From a virus: DNA of 64,000 nt. Within the stretch, counting starts at the first letter, position 1; each line of letters starts with the position of its first letter. The translations under genes were made by a program, and so were the position numbers. The stretch lies in the IMG/VR virus record IMGVR_UViG_3300021378_000010, positions 36,570 to 100,569 of that record. One strand, given 5' to 3'. Shown one piece after another: positions 1 through 64,000 of the stretch. The notes below the pieces were generated by a model. It had not been told where the DNA came from. It was given only the letters and a program-made list of their open reading frames with translations, and did not search any database.

Positions 1-1717
1 CAAGCTGTGGTACAATTCTAGAATTATAACCGCCAGGGGCTGTATATGAAGCACGCTCCTGCGGTACTTCAAAATAATTTGTAAACCAATTTGCAGCTTC
101 AAGTGAAGAACTAAAACTCGTATTTTTAAATCTTGTGCCAGTGTTTTCTTGATTAAAAGTGTATTCAAGTTGACCATCAACATTTGTCTGCCAATTTGGC
201 ACAGCCTGAACAAATGGATCTAATCTTCCTGCACCTTTATTATATTGGAATAATCCAAAACTATCTCCGTTGTCACCAATAGCTCCAGGTCTGAATGAAG
301 ATTCTCTATTGATGTTAGCCATGGCACCTATGGCTTGCTCGTGAGTTAATCCTGCATCTCTAAGCTTATCGTAAACTTGCTGTCTAGATATTCTTGTTTG
401 ACCTAACGTAGTATCTAACTGATCTGGATTTTCGTCATTACTGTTGAGTTCATCATCTCTTGAAGTATATCCAGCACTACCTAACAATCTTGTGTTTCGA
501 TAACCAACAGTAGAAGTAGATTTTTCCGGTGGTTCTGGAAGATCCGTACCAGCAGCAGGAAGAGCACCTCCTGGTGCTCTGGAAAGTTGGTTGGCAAGAA
601 AAATGACATTGTCAATAGCAACAAGTGCTCCTCTGACGCTCGTCTGAAGACCACCGCCAAAACTTGCTTGAAAATTTGCTTTTAGATTTGCATTGAAAGA
701 TGCTTGCATGTTAACATTAAAGGCTTTGAGGTTAAAGTCTTCATCACAAGTAATGTACGTATTTCTAGCAGATTTTATGTTGACGTTTGAAGAATTGGCT
801 TCAATTCTAATTTGCGCGCCTCTTGCTTGAATTTCTTCACTTGCATTGAGATTTATTTGACCACCAACTGAAAGTAAATGATTGCCATGAACAATTTGAA
901 CTAGGTCACCTTTAATTTGTTCAATTTTATTGCCTTCAACGTAAACGTGAGAATCGCCCATAATTGTTACAGAGCTTCTTCCACCGATATAAACCATGTT
1001 GTTTTCATCATTCACTTCGTAGTGATCTGATTTTGATTTATCTACTCTCGTTCCATTCGAGTCTATTTGTATAAATGACCCACGATGCCAAGCCATAAAA
1101 CGTTCTGCGCCTTCTGTAGAATCTAATTCTACAACAGTTTTTCCGTCTGGTGATTCGTAAACAACATTATCTGGATATTTAGCAGCGTATGCAGTAGAAG
1201 GTTCTGACCAAGTCGTAAAATTGCTAGGAGAGCTTGGATTTTGCGCAACTTTTACATTTAAAGCACGATTGTTTTCTTGCTCAAGAGGGTAATTTTCTTC
1301 TATGTATTCACCTCTAGCAAGATCGTGGTTTTGCGGTTTTCCGAAGTCTTCTGGTAGTGAACCTTTTGATCTGGAATTAGCATTTTCTTCGGGAAAATTT
1401 CCCCAACCGCTTCTTTCAGGATCAAGTATTTCGCTCATGAAGGTTGGTATCGTTCCAAGTATAAGAGGCTGTTGCGCATCACGTCCGTCTAAAAATACTC
1501 CTAAAACCCAATGGTTTTGCTGTGGAAGTACGTTCATTTGATAATTGCCCGCCACGCAAATAGCCCAAGGAAGATCTTCTGTGGGTATCTGATCGATTGT
1601 GCCATGAACACCAAACGCCCTAACTCTTACTCGAGATTCGTGTCTTTTATCAACTCTTTCTTCTACAACGCCAATAAAGAAAAGAGGATTTCGTATTCCT
1701 ACTCCAGTTTCAAACAT
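1..1717 (-). CDS. gp5: Baseplate hub/spike protein gp5-like with C-terminal phage tail lysozyme domain (runs off window edge)
   Basis: Manual translation (not in ORF track): MFETGVGIRNPLFFIGVVEERVDKRHESRVRVRAFGVH...DLPWA is the gp5 OB-fold start; near the edge AIGAMANINRESSFRPGAIGDNGDSFGLFQY is tail-lysozyme-like; ATG overlaps the upstream TAA. Middle of the frame not fully checked. Confidence 0.85.
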   Translation of the reverse strand, partial: MFETGVGIRNPLFFIGVVEERVDKRHESRVRVRAFGVHGTIDQIPTEDLPWAICVAGNYQMNVLPQQNHWVLGVFLDGRDAQQPLILGTIPTFMSEILDPERSGWGNFPEENANSRSKGSLPEDFGKPQNHDLARGEYIEENYPLEQENNRALNVKVAQNPSSPSNFTTWSEPSTAYAAKYPDNVVYESPDGKTVVELDSTEGAERFMAWHRGSFIQIDSNGTRVDKSKSDHYEVNDENNMVYIGGRSSVTIMGDSHVYVEGNKIEQIKGDLVQIVHGNHLLSVGGQINLNASEEIQARGAQIRIEANSSNVNIKSARNTYITCDEDFNLKAFNVNMQASFNANLKANFQASFGGGLQTSVRGALVAIDNVIFLANQLSRAPGGALPAAGTDLPEPPEKSTSTVGYRNTRLLGSAGYTSRDDELNSNDENPDQLDTTLGQTRISRQQVYDKLRDAGLTHEQAIGAMANINRESSFRPGAIGDNGDSFGLFQYNKGAGRLDPFVQAVPNWQTNVDGQLEYTFNQENTGTRFKNTSFSSSLEAANWFTNYFEVPQERASYTAPGGYNSRIVPQL

Positions 1718-3087
1718 TAAGTGCTCCAATCATATTTTATTAGTCTCAAATTAGTTTTGAGCTCTTCTAGTTGAATACTGTGATTCGCAGTATGTACCAA
1801 ATAATTACCAGAAAGCTGTCTATTTTTACTTCTATTACTCTTAGAATTGAGTTCTTGTATTTCGAGGTTTACAACGCTTCCTGGTTTGATATCTAAACGA
1901 CCTCTTAATGAAACATTTATTGCCGTGCTATTTATATGATGATTATAAGATGTTCTCTGCTGAATTATGTTTCGAATAAACTGATCTGAGTTTAGCGCGC
2001 TAGGAATAGATCCCGCGCTCGAATAATCCTTAAAGACAATATATCGTTTTGCATTTTCTCTAGTAAAAGTATCACGTGTAAATTTTTCGGTATGAATATA
2101 TGATTCTGGAGTATGAGGCGCACCATTCATATCTAAAAAGTTCGCGTTGTCAAGATAGCTAAAATGTTGCGAATCTAATGAATTCACAGTTCTTCGAGTG
2201 AGATCAATTTCAATCACTCTGTTCATATATCCTCCAGAATACATGTCATCCGCAGTATCAACTCTGTTTGGATAATGTATTTTTTCAACACTCAAAATTT
2301 GTTGAGCAATGTCTCTTGGATCTTTACTTATTTGCGGCGCGTATACCAGTTTTAGAATTTCATTTTGTCTATTTGCATAGCTGATAAGATATTCATCTGA
2401 AACAAAATAAAAGTCGTCGAGAGTTTCGAAAAATCTGAAAGAACAAGAAGTAAATCCTTGACCACTAACATAAGCACGTGTTGAAAGAAAATACATCGCT
2501 TCTGTTGGGCTGTAATTTGGAATAATTCCATTGAGCTGTCCTTCAGTAGGCTGAACTATAAAACTTCTTTCAGTATTACCGATACCATATCTTTGACCAG
2601 CAAAAGGAAGCGATATTGCGTTGTTATCAGAAATGGGACTGAAGTATTTTTTGAAAATCTTTTTGACCATTCCACTTGCAGACGGATAAAAAGTTCCGTC
2701 TCGAATTGGTTCTACTATACGCCTTTTACTAGCTTCGAATGATATTCTTGAAACGAAATGAAGATAATATCCCAATCCATCATTTGCATCGTTTATAGTA
2801 ATATTATCAGCTTTGTACACTTGCAAATCTAGGGTTTTCTTTGTATCAGTATCGTTTGAACTCAATACAATAGTGAGTCTTTCTTCTCCTCGAATTGGAA
2901 AATCTTCTAACATTCCTACATTATCTGTAATTTTTATAGAACCATTATATGCAGCTGCTTCAATAGACTGAGAAAAGTTTATCTCAGTTACTAAAAGATC
3001 TATACGCTCACTTACTCTACCATCGTAACTAGTAAGAGTAACCTCATCAATACGCATTTTAGAAGGTGATGGAAGAGAATTACTCAT
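1717..3087 (-). CDS. Baseplate hub protein (gp27-like)
   Basis: 456 aa between gp53 and gp5; C-terminal GRLDIKPG...LSGNYLVHTANHSI typical of hub proteins. Confidence 0.65.
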   Translation of the reverse strand: MSNSLPSPSKMRIDEVTLTSYDGRVSERIDLLVTEINFSQSIEAAAYNGSIKITDNVGMLEDFPIRGEERLTIVLSSNDTDTKKTLDLQVYKADNITINDANDGLGYYLHFVSRISFEASKRRIVEPIRDGTFYPSASGMVKKIFKKYFSPISDNNAISLPFAGQRYGIGNTERSFIVQPTEGQLNGIIPNYSPTEAMYFLSTRAYVSGQGFTSCSFRFFETLDDFYFVSDEYLISYANRQNEILKLVYAPQISKDPRDIAQQILSVEKIHYPNRVDTADDMYSGGYMNRVIEIDLTRRTVNSLDSQHFSYLDNANFLDMNGAPHTPESYIHTEKFTRDTFTRENAKRYIVFKDYSSAGSIPSALNSDQFIRNIIQQRTSYNHHINSTAINVSLRGRLDIKPGSVVNLEIQELNSKSNRSKNRQLSGNYLVHTANHSIQLEELKTNLRLIKYDWST

Positions 3088-3337
3088 TTCTAATTGATTC
3101 TATAAATTCTTTTTCAATTTGAGGAAGAAACGCGCGATCTACTAAGAAAATTTCGCGTTTATTATCATTAAGCGATTTTTCATAATCATACACCCTATAA
3201 GGCTTCCATTCTTCAGGAATAATTCGTTTAATTACTATTCTTCTGCCAGCTTCAGTTCTTAGAATTACACGATCTTCTTTACGAAGAAAAATTGTTCTAA
3301 AACTGTTAGGAGAAATTTTTACTATATCTACTGCCAT
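3080..3337 (-). CDS. gp53 baseplate wedge, C-terminal part
   Basis: Ends YDYEKSLNDNKREIFLVDRAFLPQIEKEF, resembling the gp53 C-terminus; in frame with upstream ORF. Confidence 0.6.
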   Translation of the reverse strand: MAVDIVKISPNSFRTIFLRKEDRVILRTEAGRRIVIKRIIPEEWKPYRVYDYEKSLNDNKREIFLVDRAFLPQIEKEFIESIRNE

Positions 3338-3715
3338 TTATACCTCTTTGTAGTAATATACTATGTTGTTTTCAGTATTTTCATCTCGTGTCCAGTCTAC
3401 AACTTCGTATCCGGTTTTTAGAGATTCAGTCTCATATTTGTTTATGAGATACTTGTGAAAGTCTTCTTCAGATAAAGACCATTGATGATATGGATCTACG
3501 ATGTTATTTGAAAGATAAACCAACCAAGTGTAATCCGTAGATCCATAGTAATGATAAGCAATATCTTCCGCCCTTTCACCTTCTTTTACCGTGTATGGAA
3601 GAAAGAGTAATGGATTGGTAGTAGTGCTTTTCAGAAACTTATTTCTTCTCGTGATGTCTTTTACACTTCTACCCTGATAGTTTATAGTCGGAAAATTTTC
3701 AAAATATTTGGCCAT
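3338..3715 (-). CDS. gp53: gp53 baseplate wedge, N-terminal LysM-like part
   Basis: MAKYFENFPTINY...YTVKEGERAEDIAYHYYGSTDYTWLVYLSNNIVDPYHQW. Confidence 0.85.
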   Translation of the reverse strand: MAKYFENFPTINYQGRSVKDITRRNKFLKSTTTNPLLFLPYTVKEGERAEDIAYHYYGSTDYTWLVYLSNNIVDPYHQWSLSEEDFHKYLINKYETESLKTGYEVVDWTRDENTENNIVYYYKEV

Positions 3716-3717
3716 TA

Positions 3718-4830
3718 TTATCCTCCTGCTGGTGGCAAGGTTGTAGTAGTTATTGAAGGCGGTATAAGATCACCGGGTTTAGCAATGTCATTAGTAAGAT
3801 CACCAACTGTTAGTGGCGCTACGCTGCTCGAGCCGCCATAATCTTCAGCCGTGTGAATATCAAGTTCAAGTAGTTCGATATTTAAAGATACATTACTCGG
3901 TTTACCACCTTTGAGAATAGAAACGATACCGCCAGAGCCGTATTCCACGTTTACCGATCGAATCATTGAAGACTTAAACTTCACGAAGTAATCTGGATTT
4001 ACGCCAAGTAGATAAATGTCGACTATCGAAGGATATTTGAGATAAGCTTTGAAGTTAAAATTATCGGTTCCTAAAGTTTGATATGTTGGCAGTGAATTTT
4101 GCTTAAGCTTGTAAATTAATGCTTTCAATTTTTCCGAATCGTTTGCATTTTTTGGTGCCAGAGTCCAATTAAAACTGTGCTGTTTTAGTTCTACACCTTC
4201 AAAAGCAAGTGATGCTTTGGGGTTTACCGTAGAACCAGCTGCGCGGTCTGTAACTTGAGATATTCCAGCCGGTATTACAGAACGAAGTAAGTACATGATA
4301 TCGCGGCTTGCGCTTCCTACAGACTGATCTAGTATGTCACCTACAGCAGTACCTAAAGCTCCCATACCAGATGAATATATGTTTCCCATATTAGCATTAG
4401 CTGCATCTCTTCCTAATCCTTGAATGGCTGAAGGCATGCCTCGAAGTGTTAAATCTGATGACGAAAGACCTGATGCAGCACCGGCAATTGCTCCACCGAT
4501 TGCAGACTCTAAAGCACTTTGAGTAATTCCTTCAACACGAAGAATATCGTTATCTCTTAGATTTGCCGGTATCGGAAGTTCAATACCACTATAATTTGAA
4601 AGAAACGCTCCACCTCTACTTGCTATTCTTTGACTTCTTATGGTAGAACCGGTGCCAAGAGAAAGTAATCCTTGTTCTCCAGCTCGAGCATATTGGTATT
4701 GATATTCCTTGAATACCATAAGCATCGTATGCGGTCCTAGATTAGAAGGAAAACTAATTAGCTGAGAAGAGTTTTGATTTTTTCTTCTTTCACTAGAAAG
4801 TACAACTCCTGGTTTAGATGTCATCGGCAT
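3718..4830 (-). CDS. gp48: Baseplate tail-tube cap gp48-like
   Basis: NPKASLAFEGVELKQHSFNWTLAPKN...YPS...VNVEY...LELDI pattern; synteny. Confidence 0.75.
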   Translation of the reverse strand: MPMTSKPGVVLSSERRKNQNSSQLISFPSNLGPHTMLMVFKEYQYQYARAGEQGLLSLGTGSTIRSQRIASRGGAFLSNYSGIELPIPANLRDNDILRVEGITQSALESAIGGAIAGAASGLSSSDLTLRGMPSAIQGLGRDAANANMGNIYSSGMGALGTAVGDILDQSVGSASRDIMYLLRSVIPAGISQVTDRAAGSTVNPKASLAFEGVELKQHSFNWTLAPKNANDSEKLKALIYKLKQNSLPTYQTLGTDNFNFKAYLKYPSIVDIYLLGVNPDYFVKFKSSMIRSVNVEYGSGGIVSILKGGKPSNVSLNIELLELDIHTAEDYGGSSSVAPLTVGDLTNDIAKPGDLIPPSITTTTLPPAGG

Positions 4831-4844
4831 TTTGTTTCTTTCTG

Positions 4845-4870
4845 TATAAATAGTCTCATATTTATTTATA
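4845..4870. promoter_or_regulatory. Pair of T4-type late promoters (TATAAATA on + at 4845-4852, on - at 4863-4870) serving the divergent gp4 and gp48 operons
   Basis: Exact TATAAATA on both strands in the gp48/gp4 intergenic; gp55 is encoded in the window. Confidence 0.8.
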
Positions 4871-4876
4871 TCATAA

Positions 4877-5353
4877 GTGAGAAGTTACTTGGCTAAAACC
4901 TATAAAGGAAGATTCAGACCGAATAATCCTGAGAAATATAAGGGTGATCCTACAAAGATTATCTACCGAAGTTCGTGGGAATTCAAGTTTTTTCGTTATG
5001 TGGATCAACATCCAGATGTGATGTGGTGGGCATCTGAAGAATATGTAATTCCTTATATGTCTCCAATAGATGGAAAAATGCACCGTTACTTTCCTGATGT
5101 AGTGATGAGAAAGAAAACTCCTGAAGGAAAATACGAAACGATAATGATAGAAATTAAACCGAATAGTCAGACAAAACCGCCTGATATATCAAAGAAAAAC
5201 GCAACAAAGAGTGGCAGAGTGTCAAGAAAGTACATAAACGAAGTAAAGACATATGGTACAAATGAAGCAAAATGGAAAGCAGCTGAACGCTATTGCGCAG
5301 AACGTGGCTGGACGTTTATGATAATGACCGAACATCATTTAGGAATCAAATAA
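4877..5353 (+). CDS. gp4: Head completion nuclease gp4 (TnsA-like)
   Basis: YKGRFRPNNPEKYKGDPTKIIYRSSWE...HRYFPD...IEIKP...NEAKWKAA. Confidence 0.9.
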   Translation: MRSYLAKTYKGRFRPNNPEKYKGDPTKIIYRSSWEFKFFRYVDQHPDVMWWASEEYVIPYMSPIDGKMHRYFPDVVMRKKTPEGKYETIMIEIKPNSQTKPPDISKKNATKSGRVSRKYINEVKTYGTNEAKWKAAERYCAERGWTFMIMTEHHLGIK

Positions 5354-5961
5354 TGGCTGCAAAGATATTTGATGACATTTTGCTAAAGGGTATCAGATCT
5401 GGCCAAGTGCCAGCTCGTACACAAGCTGCGCGCGATTGGTATCGCGATCAAGCAAAGCTAGTAAGAAAATCAGAAGTAAAAGAAACACAACTAATTAGAG
5501 AAATGGGAAGTGATCGTTACGAAACTAGATTTAGACTCGGCCATATGTACATGTTTGGATATGATCCAAAACACAAAAGCACGCTTCCTTATTACGATAG
5601 ATTTCCACTAATATTTCCTATCAATAAAGCAAAAGGCGGATTTCTTGGTCTTAACTTTCATTATCTGCCGTTACAACTTAGGGCAAAGTTATTAGATTCA
5701 CTTTATGATGTCACATCAAATGATAAGTATGATGAAAATACCAAGTTACGATTATCTTATAGTATTTTGAGTAGCACAACCAAGTATAAAGAGTTCAAGC
5801 CAACCATCAAACATTATCTTGCAAACCACGTCAGAACAAAACTCGTATATGTACATCCTACAGAGTGGGACGTTGCTATTTTTCTACCGACAGCTCAGTT
5901 CCAAGGTGCAAGTCAAGCAAAAGTTTGGGCAGACTCCAAAAAAATTATAAGAGGAAAATAA
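5353..5961 (+). CDS. gp2: DNA end protector gp2
   Basis: YDPKHKSTLPYYDRFPLIF...GLNFHYLP...HYL; ATG at 5353 overlaps gp4 stop. Confidence 0.9.
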   Translation: MAAKIFDDILLKGIRSGQVPARTQAARDWYRDQAKLVRKSEVKETQLIREMGSDRYETRFRLGHMYMFGYDPKHKSTLPYYDRFPLIFPINKAKGGFLGLNFHYLPLQLRAKLLDSLYDVTSNDKYDENTKLRLSYSILSSTTKYKEFKPTIKHYLANHVRTKLVYVHPTEWDVAIFLPTAQFQGASQAKVWADSKKIIRGK

Positions 5962-6723
5962 ATGCCTTTCAGTATTAATGAGTTCAAATCTAGAATAGAT
6001 CGCTTTGGCGGTCCTGCCAGAACTTCCTTATTCACAGTCGAGCTTATAAGCAGAAAGGGAAATCCTTATGTAAGAGATGATGAAATTCTTTTCTTTTGCA
6101 AAAACGTAACACTTCCCGGAATTAATATTGAAACTTTTTCACACAAACAAAATACTATGGACATTCCGCACGCGATGCCAGTTTCGATAAACTCAGAACC
6201 TCTTACGTGTGTTTTTATGCTCGATTCAGAACACCGCGTACTTAGTTTCTTTCATAGTTGGATGCAAAAAATCGTAAACTATAGTACTCAAGGAGGACTA
6301 TTTGCGTCGATTGATGATCAGCTTCCGTATGAACTTGGATACAAGGACGAATACTCTTGTCGTATGGTAATCAAATATTACACAACTAGTTCAAGTGAAA
6401 ACTCAGTAAGATATTATGAAGTAGTACTTGACGGCGTATATCCTACAACCGTACAAAGCTTAGATCTTGGATGGGAAAACAATGATAGCGTTGCGATGCT
6501 GCCTGTCGCGTTTTCTTATGATCGCATTCAATACTCTTCTGAAATACGAGGCATACCTTCAGAAAGAAATACTCGTGGTAATGGTCTAATAAAACTTCTT
6601 GCGAGTATCGGAGAAGTAGGACAACTTATAAACCAACAGTTAGTACCACAAAATATACAAGATGCAGTGAACAAATATACTCGTGTAAAAAACACATTCA
6701 ATCAATTGAGAAACTTATTTTAA
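5962..6723 (+). CDS. Tail tube initiator / tube-like protein (gp54/gp19 family)
   Basis: FCKNVTLPG...FFHSWMQ...GVYPTTV...PVAFSY; synteny. Confidence 0.7.
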   Translation: MPFSINEFKSRIDRFGGPARTSLFTVELISRKGNPYVRDDEILFFCKNVTLPGINIETFSHKQNTMDIPHAMPVSINSEPLTCVFMLDSEHRVLSFFHSWMQKIVNYSTQGGLFASIDDQLPYELGYKDEYSCRMVIKYYTTSSSENSVRYYEVVLDGVYPTTVQSLDLGWENNDSVAMLPVAFSYDRIQYSSEIRGIPSERNTRGNGLIKLLASIGEVGQLINQQLVPQNIQDAVNKYTRVKNTFNQLRNLF

Positions 6724-6738
6724 TGGAGAAATTATAAA

Positions 6739-7446
6739 ATGGCAAAGAAACTTCCAAAAATTGATTTACCACTTTTTGAACTAGTGCTTCCATCAACAGG
6801 AAAAAAAATCAAGTATCGCCCCTTTACAGTAAAGGAAGAAAAGATTCTTCTAGTAGCTCAGGAGTCAAATGAACCTGAACAAACCATACTTTCTATAAAG
6901 CAGGTAATTAACAACTGTCTTATCGATATTGACGTTGAAAAGCTTGCGATGTTTGACCTCGAGTATGTAATTCTAGTACTTCGTTCTAAGTCTGTTGATA
7001 ATAATATCAAGTTTGCTATTAAGGATCCAGATACGAATGAAAGTGTAGAACTTGAAATTGATCTCAATGATGTTAAAGTTACAAAGGATGAAGAGCACAG
7101 CAATAAAGTAAAAATCAATGAAGATTACACGCTGTTTCTACGTTATCCAACAATTCAAGAATTTATCAAAATTGCTGGCGCTGATCCTAAAGACTCACTT
7201 ACGAGTTACTTCATCATGATTTCTTGCCTTGACAAGATTGCTTCTGAAAGTGAAGTATATAAGTTTTCAGATTACACTGATGAAGAGATTGATGATTTTA
7301 TGGAAAACTTACAAGGTGATATAATTAAAAAGATCCAAAAGTTTTTTGAAACTATGCCAAAGCTTCGACACGAAATGAAATACAAAAATAGCGAAGGTAA
7401 GGAACAAACCTTTGTGATTGAGGGAATGCGCAGTTTTTTTATCTAG
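6739..7446 (+). CDS. Baseplate hub assembly protein (gp26/gp51 family)
   Basis: LPSTGKKIKYRPFTVKEEKILL...FDLEYVILVLRSKSV...FFETMPKL. Confidence 0.85.
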   Translation: MAKKLPKIDLPLFELVLPSTGKKIKYRPFTVKEEKILLVAQESNEPEQTILSIKQVINNCLIDIDVEKLAMFDLEYVILVLRSKSVDNNIKFAIKDPDTNESVELEIDLNDVKVTKDEEHSNKVKINEDYTLFLRYPTIQEFIKIAGADPKDSLTSYFIMISCLDKIASESEVYKFSDYTDEEIDDFMENLQGDIIKKIQKFFETMPKLRHEMKYKNSEGKEQTFVIEGMRSFFI

Positions 7447-7616
7447 CGCTGTGCCATATCAGCCTGGGTGAATATTATAGAATGATATTTGCTTTGGCGC
7501 AGCACCATAAATACTCTATATCAGATATTGAAAATTTGATACCATACGAGCGAGATCTTTACTTTAGCATGTTAATCGAATTTATCAAAGAGCAAAAAGA
7601 AAAGAACGGAAAGTAA
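7434..7616 (+). CDS. Small ORF in the -1 frame of the preceding gene (YLALCHISLGEYYRMIFALAQHHKYSISDIENLIPYERDLYFSMLIEFIKEQKEKNGK)
   Basis: Manual translation; QHHKYS..ENLIPYER motif recalled from small T4-like ORFs at this position; T7 run at 7434-7440. Confidence 0.7.
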   Translation, partial: FFYLALCHISLGEYYRMIFALAQHHKYSISDIENLIPYERDLYFSMLIEFIKEQKEKNGK

Positions 7617-7617
7617 T

Positions 7618-9264
7618 ATGACTGAAGAAATTGTAGAACGACTCAAAACTGAAGGCCAATTAATACGAAACACTGGCACAAATTCAATAAGAGCTGTTCG
7701 TATTCAGATGGATCGTTTCGAATCAATTTTTGAAACAATTTCTGAACAGGTTACTATGCAAACGCGGTTACTTGCAACCATGGCTGAAACTTCGATGGAT
7801 AAGCTTAAAATTGATGAAGAAACTAGTGAACGTGAAAAAGCTCGGCAACAAAGAGAAGATCTTGCAGCAGATCAAGAAGAAAGTAAAAAAGAATCTACAA
7901 AAGAAGATTCAGAAAAATCAAAAAAAGAAGGACCTGGATTTTTTTCTATGCTTGGCGGTATGGGAATAAGTAATCTTCTTATTGGTGGTGCTTTACTCGG
8001 TGCAGGTATGTTTGCAGCATATAATTTTGCAAAGGGATTTATTGATGAAAAATATGATAATGCATGGTCAAACTTTGAACAAGGATTGGTCGATTTCATT
8101 AAGAGTATTGATCTTGAGGCCCTAAAAGATGCATTTAATAATATCATAGTTGGCCTAGTTGGATTAAGCACTGCGATTGGCGCGCTAAGATTAACTTTAC
8201 TTGGTTTACAAATCTCAAATATGCTAAAAGGAGGTCCTAGAGTGTCTCCAGGTAGTGGTGCTGGTTTTGGAACTTTTTTAAGAGGAGCTGGGAGAGTACT
8301 TAGAAAAGCAATTCCTGGCCTAGGATTTGTTATACCTACTGAAATGGGTGATAGTTCATTGACCGGTCCTGCACAAGAAAGATTAGCAGCTCAAGGGATA
8401 ACGCCTCCGGCAGAATCATTAAGAAATATTGCTCCAGATTTGTACGATCAAATGCATAGAAATTACCAAGAACAACTAGAAGCAGAAATGGCTAGGTTTA
8501 CAGAAGAAGCAAGTAAAATAGCTGCAGAAGAAATAGCTGCTGCAGACGCAGCTAGAACACCAGAAGAAGAAGCTAGACTTGAAGTTTTAAGAGAACAAAA
8601 TATTGAACAAGATAGAATTACTGCAGAAATAAGAAGAAACGCAGATTTATTAGAGTCAGCAAATGACAGTATAGAAAATTTAGGTTTTACTGTCGGCGGC
8701 ATACAATTTAGAGGAACTGACTTAAGCGATATGCGCGCGTCGTTAGGCGATGCTGTTGCTGATGCGTTTACAGAAACAATGAGTTATAAAGCAAATCCAT
8801 ACAATATAGAAACTGCTTTAGAAGTGCTTAGAAACAGAGTTTTAGGTGGAAATGAATTAACTCCAGAAGAAACGCGATTTATGGAAGCGTTAAGAGAAGC
8901 TACGGGTAATAGAGGGTATAGAAGAGGTACAAACGGTTTCCAAGACTTTGGTCCTGCATCATTTGCAATTCTTCATGGTAAAGAAGCAGTAGTACCAAAA
9001 GAAACTCCTGCTGGTCGGTTTCTTGAACAGTTTTTCAATGAAGATTGGAGTCCAAAAATGTCAGGAGCTTCAAGTGTATCAGAACAAGTTTCTACAGTTG
9101 CATCAGGTGGCGTCAATGTGATGACAGTAAATAGTAATCCAATATATGCACCAGTTGTCAATAATGTTCAGGGTGGTCCAAACGTAAATGCTCCTACCAT
9201 TATCGGTAGTGGTGGTGGCGATCGTTCGAGAGGTACATATGGTATATCAAACGCTGGAAACTAA
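7618..9264 (+). CDS. Tape-measure / gp29-like protein
   Basis: 548 aa helical protein with hydrophobic segments; LHGKEAVVP motif; follows hub/chaperone genes. Confidence 0.6.
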   Translation: MTEEIVERLKTEGQLIRNTGTNSIRAVRIQMDRFESIFETISEQVTMQTRLLATMAETSMDKLKIDEETSEREKARQQREDLAADQEESKKESTKEDSEKSKKEGPGFFSMLGGMGISNLLIGGALLGAGMFAAYNFAKGFIDEKYDNAWSNFEQGLVDFIKSIDLEALKDAFNNIIVGLVGLSTAIGALRLTLLGLQISNMLKGGPRVSPGSGAGFGTFLRGAGRVLRKAIPGLGFVIPTEMGDSSLTGPAQERLAAQGITPPAESLRNIAPDLYDQMHRNYQEQLEAEMARFTEEASKIAAEEIAAADAARTPEEEARLEVLREQNIEQDRITAEIRRNADLLESANDSIENLGFTVGGIQFRGTDLSDMRASLGDAVADAFTETMSYKANPYNIETALEVLRNRVLGGNELTPEETRFMEALREATGNRGYRRGTNGFQDFGPASFAILHGKEAVVPKETPAGRFLEQFFNEDWSPKMSGASSVSEQVSTVASGGVNVMTVNSNPIYAPVVNNVQGGPNVNAPTIIGSGGGDRSRGTYGISNAGN

Positions 9265-9267
9265 AAG

Positions 9268-9341
9268 AGTCAACTAGTTGTCCACCAGTTGACTCCTATT
9301 ATTTAATAGGGTTACCTACCTCAAACGTGAGATGGTAACCT
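9268..9341. terminator. Hairpins between convergent genes
   Basis: GAGTCAACT-N11-AGTTGACTC and GGTTACC...GGTAACC. Confidence 0.5.
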
Positions 9342-9346
9342 CTTGA

Positions 9347-9805
9347 TCAACTGGTTGACTCTACAAGAAACTCTGGATCTAACTGTCGACCAATCAAGAT
9401 TTTTTTAGGTTTTTTATCTTCTGGAATCAAGTTCTTCAAACGAACGTTGAGCATACCTTGGTGAAGAGAAACGCCTTCTACTTGTACGGTATCTGCGAGA
9501 GTAAATTTACGAACAAAATTTCTTGTTGCAATTCCTTTATAAAGATAATCCGCAGAGTCTTCATTTTTGACTTCAGCTTTGATTGTAAGTACTCCATCGT
9601 GCAATTCAATATCAAAATCTTCCTCATCAAAACCAGCAACTGCTAGTTCAATAAGATATGAGTCTTCACTCAATTTGATAAGATTGTATGGAGGGTAGCT
9701 TGGTACAGGCGCGGCGCCTTGATCGCGCAGTTTGTTGATCAAACTATCAAATCCGATAAAAAACGGATCATTGAGCAAATCTGCGTTATATCTACGAGTA
9801 TTCAT
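9347..9805 (-). CDS. hsp20: Small heat shock protein Hsp20/IbpA-like
   Basis: SYPPYNL...ELAVAGF...YKGIATRNFVRKFTLAD; SD AAGGAG before ATG at 9805. Confidence 0.95.
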   Translation of the reverse strand: MNTRRYNADLLNDPFFIGFDSLINKLRDQGAAPVPSYPPYNLIKLSEDSYLIELAVAGFDEEDFDIELHDGVLTIKAEVKNEDSADYLYKGIATRNFVRKFTLADTVQVEGVSLHQGMLNVRLKNLIPEDKKPKKILIGRQLDPEFLVESTS

Positions 9806-9895
9806 GTCTTTCTCCTTTATAAGCGAGTAAATGTTTGCCGTCTCTTGACCGGCTAGTAAAAAGTGGGACCCTTTCGGCATCCCACTTTATTTATA
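9806..9895 (-). promoter_or_regulatory. Late promoter plus ROSE-like RNA thermometer in hsp20 5' UTR
   Basis: TATAAATA (9888-9895), two hairpins, then CUC-G-CUU-AUA-AAG-GAG sequestering the SD with a bulged G. Confidence 0.65.
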
Positions 9896-9915
9896 TAATA
9901 CTTTTTGAGTAAATG

Positions 9916-10167
9916 TCAACCGCCAATATAATTTTCTTTTGGTCTATACCAAGTTTTTTGGTCATGTAATCTAGAAAGCAAATCAGAAATTTCTTGCGAT
10001 TCAATATTTGCTAGTTTAGATTTTTCCAGTTCTTCTTTTGACTTGTTATCTATTTGAGCCAACTCTAGCCAATACGCACTGACTTTATGCTGTCGATCTC
10101 GTAAAGCATGTTCAATCATATCAATATCGAACACACTCAGTTCAAATTTTATATTCGGTTTGACCAC
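9916..10167 (-). CDS. Hypothetical protein
   Basis: ORF track; operon context. Confidence 0.6.
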   Translation of the reverse strand: MVKPNIKFELSVFDIDMIEHALRDRQHKVSAYWLELAQIDNKSKEELEKSKLANIESQEISDLLSRLHDQKTWYRPKENYIGG

Positions 10168-10170
10168 AGA

Positions 10171-10392
10171 TCAATCCTTCTTGGAAACAAAGGAGTACAT
10201 TTCCTTTGCCTTTTCCATCAATTCGTCCATGGTGTACATTTTGTAAGCATCTTTGAGTTCATCAGCAGTCTTTTTACCTTCTTCAATCAGCTTTTCAGTG
10301 AATTGAATATTCATTTGGTACTGCTGGTCCATATAGTCTTTTGCGAGCTGCAGCATTTCTGCACGAATTTCAAACGGGTTCTTATTAGTCAT
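10171..10392 (-). CDS. Conserved hypothetical phage protein
   Basis: NPFEIRAEMLQLAKDY...AKEMYSFV. Confidence 0.7.
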   Translation of the reverse strand: MTNKNPFEIRAEMLQLAKDYMDQQYQMNIQFTEKLIEEGKKTADELKDAYKMYTMDELMEKAKEMYSFVSKKD

Positions 10393-10607
10393 TTACAGAC
10401 TCCTCTCATAACAGAAAATGAAGATTTCATCGTTTCGCCAAGGCTATCGACAGTTTCGTCACTTTTTTCAAGTTGCGCTTTGAAGAATCCTTGAGTATAT
10501 TCATTCATAGCTTTAGAATATGTTTTCCATCCAACGACTTTCAAGTCAATAAAAGAGTCGTAGAACTTAAGGTTGTGTTTGATGAGTTGATCGTAATTAT
10601 AGATCAT
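10389..10607 (-). CDS. Hypothetical helical protein
   Basis: SD AGGAG; overlaps next gene. Confidence 0.6.
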   Translation of the reverse strand: MIYNYDQLIKHNLKFYDSFIDLKVVGWKTYSKAMNEYTQGFFKAQLEKSDETVDSLGETMKSSFSVMRGVCK

Positions 10608-10641
10608 TTTGTTTCTCCTGTGTGATGTGTAGTGAGTTTAG

Positions 10642-11157
10642 TTATGCACCTGTACTTCCGAGCCCTCCATCGCGCTCGGTTTTCTGAGCAGGCTTCTCAG
10701 AAATTTCTTCAATTTCGCTATATTCGTTTCTTTCGAGAACTGCTTGGGCAATACGATCGCCGTGAGTAATTGTAATGGGACCATCAGAAGTGTTGTAGAG
10801 TAGTACAAAAGACTCTTCTACGTAATCACTATCTACGACTCCAACACCGTTTACTACCATCAGCCCACTTTTGAGTGCCAATCCAGACCTCGAAAAGATT
10901 TTCAAAACGTGATCTGGATCGATATCAAAAATAAGTCCAGTAGGTACTGCAACTCTGTATCCTGGATGAACCTGAATTGTTGCAGTTCCATTGATTTTTT
11001 TAGCGGGTACGCCAACTTCTTTGTTCCACGGATTATAAGTTTTGACTTTTACGCCTTCTATAAGACATGCTTTTAGATCATAACCTGCAGAACCTCGTGT
11101 GGCCTTTTCTGGTAAATGAGCACTTTCATTACAACGATAAACTTTCAATGCGATCAT
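10642..11157 (-). CDS. dut: Trimeric dUTPase
   Basis: AGYDL, RSGLA, GVVDSDY, GDRIAQ, RDGGLGSTG motifs. Confidence 0.95.
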   Translation of the reverse strand: MIALKVYRCNESAHLPEKATRGSAGYDLKACLIEGVKVKTYNPWNKEVGVPAKKINGTATIQVHPGYRVAVPTGLIFDIDPDHVLKIFSRSGLALKSGLMVVNGVGVVDSDYVEESFVLLYNTSDGPITITHGDRIAQAVLERNEYSEIEEISEKPAQKTERDGGLGSTGA

Positions 11158-11624
11158 TATTTTTTCTTTCCTATTTGATATTTTGGTTCTAAAGACCATT
11201 CAGCTTTTTCTTTATGTGAAAGAACTTTAATCTGGTTCAATGCCGCTATTGGGTCTTGAGATTTTTCTGCATCGACAACTTCAAGTAAACCCCACTCTTC
11301 AAGTAAATTTACAATTGTATTTCTACGCGCTTTGTCTTCATCTGTAAATGTGTTTTCTTTACCATCCAGAATAAAAAGTTCTTTGAAATGCAAAATAGAA
11401 TATTTACCTTGCTTGTGTAAAATGTGACACGACTGATAAAGCTTCTTATCTTTTCGAGATGCAATACCGATGCGAGTAAGTGTTTCTTTGATCTTAAGGA
11501 AGTTATCTGGCTCTGGAAGTCGTATCTCAATTCCGACTCCTCTAAATAGATCTGTTTCCATAACCTTTTCACCTTTATTATTATTATTATTCACGGTGTT
11601 TTCTTCATTGAGACCACACATCAA
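11157..11624 (-). CDS. regA: Translational repressor RegA (start may be 11561)
   Basis: FLKIKETLTRIGIAS...LYQSCHILHKQGKYSILHFKELF; late promoter at 11625-11632. Confidence 0.95.
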   Translation of the reverse strand: MMCGLNEENTVNNNNNKGEKVMETDLFRGVGIEIRLPEPDNFLKIKETLTRIGIASRKDKKLYQSCHILHKQGKYSILHFKELFILDGKENTFTDEDKARRNTIVNLLEEWGLLEVVDAEKSQDPIAALNQIKVLSHKEKAEWSLEPKYQIGKKK

Positions 11625-11635
11625 TATTTATATTT

Positions 11636-12043
11636 TCAGTTCTTTTTGTCTCCACCCACATTGAGTTTTGAATGTACGGTTTTGATTTGTTCAGAAGATA
11701 ATGCCTTGAAATAAAGCTTTGCTACAGTGCGATTACAAGAATACACTTGTTGAATAGCGTCTAGATCTTTATCTTTTTCAGCTTTGTGCCATTTTGAAAA
11801 TCGTTTACGCGATCTAAGAACGCCTCTATAATAGTCAAACTGCGCTCGAGGAAATAAGTGAGCTCTTTGGTTCATTTCATTTGCATGTAAGATGGTGTCG
11901 TCGTAATAAGAAAAACCGCGATTGATAATATAAGCAACGTATTCCTTTTCAGTCATTAAAGGATGATCTGAATTGCCAATCAAATCTTCTTTACTGTGAG
12001 AAGCTGCGTTGATAAAGTCAAACGGTGAATGTTCTTTTGTCAA
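11636..12043 (-). CDS. gp62: Clamp loader small subunit gp62
   Basis: SPFDFIN...YIINRGFSY...ANEMN...RKRFSKW; TTG start with SD. Confidence 0.9.
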   Translation of the reverse strand: MTKEHSPFDFINAASHSKEDLIGNSDHPLMTEKEYVAYIINRGFSYYDDTILHANEMNQRAHLFPRAQFDYYRGVLRSRKRFSKWHKAEKDKDLDAIQQVYSCNRTVAKLYFKALSSEQIKTVHSKLNVGGDKKN

Positions 12044-12224
12044 TATTTTTCTCCGCAAATTGTGCAAGTTTATCGAACTCTAAAGCGCATGATGGGCACG
12101 CATGCGTTTTATGTGTGCCCTCAGCGGTGTTCATATTTATTGTATACGCAGTTTTCTTTTTTGTCAACTTTTCACAGAAGACACATTTCACTTTAGACTT
12201 GAATATCATTATCGGTAGCTGCAC
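12018..12224 (-). CDS. Small Zn-ribbon hypothetical protein
   Basis: CxxC...CxxC; between gp44 and gp62. Confidence 0.55.
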   Translation of the reverse strand: MQLPIMIFKSKVKCVFCEKLTKKKTAYTINMNTAEGTHKTHACPSCALEFDKLAQFAEKNIDKRTFTV

Positions 12225-13162
12225 TCGATCATAATTTCAGTAAGAAAAGCTACAAGATTGATTTCAGGATCTGCAACAAAGTTTGCCTTATACATGTAAT
12301 CAGCGAGAGTAACTACAAATCCTGGCATGCTTTTCATTTCAACGCGATCGATTGCTGCATCATAAATTGCACGAAACATTTCATTCGTGTCTTGATCGCT
12401 ATTTCCAGCAACCCATTTGCGCATTTCAGTAAAGTTTTTTGCCTTAAGCAATTCAAAAACGTGATCGATGCTTTCCTGTTTCAGATTTACGAAAATGCCT
12501 TCATCGATCTTACCAGAAGCAGCATAGGATTGAAGTTCTGTAAGCACACGCCGAAAGTCAGGAAAGTGTCGCTCAATTACCTTCGCAACAACCTTTTGAT
12601 CAAAGTCAACTTCTTCTTGCTTGAGAATAGCAACGATGCGCTTGAAGAATTGAGCTGCAAGTTTTGGCTTGTCATTATTCTCAATCGAAAAGTCAACCTC
12701 AGAAAGTCGAGAACGAAGCGGTTCAATCAGCCGGTTTTTGTAGTTGCACGTAAAAATAAAGCCACAGTTTTTAGAATATTCTTCGATAAAGTTACGAAGA
12801 GCTGGTTGAACATTTGCCGCATTCAAGTAATCTGCTTCATCAAAGATTACATATTTGCGGCCACCAGAAAACGAAACTGCAGAAGCAAAACTTGAGATTT
12901 CGTATCGAAGTGTATCGATGCCAACATTCAACGAACCGTTTTTGATAATATAATCGCAACCGAGTTCTTCAAGCATAGCTTTTGCAATAGTAGTTTTACC
13001 CACGCCAGGGCCGCCAGTAAGAAGCAAGTTTGGAACACTGCCGTCCGAAACGTATTTCTTAAAGGTATCTTTTGTACGCTGAGGAAGAATAGCGTCCTCG
13101 ATTACTCGAGGACGATACTTTTCTACCCACAATACTTCGTCATTTTTGCAGTCAATAGTCAT
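12209..13162 (-). CDS. gp44: Clamp loader large subunit gp44
   Basis: LWVEKYRP, GPGVGKT, DEAD motifs. Confidence 0.97.
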   Translation of the reverse strand: MTIDCKNDEVLWVEKYRPRVIEDAILPQRTKDTFKKYVSDGSVPNLLLTGGPGVGKTTIAKAMLEELGCDYIIKNGSLNVGIDTLRYEISSFASAVSFSGGRKYVIFDEADYLNAANVQPALRNFIEEYSKNCGFIFTCNYKNRLIEPLRSRLSEVDFSIENNDKPKLAAQFFKRIVAILKQEEVDFDQKVVAKVIERHFPDFRRVLTELQSYAASGKIDEGIFVNLKQESIDHVFELLKAKNFTEMRKWVAGNSDQDTNEMFRAIYDAAIDRVEMKSMPGFVVTLADYMYKANFVADPEINLVAFLTEIMIECSYR

Positions 13163-13189
13163 TTAAGACTCCATAATATAATTTGAGAT

Positions 13190-13408
13190 TTACTCGGTAG
13201 GTGCTGGTTCGGTTACTTCTTCTTTTGGTGGAAGATTTGCTTTTACAAAGGTTTCAATTTTATTTCGCAGTTGGCCAATAGTAACCAATTCGTTACCTTC
13301 AAATGCACCGCGTTTAGTGCATGCATCAATAATTTGAACTACTAATGCAAGGTCAGAAAGATTGATATTACTTTGGTTTGCTGCGTCTTGATTGGTTTCT
13401 TCGGTCAT
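13190..13408 (-). CDS. Conserved hypothetical protein
   Basis: IIDACTKRGAFEGNEL. Confidence 0.7.
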   Translation of the reverse strand: MTEETNQDAANQSNINLSDLALVVQIIDACTKRGAFEGNELVTIGQLRNKIETFVKANLPPKEEVTEPAPTE

Positions 13409-14074
13409 TTATTCGCCTTTCTGATATGTGGATTTAGTATCGATGCCTACAAAGTAAGTGACGTCGTCGCTTTTAAACTCGGAAATACCTTTAGCACAGA
13501 GAGTCACGTGGTAGTCACCGGGAAGAAGTTTTAGATTATCTGTTTTGATAATGATGGTAAATTTGTCGTTCGTTTCACCAATCTCTACACCAAATGTATC
13601 AGCAGTTGGATTGGCGCTATCTACCGCACGAAGGAAGCACTTTCCATCTTCGCCAACGAAAGCAATTTCGCTAAACTGAAGAACACCAGCAGCCTTGAGA
13701 ACCGACTGCATGTCTTCCCAGGATACATCGATTTCAACGTCGTTTGAAGGGATTTTGATTTCTTTATTGGGCGGTGTATGAATCATAGATACATCTGCAA
13801 AAACATATTTGGTCTTACGGCGACCTTCAGAAATTGTAAAGAACTTATCATGAAATTCGACGTCAGGGTTTTGATAAAGACCTACGATCGAAAGGAAACG
13901 CGAAAGATCATAAATGCAAGCATCAGATGGAATTTCATCTGGAATATTAGCAATTGCAACAAGAGTCTTTTCAGGCGTAATTGTTTTGAGTACATTGCCT
14001 TCTGACATCAAAATAGATTTATTGATTGAAGAGAAGCTTTTGAGGATGGTAAGAGTACGATCAGAAAATTTCAT
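13409..14074 (-). CDS. gp45: Sliding clamp gp45
   Basis: MKFSDRTLTILKSFSSINKSI...IYDLSRFLS...NLKLLPGDY. Confidence 0.95.
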   Translation of the reverse strand: MKFSDRTLTILKSFSSINKSILMSEGNVLKTITPEKTLVAIANIPDEIPSDACIYDLSRFLSIVGLYQNPDVEFHDKFFTISEGRRKTKYVFADVSMIHTPPNKEIKIPSNDVEIDVSWEDMQSVLKAAGVLQFSEIAFVGEDGKCFLRAVDSANPTADTFGVEIGETNDKFTIIIKTDNLKLLPGDYHVTLCAKGISEFKSDDVTYFVGIDTKSTYQKGE

Positions 14075-14097
14075 AGTGTATAACACTCCTTTTGTGG

Positions 14098-14997
14098 TTA
14101 TCGGTTTATTTTATTCCGCTTTCGCGATTTTGTCAACTGTTTTTTATCTCCATAACTGCTTTTGTTTGAAGATTTATCTGCCGTGGGTGTAACGCCAAGT
14201 GAAGCAATTGCTGCCATGTGACCCTTGAAAATATAAGAACCTACGTGTTGCAGTTCCATCCACGGGCACATCCAAACTTTCATTCCAGCTTTTCGAACAT
14301 TATAACAGAAGAAGTAATCTTCTGAAAGATAACGTCTGGAGTCTGGATCAATTTGGCAATCAAAGTATGCCATAATATCACGCGAACCATCGAAGTTTTG
14401 AGTTCTTACATGATCTGGTTTATACTTATATTCTGGATATGCTTGCTCATATTTTTTGAATGTTTCCCTTGGAATAAGCATGAAACCGGTACCAGCTTCT
14501 CCAACTTCAATTGGTTCATCGATACGGAAAGACTTTACGTTATGCACAGGATTGAAAACAAAATCTGCAGCATAATAATCAAGAAAGAATGGATTTTCGT
14601 CAGCCTTTCCGAGTTCTACTGCTTTCTTGATCTTTTCCCAAGCAATAGTTTTCTTTGGATATGGCGCAGTAACAACGTCAAATTTCTCTGGATCTGAAAT
14701 TTGAATTCCAATCAGGGAAAGTACATCTTTTGCACGAAAACCAATATCAGCATCAATGAATAACAAGTGAGTACATTCTGATCGCAAAAACTCATCTACT
14801 ACATAGTTACGAGCACGCTGAACAAGACTTTCATTGAATAGATAATAGAATTTTACTTCAATACCATATTTTGTGCATAGAATTGCCAGGTCTGTACAAG
14901 ATTTAGCATATAAGCCATGTGCGTTTCCACCATACATAGGCGTACCTACGAAAATAGAACATTTTCTTAGATCTTCGGTATTTACTTCAAGTTTCAT
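14098..14997 (-). CDS. GT-A-fold glycosyltransferase-like protein
   Basis: TPMYGG, NESLVQRARN, LFIDAD (DxD), GTGFMLI, LSEDYFFC, HVG. Confidence 0.65.
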   Translation of the reverse strand: MKLEVNTEDLRKCSIFVGTPMYGGNAHGLYAKSCTDLAILCTKYGIEVKFYYLFNESLVQRARNYVVDEFLRSECTHLLFIDADIGFRAKDVLSLIGIQISDPEKFDVVTAPYPKKTIAWEKIKKAVELGKADENPFFLDYYAADFVFNPVHNVKSFRIDEPIEVGEAGTGFMLIPRETFKKYEQAYPEYKYKPDHVRTQNFDGSRDIMAYFDCQIDPDSRRYLSEDYFFCYNVRKAGMKVWMCPWMELQHVGSYIFKGHMAAIASLGVTPTADKSSNKSSYGDKKQLTKSRKRNKINR

Positions 14998-15024
14998 AAT
15001 ATCTCCTATAAGTAATTATTTTTG

Positions 15025-15234
15025 TCACTGAATTTCTTGACTATTTTTAGTAATTACTTTTACTGTTTCAATGATAATTTCTTCTTGCGTTTCTTCAGCA
15101 TAACCGACTCTTTTGACATCTACTAAAAAGTAATTCGCATATTGTACTGGAGGGTTTATTGTAAGCTCTGGATTGCTATCCATTTCAGAAACAAATTTTT
15201 CAAATTCTTTCGAACCGGCTTTAAATTCTCTCAT
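15025..15234 (-). CDS. Hypothetical protein
   Basis: ORF track. Confidence 0.5.
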   Translation of the reverse strand: MREFKAGSKEFEKFVSEMDSNPELTINPPVQYANYFLVDVKRVGYAEETQEEIIIETVKVITKNSQEIQ

Positions 15235-15242
15235 AATATTTC

Positions 15243-15860
15243 CTATAAGTCGTTTTCAATACGAACAATTTTTTGCATTCTCAAGACATCAGCTAAAACA
15301 TCCCAAGCGCTGTCGTGTTCAACAAATACCTTTGCCCAATGCGCTTCGTCATCTACTGGAATAAAGCCATTCTTTTTTGGAAAATCGAGTTTAGCATCGA
15401 TGTAAGTTCGAATGTCTCGCACTTTCCAATGAGGAAAATATTGCTTGAACATTTCATTTTTTCCTTCAGCAGCAAAAATACGGTCAAGGATTACTGGATC
15501 AAACGTATTTGATCGAGACCACCAGTAATCAATTTTTCCAAAATCGTTAAGATAAGAAACAAGTTGAGTGATGAATTCCTTTACTGTAAGATCGTCTTTT
15601 CTAGGAACAATATTTTTTCGTGCATCGCTTGGCAAAGACTGCCACCACTCTACAGTATCTTTATATACCACCCAGTCGTAATTGTCAACCTGATTTTTCA
15701 CTGAAAGCTTAAATTTTTTCACGAGTGATATATCTTCAGCCGAATAAGGTTTGTTTGAAACAAACTTTTCAGTATCTACTACGATAAATGAAAAGTCAAC
15801 TACTGCGCAATTTTGTGCAGGCTGTCCGAGAGTTTCGCAGTCAATAAAACAATGCTTCAT
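15243..15860 (-). CDS. dexA: DexA-like 3'-5' exonuclease
   Basis: IDCETLG, FDPVIL, RDIRT, HDSAWD (DEDDh). Confidence 0.85.
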   Translation of the reverse strand: MKHCFIDCETLGQPAQNCAVVDFSFIVVDTEKFVSNKPYSAEDISLVKKFKLSVKNQVDNYDWVVYKDTVEWWQSLPSDARKNIVPRKDDLTVKEFITQLVSYLNDFGKIDYWWSRSNTFDPVILDRIFAAEGKNEMFKQYFPHWKVRDIRTYIDAKLDFPKKNGFIPVDDEAHWAKVFVEHDSAWDVLADVLRMQKIVRIENDL

Positions 15861-17083
15861 GTCATAAAATCCGTCAAATCTGTGTTACTTTCTTTTTCTC
15901 TGATTGCACCATTGAGATTGCTTTGAATCATGTATGATGCACGTTCCATTGGTCGTTCTCCATTGATCGTAGCAAGTACTTCAGTCGCCATGTCTTTCGC
16001 AGTTTTGAATGGAACATTTTGACAAATATGGTTTATGTTCTTTCTTTCGTCAAGAAGTTCATAATCTTGAGGAAGACCCATAATCGTCATTGCTTCTCGA
16101 AAGTTGATATAGCGATCTTCGAGATGGTGTGTTACTACGAAAGGCATGTGTACTACAAACGCACCGATGTGATCTACTGGAATTAGCGTTCCGCGCATCA
16201 TTACACCTTTACCACTTGTCAACTTTGCATGTCGACGATCGCACCGATCTGCTTCTCTATCAAGACCTTGCGATCTCATCCACTTACCGACTTGATCATA
16301 ATTAATACCTTGTTCGAGCATCTCTCCTTCAACATTATATGAAGGTCTTGTATGATCTTTTACAGAAGCAGCAAAGTCAACGTGACTCATACCACCTTTA
16401 ATCTCAGTGAGATAAAAACGATAGTATGGATCGTCTTGAGAAGGAATTTTTTTATTGATTGGCTCGACTTGAAAGTTACTCTTTACGCTTTCAAGCAGTT
16501 CACGGATAGTTGGATACTGCGTATTAAACCTGCTAAAAACTGGAACAGAATTATCAAAAGCGTCTCTACGCCAGAAGAAGTAAAATGTTCTACGACGGAT
16601 CTGAGGAGAACCATGAAGAAGAGATTTAGTCACATAAATTGTCATATTGTATCCAGCTGCATCACTAATCTGACGCAACTTGTCTCGCATAAATTTACCG
16701 ACATTAGTAGCAAGTGCAGGTGCGTTTTCACCCCAAAGAACTTTTGGACGAACGTTTTCTAAAACGTGCCGTGTAGTCTTTTCCATCCATTGGTTATTTT
16801 GATTGTGTTCTCCATAACTTTTATGATAAGAACTAAGTCCTGCGCAAGGACATACTGAAGAAACTACGTCTACTGATTCTGTCGTAATTGGCGCATTCTC
16901 GCTATCAAGTACATGATAAGGAATGTCATAGCCGTCCTTTCTGTAATGGTTCAATAGATGCTGTTCGTTTGACGCGAATGCACCATAGCTCATAATATAT
17001 TCTGGCTTTACGCCATACGCTTCATCTGAAGCAAGTAGTTCACCGCCAATAAGCGGCACAATTCCTGCATGTTTTATTGTCAT
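15857..17083 (-). CDS. DNA cytosine-C5 methyltransferase-like protein with atypical motif I
   Basis: CPCAGLS (motif IV), GENAP (VI), PQIRRRTF (VIII), REAMTIMGLP (IX), QNVP (X); motif I is IVPLIGG instead of FxGxG. Confidence 0.75.
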   Translation of the reverse strand: MTIKHAGIVPLIGGELLASDEAYGVKPEYIMSYGAFASNEQHLLNHYRKDGYDIPYHVLDSENAPITTESVDVVSSVCPCAGLSSYHKSYGEHNQNNQWMEKTTRHVLENVRPKVLWGENAPALATNVGKFMRDKLRQISDAAGYNMTIYVTKSLLHGSPQIRRRTFYFFWRRDAFDNSVPVFSRFNTQYPTIRELLESVKSNFQVEPINKKIPSQDDPYYRFYLTEIKGGMSHVDFAASVKDHTRPSYNVEGEMLEQGINYDQVGKWMRSQGLDREADRCDRRHAKLTSGKGVMMRGTLIPVDHIGAFVVHMPFVVTHHLEDRYINFREAMTIMGLPQDYELLDERKNINHICQNVPFKTAKDMATEVLATINGERPMERASYMIQSNLNGAIREKESNTDLTDFMT

Positions 17084-17097
17084 TTTTCATCCTTTAA

Positions 17098-18123
17098 TCA
17101 AGCGAAGAAATTTTCGATGCTCATAATTTGTTTTTCAACACCCGTCCAATGCGGGTAATGTTCTCTTGAAAGGTGTATGGATCTTGGTTTTTCCATATAG
17201 GCAAAATCAAGTTCATCACGATCATTGAGTAGATAATCTGTCCATCGGATTATGCTATATTTATATTCGATGTAATCATTGAAATGATCGCGAACTTTTT
17301 TTCGCTCTGACCACGATCCCCAGAAAGGTTTTCCATCATAATAACCAGTTTTAGGAACTACACGGCTCTCGTTTTCAATTGGAAGCAGTTCATAAATCTT
17401 TGCTCCAAGTTCACGAGCTTGTTCAATATAACGATCTGCAAGAGCTTCGGCATTTTTGATCAAATCACCTTCAAGACGGCAGAGATGATGACGAACATCA
17501 ATATTGCCAAAATAAAACTCAAGTTCTTCAACAGCATCTATGTCAACAAAAGACTTAAGACCCTGGTTGAGTGCTCCATTCAAAGTCTTGAATACAGTAG
17601 AATTGAAAGACCAACCGGGTCTATACATACAGATCGCATGACTGTCACCAATCACAAGTTTTTTTGTAGGATTGACGTGATTTACTTTTACGGCTTCACG
17701 TTCCATCCTACCCCAGTTGTCAATGTCGAGCTCATGCCAAATAGGTTCAATGTAGATATTATTTTTCTTTGCGAGTTCAAATTTACGACGGAGTAGTCGT
17801 TCATACTCAGGAAAGTCGCAATTCAAACTATAAATTGGACCTTTATACTTTGATACCTTTACGACATTTTCTGAATATGGACAGTTTTGAAAGCCACCAA
17901 AAATATTCATTGCCGCTGGCTTTGTTCTAGAAGTTCCGTTATCTGCATGGTACATATAAACAGCATCGTACTCGTTGAGATCTTTGATTCTTCCTTCAAA
18001 ATCAACTTCAGCATCATGACCAAGTTCTTTCAGCTGATTGCAGTAAATAACTGCTGGTGATGTTCTGTGCGAGTATACTAAACTCGTGAGAGTATTAGTT
18101 GGTGAAACGACTGCAATTTTCAT
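17098..18123 (-). CDS. Protein with T4 beta-glucosyltransferase-like N-terminus and SGNH-like C-terminus
   Basis: MKIAVV...NEYD...NIFGG...KYKGPIYSL recalls BGT N-terminus; VIGDSH, FGNID and SIHL recall SGNH blocks. Confidence 0.5.
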   Translation of the reverse strand: MKIAVVSPTNTLTSLVYSHRTSPAVIYCNQLKELGHDAEVDFEGRIKDLNEYDAVYMYHADNGTSRTKPAAMNIFGGFQNCPYSENVVKVSKYKGPIYSLNCDFPEYERLLRRKFELAKKNNIYIEPIWHELDIDNWGRMEREAVKVNHVNPTKKLVIGDSHAICMYRPGWSFNSTVFKTLNGALNQGLKSFVDIDAVEELEFYFGNIDVRHHLCRLEGDLIKNAEALADRYIEQARELGAKIYELLPIENESRVVPKTGYYDGKPFWGSWSERKKVRDHFNDYIEYKYSIIRWTDYLLNDRDELDFAYMEKPRSIHLSREHYPHWTGVEKQIMSIENFFA

Positions 18124-18135
18124 AATATAAATCTC

Positions 18136-19227
18136 CTAGCAAAAAAAGCTGTCAACCGTAGTGCAGCTGAGTCTTGACTCAAGGTCAAGAGCAATTTTAT
18201 CAAAAGCATCAAACGTAAGAGGCAAAATGCGTTTTTCTTGAAGCTTTGGTGTATCTTTGATACCAAGAAAACAGTTGAACTGGCAAAATGTAATTTCTGC
18301 GCCAAAGGTAGTCATATGGCCATTACGTTCAAGGTTTTCTGAGTAAAATTTTCTTGCAGTATCATCAGGAAACTCAAAAAAATCATATTGATGACTACGA
18401 ACTGACATTACGATCTTTTCCATAATATCATTTTTATTTAGCTTAACGTTTGGAAATACGAAAGCCATACCACGATGGGCGCCAGGACCGACCAGACAAT
18501 AGTCATCATCTTCATCAATATTTGGAAGATCTTCGCACCGAGAAAAGTTACAAGGTGGATGGTAAGAAAAATAAGGTCCAATACCGCGATGAGTTTTTAG
18601 CCATTCGCAGACATCGCCAAGAGAGTTTTTAGGATCTTGTACGACATCGCTCATTCCTAGCTTATCAAGTTGATCCATCCAACGAATCATATGCGATAGT
18701 TTGAATTGAACTGTAGGATCATCTTCTTCTTCACGAACAAAGTTTCGAGCCGCGGTCTGAAGCGAAGTCTGAAGCTGAGTAGCACCCCAAACCTTAAGCT
18801 TGCGAATATTATCGTCTAGGTTTCTGTTTACAGTTTGATAATAATCACCTTTGAGTCGATATTCATCGAAGTCAATAATCTTAGAATAATCTGCAGTATC
18901 TGAAGCTACAAGAGTAAGCGTAGGCATGCCAACAAATTTTACCGCCATTGCATTTAGAATTTTGTTACGCATTGAGGTATCTTGACCAAAGACATGATTC
19001 TCTAGCCAAAATACCTCAGCGTGTTTAGAACGGTTTGGATTCCAATACGAAACTTCTTGACGCATCGCAGATCCAAATTCAGGATCAATCTCATATTCTT
19101 CAATCCTGCCGGTTTCACGGAGAGTTTCACGCTTGAAGAAATCCAAGACCCATTTATTGAAATATTTGAATGCATCTGGATCAGCAATAGACTTGAGTTC
19201 GTCTACAGTAAAGATTTCTTTTTTCAT
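18136..19227 (-). CDS. aGPT-PPlase / amino-acid:DNA transferase-like protein (HhH glycosylase fold)
   Basis: RGIGPYFSY, VGPGAHRGM, EITFCQF patterns. Confidence 0.7.
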   Translation of the reverse strand: MKKEIFTVDELKSIADPDAFKYFNKWVLDFFKRETLRETGRIEEYEIDPEFGSAMRQEVSYWNPNRSKHAEVFWLENHVFGQDTSMRNKILNAMAVKFVGMPTLTLVASDTADYSKIIDFDEYRLKGDYYQTVNRNLDDNIRKLKVWGATQLQTSLQTAARNFVREEEDDPTVQFKLSHMIRWMDQLDKLGMSDVVQDPKNSLGDVCEWLKTHRGIGPYFSYHPPCNFSRCEDLPNIDEDDDYCLVGPGAHRGMAFVFPNVKLNKNDIMEKIVMSVRSHQYDFFEFPDDTARKFYSENLERNGHMTTFGAEITFCQFNCFLGIKDTPKLQEKRILPLTFDAFDKIALDLESRLSCTTVDSFFC

Positions 19228-19230
19228 ATT

Positions 19231-19614
19231 TTATTTCTCCGTTAAGTCATGTTGTAGCATGACTATATTTATGCTAGGCATAATCTTCCGAATTTCTTCT
19301 GCTTGAATAGGATCATCTTCAAAGTGAATACCAAAACGATATCCCATTTCTTCAAGATAAAACAGTGTACGACCTTTATGCTGCCCAGATGATTTACGAG
19401 TTTTTTCGTCAAATTTCAGTGGGTTCATGTATACTGTATTATAGATTCCACGATTTGTCAACATATTTTTTGTAACTTCGCCTTCATCATCACGAGAACG
19501 TCCAGTAATGATTACGTCGTCGGGCCCGGGAAAGACGCCCGTAAAGGCGTCTCCCATGTAAATAACTCCATCAATATCAAAAGAATTGATAACTTTGTTA
19601 GGAATATCATTCAT
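19231..19614 (-). CDS. HAD-family phosphatase
   Basis: FDIDGV, ITGRS, K, HFEDD; overlaps the ino1 stop. Confidence 0.8.
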   Translation of the reverse strand: MNDIPNKVINSFDIDGVIYMGDAFTGVFPGPDDVIITGRSRDDEGEVTKNMLTNRGIYNTVYMNPLKFDEKTRKSSGQHKGRTLFYLEEMGYRFGIHFEDDPIQAEEIRKIMPSINIVMLQHDLTEK

Positions 19615-20902
19615 AGTCTGTCTTCCCATCTTGGTATGTGTAAGGAAGATTTTTTGCAATTGGCTTTTCAGCAGCAAGCTGTGGTCGGGTCATTGAAGTA
19701 AGTTCACGGCGAGCAAGCGCATCGCATTCAAACTTTGCATCAGATGAAGAAAGTTGTACAGGCGGCGTCTTCTGCGTATACGCGCTAGGCCCACGAAGAA
19801 TTCCAACAATACCCATTTCAGAAGCTACTCGACAGAAGCGAACGGCAGAAATAACTACACCACTCGAGTTTGGCGAGTCCTGGCAAGAAAGTCGAGCTTG
19901 AAGTGTATAACGAGCACCACCAAAGCCAAACGCTACGATGTCAAGATCTGCAATTTTATTATCAGAACCAACATACGTTCCACCAGGCTTCTGAAGAACT
20001 GTCAACGAAGGACCTGCATAAAGTGTGTCACCAGCATAGCTTACACCACGAACGGTATTTTGACCCTTGAGAACGTTTTCCTTTGAAATATGTTTATTAT
20101 GAAGACGTTCTTTTTCAGCCATATTGATGAAGTCAGTATTTGAAGTAACACCAGAACGAATATGTTCTTTACCCTGAGTAGCACCACCGATGCGATTTGT
20201 TTGAGTATGATATGTTACATGCAGGCCGCCGTCAATCATCGCACCTTGTAGAACTTCAGACAAGCGGGATGCACCCCAAGCAGATCGCATATCAGAACCA
20301 ACAAAAGTAAGACCAGCATCGATAAAGCGCTGCTCAATTTTCTGAGTTTCTTTAGTATCAATAATTGTTGGAATACAGTTTACGAAGTGTACTCCAGCTT
20401 TCAAAGCAACATCGATATAGAAACGAGTTGCTTTTTCAGAACCAACAGGAAGATAATTGACAAGGACTTCAACTCCGGTCTTTTTTACCAATTCAACAAT
20501 ATCATCAAATGATTTTGCAGCTTCAGCACCAGTTCTGAACGAAACTTCTTCAGGATAGTATTCCATCCATTCTGCAACACCATCGAGTGTCGGGCTAGAG
20601 TAAACCATTGCGCCCTTCGTAACTGCGCCTGGAGAATTACCACCAGTTTCAAGAATCTCCGCAACGTGATCCATAGCACAGTTTGGTGAAGCACGAAGAG
20701 CTTCTACAAGAGGCTTGTTAACCTTACGGCGATCTACATCAAATCCAATGACGAACTCGACGTCACCCGAAACATATCCGCCAATTTCTGGATACATCAG
20801 GCCAACTTTATCATTCGGGTTTTCATTATAGTATTGCACACCCTCTACGATAGATTTAGCGCAGTTACCCACACCAATAATACCAATTTTGATCTTTTTC
20901 AT
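19607..20902 (-). CDS. ino1: myo-inositol-1-phosphate synthase family protein
   Basis: IIGVGNCA, NYLPVGSE, FVNCIP, DMRS.WGA, NTDFINM, DSPNSSGV. Confidence 0.92.
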   Translation of the reverse strand: MKKIKIGIIGVGNCAKSIVEGVQYYNENPNDKVGLMYPEIGGYVSGDVEFVIGFDVDRRKVNKPLVEALRASPNCAMDHVAEILETGGNSPGAVTKGAMVYSSPTLDGVAEWMEYYPEEVSFRTGAEAAKSFDDIVELVKKTGVEVLVNYLPVGSEKATRFYIDVALKAGVHFVNCIPTIIDTKETQKIEQRFIDAGLTFVGSDMRSAWGASRLSEVLQGAMIDGGLHVTYHTQTNRIGGATQGKEHIRSGVTSNTDFINMAEKERLHNKHISKENVLKGQNTVRGVSYAGDTLYAGPSLTVLQKPGGTYVGSDNKIADLDIVAFGFGGARYTLQARLSCQDSPNSSGVVISAVRFCRVASEMGIVGILRGPSAYTQKTPPVQLSSSDAKFECDALARRELTSMTRPQLAAEKPIAKNLPYTYQDGKTDYE

Positions 20903-21020
20903 TTGATTTTCCTTTTCTGTTATATCAGTTTAACGACTATATTTGGCCGGAAGGTCCGGGGTAGGTCGAGTGCAATCCAGCACTAAGGTTACCATCAGTC
21001 TAGATGGTGTTGTATTTATA
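20903..21020 (-). promoter_or_regulatory. Late promoter and structured ~105-nt 5' leader of the ino1 sub-operon
   Basis: TATAAATA at 21013-21020; hairpins ACCATC/GATGGT, AGTGC/GCACT, CCGGA/TCCGG. Confidence 0.55.
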
Positions 21021-21027
21021 GCCGAAC

Positions 21028-22113
21028 TCAAGCAAACATATCAAAAATTGTAGTTTCTTTGGTATTTTTTTGTCTGTCAATTGTTTGCTCAAACATATTC
21101 TGCAAAGACTTAATCCAATTTTCTTTTGAGTGCTTTTGTTTTGTGAGTTCAGATATTGCTATACGTTCATTATAATCCAAAGCCAGTAATTTGTCAACAA
21201 CTTCTTTAAATGCAGCAGGACGAATATTTGAACGAACTTTTGCAAGATGTTCTGGTTTTGCTGGAATACATTCAGAAGCGTGAGTATCTTTCGTATCAGT
21301 TGCTAATACTACAGGAACGCCTCGTGCAAGTGCTTCCAAAGCGGTAATACCCCAAGTTTCTGCAGGACATGTCGAAAAATAAACACGAGAACGAGCAAGC
21401 TTTTCCATGACATCTTTATGAGGAAGATTTTCAATTGTGTCCTGTGGATGTTTCCAGTGTTGATTAATATTGTAGTAATGTTTATTGGTAGCATCAACAA
21501 GGTTACTTGTTGTAGTCAGAATCAAACTGTGATAGTTGTTTGAATGAGATAACTTGTGGTTCATATAAGGATTTTTGATTCTATTCATTCGTGCAATAGT
21601 CGTGATGTCATATTCCAGATCTTTGTATACTGGTTCATCACCATTACAAAACGCAGCGTTGATAAATCCGCCATTTAAATTAAGAGGGCATTCGTTGATA
21701 CGCTGCGAAAGCTTATCCATGCCTTGAAATTGCCATGGGCTTACCATTGCAAGAGTACCACCCGTATCAATAAATTCTTTCATTTTTTCAATATGAAGAA
21801 CTTTGCTAATTCCACCGGCAGCGGTATGACTAACCCATAAAATGGGAATGTTAAATACTTTTCGTATATTTCCAATTAGCGTATTACTATCGAAGTTTAC
21901 CATCAGTACATCAGGATCATGCTGAATGATAGCTTGAGAAAGTTTTGTAGTTGTTCTACGCTTTTTGCGATCTTCTTCATTATAATAAAATGGAATCACT
22001 TCGCCAGGAAAATTCTGATAGATCAGTTGAATAAAACGCTCAATGCCACCAGAAACGTGTGGACTGTCAAGATCATGCTCGTCAGTCATAAAAAATGGAA
22101 TTAGTACTTTCAT
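21028..22113 (-). CDS. GT-B (GT4-like) glycosyltransferase
   Basis: SGGIERF near N-terminus; ETWGITALEALARGVPVV (ExxG...E motif). Confidence 0.85.
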   Translation of the reverse strand: MKVLIPFFMTDEHDLDSPHVSGGIERFIQLIYQNFPGEVIPFYYNEEDRKKRRTTTKLSQAIIQHDPDVLMVNFDSNTLIGNIRKVFNIPILWVSHTAAGGISKVLHIEKMKEFIDTGGTLAMVSPWQFQGMDKLSQRINECPLNLNGGFINAAFCNGDEPVYKDLEYDITTIARMNRIKNPYMNHKLSHSNNYHSLILTTTSNLVDATNKHYYNINQHWKHPQDTIENLPHKDVMEKLARSRVYFSTCPAETWGITALEALARGVPVVLATDTKDTHASECIPAKPEHLAKVRSNIRPAAFKEVVDKLLALDYNERIAISELTKQKHSKENWIKSLQNMFEQTIDRQKNTKETTIFDMFA

Positions 22114-22781
22114 ATTTTTACCTCATAATGTAACCGCCAATCTTCATATTCCTCGTCAAGAGTAACCCATTGGCATTTTGTATTTGTATGATTTGCTTCT
22201 TTGTTCCAAACTATCCAGCAATAAGCAATCATGCCACCAATTTGGTCATTCTTATTTATGGGTTCTATATGATCGGCACTAAATTTTACTCTGTCTGACA
22301 TGAATATTATATCACTTGGAGGGTTATTTGTAAACAATTTTTTTCTCTTTTTTCCTTCGAGAAAAGTAATACGAACAAACATTGCAACAAAATCATATTC
22401 ATTGACAGCTTTTTCTGCTATTTTTCGAGGAAGATCTTGATGATATGGCGGATTTGTTACCAGGCCTTTTGCGTCAGAAGGTTTCTGAAGACTCATAAAG
22501 TCTGTATCAACAGTTATTGCGCATAGGCTATTATCATACTCGTGAAGATCATAAGAACGAACATCATAACCGTGACGAAGCAGCTCAATAGATATGTTAC
22601 CACGTCCAGCACAAGGCTCAACGATAACATGAGGTAGATTGACATATTTTTGTAAAACATAAGTTGCGAGTGGTGGTGTTGGATAAAAATCATTTTTTCT
22701 GCGGTTTGTATCTGTTTTTTTTACACCAACGTAAATATCTTTGAGATTATTGGCCATATCTAATATTTTGTTCCTTTTCAC
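22110..22781 (-). CDS. Amino (N6A/N4C) DNA methyltransferase-like protein
   Basis: DFYPTP, VEPCAGRG, TNPPY. Confidence 0.8.
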   Translation of the reverse strand: MKRNKILDMANNLKDIYVGVKKTDTNRRKNDFYPTPPLATYVLQKYVNLPHVIVEPCAGRGNISIELLRHGYDVRSYDLHEYDNSLCAITVDTDFMSLQKPSDAKGLVTNPPYHQDLPRKIAEKAVNEYDFVAMFVRITFLEGKKRKKLFTNNPPSDIIFMSDRVKFSADHIEPINKNDQIGGMIAYCWIVWNKEANHTNTKCQWVTLDEEYEDWRLHYEVKI

Positions 22782-23589
22782 GATCGTCTAGTTTATACTC
22801 AGATCTATAACGAGAGTTAACGCTAATAACTTCTTCAAGTACAGAAAGATATACACCATTGAGTTTTGAAAAGGCAGAAATCGCGGCAGTATCCTTTGGA
22901 AAACAGCTTCCTCCAAAACCTCTTTTTCCGTCGGGTCCTGGAACCTTTGTGTGAGAATGTCCAATACGATCATCTTCTCCTATGGATCTAGAAACAACAT
23001 TATATCGAGCATCGAGTGATTCTGTAAGTTCTTTCCATTGATTAAACCAAACAACTTTCATTGCAAGAAATGAATTGATCCCATATTTTACAAGACTTGC
23101 CTCAACTGGTGTCATGTAATGAAATGGTGCAGGATTGCAGTTTGAATTATACGTGTAAAGATCTTTTACCTTTTCTATGCGATGGATGTCTCCGCCAAGT
23201 ACATGAAAATCTGGTTTCAAAAAATCTTCTAACGCGTTTCTTTCTGTGAGAAATTCTGGGTTGTATACAAAATGATTATTATAACAAATTTCTTCTATTA
23301 CGTCTGGTGTAATAGTCGACTTTACGATGATTGTTGCATCTATATCACTCAGTTGATCCACAACAGTAGTTATGATATTTTTGTTTATCGAACCATCGTC
23401 ATTCATCGGTGTTGGCACGCAAACAAATACAAACTCTGGATTAAAAGAAATCATTTCATCTATATCATGATGGCCCTTATAAGGATCTACAATCATAATG
23501 TCGTTGGTTTTGTTACGAAACCCAAATTCTACAGCGTTTCCAACAAAGCCATAGCCTATAATTGCTATTTTTGTTTTATTCATTTTCAA
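22747..23589 (-). CDS. UDP-glucose/GDP-mannose 6-dehydrogenase (short form)
   Basis: GYGFVG, CVPTP, KST, NPEFL, GFGGSCFPKD. Confidence 0.9.
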   Translation of the reverse strand: MKMNKTKIAIIGYGFVGNAVEFGFRNKTNDIMIVDPYKGHHDIDEMISFNPEFVFVCVPTPMNDDGSINKNIITTVVDQLSDIDATIIVKSTITPDVIEEICYNNHFVYNPEFLTERNALEDFLKPDFHVLGGDIHRIEKVKDLYTYNSNCNPAPFHYMTPVEASLVKYGINSFLAMKVVWFNQWKELTESLDARYNVVSRSIGEDDRIGHSHTKVPGPDGKRGFGGSCFPKDTAAISAFSKLNGVYLSVLEEVISVNSRYRSEYKLDDREKEQNIRYGQ

Positions 23590-24052
23590 AGGCCCAGTGA
23601 CGTTCGTTCATGTAAGTAAGCAATACGCCAGTTTCCTGATACATCGGCTTTGAAAGGTCGTTCCACTGAGTCTGCCACTTCTCAGGAGCATGCTCAGGAT
23701 GCGTGATCACGACTCGTTTGATACCGGATTGGACAACATTCTTTGTACACTCAGCACAGACCGGTAGACCCCAAACATAAATCGTCGCATCCTTGACTGA
23801 TACACCACTGTAGAGCGCATTCATCAATGCGTTCATCTCACCATGAACGATCAATGGATATTTCTGTTCACGATCGTTAAGACGCTCATCTGTATCTTCA
23901 ATACCGCGAGGAAACCCGTTGTAGCCAGTCGCGAGGATGCGACGCTCATCATTTACAATCACTGCTCCGATGCGCGTGCTCGGATCCTTACTCCAGGTCG
24001 AGATCTCACGAGCAAGTTTCATAAAGCGGTTGTCCCACTTGGAGTTAATCAT
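23576..24052 (-). CDS. cd: dCMP deaminase
   Basis: SKDPST, GYNGFPRG, HGEMNA, PVCAEC. Confidence 0.92.
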   Translation of the reverse strand: MINSKWDNRFMKLAREISTWSKDPSTRIGAVIVNDERRILATGYNGFPRGIEDTDERLNDREQKYPLIVHGEMNALMNALYSGVSVKDATIYVWGLPVCAECTKNVVQSGIKRVVITHPEHAPEKWQTQWNDLSKPMYQETGVLLTYMNERHWAFENE

Positions 24053-24707
24053 TCATAAGCTCCTCAATGAACTTGAAGTGGCGCTCGTAGACGTGCAAGT
24101 TAGTCGCAGTCCAAATTAGATCACCAACCGCAACATTGAGATCTGCGGCAAGCATCTTTTGAACATGCATCGCCCAATGTACGTCGTTGTCATATCCAAA
24201 CACAGCATCGTTGGATCGCATTAGGTAGTGACTAATGAGCTTACCATCGCGTATCATAAAGGTGTTTGCGTATGTGCAGACGAAGTCAGACATACCATCT
24301 GCGCAGTAGTCGGTATGCATAGACGGGCGATTGTAGATCATAACGGCACGACGACTGTTCGGGTTCTTCTGCAGCTCAGTCTTTACGTTTTCGTACTGAC
24401 TGCCGTTTTCTTCTGACCAGATCAGATAGCCGTAGTTAGAATTGATCATGCCGTTAGAGTCAGATACTTGTTTCCAGATGGCAGGCGTATCACCAGGAAT
24501 GTCTTCAACGTAACGAGACTGCGACTCATACCACTGGAGTTCGCGTTCGATATATTCATAGTTTGGTTTGCGGATGATCCAATCCTCATCAGCAATAAAC
24601 GACTCACCGATAAGCTCGATGGTCTTAACTCCGGTCTTATCAGTCACGAAATCCTGTTCTTTGTATTTTTGAATGAGCTTAGCTCGAATATCACTTACTG
24701 TTTGCAT
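24045..24707 (-). CDS. gp42: dCMP hydroxymethylase (T4 gp42 family)
   Basis: DKTGVKTIE, INSNYG, DGMSDFVCT, MRSNDAVFGYDND, LHVYERHF closely track T4 gp42 as recalled, including the dCMP-specifying Asp. Confidence 0.92.
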   Translation of the reverse strand: MQTVSDIRAKLIQKYKEQDFVTDKTGVKTIELIGESFIADEDWIIRKPNYEYIERELQWYESQSRYVEDIPGDTPAIWKQVSDSNGMINSNYGYLIWSEENGSQYENVKTELQKNPNSRRAVMIYNRPSMHTDYCADGMSDFVCTYANTFMIRDGKLISHYLMRSNDAVFGYDNDVHWAMHVQKMLAADLNVAVGDLIWTATNLHVYERHFKFIEELMND

Positions 24708-24715
24708 AAATGCTC

Positions 24716-25231
24716 CTATGAATAATTTGATATATTAAGTGATTTGATCTTATTATATAACACGCGATCGTCAATGTCAACAAGAAGTTTGAAGTCTTTC
24801 ATGAGAAATCCAGCAATAATTCTGCCGTCATTAGAATTTCTAATGTTGGAAAACCTGCGCTTACCAAGTGGAGGAGCCTCCCACAACTTAATCGTGGTCT
24901 CGTTTTTCATATCAGACGGATTTTGTACAATAATCCATCGTTCGGCGTTTAGACACTTATCTAATTGGTTTTGCGCTACTCTACCATCTCGAGTTGTGAT
25001 AGGAACAGTGAATGCTGGTTCTACATTGCCCTTTGTAGCATGCGACTTAAAATAATGCCGAATAGTCATGAACTTGACTTCGGTGGTTTTACCATCCACG
25101 AGCATATCCATAGACGCATCAAATGGATCTGTAGCCATTTCTACCACAGACCCAGTTTTTTCAAAATAGTTTTTTACCACATCTTCAGCAAGGTTACCGA
25201 GTGATTGAATTTTTTCTTTAATGTCAAACAT
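24716..25231 (-). CDS. Hypothetical, possible PD-(D/E)xK nuclease
   Basis: GNLAE...DMLVDGKTTEVK. Confidence 0.45.
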   Translation of the reverse strand: MFDIKEKIQSLGNLAEDVVKNYFEKTGSVVEMATDPFDASMDMLVDGKTTEVKFMTIRHYFKSHATKGNVEPAFTVPITTRDGRVAQNQLDKCLNAERWIIVQNPSDMKNETTIKLWEAPPLGKRRFSNIRNSNDGRIIAGFLMKDFKLLVDIDDRVLYNKIKSLNISNYS

Positions 25232-25677
25232 CAGGCTTCATCCGGAAGATATGAATTCAAAGTGTAAACCGTAACAGTGTCTTGATCTGACACAATAATG
25301 TCATCATCATCTGCAACTGTTGGCCTCTGAATTTCTCGGTTAAAGATGTTATGATCGACTAACTGACCAGGAATTTCACCACGGCAGTATGCAACAAAGA
25401 AAGATGCATAGTTGATAAGATCTTTTGCACTATCTTCAAGACTTTCAAAGTTTGGATCGTATCCATCACTCTGCATAGCTTCCATGACAGATTTCATACG
25501 AAGCATTTTTGCATGCATGATGTCATGAATTGTGATCACACCATTAGGGTAATAGTCTGCTTGTTTGACAGTCGAGTTTGGATTTTGATAGTCACGGCTT
25601 TTTCGTAGTTGCAAGTCCATGCATTCTTGTAGGACTTTGGCTGATTCTGGTTGATTGGTCATATTATACCTCTTCAA
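25231..25677 (-). CDS. Nucleotide-modification-associated (DUF1599/Nmad1-like) protein
   Basis: KSRDY...KMLR...ESLEDSAKDLINYA. Confidence 0.7.
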   Translation of the reverse strand: MKRYNMTNQPESAKVLQECMDLQLRKSRDYQNPNSTVKQADYYPNGVITIHDIMHAKMLRMKSVMEAMQSDGYDPNFESLEDSAKDLINYASFFVAYCRGEIPGQLVDHNIFNREIQRPTVADDDDIIVSDQDTVTVYTLNSYLPDEA

Positions 25678-26224
25678 GTTTTTCTAAAAATTCTCGTGCG
25701 TTTGTTTCGATAGCGTACTTCTTATACTCAGAAATTATATACAACAATTCTTCAGATGTCAACCTTTTTCCTTCATCAAGAAGAAGGTGAACTCTGCCAT
25801 TCGAGCCTGCAGAAGCCTCAAGCCATTCAAAAGTATATCCAAATCGTTCTTTAGACTCAGTGTGAATTTTTGTTTCAAGATTTGAAACATTTTCTTCTGC
25901 GCAATACGCGTATCGGATGTAAACTTGAGAACGATCAATACCGTTTTGTCGAATGTAACGACTTACGCCGTGCCCACCAGATGGAATGCGAATGGAATAA
26001 GTACGGTTCAAAATACTTTTTTCAGACTTTCCAGTATATCCAATTTTTTGATGAACTAAATTATCACCGATGTCTTCAATGTCGTCAGCAAAAGCAACTT
26101 GGTATATACCATGTAAGCCATATTGCTCATTCATTTCATCATACAAAGGGTTCTTCTCTGTTGGAATCTTCGAGACTTGAAACCAATCTGTTAGGTGAGT
26201 TACTTGTATTCCTTTGGTTTTCAT
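25664..26224 (-). CDS. GIY-YIG endonuclease-like protein
   Basis: GIYQV...IGYTGKS...R...LE. Confidence 0.6.
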   Translation of the reverse strand: MKTKGIQVTHLTDWFQVSKIPTEKNPLYDEMNEQYGLHGIYQVAFADDIEDIGDNLVHQKIGYTGKSEKSILNRTYSIRIPSGGHGVSRYIRQNGIDRSQVYIRYAYCAEENVSNLETKIHTESKERFGYTFEWLEASAGSNGRVHLLLDEGKRLTSEELLYIISEYKKYAIETNAREFLEKLEEV

Positions 26225-26233
26225 GAAATTTCC

Positions 26234-26536
26234 TTAACGATTGTAAACATAGACGTCAGCAGTAGTAGCATCAGCAAGGCGAATAGCTTGGTGATTATAG
26301 TAAGTACCTGTTCCACCATTTGCACGGCAACGATACTTTACAGCAGCAGGGTTGCCTTTACCAAGCCGGCCTTGCAGCTTTACATATTGAGTAGTGCTAA
26401 ATGCAGAGTTGCCGAGCTTGACGACAGTGCGAAGACCGTCAACGGAAGCTTGATCTTCGGGGTGAACTTTTCCGTCAATCATACGAATTGTAAAACGATA
26501 AGCAGAAGTGCGAGTCATGATGTAGTTCCTTTTCAT
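26234..26536 (-). CDS. Hypothetical early protein
   Basis: Preceded by TTGACA-N8-GAATC promoter (26551-26578, minus strand). Confidence 0.65.
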   Translation of the reverse strand: MKRNYIMTRTSAYRFTIRMIDGKVHPEDQASVDGLRTVVKLGNSAFSTTQYVKLQGRLGKGNPAAVKYRCRANGGTGTYYNHQAIRLADATTADVYVYNR

Positions 26537-26574
26537 TTCTTATAATAAGATATTATATTGATTCGGAACAAATG

Positions 26575-26820
26575 TCAACAGCTATTTTTAGATTTGTTTA
26601 TGATACTAGCTTGTCTCGCAGCCCATGCAGCTTCGAAGCCAACTTCATGTACGATAGCTTCGTGGTTGCCCCAAATTCTTTTGAAGTAGCCTTCGTATGT
26701 CTTCATGACATCAGCTTCACTCCAGCTTTCAGGTATCAGTTGACCCTTTACTATCCAATAGTAACGGTTTGCTTCTTTACGTTGAAATCTTGTCATATAG
26801 TTCTCAGTTCTTTTTGCCAT
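26575..26820 (-). CDS. Hypothetical protein
   Basis: Late promoter TATAAATA at 26832-26839 (minus). Confidence 0.6.
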   Translation of the reverse strand: MAKRTENYMTRFQRKEANRYYWIVKGQLIPESWSEADVMKTYEGYFKRIWGNHEAIVHEVGFEAAWAARQASIINKSKNSC

Positions 26821-26899
26821 TTTTATAATAGTATTTATAGACGAAAAGAAAAAATGTTACCGCTAACTGGCAATGATAGCGGTAACATGAAATATTTTG

Positions 26900-27370
26900 T
26901 TACTTAAAAATTTCTGGAAGTGATCCATGATTGCCATCGTGGCTTGGAGCTTTCCAATCTTCTGGTTTGATTAGATCTGGTAGTCCAAATGGGTTGGGAC
27001 GGCCCGGTTTTACGCCAGGAGTTTTGATTGAGTTTGCTTTATAAACTTGATCCCAAGCTACTTTGGTATCTACGCCAAATACATCAAGAGTGCCAATAGC
27101 GAAAACACATAGATCAATAAGACCATCTACAACTTCTTCAGAATCAACTTTGTCTACGTCACCGATAAAAGCAAAATTTCCTTCATCATTAATTGCAAGT
27201 TCAAGGTCAGATGCTTGTGCAGTTTCGATCAATTCTTCTAAACACATATTCAAACGAAAAGTAAGATACTTTTTCATAAGATCCTTATCGTGTTTGTTTT
27301 TTTCAAACCAGTCGTGCACTCCAAACTTATTGTGCATCATATACATATCATTGATCATATCAGCTGACAT
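26900..27370 (-). CDS. MazG-like all-alpha NTP pyrophosphohydrolase (candidate dCTPase)
   Basis: EELIE...EEVVDGLIDL...AN..K...DLIKPEDW. Confidence 0.75.
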   Translation of the reverse strand: MSADMINDMYMMHNKFGVHDWFEKNKHDKDLMKKYLTFRLNMCLEELIETAQASDLELAINDEGNFAFIGDVDKVDSEEVVDGLIDLCVFAIGTLDVFGVDTKVAWDQVYKANSIKTPGVKPGRPNPFGLPDLIKPEDWKAPSHDGNHGSLPEIFK

Positions 27371-27551
27371 TTTGTAATCCTTCCATTTCGCTTTCAATAG
27401 CTATGATCTCATCCTTAATAGAAAGCTTTAGTCGTTTGTGATTTTTAACAATTTCTTCAGGCGCCTTTTCAGCTTCAAGTGCTTCAATGATGTCATGTTG
27501 CTTTTTATGCTGTGTTTTTAAGAATTTTAAACGGGTTTCTAGTTTTTTCAT
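27360..27551 (-). CDS. DUF465-like small coiled-coil protein
   Basis: LKTQH...KRLKLSIKDEI. Confidence 0.6.
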   Translation of the reverse strand: MKKLETRLKFLKTQHKKQHDIIEALEAEKAPEEIVKNHKRLKLSIKDEIIAIESEMEGLQNVS

Positions 27552-27561
27552 TTGCTTCTCC

Positions 27562-30099
27562 TTATGCAAAAAAGTCTTCAATGGTATTAACACGTTCTGC
27601 AGACCAACCAATAGCCTGAAGAATATTTTCGATAGGTGATAGGAACACCTTTTCAAACTGCTTATCGTAGTCTATATATTTCTCAAGAGCAAATTCTTTT
27701 GGTAATGCACCCGGAAATGAAATCATGTTTTCTCGAATTGGGTTTGGGCTTTTGAGATACACAAATTTTACTTTGTCTCCAGACTGAATTTGTTCATATT
27801 TTTTATCAAGTTTGTTAGCTTTCAAAAATTCATTATACAAAATGCAACCGCGTACGTGCATCGGGCAACCCTTTTTATATCCACCCTTAGGATCTTGATA
27901 CTTTTTGATATTGTCAGTACCAGATGTCTTTGCTATAGCTTCTACTGGAAGACTGCGAAACTCCGTACGAAACTTTTCAATAAACTCTTGCGTTTCAATT
28001 TCACCATTGTTCATAATGACTTCAAAGACTGCTTTGAGTTTGTTTCGGCATACTTCAGGCGTGGATGAGCGAACAGACTCGAGACCAGTAACAGAAATCT
28101 TTGGCTTTTCATAATGAACGCCTTCAGAATTTAGTGTGTTCATGATGTAACGCTTTTTCGCAATAAACACAGATTTATCTGTAATCTTTTCGCGTTTCAT
28201 CGACATTGCGTTACGATATGCGCCCATTTTACTCGCAAGTTCTTTGTAACCTTTTTCGATTACCTGTTCAATTTTAGTACCGCAAATCTTGTCGAGAAAC
28301 TCTTCACCGCTTTTACGATCGATATCAACAGTTCCAAAAACACTTTTAATCATGGGACCAAAGTCAACATAGATAGAGTCTGTATCAATGTAGATGATGT
28401 AATCAACATTTTCAGTTTTGAGCACTTTGTTAAGATATTCATTCACGGTCTTTTCAGCATATCGAATGGATAGTTGACCTGAAGTGGTAATAGCCTCAGC
28501 CATTTCTGCAATATAGTAAAGGAAGTAAATATTAGCAGTTGCACCATACAAACTGTTCATGGCAATCTTAATAGCCATCTGTGAGTTGTGAAGTTGGTTT
28601 GCTTCTTTTTTATGTTCTGCTTTCTTGACGCGGTCGGTTTCGTTCTCAAGAAGCTGTTCTACACGAAGCATCTCCTGTTTGATTTTTTTCCGGTTATTAT
28701 AGTACTCATCAATGATCTCAGGAATGATTCCAAGCTTTTCTTTTGTAAACTGCACACCATTTGCGCATACAGAAGACTCAGTAACTTCACTTTGAAACTC
28801 TCCATTCAAAACCATATCTTGAGTAACATAAACTCGTTCGTCTTTTTCGTAAGTTTCTGGTGACATATTATACTGAAGCATCAAGTGAGGATACAGCGAG
28901 TTCAAATCGAAGGATACTACCCAAGGATGCATTCCAACTTTTGGATCTTTTACATAACCACCAACTAGTTCATTGCCGCGTTCACCAGGACCTCTTTTAA
29001 GAAATGGTACGATCTTTTTATCCATCAGCTTGCGATAGATAGTAGATTCCCAAATAGCAACAGTACCAAACGCGTCATTTAAGTTTACACCACCGCCATA
29101 TGCAACAGTCATAACCAAAGCTAAAAGACCAGTTTCATTTTCCATACGTTCAACAAGACGAGTATCTTGCAAGTTGTAATCAAGATAGAGTTGCGGGTTC
29201 TTTTCGTAAAGTTCTGTCAGTCCTCCATACTCAGAATAGTCAAGTTTCTTTTCACCAAGGACTACGTGAGCAATATGATCGAGCTTATAAGATTCTTGCG
29301 GACCATATTTGTAACCAAACTTCTTGAACGCGTCCATGTAGTCAATAACTGATATACCAGAAATAGCATATGTCGATTGCGTCTTACCAAAAATTTCATT
29401 CGTGATTTTACGAATATTATTCCATGGAGAGAGTTTTTTGATATAAGCTTCGCCAAAAATATTTTGAATGCGTGTAATAACATATTGAATATCGAAGTAC
29501 TGAACGTTCCAACCAGTAACAATATCAGGAAAATCGTTAGTCCAGATTTGAACAAATCGCCGCAGAAGTTCAGCTTCAGTGTCAAACTTCATGAAAGTGA
29601 TATTTTCTGGATCAATACCAGTAACAGTTTTGTACTTATCATAATCTTTACGACCAAGAAGATGATACGTATCGGTTTTTGAAGACTTGTAAGATATGGA
29701 TGTAATTTCTTTATCAGCAAGTTCGATATTAGCGTAACCGTTGCTGATGTCAACCTCAATATCAAAAGATACGATATTGATGAGGCTCGGATCAAATTTA
29801 ATGTGGCCTGGATAATTTTCCTGGATATATTGAGTGACGTAGTTATTTGTACCGCATACGGCAAAGTTACCAACGTCTTTATACTGATCAACAAACTCTT
29901 TAGCTTCAGACATAGATCCAAAGTTGACTGGTGCTACCGGTTTTTCGTCGATCAGAGTTTTGTATTCTGTTTGCTCTCGAGTTGGCACGAAAAGTGTTGG
30001 AGCAAAATGTACGTTGTCAAAGAACTTTTTTCCATTGCGATAGCCGATACACAACAAACTGTTGCCTCGACGCTCGATAGACGTATAAAAGTCTTTCAT
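27562..30099 (-). CDS. gp43: Family B DNA polymerase gp43
   Basis: FDIE, SFDLNSLYP, KIAMNSLYG, YIDTDS. Confidence 0.98.
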   Translation of the reverse strand: MKDFYTSIERRGNSLLCIGYRNGKKFFDNVHFAPTLFVPTREQTEYKTLIDEKPVAPVNFGSMSEAKEFVDQYKDVGNFAVCGTNNYVTQYIQENYPGHIKFDPSLINIVSFDIEVDISNGYANIELADKEITSISYKSSKTDTYHLLGRKDYDKYKTVTGIDPENITFMKFDTEAELLRRFVQIWTNDFPDIVTGWNVQYFDIQYVITRIQNIFGEAYIKKLSPWNNIRKITNEIFGKTQSTYAISGISVIDYMDAFKKFGYKYGPQESYKLDHIAHVVLGEKKLDYSEYGGLTELYEKNPQLYLDYNLQDTRLVERMENETGLLALVMTVAYGGGVNLNDAFGTVAIWESTIYRKLMDKKIVPFLKRGPGERGNELVGGYVKDPKVGMHPWVVSFDLNSLYPHLMLQYNMSPETYEKDERVYVTQDMVLNGEFQSEVTESSVCANGVQFTKEKLGIIPEIIDEYYNNRKKIKQEMLRVEQLLENETDRVKKAEHKKEANQLHNSQMAIKIAMNSLYGATANIYFLYYIAEMAEAITTSGQLSIRYAEKTVNEYLNKVLKTENVDYIIYIDTDSIYVDFGPMIKSVFGTVDIDRKSGEEFLDKICGTKIEQVIEKGYKELASKMGAYRNAMSMKREKITDKSVFIAKKRYIMNTLNSEGVHYEKPKISVTGLESVRSSTPEVCRNKLKAVFEVIMNNGEIETQEFIEKFRTEFRSLPVEAIAKTSGTDNIKKYQDPKGGYKKGCPMHVRGCILYNEFLKANKLDKKYEQIQSGDKVKFVYLKSPNPIRENMISFPGALPKEFALEKYIDYDKQFEKVFLSPIENILQAIGWSAERVNTIEDFFA

Positions 30100-30158
30100 A
30101 GCAATCCTTTCATAATGTGATAATAGTACTATATCCTACAAAGTAGGATTTGTCAACA

Positions 30159-31871
30159 TCAAGATGCAATCTGGCTGAAGTTTTTAACTTTTTCAAATCG
30201 GACGTGCGAGTCGAACTTTTCACCAAATGTGTCACCTCGATGTGAGATGATGAAGATGTTGTCATTGTTGTTGAGGCTGTGCAGCGTTTCGATCAAATTT
30301 TCGATGCCGATACCGTCAAGAGCACCATCGAGTGTTTCATCAAGCAGAAGCAAGTTGGTCGAAACTGAATTGCGAAGTTTTGCAACCGCTCTCCATGAAA
30401 GCATGATCGAAAGCGTGATACGAAGTTTTTCACCTTCTGAGAATGAAGCATAAGAAAAACTGTCACGAAAACGAGACTTGATTACCTCATTGAAGCTTTC
30501 GTCAAGATGAAAGTCAACGAAAAGATCAAACGCAGAAAGGTACTTATTGATGAGTTTGTTCATGACTGGAATATACTGACGAATAATACGCGTTTTGATA
30601 CCGCCGTCTTTTAGCATGGTTGATACTACACTCATTATATCTCGAGCATCTAAAAGTTTTTTGTGTTCTGTTTGATGCTCTTTGAGATCTTCTTTAAACA
30701 TTTCCAGTTTACTCATATCTATTTCTTCGACTTCTTTTTCAGCAGCTGCCAATTCATTTTTGTGAGATATTAGTGAATTTTTTGATACTCGCATTGTTGC
30801 TCTGTAATCGCCAATCATCAAATTAGCACTCGCGATTTGATCTTCAATAGCAGAAATGGATTCAATACGATCGTTGTATTCTTTCATTTTCAAAGATAAT
30901 TCCGATAATCCATTTTCGAGTTCTAATACTTTTTCATCTTTTGAAGTAATAATAAGCGCTTTGAAGTCATGATCAATACCTTGTTTACAAGTAGGACAAT
31001 CGTCGTGGTCTTTGTAAAAGGTCAAGTCTTTTTTATGGTTCTTCAAAGCCGTCTCGAGGTCACGCTGCAAAGATTTAGCTTTTTCAATTTTAGCCTTGAC
31101 AGAATTCTTATCATCAATATCTGATAATAGTACTGCAATAATATCTTGTATCGTTTCAATTTTTGACTTGAGTTCTTCAATATTATTGATATGTTCATTC
31201 ATCTTTTCGCGTATTCTATTTACTTCTGTCTCACGAAGCTTTCTTATTGAATCGCTGTGTTCTTTCGCAGACTCAATTTTTGATTCTAGAATATCTATTT
31301 TATAACTGTTATCAGTGATACTTTCCTTGTTTCGAGAAATTCGATCTTTCAAAAGAATGTTCATAGTGCTGAACACTTGAATATCAAGAAGATCTTCAAT
31401 GATCTCTCTTCTTGCGCCAGCAGATAATTCCATAAACGGAACATACGTAGCACTACCAAGAACTACAATCTGATTGAATGATTTGTGGTTGATACCAAGT
31501 ATTTCTTGCTCAAGATACGATTGATAATCGCGTGTAGCAGAATCTTGATCTACAAGCGTATCATTTTTATAGACTTCAAATATTCCTGGACGAATACCTC
31601 TTCGCACAAGAAATTCATTTCCGCCAACACTAAACTCAATTTCTACCAATAAATCTTTCTGATTGATTGAGTTGAGTAGCTGTGGTTTATTGATTTTACG
31701 AAAAGGCTTACCATATAAGCCAAACACAATAGCATCAAGAAGTGTGGATTTACCACTACCGTTTGATCCGCTAATAAGTGTTGTTGTGTGTCTGTCGAGA
31801 TCTATCTCGGTGAAAACATTTCCCGAGGACAGTAAGTTCTTATAACGAACTCTTTTGAAATTTATTCTCAT
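30159..31871 (-). CDS. gp46: Recombination endonuclease subunit gp46 (Rad50/SbcC-like)
   Basis: GSNGSGKS, CPTC hook, FSEGE, LLLDE. Confidence 0.97.
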   Translation of the reverse strand: MRINFKRVRYKNLLSSGNVFTEIDLDRHTTTLISGSNGSGKSTLLDAIVFGLYGKPFRKINKPQLLNSINQKDLLVEIEFSVGGNEFLVRRGIRPGIFEVYKNDTLVDQDSATRDYQSYLEQEILGINHKSFNQIVVLGSATYVPFMELSAGARREIIEDLLDIQVFSTMNILLKDRISRNKESITDNSYKIDILESKIESAKEHSDSIRKLRETEVNRIREKMNEHINNIEELKSKIETIQDIIAVLLSDIDDKNSVKAKIEKAKSLQRDLETALKNHKKDLTFYKDHDDCPTCKQGIDHDFKALIITSKDEKVLELENGLSELSLKMKEYNDRIESISAIEDQIASANLMIGDYRATMRVSKNSLISHKNELAAAEKEVEEIDMSKLEMFKEDLKEHQTEHKKLLDARDIMSVVSTMLKDGGIKTRIIRQYIPVMNKLINKYLSAFDLFVDFHLDESFNEVIKSRFRDSFSYASFSEGEKLRITLSIMLSWRAVAKLRNSVSTNLLLLDETLDGALDGIGIENLIETLHSLNNNDNIFIISHRGDTFGEKFDSHVRFEKVKNFSQIAS

Positions 31872-32932
31872 GCAACGCTCAATGCCTCTGTATAAAGCTC
31901 ATCAATTAATTTTTTGATTTGACTTTTTTCAATTTTGGTTTCAATTGTTTCAATATAATTGTGCAAAATATCTTTAGTATCTTGCGTTTCGTCAAGTATT
32001 TCTGCTACTCCAGATGCTTCAAGGTTGAGACTATCTTCAATAGATTTTACATCGGCAGCGCCAGCATCTGTCAGTTTATTCATGAATAAATCGTGAATAT
32101 AAGCATTTGTTCTATTTTTGATAATGAGCTTGATATAAGTATCCTTAAGCATAGAAGTATCAAGAGCTGCAATATCTTCGATTGTCATGTCTTCGTCATC
32201 GTATTCAATCTTGAGAAATACTCTATATGGGTTTTCAATCCATTCTATATTTCGGTTTTCAGTATCAAAAACGTGAAAGCCTCTTTTGCCATCGTAGTCA
32301 GACCAAGTCATTTCATATTGAGCACCGAGGTACTTGATATTTCCATATTCTGACGGGTGATGAAAATGGCCCGAATAAACCGCTTCAAAACCAGAAAAGA
32401 TGTTCTTATCAATACCGTGATCACATAGAGATCCACGAAGCATCTCAAAGCCTTTGATTTCAAAGTGACCCATCAAAATAGGTGCTTCAGTTTCAGATAT
32501 TGCTTTAAAACAAGTATCTGCGTTATCCTTAGTAATCCACGGTACAATCATAATACGAGTTGATCCAAATGTCAACTCTGCAGGCTCTTGTTCGTAAAAA
32601 TGAAAATTGCCGTACTCTTTCAAAAGTAACGACATAGAATTTACTTCATTGGTATTCGTATAATACACACTATGATTGCCAACTACAGCATGATATTCGA
32701 TATTTCGCTTTGCGAGCTGATCAAAGAAAAATTCTTTTGCTCTTTTGAGAGTTACGTAGTTGATATACTTTCTGCGATCAAATGTATCTCCAAGATCAAG
32801 TACGACTTTGATGCCGTGTTCGTCAAGGTATGGAAAGAAAATATTTTCAAAAAATCTTTGTTGGTGATCTAAAAAGACTCGAGAATCTCCACGAACGCCG
32901 AAATGAGTATCATTTACAATTGCTAACTTCAA
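31868..32932 (-). CDS. gp47: Recombination endonuclease subunit gp47 (Mre11-like)
   Basis: DTHFG, GDTFD, GNH, SGHFH. Confidence 0.97.
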   Translation of the reverse strand: MKLAIVNDTHFGVRGDSRVFLDHQQRFFENIFFPYLDEHGIKVVLDLGDTFDRRKYINYVTLKRAKEFFFDQLAKRNIEYHAVVGNHSVYYTNTNEVNSMSLLLKEYGNFHFYEQEPAELTFGSTRIMIVPWITKDNADTCFKAISETEAPILMGHFEIKGFEMLRGSLCDHGIDKNIFSGFEAVYSGHFHHPSEYGNIKYLGAQYEMTWSDYDGKRGFHVFDTENRNIEWIENPYRVFLKIEYDDEDMTIEDIAALDTSMLKDTYIKLIIKNRTNAYIHDLFMNKLTDAGAADVKSIEDSLNLEASGVAEILDETQDTKDILHNYIETIETKIEKSQIKKLIDELYTEALSVA

Positions 32933-33448
32933 TTACTCGGTCTCCTTTTTTTCTTCTTTTTTACCACCGCTTAGTTTTTCTTCGTAGTCTTCGATAAATT
33001 TATTGATGTAGTCTGCGCCCGTGTTAAGATTGAGCTGAACATCGTTAGAATCATATGTTCCACCCATAGAAATCATACTTTGCGAAGACTTAAAACGAAT
33101 ATACATTTGCTTTTTTTCTTTTGCAATACGGCGAAGAAATGCGTACCAAATAATCTGAGTAAAATATGCAAACGGATTTTGAGACTTTTCTGGATTGAAG
33201 TTGTGCATATATTGCAAACAATTTTCAATACCGTCTGAGATCATGTCGTCCTTGTAGGTATATCCAGAAAAGTTTGGCTTTGTAGCTAGACGTGTTGCAA
33301 TCTGATATATGCATTTGCCTATATAGTCTGGTACTCTTGGTTTTTCATCACCAGAGTCTTCTGCTTCTGTACAGTCTTTTTGGTATTGAATCAAAGCTTC
33401 CAGAAGATCTGGGTTGTTGACGTAATTTCTTTTTGCTCTTCTTGCCAT
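32933..33448 (-). CDS. gp55: Late sigma factor gp55
   Basis: NYVNN, NFSGYTYKDDMISDGIENC, NPFAYFTQI. Confidence 0.97.
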   Translation of the reverse strand: MARRAKRNYVNNPDLLEALIQYQKDCTEAEDSGDEKPRVPDYIGKCIYQIATRLATKPNFSGYTYKDDMISDGIENCLQYMHNFNPEKSQNPFAYFTQIIWYAFLRRIAKEKKQMYIRFKSSQSMISMGGTYDSNDVQLNLNTGADYINKFIEDYEEKLSGGKKEEKKETE

Positions 33449-33657
33449 ACAAATATCCTTTTTATTCTAATATAGATTTATAGTATCATATACATCAGAA
33501 TTTGTCAACAAACTTTTTTTCGTTCTGATCAAACTTTTTAGTTGACAAATTCTGAGGATGTGTTATAATAGATTTATCTCAATCAAACTATAATAGTGTT
33601 TATAAACAGTTACTGATAAAAAGATATAATATGGCGTAGCCATATGAGCGTAGCTCA

Positions 33658-35148
33658 TTATATATCTACCGTATAAATGCGGAATGAAAACTGCTCTGTA
33701 GAGTAAATCTCAATACGCTTACGAAAGTGATTTAAAGTATAGTTGTTGAACGTTCCTACACTCAGATCATCTGCAATATCATAAAGCGTAGCTGTATCAG
33801 AACCATTTCCTTTACGAAGTGATCGACCAATCGACTGAAGTACTTTGATTTCTGATTTTGAACCGGATGCAAAGATCACGTTATCAAGTCTTTTAAGGTT
33901 TACACCAGTAGAGAAAACACCATAAGATGCAAGAATGTCATGCTGCTTGAGAGGATCGTTTTCAATTAAGTGACGAATGCGTTCTCTTTCTTCACCACTC
34001 ACTCCACCATATATGAAATGAAGTTGACGATCATCGCGTCTCAGCATTGGTTCGAGTATCTTGCCGTGCTTTTCAACTAAGTCAAAAAGAACGAGATTAT
34101 TCTGACCTCGTAAAGACCAAAGGAGATTTCGAATAAAAAGATTGCGTTTTTCGTGGTTCACGAGATATTCGCGTTCAGCTGGGTAACGCTTTGCTTTGTT
34201 ACTCACATTTTTCATCGCGTCCTTGAATTTTTTACGAGATTCTACAGAGTGCGAAAGAACAATTGCTTTAATGTTGAAGTCTGCGACAGTACCTTGATCC
34301 ATGAGATCTTTAGTTGAAACGACTCTTTTGACTGATCCAAAACAGCCCTCGAGAACAAGATGATGTACCTTGCTTTCAGATGAAATTGTTCCAGTAAAGC
34401 CATGGCGATATTTACAATCAGTAAGCTTTTCCATAATTGTAGTAAGTGATTTCGCCTGAAAGAGATGCGCCTCATCTCCAAGAACTACTCCAAATTGATC
34501 AAACCATTCCTTTGGAAGTTTTGCAAGCGACTGCCATGTGCTGATTACGATTGGAGAAGAAGTTTTCTTATCAACACCACCTTGTATCTTATAAATCTGA
34601 GATGGATCACAACCGTAGTCTTCAAAGTCTCCAGACATCTGGTGCACAAGACTGATAGTTGGTACAATAATAAGAGTACGAAGACCAAGAGTTTCGAAGT
34701 AATGTTGCTGTATCAAATAAATGATAAGCGATTTACCAGAAGATGTAGGAGACAAAGATAATGACCGACGATGACGAAGCGCGTTTACGATGTACTCATT
34801 TTGATAGTCGCGCGGTTCAAATTTACAGCCAATATCTTTTGCAATTTCGTAACCGTAATCGTCATTAATATTTTCTGGTTGTCCAATTTCTGTTGGAACT
34901 ACAAGTTCATATTCTCTTTCATTGCAAAATTTTTGAAGATAAGGAAGCAGACCGACATACAAAAAGGGTCGCATAGGTTGATACAAACGAATATAACCAT
35001 CCCATACGCGAGCCTTGAACTTCGGTGAAAACTGATAACCGTCTGGTCGAAATGAAAAGTAATTCATGATTTCTTGGCGAGTGCCTGGATCAGCTGTTAC
35101 TTTCATATATACTTCGTTGTGGTGCTCAACTACTACTTGTTCAGTCAT
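33658..35148 (-). CDS. uvsW: UvsW helicase
   Basis: PRDYQ, SPTSSGKS, DEAH, LQSIGRSLR. Confidence 0.96.
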   Translation of the reverse strand: MTEQVVVEHHNEVYMKVTADPGTRQEIMNYFSFRPDGYQFSPKFKARVWDGYIRLYQPMRPFLYVGLLPYLQKFCNEREYELVVPTEIGQPENINDDYGYEIAKDIGCKFEPRDYQNEYIVNALRHRRSLSLSPTSSGKSLIIYLIQQHYFETLGLRTLIIVPTISLVHQMSGDFEDYGCDPSQIYKIQGGVDKKTSSPIVISTWQSLAKLPKEWFDQFGVVLGDEAHLFQAKSLTTIMEKLTDCKYRHGFTGTISSESKVHHLVLEGCFGSVKRVVSTKDLMDQGTVADFNIKAIVLSHSVESRKKFKDAMKNVSNKAKRYPAEREYLVNHEKRNLFIRNLLWSLRGQNNLVLFDLVEKHGKILEPMLRRDDRQLHFIYGGVSGEERERIRHLIENDPLKQHDILASYGVFSTGVNLKRLDNVIFASGSKSEIKVLQSIGRSLRKGNGSDTATLYDIADDLSVGTFNNYTLNHFRKRIEIYSTEQFSFRIYTVDI

Positions 35149-35161
35149 AATAAAAATCTCA

Positions 35162-35596
35162 CTAAAATTCTCCTGCCTGGAATTTGATCATATCAATCAT
35201 CGATTTAATCACGAAGTTCCTATTATTTATTTGACGGATAATGTTTTCTAGATAGTTTGCTTTTTCCTCATGAAGAGCAATTTTGAGACTTAGTTGAATA
35301 ACGTCTTTGTCACTCTGCATGTAACGATCTATGTCATTACGCAGAATTTTAAGAGGATTTGGCTTCCATCCTCGCTCACGAAGATCTTCTTCACACATCG
35401 ATCCTGTATAATACTCGTGCTTTGCTTTTTCGAGTTCTTTCATGTCTGCCTTTAGCTTTCTGACACGAAGAGCTTCTTTGAAGAAAAGATTGTAGTATTT
35501 GCTGTGAAGTTCTGGAATTCGCTTTGCTTCACCTACGATGTTTGCTTCATCGATTTTGCAGTCCTTTGACCACATTTCATTAATATCGTCAGTCAT
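35162..35596 (-). CDS. uvsY: Recombination mediator UvsY
   Basis: W.KDCKID...IPELHSKY...INNRNFVIK. Confidence 0.92.
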   Translation of the reverse strand: MTDDINEMWSKDCKIDEANIVGEAKRIPELHSKYYNLFFKEALRVRKLKADMKELEKAKHEYYTGSMCEEDLRERGWKPNPLKILRNDIDRYMQSDKDVIQLSLKIALHEEKANYLENIIRQINNRNFVIKSMIDMIKFQAGEF

Positions 35597-35650
35597 TGAT
35601 TACTCCGCATAAATAATATAAATCTTATCACACGTATGCGATTTTGTCAA

Positions 35651-36136
35651 CTACAATTTTGTGATTTCAAAGTAGTTGTATCTAAATGTAACAGTAGCTT
35701 CTGGATATGTTACATCAGTCTGCGTTGTGTCAAGTACAACGTCTGAAAGATCTGTTGGAAAGCAATCATAATAGTCTATTTGCACAGCAGGGTTTTTATG
35801 ACTGTTGAGGACCTTGATTGATATGTCTGTACGAAGACCATCAGCGCTATTCTCGAGATTTTTGTATTGGTCAAAATTTTCTGGAAACGAAAGCCCTTTG
35901 ATCCAGTTGAAGACCTCGATGTAATTAGACATGTTTTCGTCAATTATGAAATTGAAGCTCAGGTCTGAATAGTTAAGGCGATCTCCAGTTTCAAAAACGC
36001 GATTGAACGGCGTTGGATGCTCAACAGGAGTAGCAGAAATACTAGGTATAGTTGTTCTTTGTGTGAAAAACTGCACGTTTGGCAGACGCTTCACGACGAT
36101 AATAAACTCCAACGGAGAGAGGTAATTTGTAATCAT
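35651..36136 (-). CDS. gp3: Tail tube terminator gp3
   Basis: NYLSP..F...FIIDENMSNY.EV.NW...FP; late promoter 36176-36183. Confidence 0.88.
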   Translation of the reverse strand: MITNYLSPLEFIIVVKRLPNVQFFTQRTTIPSISATPVEHPTPFNRVFETGDRLNYSDLSFNFIIDENMSNYIEVFNWIKGLSFPENFDQYKNLENSADGLRTDISIKVLNSHKNPAVQIDYYDCFPTDLSDVVLDTTQTDVTYPEATVTFRYNYFEITKL

Positions 36137-36198
36137 AAGAACTTTCCAGTTGACATTAGCTCGTTTATGTATTACTATTTATATAGAATGGAGAAACC

Positions 36199-36351
36199 AT
36201 GAACGAACTGATTCTTATAGTACTTGTTCTTGTAATGCTCAGAGGCTTGGTGTTAGTTTTATCAGAAAGCTTTTGTCTTGCAGTACTTATGATGTTCGTT
36301 CTCATGCCACTTTTTTTAGTTTGGATACTTTTTCGTGGTATAGTGGGTTGA
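36199..36351 (+). CDS. Small hydrophobic membrane protein (50 aa)
   Basis: SD GGAG; MNELILIVLVLVMLRGLVLV... (manual translation). Confidence 0.5.
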   Translation: MNELILIVLVLVMLRGLVLVLSESFCLAVLMMFVLMPLFLVWILFRGIVG

Positions 36352-36376
36352 CATTTGTTCCGAATCAGTATAGTAT
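36348..36376 (+). promoter_or_regulatory. Representative early sigma70-type promoter TTGACA-N8-GAATC (15 copies in window)
   Basis: TTGACA at 36348, 39598, 39812, 40314, 41509, 42212, 51776, 52327, 54641, 54754, 55087, 57673, 57919, 59381 (+) and 26578 (-). Confidence 0.85.
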
Positions 36377-36405
36377 CATAATATCAAAAGGGAAAGGAAC
36401 CCAAG

Positions 36406-36696
36406 ATGAAGATCTCACACACTGACATCACACGCGTTTACTCTGGCCGTCCTGGCTGCATGTGCGGCTGCAACGGCAACTATCGCGAAAACGACAGTAG
36501 CAAAAAGAACATGCTGACTCGCATCCTCAAGGGTGACTACAGTGTAGATTTTTGGAAGCGTACTGACTCTCAGGGCGATGCTGGTTGCATCTATGTTGAT
36601 AGTACGACTCGCTCTCAAGTCGCATATTTCAAGCCGGGAACTGGCATCTTTGCAGATGACGTTGACCAGACTGTTCTCGATGCTGAGTTTGTATAA
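36406..36696 (+). CDS. Hypothetical early protein
   Basis: YSGRPGCMCGCNGNY; early promoter and SD. Confidence 0.7.
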   Translation: MKISHTDITRVYSGRPGCMCGCNGNYRENDSSKKNMLTRILKGDYSVDFWKRTDSQGDAGCIYVDSTTRSQVAYFKPGTGIFADDVDQTVLDAEFV

Positions 36697-36719
36697 ATAC
36701 TGAAAAAACAGAGGTAGTT

Positions 36720-37340
36720 ATGCTTTCTTTTTCTCAGTTCATCAACGAAAACTATAAAAACTTCATTGGCCCAAACTCTCGAGAAAAACGAGAAATGTGG
36801 ATAGATCAAGCTTGGGATATTCTTCAAAAATCTTATGCTCCTATTGGAGGCATCAAGGGTTCTGGTTTCAACTCAAAACAAGATATGATCAATAATATTC
36901 CGTTCTGGAAGATCTACACGAAGGATGATAAACTTATAGCTGCAGCTTTTTATAAAGATAAAGGCGGTCGTAAGTCTGTTGCTATTGCTACAGATGGTTC
37001 AAATCTTGGTAAAAAAATTGTTGGAGATATTTTCAAATCTTCTCTTGGCGTTTCATATGGTGAAAAATCTGGTCCTGCTCTTGGAACGATGATGAAAATT
37101 GTTCCGTGGGAAGAACTTCAGAAGTTTCTTTTTACGCCCAAGCAACTAGAAAAAATCTCAGGTAAAAAAGTAACACCTTTATCGAAGTCCAACATGAGTG
37201 ATCTCGATGAAAAAGATAAGATGACTTACAACAAATTTCCAGAACTTAAGCCATATTTTTATGTTCGAGAACTTGACGGAGAACTTCATTTGAAAGTTGC
37301 TATGGGAACTCCAAACTTGAATATTTTAGTTGACAAATGA
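36720..37340 (+). CDS. Hypothetical late protein
   Basis: TATAAATA at 36692; SD GAGG. Confidence 0.7.
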   Translation: MLSFSQFINENYKNFIGPNSREKREMWIDQAWDILQKSYAPIGGIKGSGFNSKQDMINNIPFWKIYTKDDKLIAAAFYKDKGGRKSVAIATDGSNLGKKIVGDIFKSSLGVSYGEKSGPALGTMMKIVPWEELQKFLFTPKQLEKISGKKVTPLSKSNMSDLDEKDKMTYNKFPELKPYFYVRELDGELHLKVAMGTPNLNILVDK

Positions 37341-37379
37341 GTTTGTTTGATATATACTGATTCTATAAGGAGAATCAAA

Positions 37380-37958
37380 ATGAATTATGTTTATTTGCAC
37401 GGTTTCAACTCGGCATACGATCCAAATTCTGGTAAAGTTCAAGCTCTTAGTTCGCTTGGCAATGTTCGTGGCGTAACATATAACTCATTTGGAACATACG
37501 AAGAAATCGTTGAAGAAATTTCTGCTCAAGTTGACCTTTCTGATGATTTAGTATTTGTTGGAACTTCACTCGGTGGCTTCTGGGCTGCAGAAATGGGTAG
37601 TTGTTTTGGTGTTCCTTCTGTGATCATCAATCCTTGTACTGATCCTGCTAATATGCTTCAAAAGTATGTTGGTCTGGCTTCGACAAATTATATCAATGGT
37701 GATGTAAATACACTTAATAGCAAAAGCGCCAATTCATATCCTAGTTCTGGAATTAGTCGGGCTGGTCATTACCTGCCACTTGTTTTACTGGATATGGGTG
37801 ACGAAGTAATTGATTCGTTTCAAACTCGTAAAGATCTTGAAGCATTTCCTATGGCTTGTTGGGAAGGCGGTAGCCACCGCTTCGAACACAATAATGAAGC
37901 TCTCGACAATATTCAAAATTATGTAAACCATTGTTCGTATGTAGACGTACTAGATTAG
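37380..37958 (+). CDS. YqiA/YcfP-family alpha/beta hydrolase
   Basis: YLHGFNS, GTSLGG, INP, DEV, GGSHRF. Confidence 0.88.
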   Translation: MNYVYLHGFNSAYDPNSGKVQALSSLGNVRGVTYNSFGTYEEIVEEISAQVDLSDDLVFVGTSLGGFWAAEMGSCFGVPSVIINPCTDPANMLQKYVGLASTNYINGDVNTLNSKSANSYPSSGISRAGHYLPLVLLDMGDEVIDSFQTRKDLEAFPMACWEGGSHRFEHNNEALDNIQNYVNHCSYVDVLD

Positions 37959-38020
37959 AGGTAAAACTTGCCAAAAACTGATGACCCTTGCGATGATGTA
38001 ACTCACTGGATTGGACATTT

Positions 38021-38719
38021 GTGAAAAAATTTATATTTGATGTTGATGGAACTATTACTCCAAGTAGAAAGCTGATAGATCCTGAATTTGAAAAGTATTT
38101 TATTGAGTTTGCATCAATAAACCAGGTTTTCCTTGTCACCGGAAGTGATAGAAAGAAAACACTTGAACAGATAGGACCGCATCTTTACAACTCGGTACAA
38201 AGAGTATATCAATGTTCTGGAAATGATGTTTGGAAACAAGAACAAAATATAAAAACTACAGACATTTATGTGCCATGTGAAATGTATGCAAAATTTACTG
38301 ACTTCCTTGCAGAAAGTAGTTTTCCTATAAGAACAAAAGATCATGTTGATACTCGCCCAGGTCTTGTAAATTTTTCTATTATCGGTAGAAATTGTACTTC
38401 AGAACAAAGAGCTGAGTATGTAGAATACGATAAAATTTTTGAGGAAAGAAACTGTATAGCCCAATCACTCAAAAATGATTTTCCAGATTATGACGTTCAG
38501 ATAGCAGGTGAAACTGGCATAGATATTACTATGAAAGGCAAAAACAAGTCTCAGATAATTCATGACTTTGACACTTCAGATGAGCTGTTTTTCTTTGGTG
38601 ATAGAATGGATACGAATGGAAACGATTATCCTTTAGCTGAAGCAATACGAAAAGTAAATGGAAAAAACTTTCATGTAGCTGATTGGAGAGAAACTTGGGA
38701 TCTTCTAAAACAATTGTAG
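38021..38719 (+). CDS. HAD-IIB phosphomannomutase-like protein
   Basis: FDVDGT, VTGSD, NFSIIGR, FFGD...GNDY. Confidence 0.85.
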   Translation: MKKFIFDVDGTITPSRKLIDPEFEKYFIEFASINQVFLVTGSDRKKTLEQIGPHLYNSVQRVYQCSGNDVWKQEQNIKTTDIYVPCEMYAKFTDFLAESSFPIRTKDHVDTRPGLVNFSIIGRNCTSEQRAEYVEYDKIFEERNCIAQSLKNDFPDYDVQIAGETGIDITMKGKNKSQIIHDFDTSDELFFFGDRMDTNGNDYPLAEAIRKVNGKNFHVADWRETWDLLKQL

Positions 38720-39120
38720 GACTCACATGTTCGACGTTTGATTTGCTGCACTCTGGACATATAATGATGCTGCGTGAAGCAAAATCTCACTGTAACTATC
38801 TTATAGTAGGACTTCAGACTGATCCAAGCATTGATAGGCCCGAAAAAAACAGTCCTGTACAAACTATCGTAGAAAGATATGTTCAACTTGCAGCTATAAA
38901 ATATGTTGACGAAATAGTGGTATACCAGACAGAGCAAGATTTACAAGATATTCTTGAAATGTTTCCAATCAACATTCGTATTCTTGGTGAAGAATATCGT
39001 GATAAAGATTTCACCGGTCGAGAAATATGCAAGAAGCGAGGTATTCAACTGTACTTCAACAAAAGAGATCATAGATTTTCTAGTAGTGGTCTTCGCAAAC
39101 GTGTAAACGAAATAAAATAA
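38683..39120 (+). CDS. Cytidylyltransferase (TagD-like); start uncertain
   Basis: FDLLHSGH, VGLQTD, YVDE, RFSSS. Confidence 0.88.
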   Translation: MERNLGSSKTIVGLTCSTFDLLHSGHIMMLREAKSHCNYLIVGLQTDPSIDRPEKNSPVQTIVERYVQLAAIKYVDEIVVYQTEQDLQDILEMFPINIRILGEEYRDKDFTGREICKKRGIQLYFNKRDHRFSSSGLRKRVNEIK

Positions 39121-39146
39121 ATAGCACTTTATAGAAAGGAATAAAC

Positions 39147-39581
39147 ATGGATAAAGAACAGCTTACATCGCAAATGAAGGTAATTTTGGCTACTAGCTTT
39201 TCATTATATCTCAAAGCTCATAACTATCATTGGAATGTTACAGGTCCTAATTTTGCTCAGTATCATGAGTTTTTTGGAGACATTTATACCGATGTTTGGG
39301 AATCGCTCGATACGACTGCAGAAGAGATTCGTAAACTTGGATCCTTTGCGCCAGGTTCTTTGGCGAGATATTTAGAAATCTCAAGAATTGAAGATGAAAT
39401 GAATATTCCTGAAGCTCCAGTTATGTTTCAAAGACTTGCAGCTGACAATGACAAACTTATTGGTCTTTTATATATGGCTCGCACTACAGCAGATGAAGTG
39501 AACGCAGCAGGAACACTTAACTATCTAGAAGGTCGTATTGACACACACGAAAAACATGGCTGGATGTTAAAAAGTTTCTAA
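39147..39581 (+). CDS. dps: Dps/ferritin-like protein
   Basis: HNYHWNVTG..F...HEFF...D..AE..R...HEKHGWML. Confidence 0.92.
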   Translation: MDKEQLTSQMKVILATSFSLYLKAHNYHWNVTGPNFAQYHEFFGDIYTDVWESLDTTAEEIRKLGSFAPGSLARYLEISRIEDEMNIPEAPVMFQRLAADNDKLIGLLYMARTTADEVNAAGTLNYLEGRIDTHEKHGWMLKSF

Positions 39582-39652
39582 AAATTGAATTTTTTTGTTG
39601 ACAAAGGCGCCGAATCAGTATAAATATAATCTATAGAATAAAGAGGAAACCT

Positions 39653-39742
39653 ATGAACCGCTCAATTATGAAAAACATTTATACCATGTATACATGCAAG
39701 CATGAACGCTTTTGCATGTCTGAGGGTTTTGGAAACGGTTAA
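39653..39742 (+). CDS. Putative attenuator leader peptide 1 (MNRSIMKNIYTMYTCKHERFCMSEGFGNG)
   Basis: SD GAGGA; TATAAATA at 39619; 3' end overlaps antiterminator strand; codons match array-1 tRNAs. Confidence 0.75.
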   Translation: MNRSIMKNIYTMYTCKHERFCMSEGFGNG

Positions 39743-39801
39743 CGAGTATAGTAAGTTAATAAGTTTCAAACCCTCCAGGCGAAAGTCTCGGAGGGTTTTT
39801 T
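39722..39801 (+). terminator. Attenuator 1: antiterminator 39722-39736/39763-39775 versus intrinsic terminator 39768-39801
   Basis: GAGGGTTTTGGAAAC pairs with GTTTCAAACCCTC; AAACCCTCC-AGGCGAAAGTCTC-GGAGGGTTT plus T run. Confidence 0.8.
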
Positions 39802-39849
39802 ATTTTATGGGTTGACATTCGGTAAGAATCAGTATAGATTAATAATATA

Positions 39850-40061
39850 AGGAATCAAGGTTCCTACGCTTTTTGAAAATTTAGAAGTGGCCTTAGGTTA
39901 GTCCGATGATAGGCTGGAAATAGAAATATTCTATTTTCACATGCACTATGTTACTGGTGGTACAACCTGTCCAGTAGTGATAGCGAGTTGACGAGGTTCG
40001 ATTCCTTGCTTGGATAAACGAAGGTTCGAATCCTTCCGTAGTGCAGTTGTAAATAGAATAT
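39850..40061 (+). promoter_or_regulatory. rrn-leader-like element: hairpin, boxA-like CGCTTTTTGAAAATT, long processing-type stem (39926-39948/40039-40061)
   Basis: Paralogous element at 54792-54960 with compensatory changes. Confidence 0.55.
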
Positions 40062-40146
40062 GGGAAGGTAAAGTCGGGGGTTCCGACACGCGGACTGTAA
40101 ATCCGTTCTTTAACCGGGAGAGGTTCGAGTCCTCACCTTCCCACCA
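40062..40146 (+). tRNA. tRNA-Tyr(GTA)
   Basis: Cloverleaf; GCGGA-CT-GTA-AA-TCCGT; CCA. Confidence 0.85.
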
Positions 40147-40151
40147 AACAC

Positions 40152-40227
40152 GGTGCTGTAGCTCAGTTGGTAGAGCAACGGACTCATATTCCGTGCGTCG
40201 TAGGTTCGATCCCTACTAGCACCACCA
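40152..40227 (+). tRNA. tRNA-Met(CAT), elongator-like
   Basis: ACGGA-CT-CAT-AT-TCCGT; CCA. Confidence 0.85.
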
Positions 40228-40228
40228 T

Positions 40229-40303
40229 GGCCCCATAGATTATGGGTTAGATCACTGCCCTTTCAAGGCGGAGAACTGGGTTCAAGTCCCAGTGGGGCTA
40301 CCA
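40229..40303 (+). tRNA. tRNA-Glu(TTC)
   Basis: CTGCC-CT-TTC-AA-GGCGG; CCA. Confidence 0.88.
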
Positions 40304-40370
40304 AAATAAAAGGTTGACATTCGTTCCGAATCAGTATAAATTGATATTATAAACAAATGGAGAATACAAT

Positions 40371-40532
40371 ATGACACTTTCTTTTGATCCACTCGATACG
40401 TATGTAAAAATGGTAATGGAAGTTTCTGACGAAACTCTTGTTCGTTTCTTTGACTCCATGGGTATTGACATCAATCTTGATGTTGATGTTGAAGACGAAG
40501 ATGAAGGTATTCTATACGATTGTGAGGCATAA
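40371..40532 (+). CDS. Small acidic hypothetical protein
   Basis: SD GGAG, early promoter; manual translation MTLSFDPLDTY... Confidence 0.55.
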   Translation: MTLSFDPLDTYVKMVMEVSDETLVRFFDSMGIDINLDVDVEDEDEGILYDCEA

Positions 40533-40813
40533 TGGTTAAGGTTCTTATATACGGCTCAAAAGAGCTTTATGACGATTCGTCTTATGAAGGACGAGCCGAA
40601 GCTGATATTGTTCTTTATAGAGATAAAGATGATACTTATCACGCGAGAAAGAACCGTACCCGTCGCTATATTGGAAAATATTTATATGGTGGTATGCTTG
40701 AACACGTTCTTAACCGGATTGAAAATGATGAATGGGAAGCCGATATGAAATCATATAAGCTTCAGCAGAAATATAAAGACCATCATTTAATCGAATTGAG
40801 TAAAAATGGCTGA
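40532..40813 (+). CDS. Hypothetical protein
   Basis: ORF track; translationally coupled. Confidence 0.65.
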   Translation: MVKVLIYGSKELYDDSSYEGRAEADIVLYRDKDDTYHARKNRTRRYIGKYLYGGMLEHVLNRIENDEWEADMKSYKLQQKYKDHHLIELSKNG

Positions 40814-41327
40814 TAGAAAATATCTCGTGTTTCTAGACATTGATGGCGTATTTACTTCGTCTCGTGTACATTATGCACACAACGCAGTTTATGAAATGTG
40901 GCACAGGTTTGACCCTGTTGCAGTTGACTTTATGAACAAAATCCATGATCGTTATCCAGTTCAATTTGTTTTGATCTCGACTTGGAAGAATTATCTTCGT
41001 AATGACGATAATCAAATCGAACATTGGATCCGTGCAGCATTTGCCAATTCTGGTTTTAGAGGTGATTTCCCGACAATGTGGAAAACCGATCCGGACAACC
41101 TTTGGGCTAACAAACCTTCGCCGTATGATCGTAGTCACGAGATCAAAGATTACCTCGAAGAGTACGCTTCTGACGTTCTTGATTATCTCATCTTTGATGA
41201 CAACGATTATGGATTTGAAAAAGTCTTAGGTAAGAAAAGACTTATCAGAACAGATCCTGAAAATGGATTACTCTATAAACACATGCAACGGGCCCAGAGC
41301 ATAATGGGTCAGTGGCACAAAAGATAA
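40806..41327 (+). CDS. HAD-domain protein (RNA-repair-associated HAD type)
   Basis: FLDIDGV, ISTW, EI..YL, IFDD, D...GL. Confidence 0.75.
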   Translation: MADRKYLVFLDIDGVFTSSRVHYAHNAVYEMWHRFDPVAVDFMNKIHDRYPVQFVLISTWKNYLRNDDNQIEHWIRAAFANSGFRGDFPTMWKTDPDNLWANKPSPYDRSHEIKDYLEEYASDVLDYLIFDDNDYGFEKVLGKKRLIRTDPENGLLYKHMQRAQSIMGQWHKR

Positions 41328-41328
41328 T

Positions 41329-41404
41329 GCTTCCGTAGCTCAGTGGACAGAGCAACCGGCTACGAACCGGTAGGTCGAGGGTTCAAATCCTTCCGGGAGT
41401 ACCA
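41329..41404 (+). tRNA. tRNA-Arg(ACG)
   Basis: ACCGG-CT-ACG-AA-CCGGT; CCA. Confidence 0.92.
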
Positions 41405-41406
41405 AT

Positions 41407-41482
41407 GCATCAGTAGCTCAGTTGGTAGAGCACATGGTTGAAGCCCATGGTGTCGGTGGTTCGATCCCTCCCTGATGCACCA
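41407..41482 (+). tRNA. tRNA-Phe(GAA)
   Basis: CATGG-TT-GAA-GC-CCATG; CCA. Confidence 0.9.
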
Positions 41483-41565
41483 ATTTTTAGTGTGTATGAA
41501 TTTTTCTATTGACATTCGTTTAGAATCAGTATATTCTAATAATGTAAGGAACGAAAGGAACTAAA

Positions 41566-41775
41566 ATGAAAACGATGTTTGGAACTACTCTTGTGCTTAC
41601 GGTCATTGCTTGGGTCTTTCTCTGGCCTCTCGTAGGGATCTGGGCTCTCAATACTCTGTTCGCTATGGGTATTGCTTATACATTCTGGAACTGGCTTGCT
41701 ATGATCGTTCTGACTGTATTCTTCGGTAGAGCTTCCCTCAAGGCAAACAAGGAAGTAAAGCTTCCCTCAAGGTAA
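41566..41775 (+). CDS. Small membrane protein
   Basis: Hydrophobic; early promoter and SD. Confidence 0.7.
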   Translation: MKTMFGTTLVLTVIAWVFLWPLVGIWALNTLFAMGIAYTFWNWLAMIVLTVFFGRASLKANKEVKLPSR

Positions 41776-41791
41776 ACAAGGACTAAAGAAA

Positions 41792-41956
41792 ATGAAACGA
41801 AAACCAAAGGTGCCTAAGGAACGAAACGAAGCTGTTTTTCAATTGGTTAAAAGAGCTGGTGCTGGTTCCGGTGTGCACGGTAAATCACAAAAAGCAGAAC
41901 GTAGGGCTGCTAAAGTTTCTCTACAACAAAAATGGACCCCTAGCTCAGTTGGTTAG
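41792..41956 (+). CDS. Small basic protein whose stop codon lies inside tRNA-Lys
   Basis: MKRKPKVPKERNEAVFQLVKRAGAGSGVHGKSQKAERRAAKVSLQQKWTPSSVG (manual translation). Confidence 0.55.
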   Translation: MKRKPKVPKERNEAVFQLVKRAGAGSGVHGKSQKAERRAAKVSLQQKWTPSSVG

Positions 41957-42010
41957 AGCAGCCGACTTTTAATCGGCAGGTCCTGAGTTCGAATCTCAGG
42001 GGGTTCACCA
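41934..42010 (+). tRNA. tRNA-Lys(TTT)
   Basis: GCCGA-CT-TTT-AA-TCGGC; CCA. Confidence 0.92.
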
Positions 42011-42126
42011 TTATTTTGATGATACACTACGGGCCCCGCGGAAAAGAATGTTATCCAGTTCGTCTGGTTCATGTAAAACAACACTTACCGCAAACAATAG
42101 TAGTGTATCTTCTAAGTAATGAATAT

Positions 42127-42201
42127 AGTGGTGTAGCTCAGTGGTAGAGCAAACCCCTGATAAGGGTTAGGTCGGTGGTTCGAATCCTTCAGGGAGTACC
42201 A
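42127..42201 (+). pseudogene. Chimeric tRNA-Ile(GAT) with unpaired acceptor stem
   Basis: 5' Ile body; 3' end AATCCTTCAGGGAGTACCA nearly identical to the tRNA-Arg(ACG) 3' end. Confidence 0.65.
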
Positions 42202-42278
42202 AAATAAACAGTTGACATTACCTAAGAATCAGTATATATTCATAATATAAGGTAAAACAAAACGCAACATGAGAACAC

Positions 42279-42446
42279 ATGATGAAAATCAAGACTAATC
42301 CTTTTATTGTTAGACATACTCAAAATACAGTTGAAGTTTGGCTAGGAGAACCCAATGAGCCAGAAAGCGAGTTTGTTCTTTGCTGTGATGCACAGCTGGT
42401 TCCTGCACTTATTGCAACACTAAAAAGCATCGGTTTTGCAAAATAA
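42279..42446 (+). CDS. Small hypothetical protein
   Basis: After early promoter at 42212; manual translation MMKIKTNPFIVRH... Confidence 0.5.
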   Translation: MMKIKTNPFIVRHTQNTVEVWLGEPNEPESEFVLCCDAQLVPALIATLKSIGFAK

Positions 42447-42753
42447 AACAGAAATGCTTTTAAGCGACAATATAGGCTGAGTTCAGTGTTTCTCGAGATA
42501 AACTGTTCCAGCACATCATCGCCCCGCCCTCCCACCGTGCGGCACCCGATGTAAAATATTGAGAATGAAGGAAGAAGATGATGAAACAAGATCTGAAACT
42601 TATTCGTCAAAAGATTCGTATTGCTAATAAACTTCCTGAGTCTAACCCTGTTGAATATAATCTGAAACAGGATATACTTAGACACTGGGAGATGGAGCGA
42701 CACATTCTGAAACAAGCTATAGAGATGGATCAGTTTGAACCGCAATAGAATAT

Positions 42754-42829
42754 GCGCCGGTAGCTCAGTGGCCAGAGCAGGGGACTCTTAATCCCAAGGT
42801 CGTGGGTTCGACTCCCACTCGGCACACCA
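42754..42829 (+). tRNA. tRNA-Lys(CTT)
   Basis: GGGA-CT-CTT-AA-TCCC; CCA. Confidence 0.88.
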
Positions 42830-42833
42830 AGAC

Positions 42834-42917
42834 GGTAGACGGCCCGGACGGTAAGGGGCGGGATTGCAAATCCCAGGCAGCGAAAGCTATGCGGTTCGAC
42901 TCCGCAGTCTACCTCCA
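42834..42917 (+). tRNA. tRNA-Cys(GCA) with long variable arm
   Basis: GGGA-TT-GCA-AA-TCCC; U73-CCA. Confidence 0.8.
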
Positions 42918-42923
42918 AATTTT

Positions 42924-42997
42924 TGTCTCATAGCTCAACGGTAGAGCAAACGGCTGATAACCGTTAGATGGGAGTTCGATTCTCCCTGAGACAACCA
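42924..42997 (+). tRNA. tRNA-Ile(GAT)
   Basis: AACGG-CT-GAT-AA-CCGTT; CCA. Confidence 0.88.
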
Positions 42998-43004
42998 TAA
43001 ATAA

Positions 43005-43079
43005 GCTGACTTGGTGTTAATGGTAGCACGGCTGTGTGGTATACAGTAAGAAGAGGCTCAATCCCTCTAGTCAGCACCA
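43005..43079 (+). tRNA. tRNA-Thr(GGT)
   Basis: GCTGT-GT-GGT-AT-ACAGT; acceptor GCTGACT/AGTCAGC; CCA. Confidence 0.78.
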
Positions 43080-43080
43080 T

Positions 43081-43155
43081 CCTGACGTAGTGATAATGGT
43101 AGCACACTGAGCTGTGGACTCGGTAGAGTTGGTTCGAAACCAGCCGTCAGGACCA
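43081..43155 (+). tRNA. tRNA-His(GTG), alphaproteobacterial type (no G-1, A73)
   Basis: CTGAG-CT-GTG-GA-CTCGG; CCTGACG/CGTCAGG-A-CCA. Confidence 0.85.
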
Positions 43156-43206
43156 ATAAATCACGATAAATAGTACTCAATGTATTATTCGTGAAAGGAA
43201 TAAAGA

Positions 43207-44070
43207 ATGAGCTGGTTTAAAAAGGCAACAAAAAGTGTTTCAAAAGCTGCAGATACTGTAACCAAAGAAACAACAAAAACTGTAAATGTTGTAGCGAATG
43301 AGACTACTAAGGTTACTAATACTGTGGTAAAAGAAACTATTAGCACTGCAAATGTAGTAGCAAAAGAAACTACAACGGTTGCTAAAACTGTAGCAAAAGA
43401 AACTACTAACGCTGCTAATGTAATCAAAAATACTACGATTGACGCAACGAGTGAAGTAAAGGTTGCTGCGACAAAGACTGCAATGGCTACTGCTAATGTT
43501 GCTAATGAAGCAATGGCTGACATCGAAGCTGGAGCAGTGTTAGCTGCAAAGGGTATGGAAGCTGGATTAGAAGCTGTAGAAGAAGCGGGTGAACTTATTG
43601 CTGAATGGGTAGAAGCAAACTACTGTCAGATCGGCGTAAGCGTTGCATTAGGTACAATCTTTGCAGCTCTATTGTATAGACCAGAACCTTCAAGCCAGGC
43701 TACTACAGTTGCTGCAACCGCTCCTCTTTCATCTACAGCGATACTTTATCTAGCTGCAAAAGAAACTGTTGGTGCAGTTGCTCTCGGTACCGCATGTGAT
43801 CTTACAGCACAAGCTTTCGTTGAACTTATCTGGATCTCTGGTGATATTCGTAAAGCAGTAGGTAACAAAAACAAAGAGCTTCTTACAGCTGCTATTGCAT
43901 TTACTTTATCAAAAAGTATTGACGCAGCCGCGGGTGCTATGGTAGTACCTCAAAGTTGTGCTGCTGTTGTAGCTGGAGTCGTTACTACTATCGTAGCTCA
44001 ACTTGCTTGTGAACAAACTCTGCCATCAGGTGCTAGAGAATGGGCAATGGCAGGGTCTAGTGGTCTATGA
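43207..44070 (+). CDS. Hypothetical protein with 11-residue N-terminal repeats and hydrophobic C-terminus
   Basis: (K/N)ET(T/I)xxxxxxx repeated about 5 times. Confidence 0.75.
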   Translation: MSWFKKATKSVSKAADTVTKETTKTVNVVANETTKVTNTVVKETISTANVVAKETTTVAKTVAKETTNAANVIKNTTIDATSEVKVAATKTAMATANVANEAMADIEAGAVLAAKGMEAGLEAVEEAGELIAEWVEANYCQIGVSVALGTIFAALLYRPEPSSQATTVAATAPLSSTAILYLAAKETVGAVALGTACDLTAQAFVELIWISGDIRKAVGNKNKELLTAAIAFTLSKSIDAAAGAMVVPQSCAAVVAGVVTTIVAQLACEQTLPSGAREWAMAGSSGL

Positions 44071-44288
44071 CAACGCAGGACAAAATAGTACTCATTCTTT
44101 CTTTAGGACTGATTCTATTACTTGTTGGCATAGTTGGTTTTGACTTTACTATAGCAATTCAAGAAGGTCGACCACCAGATGATAGTGTTATTGAATTGTT
44201 ACAAATGTCTATTACTGGAATTGTTGGTATAGTAGCTGGTTACCTTGCAGGTAAAAATAATAATGACGATGATGAAAATAATTGTTGA
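44067..44288 (+). CDS. Two-TM membrane protein
   Basis: Two hydrophobic helices; coupled start. Confidence 0.7.
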   Translation: MTTQDKIVLILSLGLILLLVGIVGFDFTIAIQEGRPPDDSVIELLQMSITGIVGIVAGYLAGKNNNDDDENNC

Positions 44289-44330
44289 CATTTGTAAGGA
44301 ATTGGATTATATTAATTATATAAAGAAAAT

Positions 44331-44398
44331 TGGATGATTACAGCAAAAACTCACGCTAAAAAACTTTTGATGTGTCTTAGCGGACAAACATCATCCAG
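44331..44398 (+). ncRNA. Stem-CAGCA (Y-RNA-like) ncRNA copy 1
   Basis: TGGATGAT-TACAGCAA...ATCATCCA-G. Confidence 0.65.
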
Positions 44399-44409
44399 AT
44401 AAAGAAAAT

Positions 44410-44487
44410 AGGATCGTTACAGCATTTCCTAGCTCAGGTAGAGCATTTGACTTGTAATCAAACGAAAAGCCGAAAGGCACGATCCTG
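44410..44487 (+). ncRNA. Stem-CAGCA ncRNA copy 2, with tRNA D arm and TGT anticodon arm
   Basis: AGGATCGT-TACAGCA...TAGCTCAGGTAGAGC-A-TTTGA-CTTGTAA-TCAAA...ACGATCCT-G. Confidence 0.7.
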
Positions 44488-44504
44488 AATATACTATGAA
44501 ACAT

Positions 44505-44587
44505 TGGTTTGTTTCAGCAAAAACTCGGATAAAAATCAAACTTCATAACTTTGATCGAATGGGTTCAAATCCCACCATACAAACCAG
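44505..44587 (+). ncRNA. Stem-CAGCA ncRNA copy 3, with anticodon-like and T arms
   Basis: TGGTTTGT-TTCAGCAA...TGGGTTCAAATCCCA...ACAAACCA-G. Confidence 0.65.
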
Positions 44588-44600
44588 AAAGGAATACACT

Positions 44601-46028
44601 ATGTCTTTTAAAAATGCAGCACTAAATATGAATAACGAAGCGGTAGCTCGTACTGAAAATGGTATGAGAGCTCGTAAGACTTCTGCCTCTGCAGTTCTTG
44701 ATTTTTTCGGTAAAGCTGGTTCCGCTCGTGGAACCGATATTACAAAAGATTTTATGTCTGCACTTGTAGACAACCAGGACCTCGCTGTTCGGGCTCTTCT
44801 TTGGACTCGTGACATTCGTGGTGGTGCTGGTGAACGTTCTCAGTTCCGTAATTTGCTTGCAAAGCTAGAGGCTTCCGACCCAACTCTAGCTGGTCGTTTG
44901 ATGGCACGAGTTCCTGAACTTGGCCGTTGGGATGATCTATTCGCTTACACTGATCCAATCAACCGTCGTAAGGCTTTTGAAATGATCCGTGAAGCACTGA
45001 CTATGAAGAATGGTCTATGCGCTAAGTGGATGCCTCGCAAAGGTTCTGTAGCTGTAGAACTTACTAAGTTTCTTAATCTGACTCCAAAGCAGTATCGTAA
45101 GTTGCTGGTTGGTCTAACTCAGGTTGTTGAAACTCAGATGTGTGCAAAGGAATGGGAAGCAATCAACTTCTCTCACGTTCCTTCTGTAGCATCTGCCCGC
45201 TACCAGAAAGCATTTGGTCGTAACGTTGGTGAAGCATATGGAGAATATCTTCGTGAACTCCAGAAGGCACCAGAGGATCGTAAAGATCCTAAAGTTAAGA
45301 TCAACGCAGCTGCAGTATATCCATACGATGTTGTGAAGTCTGTTACAAAGGGTAATGCGGCTGTTGCTAACGAACAGTGGAAGGCTCTGCCTAACTACGT
45401 TGGTGATGCTCGTATCATGCCGATGGTTGACGTATCTGGTTCTATGGGTAGACTTCGTTACAGTAGCGCTGGAACTGTTCAACCAATCGACGTAGCAATC
45501 TCTCTGGGTCTGTATCTGTCTGAAAAGAACACTTCTGATTTCAAGGACATGTTCCTGACTTTCAGTGGCAAGCCAAAGCTTGAAGTTCTCAAAGGCACTC
45601 TGTCTCAGCGTGTCGCACAGCTTGAGAAAGCACATTGGGACATGAACACTAACCTTCACGCAGCATTCGAAGAAATCCTTCGTGTTGCTAAGAAGGGTAA
45701 GGTTGCTCAAGCAGATATGCCTGAGATGCTGCTCATCCTCTCGGATATGCAGTTCGACAGCTGCACTCGCTTCGATGACTCTGCACAAGAGATGATCAAG
45801 CGTAAGTATGCTGAAGCAGGTTATGAAGTTCCTAAGATCGTATTCTGGAACCTTCGTGTATCAGGTACAGGTAACACTCCTGTTCGTTTCGATGATAAGG
45901 GTGTCTGCCACGTATCTGGTTTCAGCCCAGCAATCATGAAGGCAATTCTGTCTGTTGAAGAACTGGAAGACTTCACGCCGTTCAACGTGATGGTTAAGAC
46001 TCTTATGAGCGATCGTTACGATTACTAA
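44601..46028 (+). CDS. TROVE/Ro60-related vWA protein (DUF2828-like)
   Basis: TENG, RDIRGGAGER, GRWDDL, AKWMPR helical region; vWA DVSGSM, SDMQFD, FWNL; SD AAAGGA before ATG 44601. Confidence 0.8.
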   Translation: MSFKNAALNMNNEAVARTENGMRARKTSASAVLDFFGKAGSARGTDITKDFMSALVDNQDLAVRALLWTRDIRGGAGERSQFRNLLAKLEASDPTLAGRLMARVPELGRWDDLFAYTDPINRRKAFEMIREALTMKNGLCAKWMPRKGSVAVELTKFLNLTPKQYRKLLVGLTQVVETQMCAKEWEAINFSHVPSVASARYQKAFGRNVGEAYGEYLRELQKAPEDRKDPKVKINAAAVYPYDVVKSVTKGNAAVANEQWKALPNYVGDARIMPMVDVSGSMGRLRYSSAGTVQPIDVAISLGLYLSEKNTSDFKDMFLTFSGKPKLEVLKGTLSQRVAQLEKAHWDMNTNLHAAFEEILRVAKKGKVAQADMPEMLLILSDMQFDSCTRFDDSAQEMIKRKYAEAGYEVPKIVFWNLRVSGTGNTPVRFDDKGVCHVSGFSPAIMKAILSVEELEDFTPFNVMVKTLMSDRYDY

Positions 46029-46060
46029 GAGTTAGGCCTTCGGGCCTAGCCTCCAATCTT

Positions 46061-46196
46061 TGGATCATTTCAGCAACAAAACAGCTATGCATTGAAAGCA
46101 CGAGTTTGCAGGTTCGAGTCCTGCCTCCCCTACCATCTACAATTGAAGGGGAGTGGGCAAATGGTAAAGCCGCGTAAAAGCAAAAAGTTGATCCAG
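46061..46196 (+). ncRNA. Stem-CAGCA ncRNA copy 4, with circularly permuted tRNA domain (YrlA-like)
   Basis: T arm GCAGG-TTCGAGT-CCTGC, CTCCCCT-ACCA, linker, AGGGGAG, D arm, all inside TGGATCA/TGATCCA. Confidence 0.75.
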
Positions 46197-46218
46197 TTAA
46201 ACATTCAGGAGTTATATC

Positions 46219-46650
46219 ATGTCAGAACTACGTATTGAATCTTTCAAAAATGAATTTGACCAAACGATTAATCCCGGTGACGAAGTAGTATATGTAGCTA
46301 CTGGTTATTCCCATCAGGTAAGCGTAAATCGCGGCCGCTATCAGGGCTTGTGGTATAGCATTGTAACACGTACTCGTGAAGTAAAAGATGCCGACGGTAA
46401 CGTTGTAATGGAAGAACGCCACGGCCGACAGTATCCTAAGCGAGAATATTACACTGAGATGGCTCCTACGGCAGTTCGTCTTGATAATGTTCCAAAGGGG
46501 CATAAATACGTAGAAGTTTGGAACAAAGAAAAGCAACGCAAAGTCTGGACTAAAACAGATGAAATGCGTTATGGTACTACCACTCTTCCACGTAAACGAG
46601 TTTATAAGATTGGTACCTCGATGTTAGATTTCGCAGGTAACACTCTTTAA
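46219..46650 (+). CDS. Hypothetical protein
   Basis: SD AGGAG; ORF track. Confidence 0.7.
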   Translation: MSELRIESFKNEFDQTINPGDEVVYVATGYSHQVSVNRGRYQGLWYSIVTRTREVKDADGNVVMEERHGRQYPKREYYTEMAPTAVRLDNVPKGHKYVEVWNKEKQRKVWTKTDEMRYGTTTLPRKRVYKIGTSMLDFAGNTL

Positions 46651-46659
46651 TAAGAATTT

Positions 46660-46757
46660 AGGTTAGTTTCAGCAAACAAAAAATAGTTGGTTCGACTCCA
46701 ACACCACGCTCCATAATATCGCGTAGTGAGCCCATGGTGGGCAAACATGCTAACCTG
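46660..46757 (+). ncRNA. Stem-CAGCA ncRNA copy 5, with permuted T-acceptor-D domain
   Basis: AGGTTAG-TTTCAGCAA...GTTGG-TTCGACT-CCAAC...GCCC-ATGGT-GGGC...CTAACCT-G. Confidence 0.7.
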
Positions 46758-46765
46758 TAAAAATT

Positions 46766-46866
46766 TGGATGGTTTCAGCCAAAAATTGTATAGCTCATCG
46801 GTAGAGCAATTGCCTTCCAAGCAATGGGTTGCGGGTTCGATCCCCGCTACAAAAAACACCATCCAG
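46766..46866 (+). ncRNA. Stem-CAGC ncRNA copy 6, with a tRNA-Gly(TCC) core lacking a full acceptor/CCA
   Basis: TGGATGGT-TTCAGCC...D arm, ATTGC-CT-TCC-AA-GCAAT, T arm...ACCATCCA-G. Confidence 0.72.
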
Positions 46867-46888
46867 TTAACATAATAAGAGGAGTGAC

Positions 46889-47458
46889 ATGAAAGCCAAA
46901 CTAAAGTTCATATTTTCATCCATGAATAGTGGAAAGAGCTTGTCACTCCTCTCTAAAAACTTTATGTTGCGTGAAAAAGGATTTCATACCGTCCTGATGA
47001 AATCCGCTGTAGATAGCAGAAGCAACGATTCAATTACCACAAGACTTGGTATTAGTGATCCATGTATCGCTCTCGAATCAAAGGACATCCCCAGTAAAAT
47101 TATTCTAGAAAAATACAAAAGTAAATTGGACTACGTTTTAGTTGATGAGTCTCAGTTCTTGTCAAAAGAACAGGTTTGGGATCTTGCATACCTAGTTGAT
47201 GAAATGAACATTAATGTAAGATGCTACGGTTTAAAACTAGATTGGCAAGGAAATTTCTTTTCTGGTTCTGAAGAGCTCATGAAGATTGCAGATGAGCTTG
47301 AGCCTATCGAAAACTATTGTAAGCATAACAAAGGCGCAAAAGCGTTTTTTCATATCAAACTCGGCGGTTCTGATAAAAGCGTAGAAATTGGTGAAGAAGA
47401 CTTATACGAATCTGTATCACGTAAAAAATGGAAAGAATGGCATGAGCAAAATCAATGA
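46889..47458 (+). CDS. tk: Thymidine kinase
   Basis: SSMNSGKS, VDESQFL, YGLKLD...FSGS. Confidence 0.9.
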   Translation: MKAKLKFIFSSMNSGKSLSLLSKNFMLREKGFHTVLMKSAVDSRSNDSITTRLGISDPCIALESKDIPSKIILEKYKSKLDYVLVDESQFLSKEQVWDLAYLVDEMNINVRCYGLKLDWQGNFFSGSEELMKIADELEPIENYCKHNKGAKAFFHIKLGGSDKSVEIGEEDLYESVSRKKWKEWHEQNQ

Positions 47459-48074
47459 AGTCTATCGGCGGTTCAGTAAGATCTATCCGCCTTCGAGTCG
47501 TTTTGTTCCTGAGTCGAAGATTCATGCTGATCCGTTTTGTAGTTTAGTAGGAGTTGTTTTATCTGCTCAAACTAGAGACGAGATGACTGGTCGAGCGTGC
47601 AATAATCTTTTTGCAATTACTGATACTCCAGAAGGCATTCTCGAGTTAACAGATGAACGACTTGTAGAATGCATTCGTCCTGTTGGTATGTATAACAACA
47701 AAGCAAAAAATCTCAAAAAAATGTGTACCCAACTCATCGAAAGGCACGGCGGCCAAGTTCCTAAGACTCGTCCTGAGCTGATGGCTCTTGCTGGAGTAGG
47801 TAGAAAATCAACTGACATCATGATGCGCTTTGTATATCATGAAGGAGCAATCGCTGTTGATACACATGTTCATCGTTTATCAAACAGACTTGGTTTGGTG
47901 AACACGCCATCGGCAGACGTAACAGCGGATTTTCTTGCTGAGAATACTCCAGAACAATATAAAATGAGCGCGCATGAGTGGTTTATCAACTATGGCAAGT
48001 ATGTATGTAGAGCTAGGTCTCCAAAATGTGAAGAATGCGTCTTCACAGATATTTGCTCATACTACGATAAATAA
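47442..48074 (+). CDS. nth: Endonuclease III (HhH-GPD, 4Fe-4S)
   Basis: LSAQTRD, LAGVGRKS, VDTHV, CxxxxxxCxxCxxxxxC. Confidence 0.92.
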   Translation: MSKINEVYRRFSKIYPPSSRFVPESKIHADPFCSLVGVVLSAQTRDEMTGRACNNLFAITDTPEGILELTDERLVECIRPVGMYNNKAKNLKKMCTQLIERHGGQVPKTRPELMALAGVGRKSTDIMMRFVYHEGAIAVDTHVHRLSNRLGLVNTPSADVTADFLAENTPEQYKMSAHEWFINYGKYVCRARSPKCEECVFTDICSYYDK

Positions 48075-48134
48075 CCGGTTGACAAATCATCATACTTGAT
48101 ATAGTATGATACTATAATAACATGGAGAATCACT

Positions 48135-49961
48135 TTGTCTAAACAAGAAGACTTTCGTATTCTGACAGCACGTCAGCACGTACGTCAAAGAATTGGTATG
48201 TACATGGGCTCGAGTTCTCGCGAAGAGGTCGAGCGTTTTGTTCTCGGTGAATGGAAAAAAGCGACTTATGTTCCTGCGTTGTCAAAGATGATTGACGAGA
48301 TCCTTGACAACGCTATCGACGAAGCTATCCGTACAAATTTTGAATATGCTAACAAGGTCGACGTCTCGATCAATAATAATGAAGTCACTGTAGCCGATAA
48401 CGGCCGTGGTATTCCTCAAGATGAAATCTTTGATGAAGCTACCAATCAAAAGATAATTCGTCCTGTTGCTGCATGGACTAAGGTAAATGCCGGCACGAGT
48501 TTTGATGATGCACGAGTTACTATCGGCACAAACGGAGTAGGTTCCGCAGCAACTAACTTTCTGTCTGAAAGCTTTATTGGCCGCACATGGCAGAACGGAA
48601 AGCTCATCGAAGTAAAGTGTTCTGAAGGCGGTCTTCATGCGAATGTAAAAGAAAAAAACCAAGGCGGTAATGGTACAATCGTTACCTTTACTCCTGACTT
48701 CAGCCTCTTTGAGACTGACTCTCTTGACCAACTGGATACCATCTCACTTCTCGAGGATCGTCTCATCGGTCTTCAAATGGCGTTTCCTGAGATCAAGTTT
48801 TCGTTCAATAAAAAACGAATTCAGGTAAGTGACCTCAAGAAGTATGCTGCTATGTTCAGCGATACTTCTGTAATCGAACGTTCTGATGATCTTTCGTTTT
48901 TCTTTGCATCGTCCGAAGATGGCTTTCGTTCAAATAGTTTTGTCAACGGTGTGAATACTCGCCAGGGTGGCACGTATGTCGACCATATCGTAAACAACAT
49001 AGCAGATGAGCTTGCTGTTTTGATCAAAAAGAAACATAAGATCGAAGTGCCAAAAAGCACTGTCAAGAATGGTCTTACATTTGTAATGTTTGCTCGTAAC
49101 TTCATGAACCCCAAGTTTGATAGTCAGACTAAAGAACGTCTGACAAACGGTGTATCTGAAGTTCGTAACCACTTTGACCAAACCAAAGTAAAAGACTTCA
49201 GCTATTTCGCGCGCAAGCTTTTAAATACTCCTGAGATCATTGACCCTATTATTGAAGCTCAACTTGCGAAAAAACTTGCTGCTGATCGTCGTGCTGCTAC
49301 TCTGGCTCAGAAAAAGCTGAAAAAAGTTAAAGTTGCAAAGCATATTGCTGCAAACAGTGATGACGCACTTCTTGCGTTGGTCGAGGGTGACTCTGCTATG
49401 GGCTTCCTTCTCAAGGTTCGCGATTCTAGTAAACTTGGTGCTTATCCTCTTCGTGGTGTGATCATGAACACGTGGGATATGAAGCCTGCCGATGTGCTGA
49501 AAAATAAAGAACTTGGTGAACTTGTAGCAATTCTTGGTCTTGACATCAACAATCCAGACAGTGTAGACGACATGACTTATGCTGGTGTTGCTACACTGAC
49601 TGATGCTGACCATGATGGCGCAGGTCATATTACTCCTTTGATCATTGCATTCTTCTACAAGTTCTGGCCACGACTCTTGACTGAAAAGCGCATTCACATT
49701 ACTCGTTCTCCGATTATGATTTCGACCAATGGCAAGGATGTAAAGTGGTTCTTTACATACTCTGATGCAAATGAATTTAAGTCAAACTGCAAAGGCTATA
49801 ACCACCGCTATATCAAGGGTTTGGGATCGCTTACCGAAAATGAATATGACCGCGTGATCAACAATCCGATGCTTGATACAGTCACTGTCGACGATGCTTC
49901 CTATTTTCAAATCATGTTTGGAGGAAATGCTCAACTTCGTAAGGAACTGATGAATGAATGA
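48135..49961 (+). CDS. gp39: Type II topoisomerase large subunit (gp39+gp60 fused)
   Basis: EILDNAID, DNGRGIP, GTNGVG, EGDSA, PLRG, DADHDG, YIKGLGS. Confidence 0.96.
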   Translation: MSKQEDFRILTARQHVRQRIGMYMGSSSREEVERFVLGEWKKATYVPALSKMIDEILDNAIDEAIRTNFEYANKVDVSINNNEVTVADNGRGIPQDEIFDEATNQKIIRPVAAWTKVNAGTSFDDARVTIGTNGVGSAATNFLSESFIGRTWQNGKLIEVKCSEGGLHANVKEKNQGGNGTIVTFTPDFSLFETDSLDQLDTISLLEDRLIGLQMAFPEIKFSFNKKRIQVSDLKKYAAMFSDTSVIERSDDLSFFFASSEDGFRSNSFVNGVNTRQGGTYVDHIVNNIADELAVLIKKKHKIEVPKSTVKNGLTFVMFARNFMNPKFDSQTKERLTNGVSEVRNHFDQTKVKDFSYFARKLLNTPEIIDPIIEAQLAKKLAADRRAATLAQKKLKKVKVAKHIAANSDDALLALVEGDSAMGFLLKVRDSSKLGAYPLRGVIMNTWDMKPADVLKNKELGELVAILGLDINNPDSVDDMTYAGVATLTDADHDGAGHITPLIIAFFYKFWPRLLTEKRIHITRSPIMISTNGKDVKWFFTYSDANEFKSNCKGYNHRYIKGLGSLTENEYDRVINNPMLDTVTVDDASYFQIMFGGNAQLRKELMNE

Positions 49962-51345
49962 GTTGACAAACTTCTTCGATGATGATAATATAGAATCAAA
50001 TGAAAAGGAAACAACTTCTATGATTCGGGAATATCCAATCTCAAATGTAGCTCGAAGCGAGTGGCTCGACTTTGCGATGTACACAGTCGAGTCTCGTGCC
50101 ATCCCAAATATGATTGACGGCATGAAACCTGTGCAGCGTTTCTACGTTTATTCGTCTATCAAAAACAGTAAGACCGACTTCAAAAAGGTCAGCGCGGTTT
50201 CTGGCGTAGTTTCAGACTATGGTTATAACCACGGTGAGGGTTCTGCTGCTGGTGCAGGCCAGCTTATGGCTGCTGAATGGTCAAACAATATCTGTCTCGT
50301 AGAAGGTCGAGGTTCTTTCGGTACTCGATTAGTTCAATCAGCTGCAGCTGCTCGTTACACTTACACTCGACTGCACAAAAACTTCAGCAAATACATCAAA
50401 GATATTGATCTTGCTCCTATTCACGAAGATCCTGAGCACGAACCTCCACGTTTTTATGTTCCAGTAATTCCTTTGGTTCTTACAAATGGAGTCAAGGGTA
50501 TTGCAACTGGTTTTGCAACTAATATTCTACCTCGCGATCCTGAAGATCTTGTGCGCGCTTGTGCTGAGTATATCAAAACTGGTAACATTGACAAGAAAGT
50601 TCGAGTAAAGTTTCCAGACTTCAACGGAACTGTAATATGCAATCCAGAAGAAGGACGATACTACTGCAACGGCATTTTTGAACGCAAAAGCAAAACTCAG
50701 CTCCTTATTACTGAAGTTCCTTATGGATATGACCGCGAAGGTTATGTAAAGGTTCTTGACAATCTTGAGGACGCTGGTCATATTGTCGGTTACGATGATC
50801 TATGCGACAAGTCTGGGTTTAAGTTCGAAATCAAACTGAAGCAAAACACTTCGGCAAATTGGGATAATCAAAAGATTATCTCCGCCTTTAAGCTTTCAAA
50901 GCCGTTCACTGAAAACTTGACGGTTATTGATTATCGTGGGAAGCTAAAAGAATACACGGATGAACGCGATCTTGTTCGTGACTTCTGCGACTATCGCAAT
51001 ACTATCTTGCAAAAACGCATTGATCTTCGTAAGTCTGAAGCTGAAGAACTTGGCCGCTGGTTGACGGTAAAAATGGAATTCATTCAAGCTGTTCTTGATG
51101 ATAAGATCAAATTCAAAAATCAGAAGAAAGCAGAAGTTGCAAAACAGATTTTTGCTAATACTCAAGCAACTTCAGATGATGATGCTGACCGCTTGCTTCG
51201 TATCAACATCATGAGTTTGACTGATGAAATGGTAAAGCAACTTGCCAAAGAAATTAAGGAAGCTCAAAAACAACTCGAGTACTGGATGAAAACAACCGCC
51301 AAAAAGCAGTTTCTCAATGACCTTGAAGAGTTGACCACTGGTTAA
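49954..51345 (+). CDS. gp52: Type II topoisomerase medium subunit gp52
   Basis: DGMKPVQR, YNHGE, AAARY, GIATGF. Confidence 0.96.
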   Translation: MNELTNFFDDDNIESNEKETTSMIREYPISNVARSEWLDFAMYTVESRAIPNMIDGMKPVQRFYVYSSIKNSKTDFKKVSAVSGVVSDYGYNHGEGSAAGAGQLMAAEWSNNICLVEGRGSFGTRLVQSAAAARYTYTRLHKNFSKYIKDIDLAPIHEDPEHEPPRFYVPVIPLVLTNGVKGIATGFATNILPRDPEDLVRACAEYIKTGNIDKKVRVKFPDFNGTVICNPEEGRYYCNGIFERKSKTQLLITEVPYGYDREGYVKVLDNLEDAGHIVGYDDLCDKSGFKFEIKLKQNTSANWDNQKIISAFKLSKPFTENLTVIDYRGKLKEYTDERDLVRDFCDYRNTILQKRIDLRKSEAEELGRWLTVKMEFIQAVLDDKIKFKNQKKAEVAKQIFANTQATSDDDADRLLRINIMSLTDEMVKQLAKEIKEAQKQLEYWMKTTAKKQFLNDLEELTTG

Positions 51346-51433
51346 CATTTAAAACTTTGCCTATGTTGACATAAACAGACTCAACACGGGCACTCTACGA
51401 TCAACTAGATCAGTCTAATTTGGAGTATAAGAC

Positions 51434-51754
51434 ATGACCAATAAAAATATGAGCGAAACTGCTATCAAGAATGCAAAAGCCGCATTTAAACGTGGAATTG
51501 ATGACGAAAATGACAACGCATTTTCAACAAGGCGCCTTCGAGTAGATGAAAAATATCGCCACTTTTATGATAAAGCTCGTGAACTTAGAGCAGAACAGTT
51601 AGCACCAGAGCGGGCAAAAAAATTACTCGAAGATGAGGCTAATGGTATTGTTCAAGAACCACGTACAAACATATTTGAAGTTAGAGAAAAGGCGCGAAAA
51701 CTTAATAATGCTTCAGCTGCTCGTCGTCGTAAAGCTGAAGCTGGTGAACTTTAA
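51434..51754 (+). CDS. Hypothetical protein
   Basis: SD GGAG; ORF track. Confidence 0.65.
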   Translation: MTNKNMSETAIKNAKAAFKRGIDDENDNAFSTRRLRVDEKYRHFYDKARELRAEQLAPERAKKLLEDEANGIVQEPRTNIFEVREKARKLNNASAARRRKAEAGEL

Positions 51755-51832
51755 CTAATACAAAAACTTTTTTAGTTGACATTTGTTCCGAATCAGTATA
51801 GTATCATAATAGGTTAACCAAAGGAGACCATT

Positions 51833-52126
51833 ATGGCCCACGCACCTTTCAATCAAACCACTGGTATCGGCGAACCTGTTATTGGTTGCTTTACTGAATC
51901 TGACCATGGTCATCGATTTGATTATGCCATGCATGATGATTTTGTACTTGCTCCGCCTGCACACGGCGGTAAAAACATGAGATTTCCTCACAAGGTATGG
52001 GTTGGTCCTCTTGGCGAATATCGCGCAGCAAACGTCATGAAAACCTGTGTACATATTATCACTGGCGAAACTGACTTTGGTTGGATCGTTGAAAAGTGGA
52101 ACATCAAAAATCATCAGAGGTACTAA
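51833..52126 (+). CDS. Hypothetical early protein
   Basis: Early promoter 51776; SD AGGAG. Confidence 0.7.
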   Translation: MAHAPFNQTTGIGEPVIGCFTESDHGHRFDYAMHDDFVLAPPAHGGKNMRFPHKVWVGPLGEYRAANVMKTCVHIITGETDFGWIVEKWNIKNHQRY

Positions 52127-52128
52127 CA

Positions 52129-52326
52129 ATGAAATATTCTCTTCTTGCATCAGTTCTTTTGCTTGCAGCGTGTAGCTCGCAAGATCAACCGCTTCTTGAT
52201 CATCTTGAAGCAGAGCGCGACTTTCACGCGCATCAAGCATATCTTGAATGGCTCTATACGAAGTATGACGCAGAGTACATCGACGATTGTTTTTACTATG
52301 AAGACCTCGTTTGTGAGTTTGAGTAG
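52129..52326 (+). CDS. Putative lipoprotein
   Basis: MKYSLLASVLLLAAC lipobox. Confidence 0.7.
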   Translation: MKYSLLASVLLLAACSSQDQPLLDHLEAERDFHAHQAYLEWLYTKYDAEYIDDCFYYEDLVCEFE

Positions 52327-52377
52327 TTGACATTTGCTCCGAATCAGTATAGATTTATAATATAAGGAGAAAAACAA

Positions 52378-52977
52378 ATGAAAAATATTGAAGATCAACA
52401 AGTATCGGTATTCGTAAACGACTATCATAAGTTCGTTCATATCGGTGTATACAACATGTATGATAAAGAAGGTCGACCGAACTACGGCGCTTCTCTTCAT
52501 TCGCAGTATCGTGAGTCTGTACGTGCACGGCGTCACGCAAATAAGCAAGATGCAAAAGGCACAGATCGTGCTTTTGGTAATTCTTTTCAAGTTCGTCTAA
52601 TGAATACGAGTATCGATCAGTGGGAAGTTGATTCAAACACTCAAAATCTAGAATTGAGTCAAGCTCAAGATCTTGCTCACGAACTTTCAGAGCTTTTTGC
52701 TTCAAAGGGTTATGGAATTACAGGTAGCCGCGGCTCAAAATCAATTCGTCATCTTGGCACTAATAAATATGCTACAAGTATCATAATCAAAAATGCTACT
52801 ATGAAGCGTATTCATCAAATCGTGGAAAAGCTGACAGAAGGCTATCACGATATTCTCAATGTTCGGCGTGTTCAGTCTGTAATCTATAGTAGATATATTG
52901 ATCCGAATGGTGACTTCGATACTCGTCGCAAGTTTTGGAACTTTATTGATGAAAATTTTGATCAATACGCTGCGTAA
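52378..52977 (+). CDS. Hypothetical early protein (possible degenerate GIY-YIG)
   Basis: Early promoter 52327; SD AGGAG. Confidence 0.65.
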   Translation: MKNIEDQQVSVFVNDYHKFVHIGVYNMYDKEGRPNYGASLHSQYRESVRARRHANKQDAKGTDRAFGNSFQVRLMNTSIDQWEVDSNTQNLELSQAQDLAHELSELFASKGYGITGSRGSKSIRHLGTNKYATSIIIKNATMKRIHQIVEKLTEGYHDILNVRRVQSVIYSRYIDPNGDFDTRRKFWNFIDENFDQYAA

Positions 52978-53345
52978 TGCTTATAAAAGTACTGAAAACT
53001 CATAATCAAGAAGCTATTTCCGAATTAGTATCTCATGTGTGTCAGCTTCTTGACTTTCATCCGTCTAATATAGAGATTGATGATTTGTATGAAAAAGGTA
53101 TAAATGGTATGTGCATCGATTTATCTCAAGATGAGTTTTTGATACTTTTACGAGATCACGACAGAATGATGCATACGCTGGTCCACGAACTCGTACATGC
53201 AAAGCAGTACATGAAACAAAATCTTGGCAGTTATCTTGACGCTCAATCTATAAACTATGAAACGGCTTGGTGGGAAGTCGAAGCAAGAAAACTTACAAAA
53301 TATATTATGGAGAACTACGATGAACGTAATGGTACTGCAGAATAA
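52977..53345 (+). CDS. Putative zinc metallopeptidase
   Basis: HELVHAKQ...WEVEA (HExxH). Confidence 0.7.
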   Translation: MLIKVLKTHNQEAISELVSHVCQLLDFHPSNIEIDDLYEKGINGMCIDLSQDEFLILLRDHDRMMHTLVHELVHAKQYMKQNLGSYLDAQSINYETAWWEVEARKLTKYIMENYDERNGTAE

Positions 53346-53508
53346 CGAAGCATTCAGTAAGTTGACTTCAGATGTGATAGCACGTCAACACTTTATCGCG
53401 TATGGTGATGGAGACGGATACTTTCGTATTGTAAAAGATAGATTTAGAAATAATTACGGTACAAGGATTTCAGAAAATGTTTTGCATTGGTATCTCGCGT
53501 ATAAATAA
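53320..53508 (+). CDS. Hypothetical protein
   Basis: SD GGAG. Confidence 0.55.
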   Translation: MNVMVLQNNEAFSKLTSDVIARQHFIAYGDGDGYFRIVKDRFRNNYGTRISENVLHWYLAYK

Positions 53509-53531
53509 TACAAAACAAGCGCGAGTATCAC

Positions 53532-54437
53532 ATGGCTATTACATCACTATCTAATCTGAGTATGAACACAATTGCCAACGAGTTTGGTGGATCTACTCCG
53601 CACTCAATTTTAGAATATTATGTGGATGGGGGTCTGATACCAACATTAAGACGAAACGTAGAGCGGATACCAGCAAATCTTGACAATATAATTTCGAATG
53701 TGCCCATAAGTTTAAGCAATTTTTCTGGTACTGCGAGAGAATACTTTTTTGAAGAATCTTATCGAGGCGGATCAGGCACTGTAACATTTAACGTACAAAC
53801 TGGATATTACAAAACTATTTTTGTATGTGGAGTTACAGACACACTTCCACTTAACACGACAGTAAATAATTTGCCATTGCCGACAATAACTTCTCCATTT
53901 TCAAGCAGCTTTCTTTCGTTGAGAACTGGACCAGAGCAACCATCTACAAATTTGGGTTCAGATGCTACAGTAAATGGTTATTCAGTTGTTACATACGATA
54001 CTACAGTTTCAAGTATTACCATATCGCTTCCAGCTGCGGTTTCTAATTATCTTATTATTACTGGATATAACACAGAACCAAATTACAGCGCTGATTTGCA
54101 ATATTTTACAACGCAGCAATATGTTGTAGCATTTGAATCTTCAAGTAGTTCAGATGCTATAATTTTAGGATCTGGTGGCGGTGTTGCGGAACTTCCGCTA
54201 AAAGGACCAAGAGTCAGATATGATTCTGGTATAGGTGATGCGCTTTCGATAAATGTTGTACTTATTTCAGCGATAGGAAATAACGTCAACAGCCCAATTG
54301 CTGGAACAAATTTCAATTACGGACCAACCAGCAGAATGATAGCAAGCTTTGACAGTACAAATACCGGTTCTGGAACCACAACGTATACAATACCAGGAAC
54401 GACGTTGCAAGCTGCAGCTATTATGTTTAGAGTGTAA
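53532..54437 (+). CDS. Putative virion/tail-fibre-associated protein
   Basis: Late promoter 53500; LSMNTIANEFGGSTPHSILEYY N-terminus; Ser/Thr-rich. Confidence 0.6.
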   Translation: MAITSLSNLSMNTIANEFGGSTPHSILEYYVDGGLIPTLRRNVERIPANLDNIISNVPISLSNFSGTAREYFFEESYRGGSGTVTFNVQTGYYKTIFVCGVTDTLPLNTTVNNLPLPTITSPFSSSFLSLRTGPEQPSTNLGSDATVNGYSVVTYDTTVSSITISLPAAVSNYLIITGYNTEPNYSADLQYFTTQQYVVAFESSSSSDAIILGSGGGVAELPLKGPRVRYDSGIGDALSINVVLISAIGNNVNSPIAGTNFNYGPTSRMIASFDSTNTGSGTTTYTIPGTTLQAAAIMFRV

Positions 54438-54499
54438 AAAAGTTTGTAGCACGCCGTCTTTCCGATATAAATAAATGTATGATAATAAAGAAGAGAAAA

Positions 54500-54574
54500 A
54501 TGCTTTCGATACTCGCCCAGAATAGTGTAACAAATTGGTCCGATCTTCCGGGTGGAGGGTTCGAGTTGCTTTGA
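54500..54574 (+). CDS. Putative attenuator leader peptide 2 (MLSILAQNSVTNWSDLPGGGFELL); in-frame ATG also at 54479
   Basis: TATAAATA at 54466; 3' end overlaps antiterminator strand; codons match array-2 tRNAs. Confidence 0.75.
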   Translation: MLSILAQNSVTNWSDLPGGGFELL

Positions 54575-54631
54575 CGTGGAATGTACATATCTACTTTAAG
54601 CAACTCGGGACATAAAAATCCCGAGTTTTTT
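54562..54631 (+). terminator. Attenuator 2: antiterminator 54562-54571/54598-54607 versus intrinsic terminator 54602-54631
   Basis: CGAGTTGCTT/AAGCAACTCG perfect 10 bp; AACTCGGGA-N8-TCCCGAGTT plus T run. Confidence 0.8.
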
Positions 54632-54791
54632 ATTTTGTTGTTGACATTTCGTGAGAATCGGTATAGTATGATAATATAAGGAATCAAGGAATAAACCACG
54701 ACGAGCCAAGCTCAAGACGGTAAAACTTTTTTCCTTAAACTGAACTTTTTAGGTTGACAAATACACCGAATCAGTTTAATATGATAATATA

Positions 54792-54960
54792 AGGAATGAA
54801 AATTCCTACGCTCTTTGAAAATTTGCTCCTTTTATCTTCTAGGCACATGCCGATAATGAAGATGGAAACAGACTTGCTCTGTTTTCACATGCACTAAAGA
54901 AAGTGTCTGATTAAGCTCAGCGAAAGGACGTGAAGCGTATAGTGCAGCTGAAAACAGAGC
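54792..54960 (+). promoter_or_regulatory. rrn-leader-like element: hairpin, boxA-like CGCTCTTTGAAAATT, long stem (54876-54896/54940-54960)
   Basis: Paralog of 39850-40061. Confidence 0.6.
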
Positions 54961-55242
54961 TTCAAAGATAGAGTCGGTATCAATGGTGTTGAGATACTAA
55001 ATATGGCTACTATCTACCGTATGGACTTCTAATAAATTTGACATACGGTTACAACGAATTATTATTGCTGGTTCGTCAATTAACCATTGACATTGTGATA
55101 GAATCAGTATATAAATTAAGTATCGAGACGATGTTGAGTGGTTGTCGAACCCCTGGTTCTAAAGTTCCAAAAACGACATTAAGAGATACATCGTCTGACG
55201 TAGCCTGCGCGTCGTTAGTAAACAAGTTCGGGCCAAGATTAT

Positions 55243-55317
55243 TCCTCAGTGGCCCTAAGGTAGGGCATCCGACTGTTAATCGGCGATTAGTTGGTTCGAT
55301 TCCAACCTGAGGAGCCA
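55243..55317 (+). tRNA. tRNA-Asn(GTT)
   Basis: CCGA-CT-GTT-AA-TCGG; G73-CCA. Confidence 0.88.
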
Positions 55318-55381
55318 AATAGGTAAGGGATAACAACGGCAGTCTCATTGCGTAGCAACGGTTGCCCTTACTAAAGAATAT

Positions 55382-55457
55382 TGCGGGGTAGAGAAGTAGC
55401 ATCTCGTCTGACTCATAATCAGAAGATCGCTGGTGCAAGTCCAGCCCACCGCAACCA
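55382..55457 (+). tRNA. tRNA-Met(CAT), initiator-like acceptor, atypical
   Basis: TGCGGGG...CCGCA-ACCA; TCTGA-CT-CAT-AA-TCAGA. Confidence 0.7.
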
Positions 55458-55462
55458 AATTT

Positions 55463-55538
55463 GCCCTTATAGCTCAGTTGGTAGAGCGCTGTACTTGTAA
55501 TGCAGATGTCCGGCGTTCGATTCGTCGTGAGGGCACCA
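55463..55538 (+). tRNA. tRNA-Thr(TGT)
   Basis: CTGTA-CT-TGT-AA-TGCAG; CCA. Confidence 0.9.
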
Positions 55539-55545
55539 AAACAAT

Positions 55546-55622
55546 GCTCTTGTAGCTCAATTGGTCAGAGCAGAGCGCTCATAACGCTTTGGTTCGGGGT
55601 TCGAGTCCCTGCGGGAGCACCA
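55546..55622 (+). tRNA. tRNA(CAT), probably Ile2 (lysidine, reads AUA)
   Basis: GAGCG-CT-CAT-AA-CGCTT; CGCTCATAACG resembles bacterial Ile2. Confidence 0.75.
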
Positions 55623-55627
55623 AAAAT

Positions 55628-55689
55628 AGGATCGGTTCAGCAAACAAAAACGCTAATTATTATAGTCTTAGCGGACAAAAACGATCCTG
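55628..55689 (+). ncRNA. Stem-CAGCA ncRNA copy 7 (similar to copy 1)
   Basis: AGGATCG-GTTCAGCAA...CGCTAA...GTCTTAGCGGACAAA...CGATCCT-G. Confidence 0.65.
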
Positions 55690-55699
55690 ATAGAATAAT

Positions 55700-55782
55700 G
55701 CGGGTATGGTGTAATTGGTAGCCACGACAGACTTAGAATCTGTTGCTTCGGCGTGGGGGTTCGAGTCCCTCTACCCGCACCA
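55700..55782 (+). tRNA. tRNA-Leu(TAG)
   Basis: ACAGA-CT-TAG-AA-TCTGT; variable arm; CCA. Confidence 0.92.
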
Positions 55783-55788
55783 ATAAAT

Positions 55789-55866
55789 GGGCCTTGACTG
55801 TGTAAATGGCTAACAGGCGTTTGTAACTCAAGTGTGCCAGGAGTTCAACTCTCCTAAGGTCCACCA
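55789..55866 (+). ncRNA. tRNA-like RNA with Ala acceptor identity and no canonical anticodon loop
   Basis: GGGCCTT/AAGGTCC (G3:U70)-A-CCA; T arm AGGAG-TTCAACT-CTCCT. Confidence 0.6.
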
Positions 55867-56168
55867 AAATAGACTGGATATAATCACCCCTTGTGAGGGT
55901 GACCCAAGGACTCAGTAACGAGATACAGCGAAGGGTTGTTGGTCAAGGTTGCAAACAACCCAGTCTATACTTATTCACTGTGTAAGAGGTCGACATCTTG
56001 CATAGAGAGAACACTGCATACCCCGTGGAACCTCGGGGTACCGACGATGACAGTTGTTGTGCAGGGGTAAAAGTCCCAACTGGGGGTTCTGGAAATTTTT
56101 ATAGGCGACGGCAATCGCCTTGACTAAAGAACTACAGTAGCAGTCTTTGCCGAGAAAGCGAACTAGTA

Positions 56169-56240
56169 GACTGTATCGTCTAATGGATAGGACGCCCTGC
56201 TTTACAGTGGGGAGATATGGGTTCGATACCTGTTGCAGTT
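56169..56240 (+). pseudogene. Degenerate tRNA-like element without CCA, inside a TGACTAAAGA/TCTTTAGTCA stem
   Basis: D arm TCGTCTAATGGATAGGAC; T loop GGTTCGATACC; irregular anticodon loop. Confidence 0.5.
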
Positions 56241-56262
56241 TTGTCTTTAGTCAGAAATTTAT

Positions 56263-56337
56263 AGGGGTGAAGGAAAATGGTAATCCACGGGCCTCCAAAA
56301 CCTTGAGAACGCGGTTCGATTCCGCGCACCCTTGCCA
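56263..56337 (+). tRNA. tRNA-Trp(CCA), weak anticodon stem
   Basis: CT-CCA-AA loop; G73-CCA. Confidence 0.78.
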
Positions 56338-56431
56338 ATAGCCAAGGTCCTAGACGTTGTGAAACTACAGGCTTTGTATGTAGTGAGAAAGCTAGGAGAC
56401 CTGCCAGTAGGGAGAAACTGGCACTTATTTT

Positions 56432-56524
56432 GGAGAGTGATCTACAGAGGTCTGTAGCCCGGTCTTGAAAACCGGTGGAGCGGCTAGTACCCGCTTGGGG
56501 ATCGTTACCACCCGCTCTCTGCCA
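56432..56524 (+). tRNA. tRNA-Ser(TGA)
   Basis: CCGGT-CT-TGA-AA-ACCGG; long variable arm; G73. Confidence 0.82.
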
Positions 56525-56635
56525 ATATTGTAGAAGTTGCCCACTGATCATATGCTGAGAGTTTTCGACCTGACTCGTTGAAGCGATTATGCCACTTCTA
56601 CCTACTAGAGGAATAGGTCCCTTCTAGATAGTTTC

Positions 56636-56710
56636 GGGCTGCGTCTATGGGGTAGCGGCTGATCCTTGCAAGATCGGCGTCACGGGGTTCGATTCCCCGG
56701 CGGTCCACCA
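56636..56710 (+). tRNA. tRNA-Ala(TGC)
   Basis: TGATC-CT-TGC-AA-GATCG; G3:U70. Confidence 0.8.
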
Positions 56711-56806
56711 AAATTTACTTGTCCAAGACCGCAAGGATTGGATCGCCTGAGCCGTAAGGTAATCCTTGGAACGATAACATGGCGTCCAAGCAAGTGATAT
56801 AGTATT

Positions 56807-56882
56807 GCGGATGTAGCTCAATCGGTAGAGCGTCTGCTTGCCAAGCAGAAGGTAGTGGGATCGTAACCCATCATCCGCTCCA
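56807..56882 (+). tRNA. tRNA-Gly(GCC)
   Basis: TCTGC-TT-GCC-AA-GCAGA; U73. Confidence 0.9.
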
Positions 56883-57032
56883 AATTTTATGACCGAAAGT
56901 CACTGTGCTGGTCTTGTCACCTTCATACACTTCGGTCTTCTAAACTGGTACCTATCGTTGTCAAATTATTAGGAAGGACATAGGGTGGATAGGTTAAAAG
57001 AATGCATGTTTGACTGCCAGTTAAATCAAAAT

Positions 57033-57106
57033 GGTCCATTGGTGTAATGGTAGCACGACAGTCTGTCTAACTGTTGGAAGGGGATCGTAACCCCTATGGA
57101 TCGCCA
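57033..57106 (+). tRNA. tRNA-Asp(GTC)
   Basis: ACAGT-CT-GTC-TA-ACTGT; G73. Confidence 0.85.
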
Positions 57107-57111
57107 ATAAC

Positions 57112-57186
57112 GCGAGATTAGCTCAGCGGTAGAGCAGCTCTTTTACACGGAGAAGGTCAGAGGTTCAATCCCTCTATCTCGCACCA
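57112..57186 (+). tRNA. tRNA-Val(TAC)
   Basis: CTCT-TT-TAC-AC-GGAG; CCA. Confidence 0.88.
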
Positions 57187-57283
57187 ATAATCGAACAAGG
57201 GTTTGTAGTAGAGAGTGACAGACCAGAAACCCTGAGACAAAAAAGTCAATACCCATTAAGATCGTCTGTTAGGTCACTCATTT

Positions 57284-57358
57284 TGGGAAGTAGTTCAGCG
57301 GCAGAGCGCCTGACTTTGAATCAGGATGTCGGAGGTTCGAATCCTCCCTTCCCAACCA
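57284..57358 (+). tRNA. tRNA-Gln(TTG)
   Basis: CCTGA-CT-TTG-AA-TCAGG; U1-A72. Confidence 0.9.
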
Positions 57359-57369
57359 AAAATTAAAAT

Positions 57370-57446
57370 GTCCTTGTGCTGCAATTGGTAGACAGGTTAC
57401 GTTGAGGGCGTAAATGTTGTGGGTTCGAGTCCCACCAAGGACACCA
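57370..57446 (+). tRNA. tRNA-Leu(GAG) with short variable loop
   Basis: TTACG-TT-GAG-GG-CGTAA; CCA. Confidence 0.82.
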
Positions 57447-57471
57447 AATTAGTATCTAAAGGTCCTATAAT

Positions 57472-57564
57472 GGAGAAGAGAGCTGTCAAGGTTGGCAGGT
57501 CTGCTTGGAAAGCAGATCGTGGTAGTAACCCTACCATGGGAATCGTGCTCCCCCTTCTCCGCCA
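57472..57564 (+). tRNA. tRNA-Ser(GGA)
   Basis: TCTGC-TT-GGA-AA-GCAGA; long variable arm. Confidence 0.82.
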
Positions 57565-57568
57565 ATAT

Positions 57569-57661
57569 GGAGGTGAGAGCCAGTAAGGTTGCTGGGACTG
57601 CCTGCTAAGCAGATCGTGGTAGTAACCCTACCATGGGAATCGTGCTCCCCCACCTCCGCCA
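57569..57661 (+). tRNA. tRNA-Ser(GCT)
   Basis: CTGC-CT-GCT-AA-GCAG; long variable arm. Confidence 0.82.
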
Positions 57662-57733
57662 AAAAATACTTGTTGACATTTGTAAAGAATCAGTATAGTA
57701 TGATAATATACCATCTGATAAAGGATACACACT

Positions 57734-57922
57734 ATGCTAACGACCAAACAAATTGCCCGTAAAGTTGCTCTGAAGATAGATTCTAATGCTGATCGTTACG
57801 ATCAAATCTGGGCAATCAAGCAAGAGTACATCAGTGCGGGTCAATCTTTACTAGCAACTGATCGCGAAACGATCGATAGAGTGCTTGAAATTCTTTATCA
57901 TGATTATGCATTTTGCGGTTGA
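57734..57922 (+). CDS. Hypothetical early protein
   Basis: Early promoter 57673; SD AAGGA. Confidence 0.65.
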   Translation: MLTTKQIARKVALKIDSNADRYDQIWAIKQEYISAGQSLLATDRETIDRVLEILYHDYAFCG

Positions 57923-57977
57923 CAAACCTTAAGAATCAGTATATTATCTAATTATGATAAAGGAAAAGGAACCCATC

Positions 57978-58175
57978 ATGCAGATTAACGGTACCAAACT
58001 TGCAGAGATTGCCTACGGAATGTCCGAGATGGCACGCGGTCATAAGAATGACATGATTTCAAATAACCTTGCTCGTGTATCTGAAAAGGTAGCTGCACAT
58101 GGAGCAACTTGGGGTGGTTCACCTCTCGATAAAACTGATATGATGGTGGTTCAATACTACCTCGCAAACAAATAA
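57978..58175 (+). CDS. Hypothetical early protein
   Basis: Early promoter 57919; SD AAGGA. Confidence 0.65.
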   Translation: MQINGTKLAEIAYGMSEMARGHKNDMISNNLARVSEKVAAHGATWGGSPLDKTDMMVVQYYLANK

Positions 58176-58182
58176 GAACAAA

Positions 58183-58259
58183 CAGGGTATAGCTCAGTCT
58201 GGTAGAGTGCTTCACTTGGAATGAAGAAGTCGTAGGTTCGAGTCCTGCTACCCTGACCA
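58183..58259 (+). tRNA. tRNA-Pro(TGG)
   Basis: CTTCA-CT-TGG-AA-TGAAG; C1-G72. Confidence 0.92.
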
Positions 58260-58706
58260 ATTCGCGTCCCCTATAAAATGGGGTCTAGATAGAAACGTTG
58301 CTAAGGTCTTTTAATAGGTTAGGATCGACGGCTCCTTCCGGTAAAGCGTTAAATCCGGACAATGTTTCTATCGCTTCCAGGTCCTTCGGGATTCTGTGCA
58401 GGCTCTCCACTTTGTGGATCCTGATTAAATCCTCTAAGTGTTGAGGTCACATAGGCAAATTTGACTATTTGGGGTCTGTGTGGTGTAAAATAGTCTAAGA
58501 CTACATTGGGTGTCGGTGTAGTACTAAAAATAAACGTCTAGACATGGATACACTACGATAACTCGTTATATCCACTCTAGGTACCAAGAGAACGCTAAAG
58601 GATTAACTTAGTGTATCTTTGTCTGGGCGTTAGGGCACCCCGTATTATAAATCTCGACAATGGTAACAAACAAGCCATTGCGTCTGGCAAACGAAACACC
58701 GCCTTT

Positions 58707-58792
58707 TGGATGGATACTGCAACCAAACAAGTAGGGTAACCTACGTATCAGAATGGTTTGGATAGTATCGTTGAGGTCCACAGACCATCCAG
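58707..58792 (+). ncRNA. Stem-CTGCAA ncRNA copy 8 (variant)
   Basis: TGGATGG-ATACTGCAA...CCATCCA-G. Confidence 0.55.
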
Positions 58793-58899
58793 TCAATTAA
58801 ATTGTGGATAGTATGCGATATGAAGCCAACCCATCAAAATGTAAGATGAAGGCTAGTGAGGCTAGCGGAACATGACAGGCCGGAGAGACGGCCACCTAT

Positions 58900-58974
58900 G
58901 CGGGTGTAGCTCAGTGGTAGAGCTCCTGCCTTCCAAGCAGATTGTCGTCGGTTCGATCCCGATCACCCGCTCCA
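58900..58974 (+). tRNA. tRNA-Gly(TCC)
   Basis: CTGC-CT-TCC-AA-GCAG; U73. Confidence 0.92.
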
Positions 58975-58977
58975 GAT

Positions 58978-59349
58978 TTAATATCCTTTGTCTTCATCAT
59001 TTTTATTACTGTGTTTGCTCATATAAGCTTCCTTGCCATAAAATGCAGCAAGTATACCAGCAACAGAAATGAAGTATATATCGGCCATAGAAGCAAGAAT
59101 AGAAGCATCTAATCCGATCGCGGCCATAAACATAGTCAAAATTGGATAGAATATCATACCGATCAATGCTACCCAAGCCATTCTTCGTTGTGCATCTTGT
59201 TTTTTGTCTTCATTTTCAATTTGTATCATTTTTTCAGATTTAGACATTTCAGCATCACTCACTATACCATCTTTATTGAGATCGTACTCTTCGTACTTTG
59301 ATCCAGTTTCTAATTTTTTTGACATGTTATTCCCCGTGGATTTACTCAT
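58978..59349 (-). CDS. Two-TM membrane protein with EF-hand-like loop (holin-like?)
   Basis: DLNKDGIVSDAE; two hydrophobic helices; lone minus-strand gene in the array. Confidence 0.65.
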   Translation of the reverse strand: MSKSTGNNMSKKLETGSKYEEYDLNKDGIVSDAEMSKSEKMIQIENEDKKQDAQRRMAWVALIGMIFYPILTMFMAAIGLDASILASMADIYFISVAGILAAFYGKEAYMSKHSNKNDEDKGY

Positions 59350-59428
59350 ATCAAAAAGCTCAACTATTACTATTTATTAGTTGACAAATATCAAGAATCA
59401 GTATAAGATTATAAATATAAGGAATAAT

Positions 59429-59505
59429 GGTTCCGTAGCTCAGCTGGATAGAGCAAGTGACTTCTAATCACTAGGTCGAGGGTTCGAATCCTTCCGGGAC
59501 CGCCA
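59429..59505 (+). tRNA. tRNA-Arg(TCT)
   Basis: AGTGA-CT-TCT-AA-TCACT; CCA. Confidence 0.92.
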
Positions 59506-59530
59506 ATAAACATAACGTAAAGGAAACTGA

Positions 59531-59746
59531 ATGACTTCTGACGCTTATGTACTAAAACGCAAGAACGGTAGCTTAGTAGAACATATTGTTCTCACAAGAC
59601 AATCAAATGGTTTATATTCAGATGAGTCAGTAGAAGTTTTATCTTTTACGACTGAACGTAAAGCACTTGAAGTAGCAAAAGTTATTGATGACGGCAACTG
59701 CGAAGTTATCTTATACGCTAATTACGATATGAAGTTAGCGGCATAA
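59531..59746 (+). CDS. Hypothetical protein
   Basis: SD AAGGA. Confidence 0.65.
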   Translation: MTSDAYVLKRKNGSLVEHIVLTRQSNGLYSDESVEVLSFTTERKALEVAKVIDDGNCEVILYANYDMKLAA

Positions 59747-59786
59747 TACTACAGGAGAAGTATCTTCTGATATAATAAAATGGAGA

Positions 59787-60005
59787 GTGATTATGGAACT
59801 TTTATTTACAATATTTTTATGGGCTGCTTTTGTATACGGTATCTACAAATGGGCAGAATCTAAAGGGCGCGAGCCTTGGCTTTGGGCAATTGCCGCAGCG
59901 CTAGTGTCTCCCTTGATTGTTGGTATTATTTTACTATTCGTACCCAAAACAATTGAAAAGCAAGCTGAAGAAGCTAAGCGTATGAAAGAATTGATGAAAG
60001 ATTAA
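59787..60005 (+). CDS. Small membrane protein
   Basis: AESKGR..W.W motif; two TMs. Confidence 0.7.
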   Translation: MIMELLFTIFLWAAFVYGIYKWAESKGREPWLWAIAAALVSPLIVGIILLFVPKTIEKQAEEAKRMKELMKD

Positions 60006-60011
60006 TCTATA

Positions 60012-60094
60012 GCCCCCTTGGTGAAATAGGTAACCACAGCAGACTTAAAATTTGCCGCTTCGGCTTCCCGGTTCGAGTCCGGGAGGGGGCACCA
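60012..60094 (+). tRNA. tRNA-Leu(TAA)
   Basis: GCAGA-CT-TAA-AA-TTTGC; CCA. Confidence 0.9.
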
Positions 60095-60101
60095 AAATAA
60101 T

Positions 60102-60193
60102 GGAAGTGGGTGTCGGTACACAGGGAGGTCTTATAAACCTTTCAGCGCCAGATTAGCGTTCTCGACCAGGTTCAACTCCTGGCACTTCTACCA
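60102..60193 (+). tRNA. Atypical tRNA with TAT anticodon (Ile?), short D arm, long variable arm
   Basis: GAGGT-CT-TAT-AA-ACCTT; GGAAGTG/CACTTCT-A-CCA. Confidence 0.68.
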
Positions 60194-60211
60194 AAATTCG
60201 AGGAAAATACA

Positions 60212-60403
60212 ATGAACGAAGATAATTGGAGCATAAATTTTGATTGGAATCAAAAGTGGAAAGACTTTAATTCTATGCAGTTATTTTTAGTAACAGATGA
60301 AAATGTTCTTATTGATAATATTGAAAACCGTATGGAAAAGTCGAACTTCAATGTTGACTTAGCAACTGAAATGCTTAACCAAATTGGAATAAAGCAAAAC
60401 TAA
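60212..60403 (+). CDS. Hypothetical protein
   Basis: SD GAGGA. Confidence 0.6.
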   Translation: MNEDNWSINFDWNQKWKDFNSMQLFLVTDENVLIDNIENRMEKSNFNVDLATEMLNQIGIKQN

Positions 60404-60407
60404 TAAT

Positions 60408-60902
60408 GTGAAAGGAAGTGTCGTGTTTACGCAAAAACAAGTAGAAGATATTATCGACCTTCTACTAAATCTTGATAGTAGTACAAAAATTTATATCGGT
60501 ACCGACTCTGTTCGCTTTCGTAAAGACGATCGTTGGTATGCAAAGTATGCAACAGTTTGTGTCGTTCATAAAAATGGTAAGAATGGATGCCAAGTGTTTC
60601 GTCACAAAACGATTGAACCAGACTACGATGTAAAAAAGAATCGTCCTTCTATGCGTCTAATGAACGAAGTAATCAAGTCGTGTGAACTCTATACTCAAAT
60701 TGCTCCATTTGTTGATGAATTTGATATTGAAATTCACATTGATGTAAATACAGATCCAAAATACGGTTCAAACTGCGTTGCAAGTCAAGCTGCTGGTTAT
60801 GTACTTGGCGTAACAGGTTTGAATGAAGACCGCGTAAAATTAAAGCCTGATGCATTTGCTGCAAGTTTTGGTGCGGATCATTTTGCTAATAATAACAGTT
60901 GA
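60408..60902 (+). CDS. RNase H-like YkuK (DUF458) family protein
   Basis: IYIGTDS...RLMNEV..S...EIHIDV...KPDAFAAS..AD. Confidence 0.85.
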   Translation: MKGSVVFTQKQVEDIIDLLLNLDSSTKIYIGTDSVRFRKDDRWYAKYATVCVVHKNGKNGCQVFRHKTIEPDYDVKKNRPSMRLMNEVIKSCELYTQIAPFVDEFDIEIHIDVNTDPKYGSNCVASQAAGYVLGVTGLNEDRVKLKPDAFAASFGADHFANNNS

Positions 60903-60947
60903 CATTTGTAATTCTTTGATATAATATACTAATATAAGGAGAATCAC

Positions 60948-61451
60948 ATGAAAAATACTGTAGCTGCAATCGTTCTTATGGTTATGCCTTCATTTGTATT
61001 TGCTGACGGCATAACCCCAAACAACTATGCTGTTATAACATCAGTGCATCCGATCTATCAAGATCAATATGCTGTTCAGTATCAAACTCAATGTCATGAT
61101 GTTCAAGTTCCAATTTATGGCCGAGAACATTCTGGATCAAGTGGCGATGTTCTTGCTGGTGCTATTATCGGCGGTGCAATCGGTAACCAGTTCGGAAGTG
61201 GCGATGGTAAAGATGCTATGACTGTATTGGGTATTATTATTGGTGCAAATCAAGGATCACGTTCTACACGAGAAGTGGTAACTGGATATCGTTTAGAACA
61301 GCGTTGTGAACAAGTTTCATATCAGACCATTAAACCAGTACTTTCTTACTATAAAATTCGTTATGAATATAACGGCGTAGAGTATTATGAAGAAACTACA
61401 CAGCAATACACACTCGGTCAAAAAGTGCAAATTTCTACAAGTCTACGATAG
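60948..61451 (+). CDS. Glycine-zipper 2TM (YcfJ-like) exported protein
   Basis: Signal peptide; GAIIGGAIGNQFGSGDGKDAMT. Confidence 0.85.
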   Translation: MKNTVAAIVLMVMPSFVFADGITPNNYAVITSVHPIYQDQYAVQYQTQCHDVQVPIYGREHSGSSGDVLAGAIIGGAIGNQFGSGDGKDAMTVLGIIIGANQGSRSTREVVTGYRLEQRCEQVSYQTIKPVLSYYKIRYEYNGVEYYEETTQQYTLGQKVQISTSLR

Positions 61452-61625
61452 GGTAGTTACTCAATAAACTCACGGTGGCCAATGGTTAGCCACTAACTTA
61501 TAGGAGGTCAATATGCAAAAACTTATCTTTGAAAGAGTACTTATCTTTGAAAGAGTTGATAATATAATTTATGCTAGATACTTTATGCAAGATCCAAGAG
61601 AACGTTGGATTTATAAGGTATTGTA

Positions 61626-61820
61626 ATGATAACTCCATGTGTTGCAATATGTTCTTTAGATCCCGTCAATGGAATATGTAACGGCTGTGGCCGAACATAT
61701 GAAGAAATTCAAGACTGGGATGGATTTACAAATGAACAGCGTATGGAAATTATGAAAAGACTAGGTTACGGAAAACGTATGAGCAGACAAGAATGTTTGC
61801 GTAGATATGACAAAGGTTGA
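61626..61820 (+). CDS. DUF1289 (YdhL-like Cys-rich) protein
   Basis: TPCVAIC...CNGCGRT.EEI..W. Confidence 0.85.
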   Translation: MITPCVAICSLDPVNGICNGCGRTYEEIQDWDGFTNEQRMEIMKRLGYGKRMSRQECLRRYDKG

Positions 61821-61894
61821 CATTTTTGTCACATATTTACTAAATAGTAATTTAGCAGTTGACATTTACTATAAAATGTATTATATATAACTTG

Positions 61895-62217
61895 TAGGCG
61901 TTGAAGCAACGTGGACACATTCTGGACTCGGGGGCGGTACCCGACGACTCCACCATAAACAGTCGCGATCTTCTGATCCTTAAAGTGATGATGAGTCTGA
62001 CCACAGAGCCAAGGCAGTGATAAGCTAGTCATGGGTGACTGTTTTTGCTGGGGTCGAAATAGGATCGACAGGTGTGAAGATGAAGTGGAGTTTACCGGAT
62101 GACTGCGTTATTGGTCAATTAAACTAAATGCAAATGAAAATTTCGCACCTAAGGCTTTTGCTCTAGCAGCATAAGTACTGTGGGTTGGCAACTTACCTAG
62201 AAACAGAAAAGTTGCAC
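61895..62217 (+). ncRNA. ssrA: Two-piece (circularly permuted) tmRNA; tag (A)ANENFAPKAFALAA
   Basis: Acceptor piece ending CGACTCCACCA (61955); intervening hairpin; coding piece from GGGGTCG (62050); tag frame 62130-62174. Confidence 0.92.
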
Positions 62218-62248
62218 TTTTCATGAAAACAAAACAAGGAATACAAAT

Positions 62249-62578
62249 ATGACAAATACTATGATGGCGGCCGTTGCTGCACTTACTTTTTCTACTGCAG
62301 CTGCAAACGCTGGTGATCTTGCTTATCTTGGTGGTGTAGAATACGCTGTAGAAGCAGAAGTTTTTGAAATGACTGCAGGTGTAGAATACAATGCCGGTGG
62401 CTTTACTCTAACACCCGCACTTACACTTAATGACGCAACTGGCGATTTTGAATTCGCAACAGCTGAACTTACAGTTGGTTACGCAGTTACGACCGCCATG
62501 GACGTATACGCAACTATTGATACTGATGACAGTTTTAATCGTACTGAAACCACACTTGGTGTTGCTTTTCGCTTCTAA
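62249..62578 (+). CDS. Small outer-membrane beta-barrel/porin-like protein
   Basis: Signal peptide, alternating beta strands, C-terminal Phe (GVAFRF). Confidence 0.65.
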   Translation: MTNTMMAAVAALTFSTAAANAGDLAYLGGVEYAVEAEVFEMTAGVEYNAGGFTLTPALTLNDATGDFEFATAELTVGYAVTTAMDVYATIDTDDSFNRTETTLGVAFRF

Positions 62579-62650
62579 TGATTAGAAGTACTTTATAAAT
62601 AGAGGAGGCAGTACTAAGTACCGCCTCCTTTTCTTATTACGGAATAGCAA

Positions 62651-63223
62651 ATGTCGACATTGAAAGAACTCACCTGGGAAAACCATAAAAAAGCCGAGCG
62701 AACAAAGTTTATGCAAAGGCTTATTAAACGCAATATTACTCCACAGCAATATTATGTTTATCTTAAAAACCAAGCTGAAGCATATCGTACTCTTGAATAT
62801 TATGCTTCTTTACAAAACATGTTTGACTTCGAAAATGAAGAATTATATCCTATACTTCGAACTGCGAGCATGTTGCAAGATATTAATGAAATGGAAGATG
62901 CACATGAGTTTAAAGATGCACCAATATTTGGATCTATTCAATTATATCAAGAGTACATCAGTAAGATTAAAAATGACAAAAATAAGCTGCTTGCTCATAT
63001 CTATGTAAGACACATGGGTGATCTATCGGGTGGGCAAATTATTAAGAAGCTCGTTCCTGGTCCTACGCAAACTTACGAGTTTGGTAGTAATCCTGAAGAT
63101 CTTAAAACGGCCATAAGAAAAAGACTGCACGACGGTCTAGTAGATGAAGCAAACGCGTGCTTTATTATGGTTCAAAAATTCTTAGAAGAATTGGAACAAT
63201 ATTTTGACGACAACATGGGATAA
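62651..63223 (+). CDS. ho1: Heme oxygenase
   Basis: LKELTWENHKKAE; AHIYVRHMGDLSGGQII; late promoter 62594. Confidence 0.93.
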   Translation: MSTLKELTWENHKKAERTKFMQRLIKRNITPQQYYVYLKNQAEAYRTLEYYASLQNMFDFENEELYPILRTASMLQDINEMEDAHEFKDAPIFGSIQLYQEYISKIKNDKNKLLAHIYVRHMGDLSGGQIIKKLVPGPTQTYEFGSNPEDLKTAIRKRLHDGLVDEANACFIMVQKFLEELEQYFDDNMG

Positions 63224-63863
63224 AGTAGTACCTCTATCTGAAAAGATCATGTCGCTTTTTGATCAAAACTTTACTAAAGAAAAAACTACAACCGAATTTG
63301 ACGGATGGGAAGATCATTTTTGGTCTTCTGATTCTATCAGAAAGTGCCATCTTAAAACCATTGACCATCGTGAGTCTAGAAAAATGTGGCTCATGCACAT
63401 CAATATCTTTCCTCGAGCACAATACAATCTTCCAATACTTGGTTTTGACATAGTCGCAGGCCCACGAAAAATTACGGGCGCATTCTTCGATTACTCCAAT
63501 TGTACGTACCATCCGTATGGTGACTATTTAGAAGTGTCAACTAAGAATTTAAATTGGAATAAGCCACGAGAATTACCAGAATGGGCACGAGAAATATTCA
63601 CACCAGATATGATTGCCGCTGGAAATATTCAAGGTGAAGAAGTAGACCAATTATGTGAAGTAACATACGATCTTATAAGACATTATATTGAAAACTTAAA
63701 AGACAATGCGGTTGCAAGTTCTCGCAACTTTTCAGATTGGCATAATTTGTATTGCAAAAATCAAAAAAAGAACCCGCATTTACACAGATCAATACTACAA
63801 ATGGATATATCTGAAGAAGACAAAAATCGTTACGTAAATGAAATTCTTTTTGAAGAAATTTGA
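63204..63863 (+). CDS. Ferredoxin-dependent bilin reductase (PcyX/PcyA-like)
   Basis: HINIFP...LPILGFDIV...AFFDYS...RELPEWA..IF...QKKNPH; coupled to heme oxygenase. Confidence 0.88.
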   Translation: MTTTWDKVVPLSEKIMSLFDQNFTKEKTTTEFDGWEDHFWSSDSIRKCHLKTIDHRESRKMWLMHINIFPRAQYNLPILGFDIVAGPRKITGAFFDYSNCTYHPYGDYLEVSTKNLNWNKPRELPEWAREIFTPDMIAAGNIQGEEVDQLCEVTYDLIRHYIENLKDNAVASSRNFSDWHNLYCKNQKKNPHLHRSILQMDISEEDKNRYVNEILFEEI

Positions 63864-64000
63864 TGCACGATTATAATGAATTCATACCAATATGGGAAAA
63901 TGAGCAATATTTAGTTGACAAATACGAAGTTATGGGATATAGTTATATTAAGAACTATGATAGCGCAGACGGCTTTCTCAAAACACCAAGACTTGGTTTT
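63863..64000 (+). CDS. Partial hypothetical ORF running off the edge
   Basis: ATG overlaps upstream TGA; open to window end. Confidence 0.4.
   Translation, partial: MHDYNEFIPIWENEQYLVDKYEVMGYSYIKNYDSADGFLKTPRLGF

Follow-up and report, generated by a model that had tools for sequence, protein, structure and literature searches.

Several lines of earlier phage work form the background to this analysis. The ViI enzyme, an AADT, uses the hydroxyl of serine and thereby provides a precedent for an oxygen nucleophile (PMC8989533); PUGT, another AADT (8Z2N), has Glu243 and Cys247 as catalytic residues. Phage glycosyltransferases are known to give rise to hexuronic-acid-modified cytosines (bioRxiv 10.1101/2023.12.21.572611). 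The type of hydroxymethylase encoded by a phage can be read from the D169N rule (PMC13326640), and gp45 is an established binding partner of gp43, gp55 and gp33, which engage it through acidic, hydrophobic C-termini (PMC2988020). In the literature we found no description of an inositol-bearing DNA base, and no paper on the gene cassette considered here.

That cassette consists of four genes, ino1, a capless HAD phosphatase, p363 and p341. Our best explanation, to which gene content, structure models and analogy lend a little better than even confidence, is that it would place an ether-linked inositol on 5-hydroxymethylcytosine (hmC) through clamp-tethered enzymes acting on replicated DNA.

Results

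The window, by which we mean the whole 64,000-nucleotide stretch analysed (positions 36,570 to 100,569 of IMG/VR record IMGVR_UViG_3300021378_000010, a 100.6-kb contig), belongs to an uncultured marine T4-like phage whose sequence is present in metagenomes only. The modification genes are all on the minus strand, flanked by gp43 and gp45:

27562-30099, minus strand: gp43 family-B DNA polymerase (Pfam DNA_pol_B 7e-32; C-terminus …NTIEDFFA)
26900-27397, minus strand: MazG-like NTP pyrophosphohydrolase (Pfam PRA-PH 4e-6; phrog_671 5e-17)
25231-25677, minus strand: Nmad1-like protein, weak assignment (Pfam DUF1599/Nmad1 at E 0.05 only; phrog_18404 4e-13)
24045-24707, minus strand: gp42-type dCMP hydroxymethylase (E 1e-72 to T4 gp42, 1B49)
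23576-24052, minus strand: dCMP deaminase (Pfam dCMP_cyt_deam_1 3e-21; phrog_174 7.5e-45)
22747-23589, minus strand: truncated NDP-sugar dehydrogenase-like protein, 280 aa (Pfam UDPG_MGDP_dh 4e-17; TIGR03026 6e-43)
22110-22781, minus strand: N6-adenine DNA methyltransferase (phrog_799 3e-41; FYPTPP, EPCAGRG and NPPY motifs)
21028-22113, minus strand: GT4/GT-B glycosyltransferase (Pfam Glycos_transf_1 4e-7; tail …TTIFDMFA)
21013-21020, minus strand: T4 late-promoter-type motif TATAAATA (pattern search; ino1 upstream gap, 125 nt)
19607-20902, minus strand: ino1, myo-inositol-phosphate synthase family (E 5e-51 to M. tuberculosis Ino1, 1GR0)
19231-19614, minus strand: capless HAD phosphatase of the PNK-phosphatase type (phrog_415 2e-6; HAD motifs)
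18136-19227, minus strand: p363, helix-hairpin-helix AADT/HMUDK-helical type (Pfam HMUDK_hel 1e-8; tail …TTVDSFFC)
17098-18123, minus strand: p341, T4 BGT-like N-domain plus SGNH domain (AF2/Foldseek; tail …MSIENFFA)
15857-17083, minus strand: C5-cytosine-methyltransferase-like protein (Pfam DNA_methylase 2e-16; tail …TDLTDFMT)
15243-15860, minus strand: 3'-5' exonuclease, Rv2179c/DexA-like (Pfam Rv2179c-like 1e-17; phrog_255 2e-30)
14098-14997, minus strand: p299, weakly GT-A-like backbone gene (phrog_1574 4e-58; adjoins gp45)
13409-14086, minus strand: gp45 sliding clamp (Pfam gp45-slide_C 3e-14)

From ino1 through the exonuclease gene, intergenic gaps or overlaps are at most 14 nt, the exonuclease start overlapping the C5-methyltransferase-like stop by 4 nt, and to judge from this spacing the run is translationally coupled. 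The late-promoter-type pattern TATAAATA occurs 16 times in the window, where 4.8 occurrences would be expected. There is also a perfect sigma-70 consensus at 21197-21169.

An earlier sequence-only reading had named the hydroxymethylase, the deaminase, the MazG-like protein, the GT-B glycosyltransferase, ino1 with its phosphatase, and the AADT-like, BGT-like/SGNH and C5-methyltransferase-like genes, and had remarked on the tight coupling of the sub-operon; all of this is borne out. Its Nmad1-like and GT-A calls hold weakly, the latter because p299 matches GT2, GT21 and Anp1 only at E 0.03-0.09. Its UDP-glucose dehydrogenase does have dehydrogenase domains but is 280 aa long and lacks the UDP-binding domain at the C-terminus.

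Supply of hydroxymethylcytosine

In the gp42 homologue the residues aligned with ThyA-D169 and ThyA-N177 are both Asp (motifs SDFVCT and MRSNDAVFGYDND), and the third residue ahead of the catalytic Cys is acidic. Under the D169N rule, Asp at 169 and 177 rules out the 5-hydroxycytosine type, and the residues identify a true hydroxymethylase type, predicted to make 5-hmdCMP. Four further cassette genomes, two complete and two partial, each encode a divergent thymidylate-synthase homologue with Asp at 169 and 177, so that in all four the hydroxymethylase reads as the cytosine type. The MazG-like protein, whose gene is kept upstream of gp42 in relatives, is likely a dCTPase that excludes dCTP; the Nmad1-like gene is kept beside gp42. 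As the earlier reading had reported for the window, no 5-hmdU-type DNA kinase (Ploopntkinase3/HMUD2) was found, either in the 100.6-kb contig (48% complete by CheckV) or in the two complete further cassette genomes (about 360 kb).

The ino1-HAD pair

The ino1 protein matches M. tuberculosis Ino1 over its full length, and its active-site motifs NxDF, K..SK and DSPNS are kept in about 150 phage homologues. The HAD phosphatase, with all four motifs (DxDGV, TGR, K, EDD) kept in about 150 homologues, shares with ino1 an identical set of 19 cultured-phage records and is its obligate partner.

The same cassette and mechanism could instead deliver another carbocyclic sugar phosphate to hmC, either because the cyclitol differs or because the enzyme takes a different sugar-phosphate substrate. 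The match to TIGR03450 (3.5e-61) is well under the NCBIfam equivalog cut-off (207 vs 638 bits), the second-best solved relative is Ari2 (6K96), which makes a five-membered cyclitol phosphate, and a Lys in the D-I-K-S stretch of the M. tuberculosis enzyme is nearly always Arg in the phage clade. With the motifs conserved and the full-length match clearly better to M. tuberculosis Ino1 than to Ari2 (5e-51 vs 2e-26), we regard a product other than myo-inositol as unlikely, if worth keeping in mind.

The four-gene cassette

The four genes recur as a set, variously ordered, in well over 100 viral contigs; the linkage of ino1 to modification genes in relatives, which the sequence-only reading had proposed as a co-occurrence check, is present. 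In profile searches, 67 of 82 loci anchored on ino1 contain p363 and 57 contain p341, most of the remainder being clusters of another kind or contigs that are short or truncated. Conversely, almost all p363-anchored loci with enough sequence have ino1, HAD and p341, and this co-inheritance holds in lineages where p363 is at 27-36% identity and the gene order differs.

Elsewhere, ino1-HAD is again found next to genuine AADT genes or kinase genes. Caulobacter phage Cr30 has an ADDT (1e-52) two genes upstream of the pair, Ralstonia phage RP13 has a standalone HMUDK_hel protein (3e-47) and an HMUD2 kinase near it, and a TET/JBP lineage shows the order FkbM, ADDT, ino1, HAD, P-loop kinase. In Moby-type Stenotrophomonas phages and L038-type contigs the pair lies within 7-deazaguanine clusters devoid of AADT-type genes, so it is not tied to one transferase family.

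It might be argued that what p363 and p341 put on hmC is a different small molecule, such as an amino acid, a polyamine or an acyl group, while ino1-HAD is an auxiliary metabolic pair riding in the same plastic region and perhaps supplying an osmolyte or a lipid head-group, or draining sugar phosphate. Besides the 7-deazaguanine clusters, Aeromonas phages with a p341-p363 fusion and no ino1 would fit this, as would the tendency of T4-like phages to accumulate accessory genes amid core replication genes. Against it stand the almost one-to-one co-inheritance of the four genes over very distant lineages and differing gene orders, the predicted translational coupling, and the fact that ino1-HAD directly abuts base-modification genes in every examined context with nameable neighbours. 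We consider this account doubtful, and of about the same standing as a different cyclitol.

The transferase p363 and its partner p341

The AF2 model of p363 (pLDDT 90) has PUGT as its best Foldseek match (Z 9.1 over 238 residues), a score of about 9 being modest for a helical protein. Glu311-x3-Cys315 is invariant among homologues and has the same spacing as the PUGT catalytic pair. No match to the ADDT Pfam model was obtained, and profile comparison with the Cr30 ADDT found nothing. Sequence and model together indicate an AADT/HMUDK-helical-type DNA base transferase that retains the catalytic Glu-x3-Cys.

The p341 model (pLDDT 80) finds T4 BGT (6.6e-5) and GDSL esterases in Foldseek, and residues 151-331 give Z 9-11 against TesA, PatB and related enzymes (VIA). 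In p341 an SGNH domain whose catalytic blocks GDSH, GNID and SxH are invariant takes the place of the UDP-sugar domain. In Aeromonas phage 31, p341 is fused to a p363 homologue, and the fusion gene adjoins a YidK-like Na+/solute symporter in place of ino1-HAD, which fits a free small molecule as co-substrate. p341 is also found beside the C5-methyltransferase-like gene without ino1 or p363.

Ordinary glycosylation of hmC, in which the GT-B enzyme and perhaps p341 would use host nucleotide sugars and the cyclitol would never reach DNA, has in its favor a clamp-tailed GT4 enzyme and a dehydrogenase-like gene, the BGT-like N-domain of p341, the T4-type alpha-glucosyltransferase or TAGT that relatives have in the corresponding place, and the known hexuronic-acid-modified cytosines. 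The GT-B protein is probably a DNA glycosyltransferase, judging by its sequence, but, unlike the widespread cassette, it occurs for the most part in the closest relatives. This explanation also leaves the intact SGNH domain of p341, p363 and the ino1-HAD linkage unaccounted for, and we think it improbable.

Neighboring genes and clamp-type tails

The sequence-only reading had placed the C5-methyltransferase-like gene in the inositol unit. It does not belong there: gp42 is present in 49/49 of its loci and ino1 in only 7, and in most relatives it lies behind a T4-type alpha-glucosyltransferase. In alignment its PCAGLS, WGENAP, QxRxR and CQNV motifs are invariant and the acidic residues of motifs II and III are not, which leaves the catalytic motifs intact and the SAM pocket unconserved. 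The truncated dehydrogenase keeps its NAD domain, central domain and catalytic Cys (GxGxxG and GGSCFPKD motifs; TIGR03026 match to profile positions 77-298 of 413). It has equal length in relatives without ino1, occurs in C5-methyltransferase-like loci lacking ino1, and in one lineage adjoins a sugar epimerase. By these distributions both genes are general partners of gp42 and not of the inositol genes. Because the dehydrogenase recurs without ino1, the glucuronate branch of the earlier proposal separates from the inositol unit and is the weaker part. A glycosyltransferase identity for the 22110-22781 gene, which the sequence-only reading had not named, was rejected in favor of the methyltransferase assignment listed above; its atlas neighbors are methyltransferase-like. 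p299, which has no clamp tail, is shared by most relatives whether or not they carry ino1, and is not cassette-specific.

Taking the gp43 C-terminus as the reference clamp-binding tail for this phage, 5 of 123 open reading frames end in a tail of that type against 0.13 expected. Particular to this window, the other four are p363, p341, the C5-methyltransferase-like protein and the GT-B enzyme. Such tails are kept in homologues; two lineages have a different tail on p341 and p363, where the two still match each other. gp45 is the presumed docking partner. Use of the cyclitol outside DNA (on virion proteins or the host envelope, in signalling or in blocking defence), with the tailed enzymes doing unrelated DNA work, is an alternative that the sequence-only reading had itself raised. 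It would suit the fact that nothing ties the ino1 product directly to DNA, but the co-inheritance, abutting base-modification genes and coupling described above count against it, as does the finding that the sole partners conserved with ino1-HAD are DNA-directed, clamp-tailed enzymes, and we give it very little credence.

Discussion

The identities of the genes, the folds of their products, the conservation of catalytic residues, the co-inheritance and the tails are established directly. Upon them we would build the inositol-on-hmC scheme, in which the substrate, the linkage, the order of the steps and the role of p341 are what we infer. MazG would remove dCTP, and gp42 would allow 5-hydroxymethylcytosine to replace cytosine before replication; the cassette would then decorate hmC within the DNA polymer with a cyclitol. 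The ino1 enzyme would cyclise glucose-6-phosphate to inositol phosphate, whose phosphate the capless HAD enzyme would remove or hand on. As in amino-acid:DNA transferases, p363 would flip out hmC, Cys315 attacking C6 with the assistance of Glu311; the 5-substituent would leave and an inositol hydroxyl add to the exocyclic methylene, yielding an ether, 5-(inosityloxymethyl)cytosine. The earlier reading as a whole is partly supported; its central proposal, an inositol-type group added to hmC by an AADT-like enzyme without the usual kinase, stands up well to comparative genomics.

In this scheme p341 would do the work that falls to the 5-hmdU DNA kinase in thymidine pathways, with the BGT-like domain binding DNA and the SGNH domain serving as an acyl-transferase or esterase. 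Most likely it would make the hydroxymethyl a better leaving group, as an ester; less likely, it would acylate the product. Among the encoded functions we recognised nothing that would power the transfer or provide an activated donor, and since plain alcohol-for-water exchange would be unfavorable, the part we assign to p341 is a guess.

The GT-B enzyme may add a further sugar, only in the window phage and its closest relatives, and the truncated dehydrogenase may supply it; the C5-methyltransferase-like protein would have a separate, general hmC-linked function. Since p363, p341, the C5-methyltransferase-like protein and the GT-B enzyme bear the polymerase's own clamp tail, we suspect that they act on fresh DNA, held there by gp45.

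A Conserved Core of Four Genes

When IMG/VR was scanned with ino1, 164 relatives were recovered and 80 loci were kept; across these loci the order gp42 (the dCMP hydroxymethylase gene), dCMP deaminase, ino1, HAD phosphatase, p363 (a 363-residue candidate transferase), p341 (a 341-residue protein with a putative BGT-like N-domain and an SGNH domain), C5-methyltransferase-like gene is repeated at ino1 identities of 68-94%. Profile matches place p363 in 67/82 loci and p341 in 57/82. In the reverse scan, for which the p363 alignment was the query and which returned 212 relatives, ino1, the HAD gene, and p341 were also present at nearly all p363 loci having enough flanking sequence. There are divergent lineages as well, with p363 identities of 27-36%, ino1 identities of 45-48%, and a polymerase identity of 27%, in which the order becomes p341, ino1, HAD, one gene, p363, or the genes are scattered, as in a 360-kb genome. 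Because the genes co-occur in the reverse scan, divergent lineages and altered gene orders included, the conserved core is four genes: ino1, HAD, p363, and p341. The HAD gene and ino1 are found in an identical set of 19 cultured-phage records, and the HAD motifs and MIPS-type motifs are kept across approximately 150 homologues. At one locus (L225, 2537-5977), four genes of 148, 383, 339, and 300 amino acids with no Pfam match occupy the ino1-HAD-p363 place, between the deaminase gene and a p341-like gene; these may be an alternative source of a small molecule for the shared machinery.

From the gene for gp43 to that for gp45, all genes of the window are on the minus strand, and gaps or overlaps do not exceed 14 nt from ino1 through the exonuclease gene.

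Genes and promoter motifs of the region, in order of transcription
27562-30099, minus: gp43, DNA polymerase
minus: MazG-like pyrophosphatase
25762-25734, minus: sigma-70 consensus promoter, perfect (12/12), upstream of the Nmad1-like gene
minus: four small unknown genes and a weak Nmad1 match
24780-24752, minus: sigma-70 consensus promoter, perfect (12/12), upstream of gp42
24045-24707, minus: gp42-type hydroxymethylase
minus: dCMP deaminase
22747-23589, minus: dehydrogenase-like protein, 280 aa
22110-22781, minus: N6-adenine DNA methyltransferase
21028-22113, minus: GT4 glycosyltransferase (GT-B)
21197-21169, minus: sigma-70 consensus promoter, perfect (12/12), upstream of ino1
21013-21020, minus: T4 late-promoter-type TATAAATA, in the gap preceding ino1
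19607-20902, minus: ino1
19231-19614, minus: small HAD protein
18136-19227, minus: p363
17098-18123, minus: p341
15857-17083, minus: C5-methyltransferase-like protein
15243-15860, minus: DexA/Rv2179c-like 3'-5' exonuclease
minus: 69-aa ORF
14098-14997, minus: 299-aa conserved protein
13409-14086, minus: gp45, sliding clamp

The late-type TATAAATA, together with the three sigma-70 consensus promoters, suggests that the modification genes are expressed both early and late. The first 4 nt of the exonuclease gene overlap the end of the C5-methyltransferase-like gene, and this order is repeated in most relatives. The N6-adenine methyltransferase, which carries FYPTPP and NPPY motifs and lies between the dehydrogenase-like and GT-B genes, is the 223-aa protein once considered as a possible GT-A glycosyltransferase, an assignment that is now ruled out. 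Its gene is present here and accompanies gp42 in several relatives, so the phage DNA is probably adenine-methylated as well.

The parent viral contig is 100.6 kb long and 48% complete as estimated by CheckV. A search of sequencing runs, from which runs with small shares of the sequence were set aside, placed the sequence solely in seawater and other aquatic metagenomes, with no isolate, and cultured phages gave no megablast match when the whole region was the query. Cultured carriers of parts of the system do exist: Caulobacter phage Cr30, Ralstonia phage RP13, and Moby-type Stenotrophomonas phages have the inositol pair, and the T4-like Aeromonas phages 31 and 44RR2.8t have a p341-p363 fusion.

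Genes Outside the Core

The sequence-only reading had counted the C5-methyltransferase-like gene as part of the inositol sub-operon, and the distribution of the gene contradicts this. A family scan found at least 549 relatives; gp42 accompanies the gene in 49/49 loci with enough upstream sequence, but ino1, HAD, and p363 do so in only seven of the 49. The dehydrogenase-like gene, truncated to the same length, recurs near it, as in the nine loci shown, which are without ino1. Distribution thus rules out both genes as members of the inositol unit; GT-B and the adenine methyltransferase are for the most part limited to the closest relatives. In 14 loci the gene immediately upstream of the C5-methyltransferase-like gene is p341; three sampled loci have a T4-type DNA alpha-glucosyltransferase there (1e-73), one has a TET-associated glycosyltransferase, and one more has an unidentified gene that adjoins a GT-B; a glycosyltransferase-type gene and the C5-methyltransferase-like gene downstream of it look like a conserved pair. 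Many marine T4-like contigs without inositol genes have an alpha-glucosyltransferase or TET-associated glycosyltransferase just ahead of it (L206, L217, and L224 at approximately 5770-7004; L179 at 6171-7004). We read the protein as having a general hmC-linked function.

The protein scores 60.5 bits against PF00145 (cut-off 22) and keeps motifs IV (PC, in PCAGLS), VI (ENx, in WGENAP), and VIII (QxRxR) invariant. Its SAM pocket is not conserved: motif I reads PLIGG versus FxGxG, and among homologues the acidic residue of motif II, Glu28, can be Lys and the Asp of motif III, Asp72, can be Thr or Asn. The TIGR00675 score is 35 versus a cut-off of 100.

The dehydrogenase-like protein had been called a UDP-glucose dehydrogenase. 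It has Pfam matches to the NAD-binding and central domains, GxGxxG and GGSCFPKD motifs, and the catalytic Cys, but it has no C-terminal UDP-binding domain, ending approximately 45 residues past that Cys and covering positions 77-298 of the 413 in TIGR03026. Lineages with 44-49% identity share this length, 277-280 aa (the window, L016, L101, L121, and L179-L190); in L179 the gene adjoins an SDR epimerase/dehydratase. Hexuronic adducts on cytosine are known (bioRxiv 10.1101/2023.12.21.572611), and a uronic-acid branch that would use GT-B and this protein, in which the UDP-binding domain is missing, is possible.

A Supported Starting Base and a Presumed Cyclitol

The gp42 homologue matches T4 gp42 (1B49) at E 1e-72 over residues 2-215, with its catalytic Cys in an SDFVCT motif. 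The last Asp of MRSNDAVFGYDND aligns with the ThyA N177 position, which bears on cytosine specificity; an Asp three residues ahead of the catalytic Cys supplies the acidic residue at the ThyA L143 position; and Asp is retained at ThyA D169, in the stretch R-S-N-D. Some "gp42" homologues produce 5-hydroxy-dCMP, not hmdCMP, and are marked by Asn at ThyA D169 (2026 paper, PMC13326640). The residue signature rules out both a dUMP hydroxymethylase and a 5-hydroxy-dCMP synthase, and the earlier assignment as a gp42-type dCMP hydroxymethylase stands. The T4 similarity, Asp169, Asp177, and the acidic residue near the Cys support 5-hydroxymethylcytosine (hmC) as the predicted starting base. A second, divergent thymidylate synthase homologue with Asp169 and Asp177 is present in each of four cassette genomes, two of them complete at approximately 360 kb and two partial.

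As had been claimed, ino1 is homologous along its full length to an inositol-phosphate synthase, that of Mycobacterium tuberculosis (5e-51, residues 3-392), but its TIGR03450 score, 207 bits, is below the equivalog cut-off of 638. The motifs NxDF, K..SK, DSPNS, and YLPVGS are kept in approximately 150 phage homologues, nearly all of which have Arg in place of the Lys of M. tuberculosis D-I-K-S. The solved relative that ranks second produces a five-membered cyclitol. We presume that the enzyme converts glucose-6-phosphate to inositol-3-phosphate; given the score, the Lys-to-Arg change, and that relative, the product may be another cyclitol.

The Candidate Transferase and Its Partner

The only family to which p363 belongs by score is PF18723, the helical domain of 5-hmdU DNA kinases (35.4 bits, cut-off 25, E 1e-8, residues 176-317), and it aligns over its full length with a standalone helical-domain member from phage RP13. 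A kinase it is not: sequence and family searches found no P-loop motif and no kinase family match, and the helical domain is the sole match. Its model (pLDDT 90) suggests a helix-hairpin-helix, glycosylase-like fold. The top Foldseek match is 8Z2N, the glycine:DNA transferase PUGT (PaMx11 gp46), at E 0.06 only, and the VIA comparison with PUGT gives a Z of 9.1 over 238 residues (rmsd 4.4); DUF2419 and OGG enzymes score equally, and for a helical protein the value is modest. All of 15 diverse homologues, both divergent subtypes, and RP13 ORF120 keep Glu311 and Cys315, whose spacing equals that of the PUGT catalytic residues Glu243 and Cys247; in PUGT the Cys attacks C6 and a 5-phosphate departs via the exocyclic methylene (PMC8989533, PMC11472151). 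The Pfam ADDT model (PF18724) found no match even at E 10, hhalign with Cr30 ADDT gave E 0.27, and a p363 profile found nothing among solved-structure sequences. The label AADT-like, given from sequence alone, is therefore kept in a narrower sense: the Glu-x3-Cys pair is there, the ADDT model is unmatched and the partner 5-hmdU kinase was not found, and we file p363 as putatively AADT-like in its working, not as a member of the family.

The kinase search covered two 5-hmdU-type families, Ploopntkinase3 and HMUD2. Neither was found in the contig (approximately 48% complete) or in five related genomes, among them the two complete cassette-bearing ones of approximately 360 kb, in agreement with the earlier failure to identify a hydroxymethyl-pyrimidine DNA kinase.

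In p341 (model pLDDT 80) the C-domain, residues 151-331, has the SGNH fold, with Z of 9-11 to TesA, PatB, and sugar O-acetylesterases. The model matches 91 chains at Z of at least 8, and all those listed are of the SGNH/GDSL fold; TesA residues 1-172 superpose on model residues 152-331 with Z 10.2 and rmsd 3.2. GDSH (159-162), GNID (206-209), and an SxH with His317 are invariant in 17 homologues, and Ser161 corresponds, by offset, to TesA Ser10. Block V has no Asp at His-3 (P-R-S-I-H in place of DxxH). The best structural match of the N-domain is T4 beta-glucosyltransferase (Foldseek 1QKJ, 6.6e-5, TM only 0.29), and the Pfam T4-Gluco-transf model gives E 0.02, under its cut-off. The C-terminal half being the SGNH domain, there is no UDP-glucose-binding C-terminal domain. 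Of the earlier description as a BGT-like/SGNH protein, the SGNH part is borne out by fold and catalytic blocks; for the BGT part there are the 1QKJ match and the Pfam hit under its cut-off, and no UDP-glucose domain. Among cultured marine phages, Tenacibaculum phage PTm1 has a p341-like protein (BFVD A0A5S9BYZ5, Foldseek 4.5e-15, TM 0.65); the search of cultured phages returned no ino1 match from it.

The two proteins are fused in ORF233c, 795 aa, of Aeromonas phage 31. A word-based search found no longer, fused forms of p363, which is weak evidence; the fusion emerged via PHROGs and Aeromonas phage 31.

Clamp-Type C-Termini

Five proteins of the region end alike: gp43 in ...TIEDFFA, p341 in ...SIENFFA, p363 in ...TVDSFFC, GT-B in ...TIFDMFA, and the C5-methyltransferase-like protein in ...DLTDFMT. 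One tail pattern fits these five of the 123 contig ORFs, versus 0.13 expected, and no other; ino1, the HAD protein, gp42, the dehydrogenase-like protein, and the 299-aa protein do not have it. The tails are kept in dozens of diverged contigs, beside gp43 tails such as SLEDFFG, and in two lineages p341 and p363 have another tail, common to both proteins. The C-termini of T4 gp43, gp55, and gp33, which are likewise acidic and hydrophobic, can replace one another as gp45 ligands (PMC2988020). The gp43-type tails mark p341, p363, GT-B, and the C5-methyltransferase-like protein as DNA-directed, predicted gp45 ligands, and suggest that these enzymes act on newly replicated DNA.

The Inositol Pair in Other Genomes

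In Cr30 a strong ADDT (1e-52) lies two genes upstream of ino1; an Acb3-type CBASS inhibitor (Pfam 2e-68) and an RlaP-like nucleotidyltransferase are found a few kb from this region (L083, 2733-3533). In RP13, ino1 is surrounded by a standalone HMUDK helical protein (3e-47), an HMUD2 kinase, and a GT4. Another marine lineage has the order TET/JBP, FkbM methyltransferase, ADDT, ino1, HAD, P-loop kinase. In Moby-type Stenotrophomonas phages and a marine lineage, ino1-HAD sits within a 7-deazaguanine cluster; no ADDT was found in the Moby, L038, L019, L022, and L032 records, and the Moby-type and marine deazaguanine records have no AADT-type gene. In L038, which is marine, ino1-HAD is upstream of QueC and an IS605 OrfB/TnpB (Cas12f-like) gene adjoins ino1 (8557-9828).

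Aeromonas phage 31 has the p341-p363 fusion without ino1, and directly upstream of the fusion is a YidK-like sodium/solute symporter (L086, AY962392.1, 4277-8257 for the two genes). The symporter beside a fusion without ino1 fits a co-substrate that is a free small molecule, imported in Aeromonas phage 31 and synthesized in the phage of the window.

Discussion

Read most economically, these genes would yield, via p363, an ether between inositol and the cytosine 5-methylene. An activated 5-substituent would be displaced by inositol on a Cys-dependent helix-hairpin-helix transferase, giving 5-(inosityloxymethyl)cytosine. Exchange of water for an alcohol is unfavorable, and neither a 5-hmdU-type kinase nor a nucleotidyltransferase was found in the contig, so that activation is the weak point of the mechanism. 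The SGNH domain of p341 could esterify the hydroxymethyl group of hmC; or the HAD protein, which is capless and PNK-phosphatase-like, could move the phosphate of inositol phosphate onto hmC. The enzymes would ride the replication clamp while modifying DNA, and in other phages the ino1-HAD pair would likewise supply inositol for comparable modifications of hmU and 7-deazaguanine. Taken whole, this proposal (a kinase-free 5-(inosityloxymethyl)cytosine, ester- or HAD-phosphate-activated and made by clamp-riding enzymes, the pair serving other bases elsewhere) is a tentative one, and we give it somewhat less than an even chance. C5-methyltransferases are reportedly able, in the work of Liutkeviciute and colleagues, to catalyze exchange reactions on the hmC hydroxymethyl group, and for this reason the C5-methyltransferase-like protein could be a second transferase.

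The nearest precedents are the AADT thymidine pathways (PaMx11 gp46/PUGT 8Z2N, M6 gp51, ViI gp247; PMC8989533, PMC11472151). There, as proposed here, a 5-hydroxymethylpyrimidine is decorated after replication, the genes cluster with the hydroxymethylase, and the enzyme is helix-hairpin-helix and glycosylase-like, with Glu-x3-Cys, attack at C6, and an exocyclic methylene, features that are putative in p363; serine in ViI is a precedent for an oxygen nucleophile. The base, however, is hmU there and would be hmC here, and p363 fits the HMUDK helical-domain model, not ADDT. A P-loop kinase there has the BGT-like/SGNH protein in its place here, an amino acid or polyamine co-substrate gives way to a presumed cyclitol from two phage genes, and the clamp-type tails are found here.

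With T4 hmC glucosylation (gp42, gp56, alpha- and beta-glucosyltransferases) the system shares pre-replicative synthesis of hmdCMP by a gp42 enzyme, a dCTP-removing pyrophosphatase, and, as we predict, decoration of hmC at the polymer level; the N-domain of p341 may be akin to that of BGT, and relatives of the window's phage have a T4-type alpha-glucosyltransferase at the same genomic position. In contrast to T4, a UDP-glucose-binding domain is missing from the conserved core, the predicted linkage is an ether, not a glycoside, and the donor would not be a nucleotide sugar. The arabinosyl-5-hydroxycytosine pathway (RB69, DLP3, HY126; PMC13326640) likewise combines, in a T4-like cluster, a thymidylate synthase homologue, a PNK-phosphatase-like HAD, and GT4-type glycosyltransferases, for a sugar-type C5 decoration of cytosine whose donor is phage-made from host sugar phosphate. 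That pathway uses a flavin-dependent 5-hydroxylase with D169N and UDP-sugar activation, whereas here Asp169 is retained and nucleotidyltransferase and sugar kinase are absent. In TET/5mC hypermodification (PMC8256090; bioRxiv 10.1101/2023.12.21.572611) a C5-methyltransferase-family protein is again tied to hmC-decorating transferases, and the hexuronic-acid adducts made there are relevant to the dehydrogenase and GT-B branch. The methyltransferase there supplies 5mC to TET; here hmC would come via gp42 and there is no TET, so a normal methyltransferase role for the C5-methyltransferase-like protein makes little sense.

Full-text searches (inositol with hmC, AADT, 7-deazaguanine, and phage MIPS) turned up no publication in which a DNA base carries inositol or a phage MIPS gene is given a role, in keeping with the earlier remark that no inositol-modified base is known to have been described. 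If the proposal is true, this would be the first cyclitol-bearing DNA base, the first AADT-type chemistry on cytosine instead of thymine, and a case of hydroxymethylpyrimidine activation without a known kinase. DNMT1 is recruited to PCNA, and DNA-modifying enzymes would be brought to a phage sliding clamp in a similar manner. With ether-linked inositol, hmC would not differ in mass from glucosyl-hmC, so surveys of phage DNA that rely on mass alone could have misassigned it already. Marine and freshwater viromes are rich in the cassette, and through that abundance it may influence which of the restriction, CRISPR, and glycosylase defenses are effective in those waters.

Follow-up and report, generated by a model that had tools for sequence, protein, structure and literature searches.

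Putative leader-peptide attenuators ahead of two tRNA gene arrays in an uncultured T4-like phage

Results

The analysed stretch of DNA (64,000 nt, hereafter the window) belongs to an uncultured T4-like phage in which both blocks of tRNA genes are preceded by a tiny ORF and a switchable transcription stop (Table 1). Array 1 comprises tRNAs Tyr(GTA), Met(CAT), Glu(TTC), Arg(ACG), Phe(GAA) and Lys(TTT), followed by Lys(CTT), Cys(GCA), Ile(GAT), Thr(GGT) and His(GTG). Array 2 starts with Asn, two Met, Thr(TGT), Leu(TAG), an odd tRNA and Trp, continues with Ser(TGA), Ala(TGC), Gly(GCC), Asp, Val(TAC), Gln(TTG) and Leu(GAG), and ends with Ser(GGA), Ser(GCT), Pro(TGG), Gly(TCC), Arg(TCT), Leu(TAA) and Ile(TAT). 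ARAGORN and Rfam bore out the tRNA lists of a preliminary description of this DNA, although Tyr(GTA), Thr(GGT), Ser(TGA, GGA and GCT) and Ala(TGC) required either Rfam or a relaxed ARAGORN threshold to be seen. The leaders matched neither the T-box nor any other Rfam cis-regulatory family.

Table 1. Features of the two putative attenuators and their tRNA arrays (window coordinates)
Feature	Position	Strand	Details
Attenuator 1 promoter	39598..39626	+	TTGACA 39598-39603; TATAAATA 39619-39626
Shine-Dalgarno region, leader 1	39640..39649	+	GAGG 39643-39646, 7 nt ahead of ATG
Leader ORF 1	39653..39742	+	29 codons + TAA
Antiterminator 1	39718..39780	+	39718-39743 paired with 39755-39780; -24.6 kcal/mol, computed without the terminator's 3' arm
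Intrinsic terminator 1	39768..39806	+	Stem 39768-39798, T-run to 39806; -19.6 kcal/mol
Sigma70-like promoter, array 1	39812-39840	+	10/12 matches; downstream of terminator 1
boxA-like GCTTTTTGAAAATTT	39868-39882	+	Downstream of terminator 1
tRNA array 1	40067..43155	+	11 genes
Attenuator 2 promoter box	54466..54473	+	Sequence TATAAATA; kept in relatives G001 and G002
Leader ORF 2	54500..54574	+	24 codons + TGA
Antiterminator 2	54559..54611	+	54559-54580 paired with 54590-54611; -20.4 kcal/mol
Intrinsic terminator 2	54597..54637	+	Core stem 54602-54627, then T-run
Sigma70-like promoters, array 2	54641-54669, 54754-54782, 55038-55065	+	Between terminator 2 and array 2
boxA-like GCTCTTTGAAAATTT	54810-54824	+	Between terminator 2 and array 2
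tRNA array 2	55243..60193	+	About 20 genes

The preliminary description had placed each array behind TATAAATA, a short ORF and mutually exclusive antiterminator and terminator hairpins, and all of these elements are present, after small corrections. At attenuator 1, the TATAAATA box lies 34 nt from the ATG, with the same spacing in the related phage G001, and an AGGA-type motif at the Shine-Dalgarno position is kept in the relatives G001, G002, G003 and G007. The first 23 codons of leader 1 form the sensor segment and the last six, from GAG GGT, are structural; the homologous ORFs in relatives remain open despite 3-nt indels. Antiterminator 1 and terminator 1 have the 5' arm of the terminator in common. 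The antiterminator core pairs GAGGGTTT with AAACCCTC, and the inner stem of the antiterminator takes in the stop codon; the GAGGG/CCCTC core is conserved in relatives and its extensions change in a compensatory manner. The terminator sequence is identical in G001, and its stem contains a bulge, a weaker part of the design. A protein gene (39147-39581) lies upstream of terminator 1.

For attenuator 2, no good -35 box was found and leader 2 has a weak Shine-Dalgarno sequence (GAAGAG). The ATG at 54479, in frame with the ORF, was judged an unlikely start, being too near the promoter box. The first 20 codons of this leader form the sensor segment. The antiterminator core is a perfect 10-bp pairing of CGAGTTGCTT with AAGCAACTCG that spans the stop codon, and G001 and G002 form an equivalent helix from a different sequence. 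Upstream of terminator 2 lies a protein gene (53532-54437).

The TATAAATA motif occurs 21 times in the contig, 19 of them intergenic and 12 located 11-57 nt ahead of an ORF start, with about 15 occurrences in this contig expected by composition. Judged from the sequence, it behaves as a real promoter motif in this phage. The attenuator 1 promoter could be used as a T4-type late or as a sigma70-type promoter, and the 'late' timing proposed earlier stands only in part: TATAAATA is promoter-like, but leader 1 also has the TTGACA -35 box, and many relatives carry sigma70-type promoters instead. The sigma70-type promoters previously reported at 39812, 54641 and 54754 were confirmed, with 10/12 matches each, and an additional one was detected at 55038. 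The combination of sigma70-like promoter and boxA-like module seen before array 1 recurs ahead of array 2 and in relatives. The promoter at 39812-39840 is a predicted attenuator-independent entry into array 1. Since such promoters lie downstream of both terminators in this window, the gate would affect only those transcripts that start at the upstream promoters, and its share of the total tRNA output may be small in this phage.

When the leader codons were compared with the anticodons of the arrays, 20 of the 29 codons of leader 1 (whole ORF) were read by array 1, covering all of its tRNA types (11/11). In leader 2, own codons amounted to 21/24 with strict wobble and 22/24 with extended U34 wobble, covering 16-18 of the 19 array-2 tRNA types, and neither AGA nor AGG is present for Arg(TCT). 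Joint probabilities computed under an iid null of codon usage were about 2.5e-5 (leader 1) and 3-5e-5 (leader 2), and none of the other short ORFs among the 420 of the contig attained the values of the two leaders. Swapped pairs scored poorly (13 own codons for leader 1 against array 2, three for leader 2 against array 1). The preliminary description had proposed a permutation test of leader codons against the anticodon sets; randomly partitioning the tRNA types between the two arrays gave p <= 1e-5, a match beyond chance. The non-own codons concentrate in the last 4-7 codons of the leaders, a region in which a stalled ribosome would itself cover the antiterminator strand and give no signal.

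The amino-acid lists given earlier for the two leaders hold for the pre-structural segments, although they omitted array-2 codons present in leader 1 (three AAC, TCA, TCT, ACA and three Gly codons). The further claim that even isoacceptors split between the leaders as they do between the arrays applies partly in the window, where leader 1 also has ACA, and was not detected across the family: observed tracking was 0.63, as compared with 0.61 expected from synonymous-codon usage (p = 0.29), and per-box isoacceptor tables were uninformative. Leaders track the amino-acid type of the array, and isoacceptor tracking is not detected.

A search pattern consisting only of the antiterminator and terminator strands retrieved 62 loci, nearly all of them directly before tRNA arrays, with the first tRNA 6-40 nt past the T-run at several loci; about 60 uncultured phage contigs have the cassette in this position. 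A pattern-free scanner recovered both window elements plus others. In 24 leader clusters below 50% identity, leaders held 97% of the amino-acid types of their own arrays versus 77% in mismatched pairs, and their own fraction was 0.72 versus 0.53; either value was reached in 0 of 100,000 permutations. The co-variation of leaders and arrays that had been suggested as a check in related phages was found, at the level of amino-acid type. The leaders of the family have diverged nearly fully and their peptides share almost only the structural tail. The stop codon falls 3-8 codons past the antiterminator strand in 35/35 unique leaders, and a compensatory change of the helix was observed, from GAGGGTTTT/AAACCCTC to GAGGGTTCT/AGAACCCTC.

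Individual relatives illustrate this co-variation. In G002, array 1 contains Gln, Pro, Asn and Val but no His, a pattern mirrored by its leader; array 2 of this phage includes His, Arg(TCT) and Gln(CTG), with CAT, AGA and CAG in the corresponding leader, so that the His codon shifts from leader 1 to leader 2 in the relative with tRNA-His in array 2. The G007 array includes Trp, Ser(GGA) and Ser(GCT), matched by TGG, TCT and AGC in its leader, and at locus L271 a Glu/Ser/Tyr/Gly/Cys array stands behind a leader made almost entirely of S, Y, G, E and C. As a counter-example, leader 1 of G001, a complete genome, keeps CAT, ACC/ACT and AAG despite missing the cognate tRNAs; tRNA-His, Thr(GGT) and Lys(CTT) were absent everywhere in that genome. 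About 28% of the sensor residues in the family are of types absent from the array, with array membership as we delimited it. Where the leader blocks of the window are conserved in G001, they are nucleotide-identical, without synonymous changes, which fits recent divergence or RNA-level constraint as well as codon selection.

Discussion

The dedicated cassette, the leaders tracking their arrays, the compensatory helix changes and the fixed position of the stop codon support the core of the preliminary description, namely that these are ribosome-mediated attenuators with codons standing for the tRNAs of their own array. Both elements are likely to be leader-peptide transcription attenuators that gate read-through from an upstream promoter into the tRNA genes. 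Since the leaders are spelled in the amino acids of the arrays and followed by a switchable stop, the phage probably reads into the tRNA block only when leader codons are decoded slowly, as in the trp operon. We infer that the leaders are translated and that stalling leads to read-through.

Chance can hardly account for this arrangement. Short ORFs and alternative pairings are easy to come by in AT-rich intergenic DNA beside a terminator, stretches complementary to a terminator arm being common and TATAAATA being expected about 15 times by composition, but the joint probability of about 3e-5 per leader, the 0/420 comparable short ORFs and the recurrence in dozens of independent contigs argue otherwise, and a chance origin was rejected by the iid null, the short-ORF comparison and the family permutation. 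It is also quite improbable that the terminators are ordinary insulators and the ORFs small phage genes or non-functional frames, with the composition match arising indirectly, for example from a phage codon bias to codons served by phage tRNAs. Both terminators do follow protein genes, it is known that the tRNA sets of phages mirror their codon usage (discussed in PMC10264068), and the leader blocks conserved with G001 show no synonymous changes. However, a general bias cannot explain why the leaders split like the arrays (partition p <= 1e-5 and swap control), nor why they track their own arrays under permutation among phages, and the near absence of peptide similarity outside the structural tail argues against a peptide function.

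A further alternative, which we regard as unlikely, takes the leaders to be translated, with a composition under selection for the array match, but assigns them an output other than terminator read-through: processing or stability of the tRNA precursor, a timer reporting the accumulation of phage tRNAs, or a reversed polarity in which smooth translation favours read-through. The codon-array match shows that decoding matters and is silent on what decoding controls, the window arrays possess promoters of their own, and in G002 the full-length fold of leader 2 retains the antiterminator and the T-run is weak. Against this, the conserved parts are exactly the terminator, the competing strand in the last codons and the fixed stop, many relatives have their first tRNA 6-40 nt past the T-run without another promoter, and the geometry yields read-through upon stalling rather than the reverse.

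Among known systems, the multivalent leaders of enterobacteria are the closest: that of ilvGMEDA contains Ile/Leu/Val codons and that of thr contains Thr/Ile codons, with trp, his, leu and pheA as their kin. As in those leaders, a promoter-proximal short ORF with a Shine-Dalgarno sequence precedes a terminator whose 5' arm can alternatively pair with an upstream strand, the ribosome position would select the helix, and, as in ilvGMEDA and thr, a single leader would sense more than one amino acid. In contrast, the phage elements are viral, would regulate tRNA genes instead of biosynthetic enzymes, use one or a few codons per type for up to about 17 types rather than runs for one to three types, and have the antiterminator strand within the ORF, shortly ahead of its stop codon, instead of beyond it. 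Attenuation of pheST governs phenylalanyl-tRNA synthetase in Escherichia coli, and its pheM leader likewise controls a decoding component for the sensed codon, although it is cellular, has a single specificity (Phe) and acts on a synthetase gene rather than on tRNA genes. T-box riboswitches also couple tRNA state to the choice between terminator and antiterminator before translation-related genes, but they bind uncharged tRNA directly and need neither ribosome nor ORF. The trn operon of Anabaena sp. PCC 7120, a stress-induced long tRNA array (PMC8421152; PMC10272220), is an accessory array silent until translation is impaired, as the phage arrays would be, whereas it uses promoter-overlapping direct repeats and the repressor TrcR; PMC8421152 contains none of the words attenuator, leader and terminator. 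No published description of leader-peptide attenuation of tRNA genes was found in the literature.

In the mechanism that we propose for attenuation in this phage, RNA polymerase would start at the TATAAATA promoter and a ribosome would load on the leader and trail it. If every sensor codon is decoded fast, the ribosome would reach the last codons and the stop, where it would cover the antiterminator's 5' strand; the hairpin of the terminator would form and transcription would end ahead of the array. If a charged tRNA is scarce, the ribosome would linger at any matching sensor codon, leaving the antiterminator strand free to pair with the terminator's 5' arm, and the polymerase would continue into the array. 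In this way the elements would respond to tRNA depletion; candidate triggers are an insufficient supply of these tRNAs by the host, tRNA cleavage by its defence nucleases, decay of host tRNAs, and starvation. Because the sensor codons stand for almost all amino-acid types of the array that follows, production of each tRNA block would follow need and be switched off by the tRNAs that the block encodes.

A distant T4-like phage with two tRNA arrays

The viral contig measures 100,569 bp, of which the window is the final 64 kb, and comes from a distant T4-like phage. Its gp43-type polymerase shares no more than 45% identity with that of any deposited phage, the nearest gp43 proteins being those of cyanophages, and it also codes for an SbcC-like nuclease, a helicase and topoisomerase II subunits. 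Neither megablast nor blastn detected a close relative in cultured phages, and the DNA of the phage was present in seawater and freshwater metagenome runs. Using ARAGORN at a relaxed threshold and Rfam, we found 34 tRNA genes in the window, with two arrays (see table).

Several other features accompany the arrays. Array 1 also holds a truncated tRNA-like sequence at 42134-42190, which has a GAT-type anticodon loop and matches only positions 8-63 of the Rfam tRNA model (45.9 bits), and just 3' of this array lies a gene for a Ro60/TROVE-like RNA-binding protein (44496-46028; phrog_850, 1e-142), whose position next to tRNA arrays is conserved in relatives. A tRNA-like gene at 56168-56242 (Rfam tRNA, 35.8 bits) has an apparent 8-nt anticodon loop and could not be named by ARAGORN; a clear homologue with another loop sequence is found in array 1 of the relative G001 (L185:5309-5383), and the gene product could be a decoy, or else a tRNA of the frameshift or suppressor type. 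Two array-1 tRNA genes of G001 are separated by a GIY-YIG-like homing-endonuclease ORF (L185:5700-6300), which fits mobile-element turnover reshaping array content. A CTA-anticodon tRNA, called Pyl by ARAGORN and amber-suppressor-like, was observed inside array 2 of the relative G002 (L203/L204) and of loci L193, L194-L196 and L207. The phage also encodes a permuted tmRNA of the two-piece, alpha type (61855-62218; 124.6 bits), for which ARAGORN gave the tag ANENFAPKAFALAA.

Both arrays are preceded by the elements of an attenuator

The preliminary description had placed an attenuator ahead of each array, and re-examination of the sequence located both elements there. Each consists of a short ORF with a start codon and a ribosome-binding site shortly 3' of a promoter, the Shine-Dalgarno (SD) sequence being weak in leader 2, and of an intrinsic terminator that separates this ORF from the genes to be regulated. 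An in-frame ATG at 54479, which would bring AGA and ATA codons into leader 2, was not adopted as its start because it lies 6 nt after TATAAATA and has no SD.

Folding bore out the mutually exclusive hairpins that had been proposed, with the 5' antiterminator strand in the last codons of the ORF: these codons paired with the 5' arm of the terminator once its 3' arm was omitted, or once the 5' part of the leader was masked as if by a stalled ribosome. The predicted energies for leaders 1 and 2 were -24.6 and -20.4 kcal/mol for the antiterminator versus -19.6 and -14.2 kcal/mol for the terminator. Both antiterminator helices run through the stop codon, and therefore a terminating ribosome would cover the helix; the terminator-excluding helix has a 5' strand that a ribosome could mask on reaching the last codons. 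In full-length folds the first leader codons also paired with the antiterminator strand, and may possibly form an anti-antiterminator as in trp. Judged by sequence and predicted folds, all the structural features that define leader-peptide attenuators are present in both elements.

Table. Leaders, alternative helices, tRNA arrays and array-opening module in the window
Feature	Position	Description
Leader 1	39653-39742	29 codons; GAGG 7 nt 5' of ATG 39653; TATAAATA 34 nt 5' of ATG
Leader 2	54500-54574	24 codons; purine-rich GAAGAG (weak SD) 5' of ATG 54500; TATAAATA 34 nt away
Antiterminator helix, leader 1	39718-39743/39755-39780	Predicted fold
Antiterminator helix, leader 2	54559-54580/54590-54611	Predicted fold
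Intrinsic terminator, array 1	39768-39798	Stem, then T-run; between leader ORF and array
Intrinsic terminator, array 2	54602-54627	Stem, then T-run; between leader ORF and array
Conserved module	39868-40046 and 54810-54947	Opens the arrays
Module part 1		boxA-like GCT(C/T)TTTGAAAATTT
Module part 2		Small hairpin AAACAGA..TCTGTTT
Module part 3		Structured element between TTTTCACATGCACTA and TAGTGCAG, with T-arm-like motifs inside
tRNA array 1	40067-43155	Tyr, Met, Glu, Arg ACG, Phe, Lys TTT, Lys CTT, Cys, Ile GAT, Thr GGT, His
tRNA array 2	55243-60193	About 20 genes: Asn, Met, Thr TGT, Leu x3, Trp, Ser x3, Ala, Gly x2, Asp, Val, Gln, Pro, Arg TCT, Ile TAT

Leader codons match the downstream array

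Array 1 reads 20 of the 29 codons of leader 1, which cover all 11 of its tRNA types, while array 2 reads 21 of the 24 codons of leader 2 (22 with extended U34 wobble), covering 16-18 of 19 types. When the arrays were swapped as a control, 13 codons of leader 1 and 3 of leader 2 were read by the other array. The mismatches concern largely the structural tail, the last leader codons (GAG GGT onward in leader 1) that form the 5' antiterminator strand: five of the nine non-own codons of leader 1 are within its last six codons, and the only array-1 codons of leader 2, TTC and GAG, are both in the tail. The amino-acid list previously drawn up for leader 1 was incomplete, since AAC, TCA, TCT, ACA and Gly codons are also present.

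As a null, codons were drawn from the phage's own usage; the own-codon count and the coverage were jointly reached at a frequency of about 2.5e-5 (leader 1) and 3-5e-5 (leader 2). When the tRNA types were reassigned at random to sets as large as the real ones, no more than 1e-5 of trials equalled the fit seen, and none of the other ATG ORFs of 20-40 codons in the contig (420 considered) fitted as well. The permutation check of leader codons against the anticodon sets that had been suggested therefore shows a match beyond both codon usage and random partitions, and, at the level of amino-acid type, the leaders are enriched in codons reporting supply from the regulated genes. By eye, the order of the leader-1 codons showed no correspondence with the order of the array-1 tRNAs.

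The match is retained in relatives whose arrays differ

The gene upstream of leader 1 led to G001, a complete relative of 194,645 bp in which both attenuators are present with the same spacing and terminator as in the window. Its leader peptides differ from those of the window at about half of the positions, with frames open despite 3-nt indels; in leader 2 most replacements exchange one array-2 amino acid for another, and the blocks conserved between the two phages contain zero synonymous changes. As a counter-example, the complete G001 genome has no tRNA-His, Thr GGT or Lys CTT, yet its leader 1 retains CAT, ACC/ACT and AAG.

More distant relatives were reached through the Ro60-like gene and the boxA-like motif. 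Array 1 of G002 has gained Gln, Pro, Asn and Val and has no His, and each of the 24 leader-1 codons ahead of the structural GAG GGT tail stands for an array type, with 13 of 13 types covered; its array 2 has His, Arg TCT and Gln CTG, with matching CAT, AGA and CAG in the leader. In the relative G003, array 1 ends with Gly GCC and Leu GAG and the leader has GGC and CTC, while the G007 array lacks Glu and has Trp, Ser GGA and Ser GCT, and the leader ahead of it uses TGG, TCT and AGC, its first Glu codon being the structural GAG. No relatives in viral contigs were found for the gene that precedes leader 2 (53532-54437), and a scan with the leader-2 start pattern returned only near-identical G002-type copies, G001 and one truncated window-like copy, so that the leader-2 family rests on three variants. 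Among the matches listed for a 14-mer from the tRNA-like element, most were unrelated contigs and few were useful loci.

The antiterminator helices are preserved in relatives by compensatory changes. The core of leader 1 is lengthened by compensatory pairs (TTTT/AAA in the window versus TTCT/AGAA in G002), and the leader-2 helix differs in sequence among the window, G001 and G002; in all three, the 5' arm of the terminator pairs with the last codons and the stop.

Leaders track array content across the family

We searched viral contigs with a pattern made of the antiterminator and terminator strands only (GAGGG, ACCCTCC and GGAGGGTTTTTT), with no tRNA criterion. This retrieved 62 loci, nearly all directly before tRNA arrays, the first tRNA starting 6-40 nt past the T-run in several. 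Leader ORFs, picked by frame, start and ribosome-binding site and blind to the arrays, amounted to 35 unique leaders, and in all 35 the stop codon lies 3-8 codons past the GAGGG antiterminator strand. For permutation the leaders were reduced to 24 clusters with <50% identity, and the arrays were shuffled among them 100,000 times. Sensor residues (those before the tail) were of array types at 0.72 in true pairs versus 0.53 in mismatched ones, and the leader held 0.97 versus 0.77 of the array's amino-acid types; none of the 100,000 permutations reached either observed value, and codon-level scores behaved likewise. The co-variation that the preliminary description had proposed as a check is thus present, and leaders track array content by amino-acid type. 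In one extreme case a Glu/Ser/Tyr/Gly/Cys array lies behind a leader built almost only of those residues, and in another a 14-codon sensor holds all the types of an eight-gene Ile/Tyr/Phe/Glu/Lys/Lys/Met/Cys array.

The claim that isoacceptors are also split correctly is partly true in the window and does not hold in general, because across the family leader codons fitted the available anticodons of partly covered amino acids no better than pooled synonymous usage (0.63 vs 0.61, p = 0.29), the per-box tables having thin counts.

A pattern-free scanner, which required a terminator, a complementary upstream strand, an ORF with an SD and a downstream tRNA, found both window elements again together with further cassettes (leader ORF and alternative helices before an array), among them a tandem pair in which each cassette precedes a sub-block of one array. 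In L263 (reverse strand), two cassettes lie in series in a single contig with leader starts at 4170 and ~4965, the first leading into a small Ile/Lys/Val block and the second into an Asn/Phe/Gly/Met/Thr/Asp/His/Tyr/Arg/Ser block, so that individual sub-blocks can be gated.

Promoters of the arrays

Of the 21 copies of TATAAATA in the contig, 19 are intergenic and 12 stand 11-57 nt ahead of an ORF start, and here the motif acts like a genuine promoter element. A T4-type late promoter has this box but no -35 element, and precedes late genes. Leader 1, however, also has a TTGACA -35 box 17 nt upstream of TAAATA, and relatives such as G003 use TTGACC-N18-TATAAT in place of a TATAAATA-type promoter. 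The late transcription assigned to the arrays is plausible. A TATAAATA box inside array 2 (59410-59417), 12 nt before tRNA-Arg(TCT), could serve as an internal promoter of late type from which the final genes of this array are transcribed.

As had been cautioned, sigma70-like promoters are present between each terminator and its array, in the window and also in G001, followed by the boxA-like motif. Given this location 3' of the terminators, the gate would control only transcripts from the upstream promoter in these two phages; array 1 of G002 and many others have no bypass promoter. The conserved module with which the arrays open lies 3' of the sigma70-like promoters, is also found in G001, G002, G003 and other contigs, and looks like an rrn-style antitermination and processing leader.

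Probable ribosome-mediated attenuation in a new use

The best explanation of these sequence features appears to be classical ribosome-mediated attenuation in a new use, the gating of tRNA arrays. A ribosome stalled at any sensor codon would leave the antiterminator strand free and the polymerase would enter the tRNA block, while with fast decoding the ribosome would sit on the antiterminator strand and the terminator would form. Classical leader-peptide attenuators regulate amino-acid biosynthesis or aminoacyl-tRNA synthetase genes. In the phage no such genes but tRNA arrays lie downstream of both leaders, and for this reason the elements fit no described attenuator family; their sensor is also multiplex, unlike the classical run of one codon. 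A T-box riboswitch was ruled out, since the covariance model, with its specifier loop and T-box motif, gave no match at 38000-64000 at the gathering threshold or at 39500-47000 at E <= 1. The Anabaena tRNA array differs from the phage cassettes in being under promoter-repressor control, and our literature search yielded no account of tRNA genes controlled through a leader peptide.

Bacterial tRNA genes respond to growth rate and stringent control; we know of no response of theirs to the supply of an individual tRNA. We consider it probable that the cassette is a modular device, widespread in aquatic T4-like phages, that gives each viral tRNA block its own multiplex sensor, with about one or a few codons per amino-acid type and up to ~17 types, and places transcription under feedback from the block's own decoding activity. 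These would then be the first tRNA genes under leader-peptide attenuation, and the cassette would give the phage an inbuilt means of detecting a shortage of host tRNAs or defence systems that cleave tRNA. If so, attenuation would be used in a new way and with a new logic, that of an OR gate over many tRNAs: the leader would probe many codon types together, and the tRNA block that corresponds to them would then be opened. Such leaders would offer compact, programmable decoding-speed sensors to synthetic biology and could aid annotation by predicting the content of fragmentary arrays. They would also be a direct read-out of the tRNAs that the phage treats as limiting in its host, and the cassettes bear on the debate about the role of phage tRNAs, codon compensation or the countering of tRNA-targeting defences (PMC10264068).

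Follow-up and report, generated by a model that had tools for sequence, protein, structure and literature searches.

We describe a short leader unit that likely acts as a leader-peptide transcription attenuator, gating read-through into a phage-encoded tRNA array with a tRNA-mimic RNA as its first product, and that appears to be tuned to the supply of the charged tRNAs encoded by the array. Based on sequence comparison and fold prediction, we assign this reading a probability of roughly 70%. The phage would thus probably make more tRNA when ribosomes run short. The unit is located in a 64-kb stretch of DNA (the window) that forms the end of a virus record of 100.6 kb. We regard the source record as that of a T4-like phage; its topoisomerase II large subunit shares 49% identity with the protein of Vibrio phage nt-1 and relatives. 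The sequence of the window was found only in assembled DNA metagenome contigs, and one RNA run covers only conserved tRNA parts. An earlier note, made from the letters of the window, had proposed an attenuator whose leader codons match the array-1 tRNAs, and every computational test carried out agrees with a leader-peptide attenuator of the trp type whose tuning follows the tRNAs encoded downstream. Support comes from the match between leader codons and array tRNAs, a mirror-image second unit, homologous units in relatives, an antiterminator arm constrained as RNA and tRNA genes that directly adjoin the terminator in relatives.

Leader unit 1 and tRNA array 1

The leader promoter (39598-39626) lies on the + strand, as do the other leader, switch, terminator and array features of the window given below. 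By direct reading, it consists of TTGACA (39598-603) and TATAAATA (39619-26), the latter of which we take to be the late-promoter consensus of T4-like phages. Only seven copies of TATAAATA are present on the + strand of the 100-kb genome and two of these are the promoters of leader 1 and of its paralog. The combination of an upstream TTGACA and TATAAATA also recurs before most homologous leaders. We infer that leader promoters act mainly late in infection. A family of strong promoters with the pattern TTGACA-N9-GAATCAGTATA was additionally observed at 39598, 39812, 40314, 41509, 42212, 54641, 54754 and 55090. Within this family, the full late-type TATAAATA occurs only in the two leader promoters, and several non-leader members carry a conserved ATAATATAAGGAAT hairpin at the transcript start.

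A Shine-Dalgarno sequence (GAGGA, 39643-39647, direct reading) precedes the ATG at 39653 by 5 nt. Leader ORF 1 (39653-39742) comprises 29 codons plus a TAA stop codon (39740-42), and direct reading confirmed the codon list and coordinates given in the earlier note. As in a trp-type attenuator, the short ORF has its own ribosome-binding site, a promoter on its 5' side and tRNA genes on its 3' side. Its peptide contains 13 kinds of amino acids, with His, Cys, Tyr and Lys present and Trp, Gln, Asp and Pro absent; codons 2 to 20 represent the predicted sensing window. In a metagenome variant of the same locus (L279), codons 1 to 22 show a single synonymous change compared with six changes in the 63 nt upstream. 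The variant further carries a Ser-to-Leu change at codon 23 and a heavily changed spacer. A ferritin-like gene (Pfam Ferritin, 39147-39581) is located directly 5' of leader unit 1. It was considered as a member of the unit and rejected: most of 65 ferritin-like loci have no array downstream, which places the gene outside the unit.

Array 1 (40067-43155) encodes Tyr-GTA, Met-CAT, Glu-TTC, Arg-ACG, Phe-GAA, Lys-TTT, Lys-CTT, Cys-GCA, Ile-GAT, Thr-GGT and His-GTG, with small ORFs and internal promoters between the tRNA genes. Nine of these tRNAs were called by ARAGORN at default settings and relaxed detection was required for the other two of the 11, namely Thr-GGT (43005-43079), an Rfam tRNA match with 48.2 bits, and Tyr-GTA (40067-40146), found by relaxed ARAGORN only, plus a sub-threshold match of 36.4 bits. 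Two side observations concern the same region: a gene with an RNA-repair-type HAD domain (HAD_SAK_2) is located at 40806-41327 inside the array, and a tRNA match at 42134-42190 has a GAT-like anticodon loop and no proper acceptor stem.

The leader codons match this array closely. Under strict wobble rules, only AAC (twice), TCA and ACA among the first 22 codons are out of reach of the array-1 tRNAs, which read the other 18, and all 11 array-1 anticodons, as called by ARAGORN, relaxed ARAGORN and Rfam, are represented within these 22 codons. Both statements had been made from the letters of the window and hold upon recalculation. To estimate chance levels, codon frequencies were taken from the 73 ORFs of at least 150 aa in the genome and combined with strict wobble rules. 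Array-1 tRNAs can read 36% of codons under this genome codon usage; for the first 22 leader codons without the start, the figure is 17 of 21 (P = 3e-5). A random ORF of 22 codons would be expected to cover 6.1 anticodons on average and would cover all 11 with P = 2.4e-4. The codon-match statistics for the window amount to P = 3e-5, 2.4e-4 and 8e-6. The match extends to the level of isoacceptors, as ATT is used in unit 1 together with Ile-GAT and ATA in unit 2 together with Ile-TAT, while AAA and AAG stand beside two Lys tRNAs. For read vs unread codons within amino acids, only about 5 codons are informative. Two complete relatives, G001 and G002, have leader codons matching the tRNAs encoded downstream, as does the window.

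The predicted RNA switch

Segment 1 (39650-39664), the predicted anti-antiterminator, consists of CC plus codons 2 to 4 and pairs with segment 2 in minimum-energy folds of the ribosome-free RNA. Segment 2 (39721-39736) is the 5' arm of the predicted antiterminator and spans codons 23 to 28 with a GAGGGT core. In the predicted folds, its partner is segment 3 (39763-39780), the 5' arm that antiterminator and terminator have in common. The intrinsic terminator (39768-39801), located between the leader ORF and the tRNA genes, has a 13-bp stem interrupted by one bulged C, closed by a GAAA loop and followed by a T6 run (stem 39768-98, T run to 39801), with a calculated energy of -18 to -19.1 kcal/mol. 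It had been noted before that 39722-36 can pair with 39763-75. This pairing is indeed the minimum-energy fold of a transcript lacking the 3' arm of the terminator, and the antiterminator formed before that arm is made spans approximately 39720-36 and 39763-78, with about -20 kcal/mol. A hairpin inside the ORF (39692-39719; arms ACATGCAA at 39692-99 and TTGCATGT at 39712-19), previously suggested as a pause site, was recovered in every predicted fold and may be a pause hairpin. Mid-ORF hairpins occur in relatives too, at different positions.

The earlier note had also called for folding with and without the segment covered by the ribosome, and the outcome agrees with attenuation. We modelled the ribosome as covering 12 nt past the first base of the A-site codon. 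For modelled stalls, the antiterminator helix remains whole with the A site up to codon 20 and its core is lost from codon 21 onwards. With the ribosome at the stop codon, the antiterminator is hidden and the terminator has no competing structure.

About 15 distinct homologous units, in which the ORF, the predicted switch and the terminator are retained, were collected from related phage contigs using the neighbouring gene, a conserved downstream motif and the terminator pattern. Scans of viral contigs with 15-mers gave mostly chance matches, and true relatives were selected by local blastn. A blastn search against cultured-phage records gave no leader homolog for the window unit or for a unit of the group-B relatives. 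In every unit, the minimum-energy fold predicted for the partial transcript joins the last 2 to 9 codons of the ORF to the terminator's 5' arm, in a register consistent with the stop codon. As long as segment 3 has not been made, at least half of segment 2 is predicted to pair with sequence that lies at the AUG or just 5' of it; this holds for 13 of 15 units. The predicted 1:2 pairing also buries the start region.

The terminator shows clear covariation, with 95% of cells able to pair across 15 homologs and three upper-stem pairs with 6-8 double changes each, a result reached by none of 500 shuffles. For the antiterminator, counting covariation in a fixed register yields 74.2% compared with 73.6% in shuffles, a count that is uninformative because the core is invariant and the register shifts. 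When own and cross antiterminator arms were compared without a fixed register, the own arm was better in 9 of 12 lineages. The GAGGGT core is kept in all homologs, in varying reading frames, which points to a constraint on the RNA and not on the peptide. In group-B relatives, the antiterminator core measures only 6 bp with a duplex energy near the shuffled mean, and their single His and Asp codons are so near the arm that a stall there would hide it.

In the proposed mechanism, RNA without a ribosome would form the 1:2 pairing and next the 3:4 pairing, and transcription would stop. A fast ribosome would reach the stop codon and cover segment 2, so that 3:4 would form and transcription would likewise stop. 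If the ribosome stalled at any of codons 2 to 20 for shortage of the cognate aminoacyl-tRNA, segment 2 would be free and the stalled ribosome, or a queue behind it, would hold segment 1. The 2:3 pairing could then form and RNA polymerase would proceed into the tRNA genes. Since each array-1 tRNA has one or two codons in the leader, the array should be transcribed more whenever any one of these tRNAs is short. Candidate causes of such shortage are codon demand, decay of host tRNAs and host anticodon nucleases.

Directly after the terminator and before the array, an early-type promoter of constitutive-looking sequence was found (39812-39840, TTGACA-17-TAGATT). Because of its position, the attenuator cannot be the sole control of array 1 and would here only add to other transcription. 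An early-type promoter takes this place in G001 as well, and in both genomes the tRNA-mimic RNA and then the array come next. Within array 1, further promoters are present at 40314, 41509 and 42212, and no + strand terminator was found inside the array. The late consensus TATAAATA at the leader promoter combined with early-type array promoters suggests that the attenuator would provide on-demand supply mainly after the early promoters are off.

Paralogous and homologous leaders

A paralogous putative attenuator is located at 54466-54633, with TATAAATA at 54466-73, an ORF at 54500-54574 and an arm at 54562-71 that pairs with 54598-607. Its terminator (54602-27 plus a T run) is followed by a promoter at 54641. 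The arm sequences of unit 2 are unrelated to those of unit 1 while the layout is identical, and the flanks 3' of the two terminators are homologous. Relaxed ARAGORN adds Ser-TGA, Ala-TGC, Ser-GGA and Ser-GCT to array 2; in the complete relative G001, default settings suffice to call all four. Leader 2 covers 16 of 19 array-2 anticodons (P = 2.5e-4) and contains three Ser codons, one for each of three Ser tRNAs. Using the extended tRNA list, the codons ahead of the switch divide 14:4 between array 1 and array 2 in leader 1 and 0:18 in leader 2 (Fisher P = 1.6e-6), and none of the 20 amino acids is missing from the two leaders combined. Leader 2 may be longer than 54500-54574 and possibly leaderless: in-frame ATGs are found at 54479-54499, approximately at the transcription start, and the upstream extension stays in frame in G001 (L262, 363-389). 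An upstream start, such as the ATG at 54479, would add ATA and AGA, read by the array-2 tRNAs Ile-TAT and Arg-TCT, plus Lys codons for array-1 tRNAs. At 56168-56242, ARAGORN calls a tRNA with an abnormal anticodon loop and 73% identity to an Asp tRNA of G001.

The same division is found in G001 (complete, 194.6 kb), which has two arrays and two leaders arranged as in the window. Its leaders together contain 20 kinds of amino acids and cover 19/25 anticodons of their own arrays vs 9/25 of the other (P = 0.01). In G002 (complete, 201 kb), a single long array stands behind a single leader with all 20 amino acids; codons for 20 of 23 phage anticodons occur in this leader (P = 0.004). Gln and Trp are absent from all four partial type-1 leaders (window, G001, L252 and L278), and in the window and G001, the two of these with known array content, the Gln and Trp tRNAs belong to array 2. 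His and Asn tRNA genes are absent from G001 and an Asn tRNA gene from G002, yet the leaders of both carry those residues. Leader composition is closer to the complete set of amino acids than to the precise list of tRNA genes. Array content turns over fast between close relatives while leaders keep those residues. Compared with the window, G001 (array 1 locus L261) apparently lacks the His, Asn, Thr-GGT and Lys-CTT tRNA genes; the locus of G002 is L263.

These observations bear on what exactly is sensed. We lean, if only slightly, towards a broader form of the attenuator reading, according to which T4-like phages carry a test ORF of 30-40 codons with each amino acid used once or twice, coupled to the four-segment switch. 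Shortage of a single charged tRNA would then activate the phage's own tRNAs and tRNA mimics from a late promoter, and the device would serve as a counter-defence sensor. Such a shortage could arise from a host anticodon nuclease cutting a tRNA. Upon splitting of the array in evolution, the test ORF would split with it, each half reporting its own tRNA set. A general translation-coupled attenuator, sensing overall elongation capacity or amino-acid starvation with the codon division between leaders as inherited history, seems unlikely to us although it is the strongest of the rival explanations. It would fit single-leader relatives that simply hold all 20 amino acids, the residues without a phage tRNA gene in the leaders of G001 and G002, and the 4 off-array codons among the first 22 of leader 1, a number above zero. 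However, codon choice follows isoacceptors (ATT vs ATA, three Ser boxes, AAA plus AAG), the division recurs in G001 despite much sequence change (P = 0.0025 at the codon level, from the codon table) and the genes regulated are tRNA genes.

A tRNA-tuned attenuator also has to be weighed against an independent small gene whose 29-residue peptide has a function of its own, with the hairpin ending a short transcript and the codon match being coincidental. The unit does have its own promoter, Shine-Dalgarno sequence and terminator, another promoter follows and the leader 1 peptide is conserved with that of G001 at about 15 of 28 positions. Nevertheless, we consider this explanation improbable, as the statistics on codon match, array division, retained composition and surveyed ORFs all speak against it. 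Nine distinct homologous leaders (34-40 residues) contain all 20 amino acids, three contain 19 and one contains 18, whereas a random peptide of 34-40 residues drawn from phage amino-acid usage would contain all 20 kinds with P = 0.001-0.006. Surveying ATG-started ORFs of 30-40 aa in 215 kb of these phages (n = 390), we found 20 kinds in three, two of which are leaders. The all-20 leaders are only 30-45% identical to each other, and random replacement at as many positions retains 20 kinds in 0.3-1.6% of trials. Residues move while composition stays, as seen for Tyr and Cys, whose positions are swapped between the leaders of the window and G001. A peptide with 13 kinds that complements its paralog to exactly 20 is hard to explain for an independent gene, as is the GAGGGT arm conserved in varying reading frames among homologs. 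Lastly, the tRNA gene (anticodon CAT, or Cys) starts 7-9 nt past the T run in most relatives, leaving no room for a promoter between terminator and first tRNA.

Least probable in our view is an untranslated structured RNA, either a small RNA or a 5' leader ending at the terminator, with the open frame as a by-product of structural constraints: the fold of the region is far more stable than those of shuffled sequences (z = -3.9) and the predicted structures place much of the ORF in base pairs, but an all-20 composition is meaningful only for RNA read by ribosomes, start and stop of the ORF are conserved across homologs with 30-45% identity, the variant L279 retains its stop through a TAA-to-TAG change and no Rfam family matches the RNA.

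A unit of the same design is present in a cultured phage. In Vibrio phage nt-1 (NC_021529.2, L293), an unannotated unit occupies 97931-97787 of the record on the minus strand, ca. 90 nt upstream of the main tRNA block. Its leader ORF (97931-97818, minus strand) has 37 codons and 19 of 20 kinds of amino acids, with TATAAATA on its 5' side. The terminator differs from that of the window and the arm sequences are unrelated while the layout is alike. The predicted antiterminator overlaps the stop codon and a segment of the 5'-UTR pairs with the same arm. The nt-1 topoisomerase region was considered as the array site and discarded, since it contains no tRNAs and the array lies elsewhere. As nt-1, whose host is V. 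natriegens, is in culture and carries a unit of this design, the idea can be tested at the bench.

Known systems and products of the arrays

The phage unit shares its layout with the enterobacterial leaders trpL, hisL, pheL and leuL and the multivalent thrL and ilvL, namely a promoter, a short ORF led by a Shine-Dalgarno sequence, four RNA segments whose pairings (1:2, 2:3 and 3:4, predicted for the phage) exclude one another, and an intrinsic terminator ahead of the regulated genes. In both, the regulatory codons name what is supplied downstream. Enterobacterial leaders, however, regulate biosynthetic enzymes while the phage unit precedes tRNA genes and a tRNA-mimic RNA. The phage leader further lacks a run of a single codon: each of the 11 tRNAs is represented by one or two codons, and leaders of relatives contain as many as all 20 amino acids. 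The unit is also encoded by a phage and carries a late-promoter consensus. Rfam leader families remained below their gathering thresholds (Phe_leader 21.3 vs 55 bits, His_leader 16.7 vs 49), and these matches mostly reflect the terminator.

T-box riboswitches likewise respond to tRNA charging by antitermination. They bind uncharged tRNA directly via a specifier codon, one T-box reading one tRNA, and have no translated ORF, whereas the phage unit has a leader ORF and would read many tRNAs. Rfam scans of the window gave no match to the T-box covariance model at the gathering score or at E<=5. In leaders of the ermC and cat type, drug-bound ribosomes stall at a specific peptide motif, which in most cases exposes a ribosome-binding site. 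The phage unit resembles them in that a short ORF would sense impaired elongation and refold downstream RNA, and differs in its predicted terminator-antiterminator pair and composition-based design.

The nearest printed case comes from Anabaena sp. PCC 7120, in which impaired translation induces the trn operon, a long, cryptic array of accessory tRNA genes co-regulated with dpsA and the RNA-repair ligase gene rtcB (PMC8421152). Its induction by translational stress proceeds via promoter repeats and the repressor TrcR, in contrast to the leader attenuation proposed for the phage, and the trn operon papers contain neither a leader peptide nor attenuation. Similar to Anabaena, a ferritin/Dps-like gene flanks array 1 of the phage and a gene with an RNA-repair HAD domain lies inside it. 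In the full-text literature on phage tRNAs, tRNA arrays and T4-like tRNA clusters, we found no published leader-peptide control of tRNA genes in the style of the trp operon, and a comparative paper on T4-like phages mentions only early promoters before tRNA genes.

The purpose of phage tRNA genes has been debated for about fifty years; the proposals are codon compensation, making up for the decay of the host pool and evasion of defences that cut tRNAs (PMC10264068, PMC10802454). A sensor that reads the tRNA pool codon by codon before the arrays would, if true, mean that tRNA supply is a variable under regulation by the phage and would reveal the tRNAs being monitored. Leader-peptide attenuation, known from textbooks for amino-acid operons, would then reach to RNA genes and to leaders built on composition rather than on codon runs. 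If the whole amino-acid alphabet is sensed, a counter-defence role would be a new use of attenuation.

The first product 3' of the attenuator is a tRNA-mimic non-coding RNA (39929-40058), predicted to fold into a long terminal stem plus T-arm-like hairpins. Such an RNA follows each attenuator of the window; copies are found in a paralog at about 54877-54960 and in two further loci, L001 (about 6769-6925) and L254 (about 764-883). They show compensatory changes in the terminal stem, a small internal loop and T-arm-like hairpins (GGTTCGA). Neither this RNA nor the downstream non-coding RNA of a relative matches an Rfam family; its modelled architecture resembles that of Y-RNA-like tRNA mimics. 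Two further observations concern the surroundings of the arrays. A permuted tmRNA of the two-piece type (61855-62218) lies 3' of array 2, with scores of 124.6 bits for alpha_tmRNA and 111.6 bits for tmRNA_permuted. At 44496-46028, a gene encodes a protein with vWA/DUF2828 and DUF7788 domains, which the earlier note had described as Ro60/TROVE-like.
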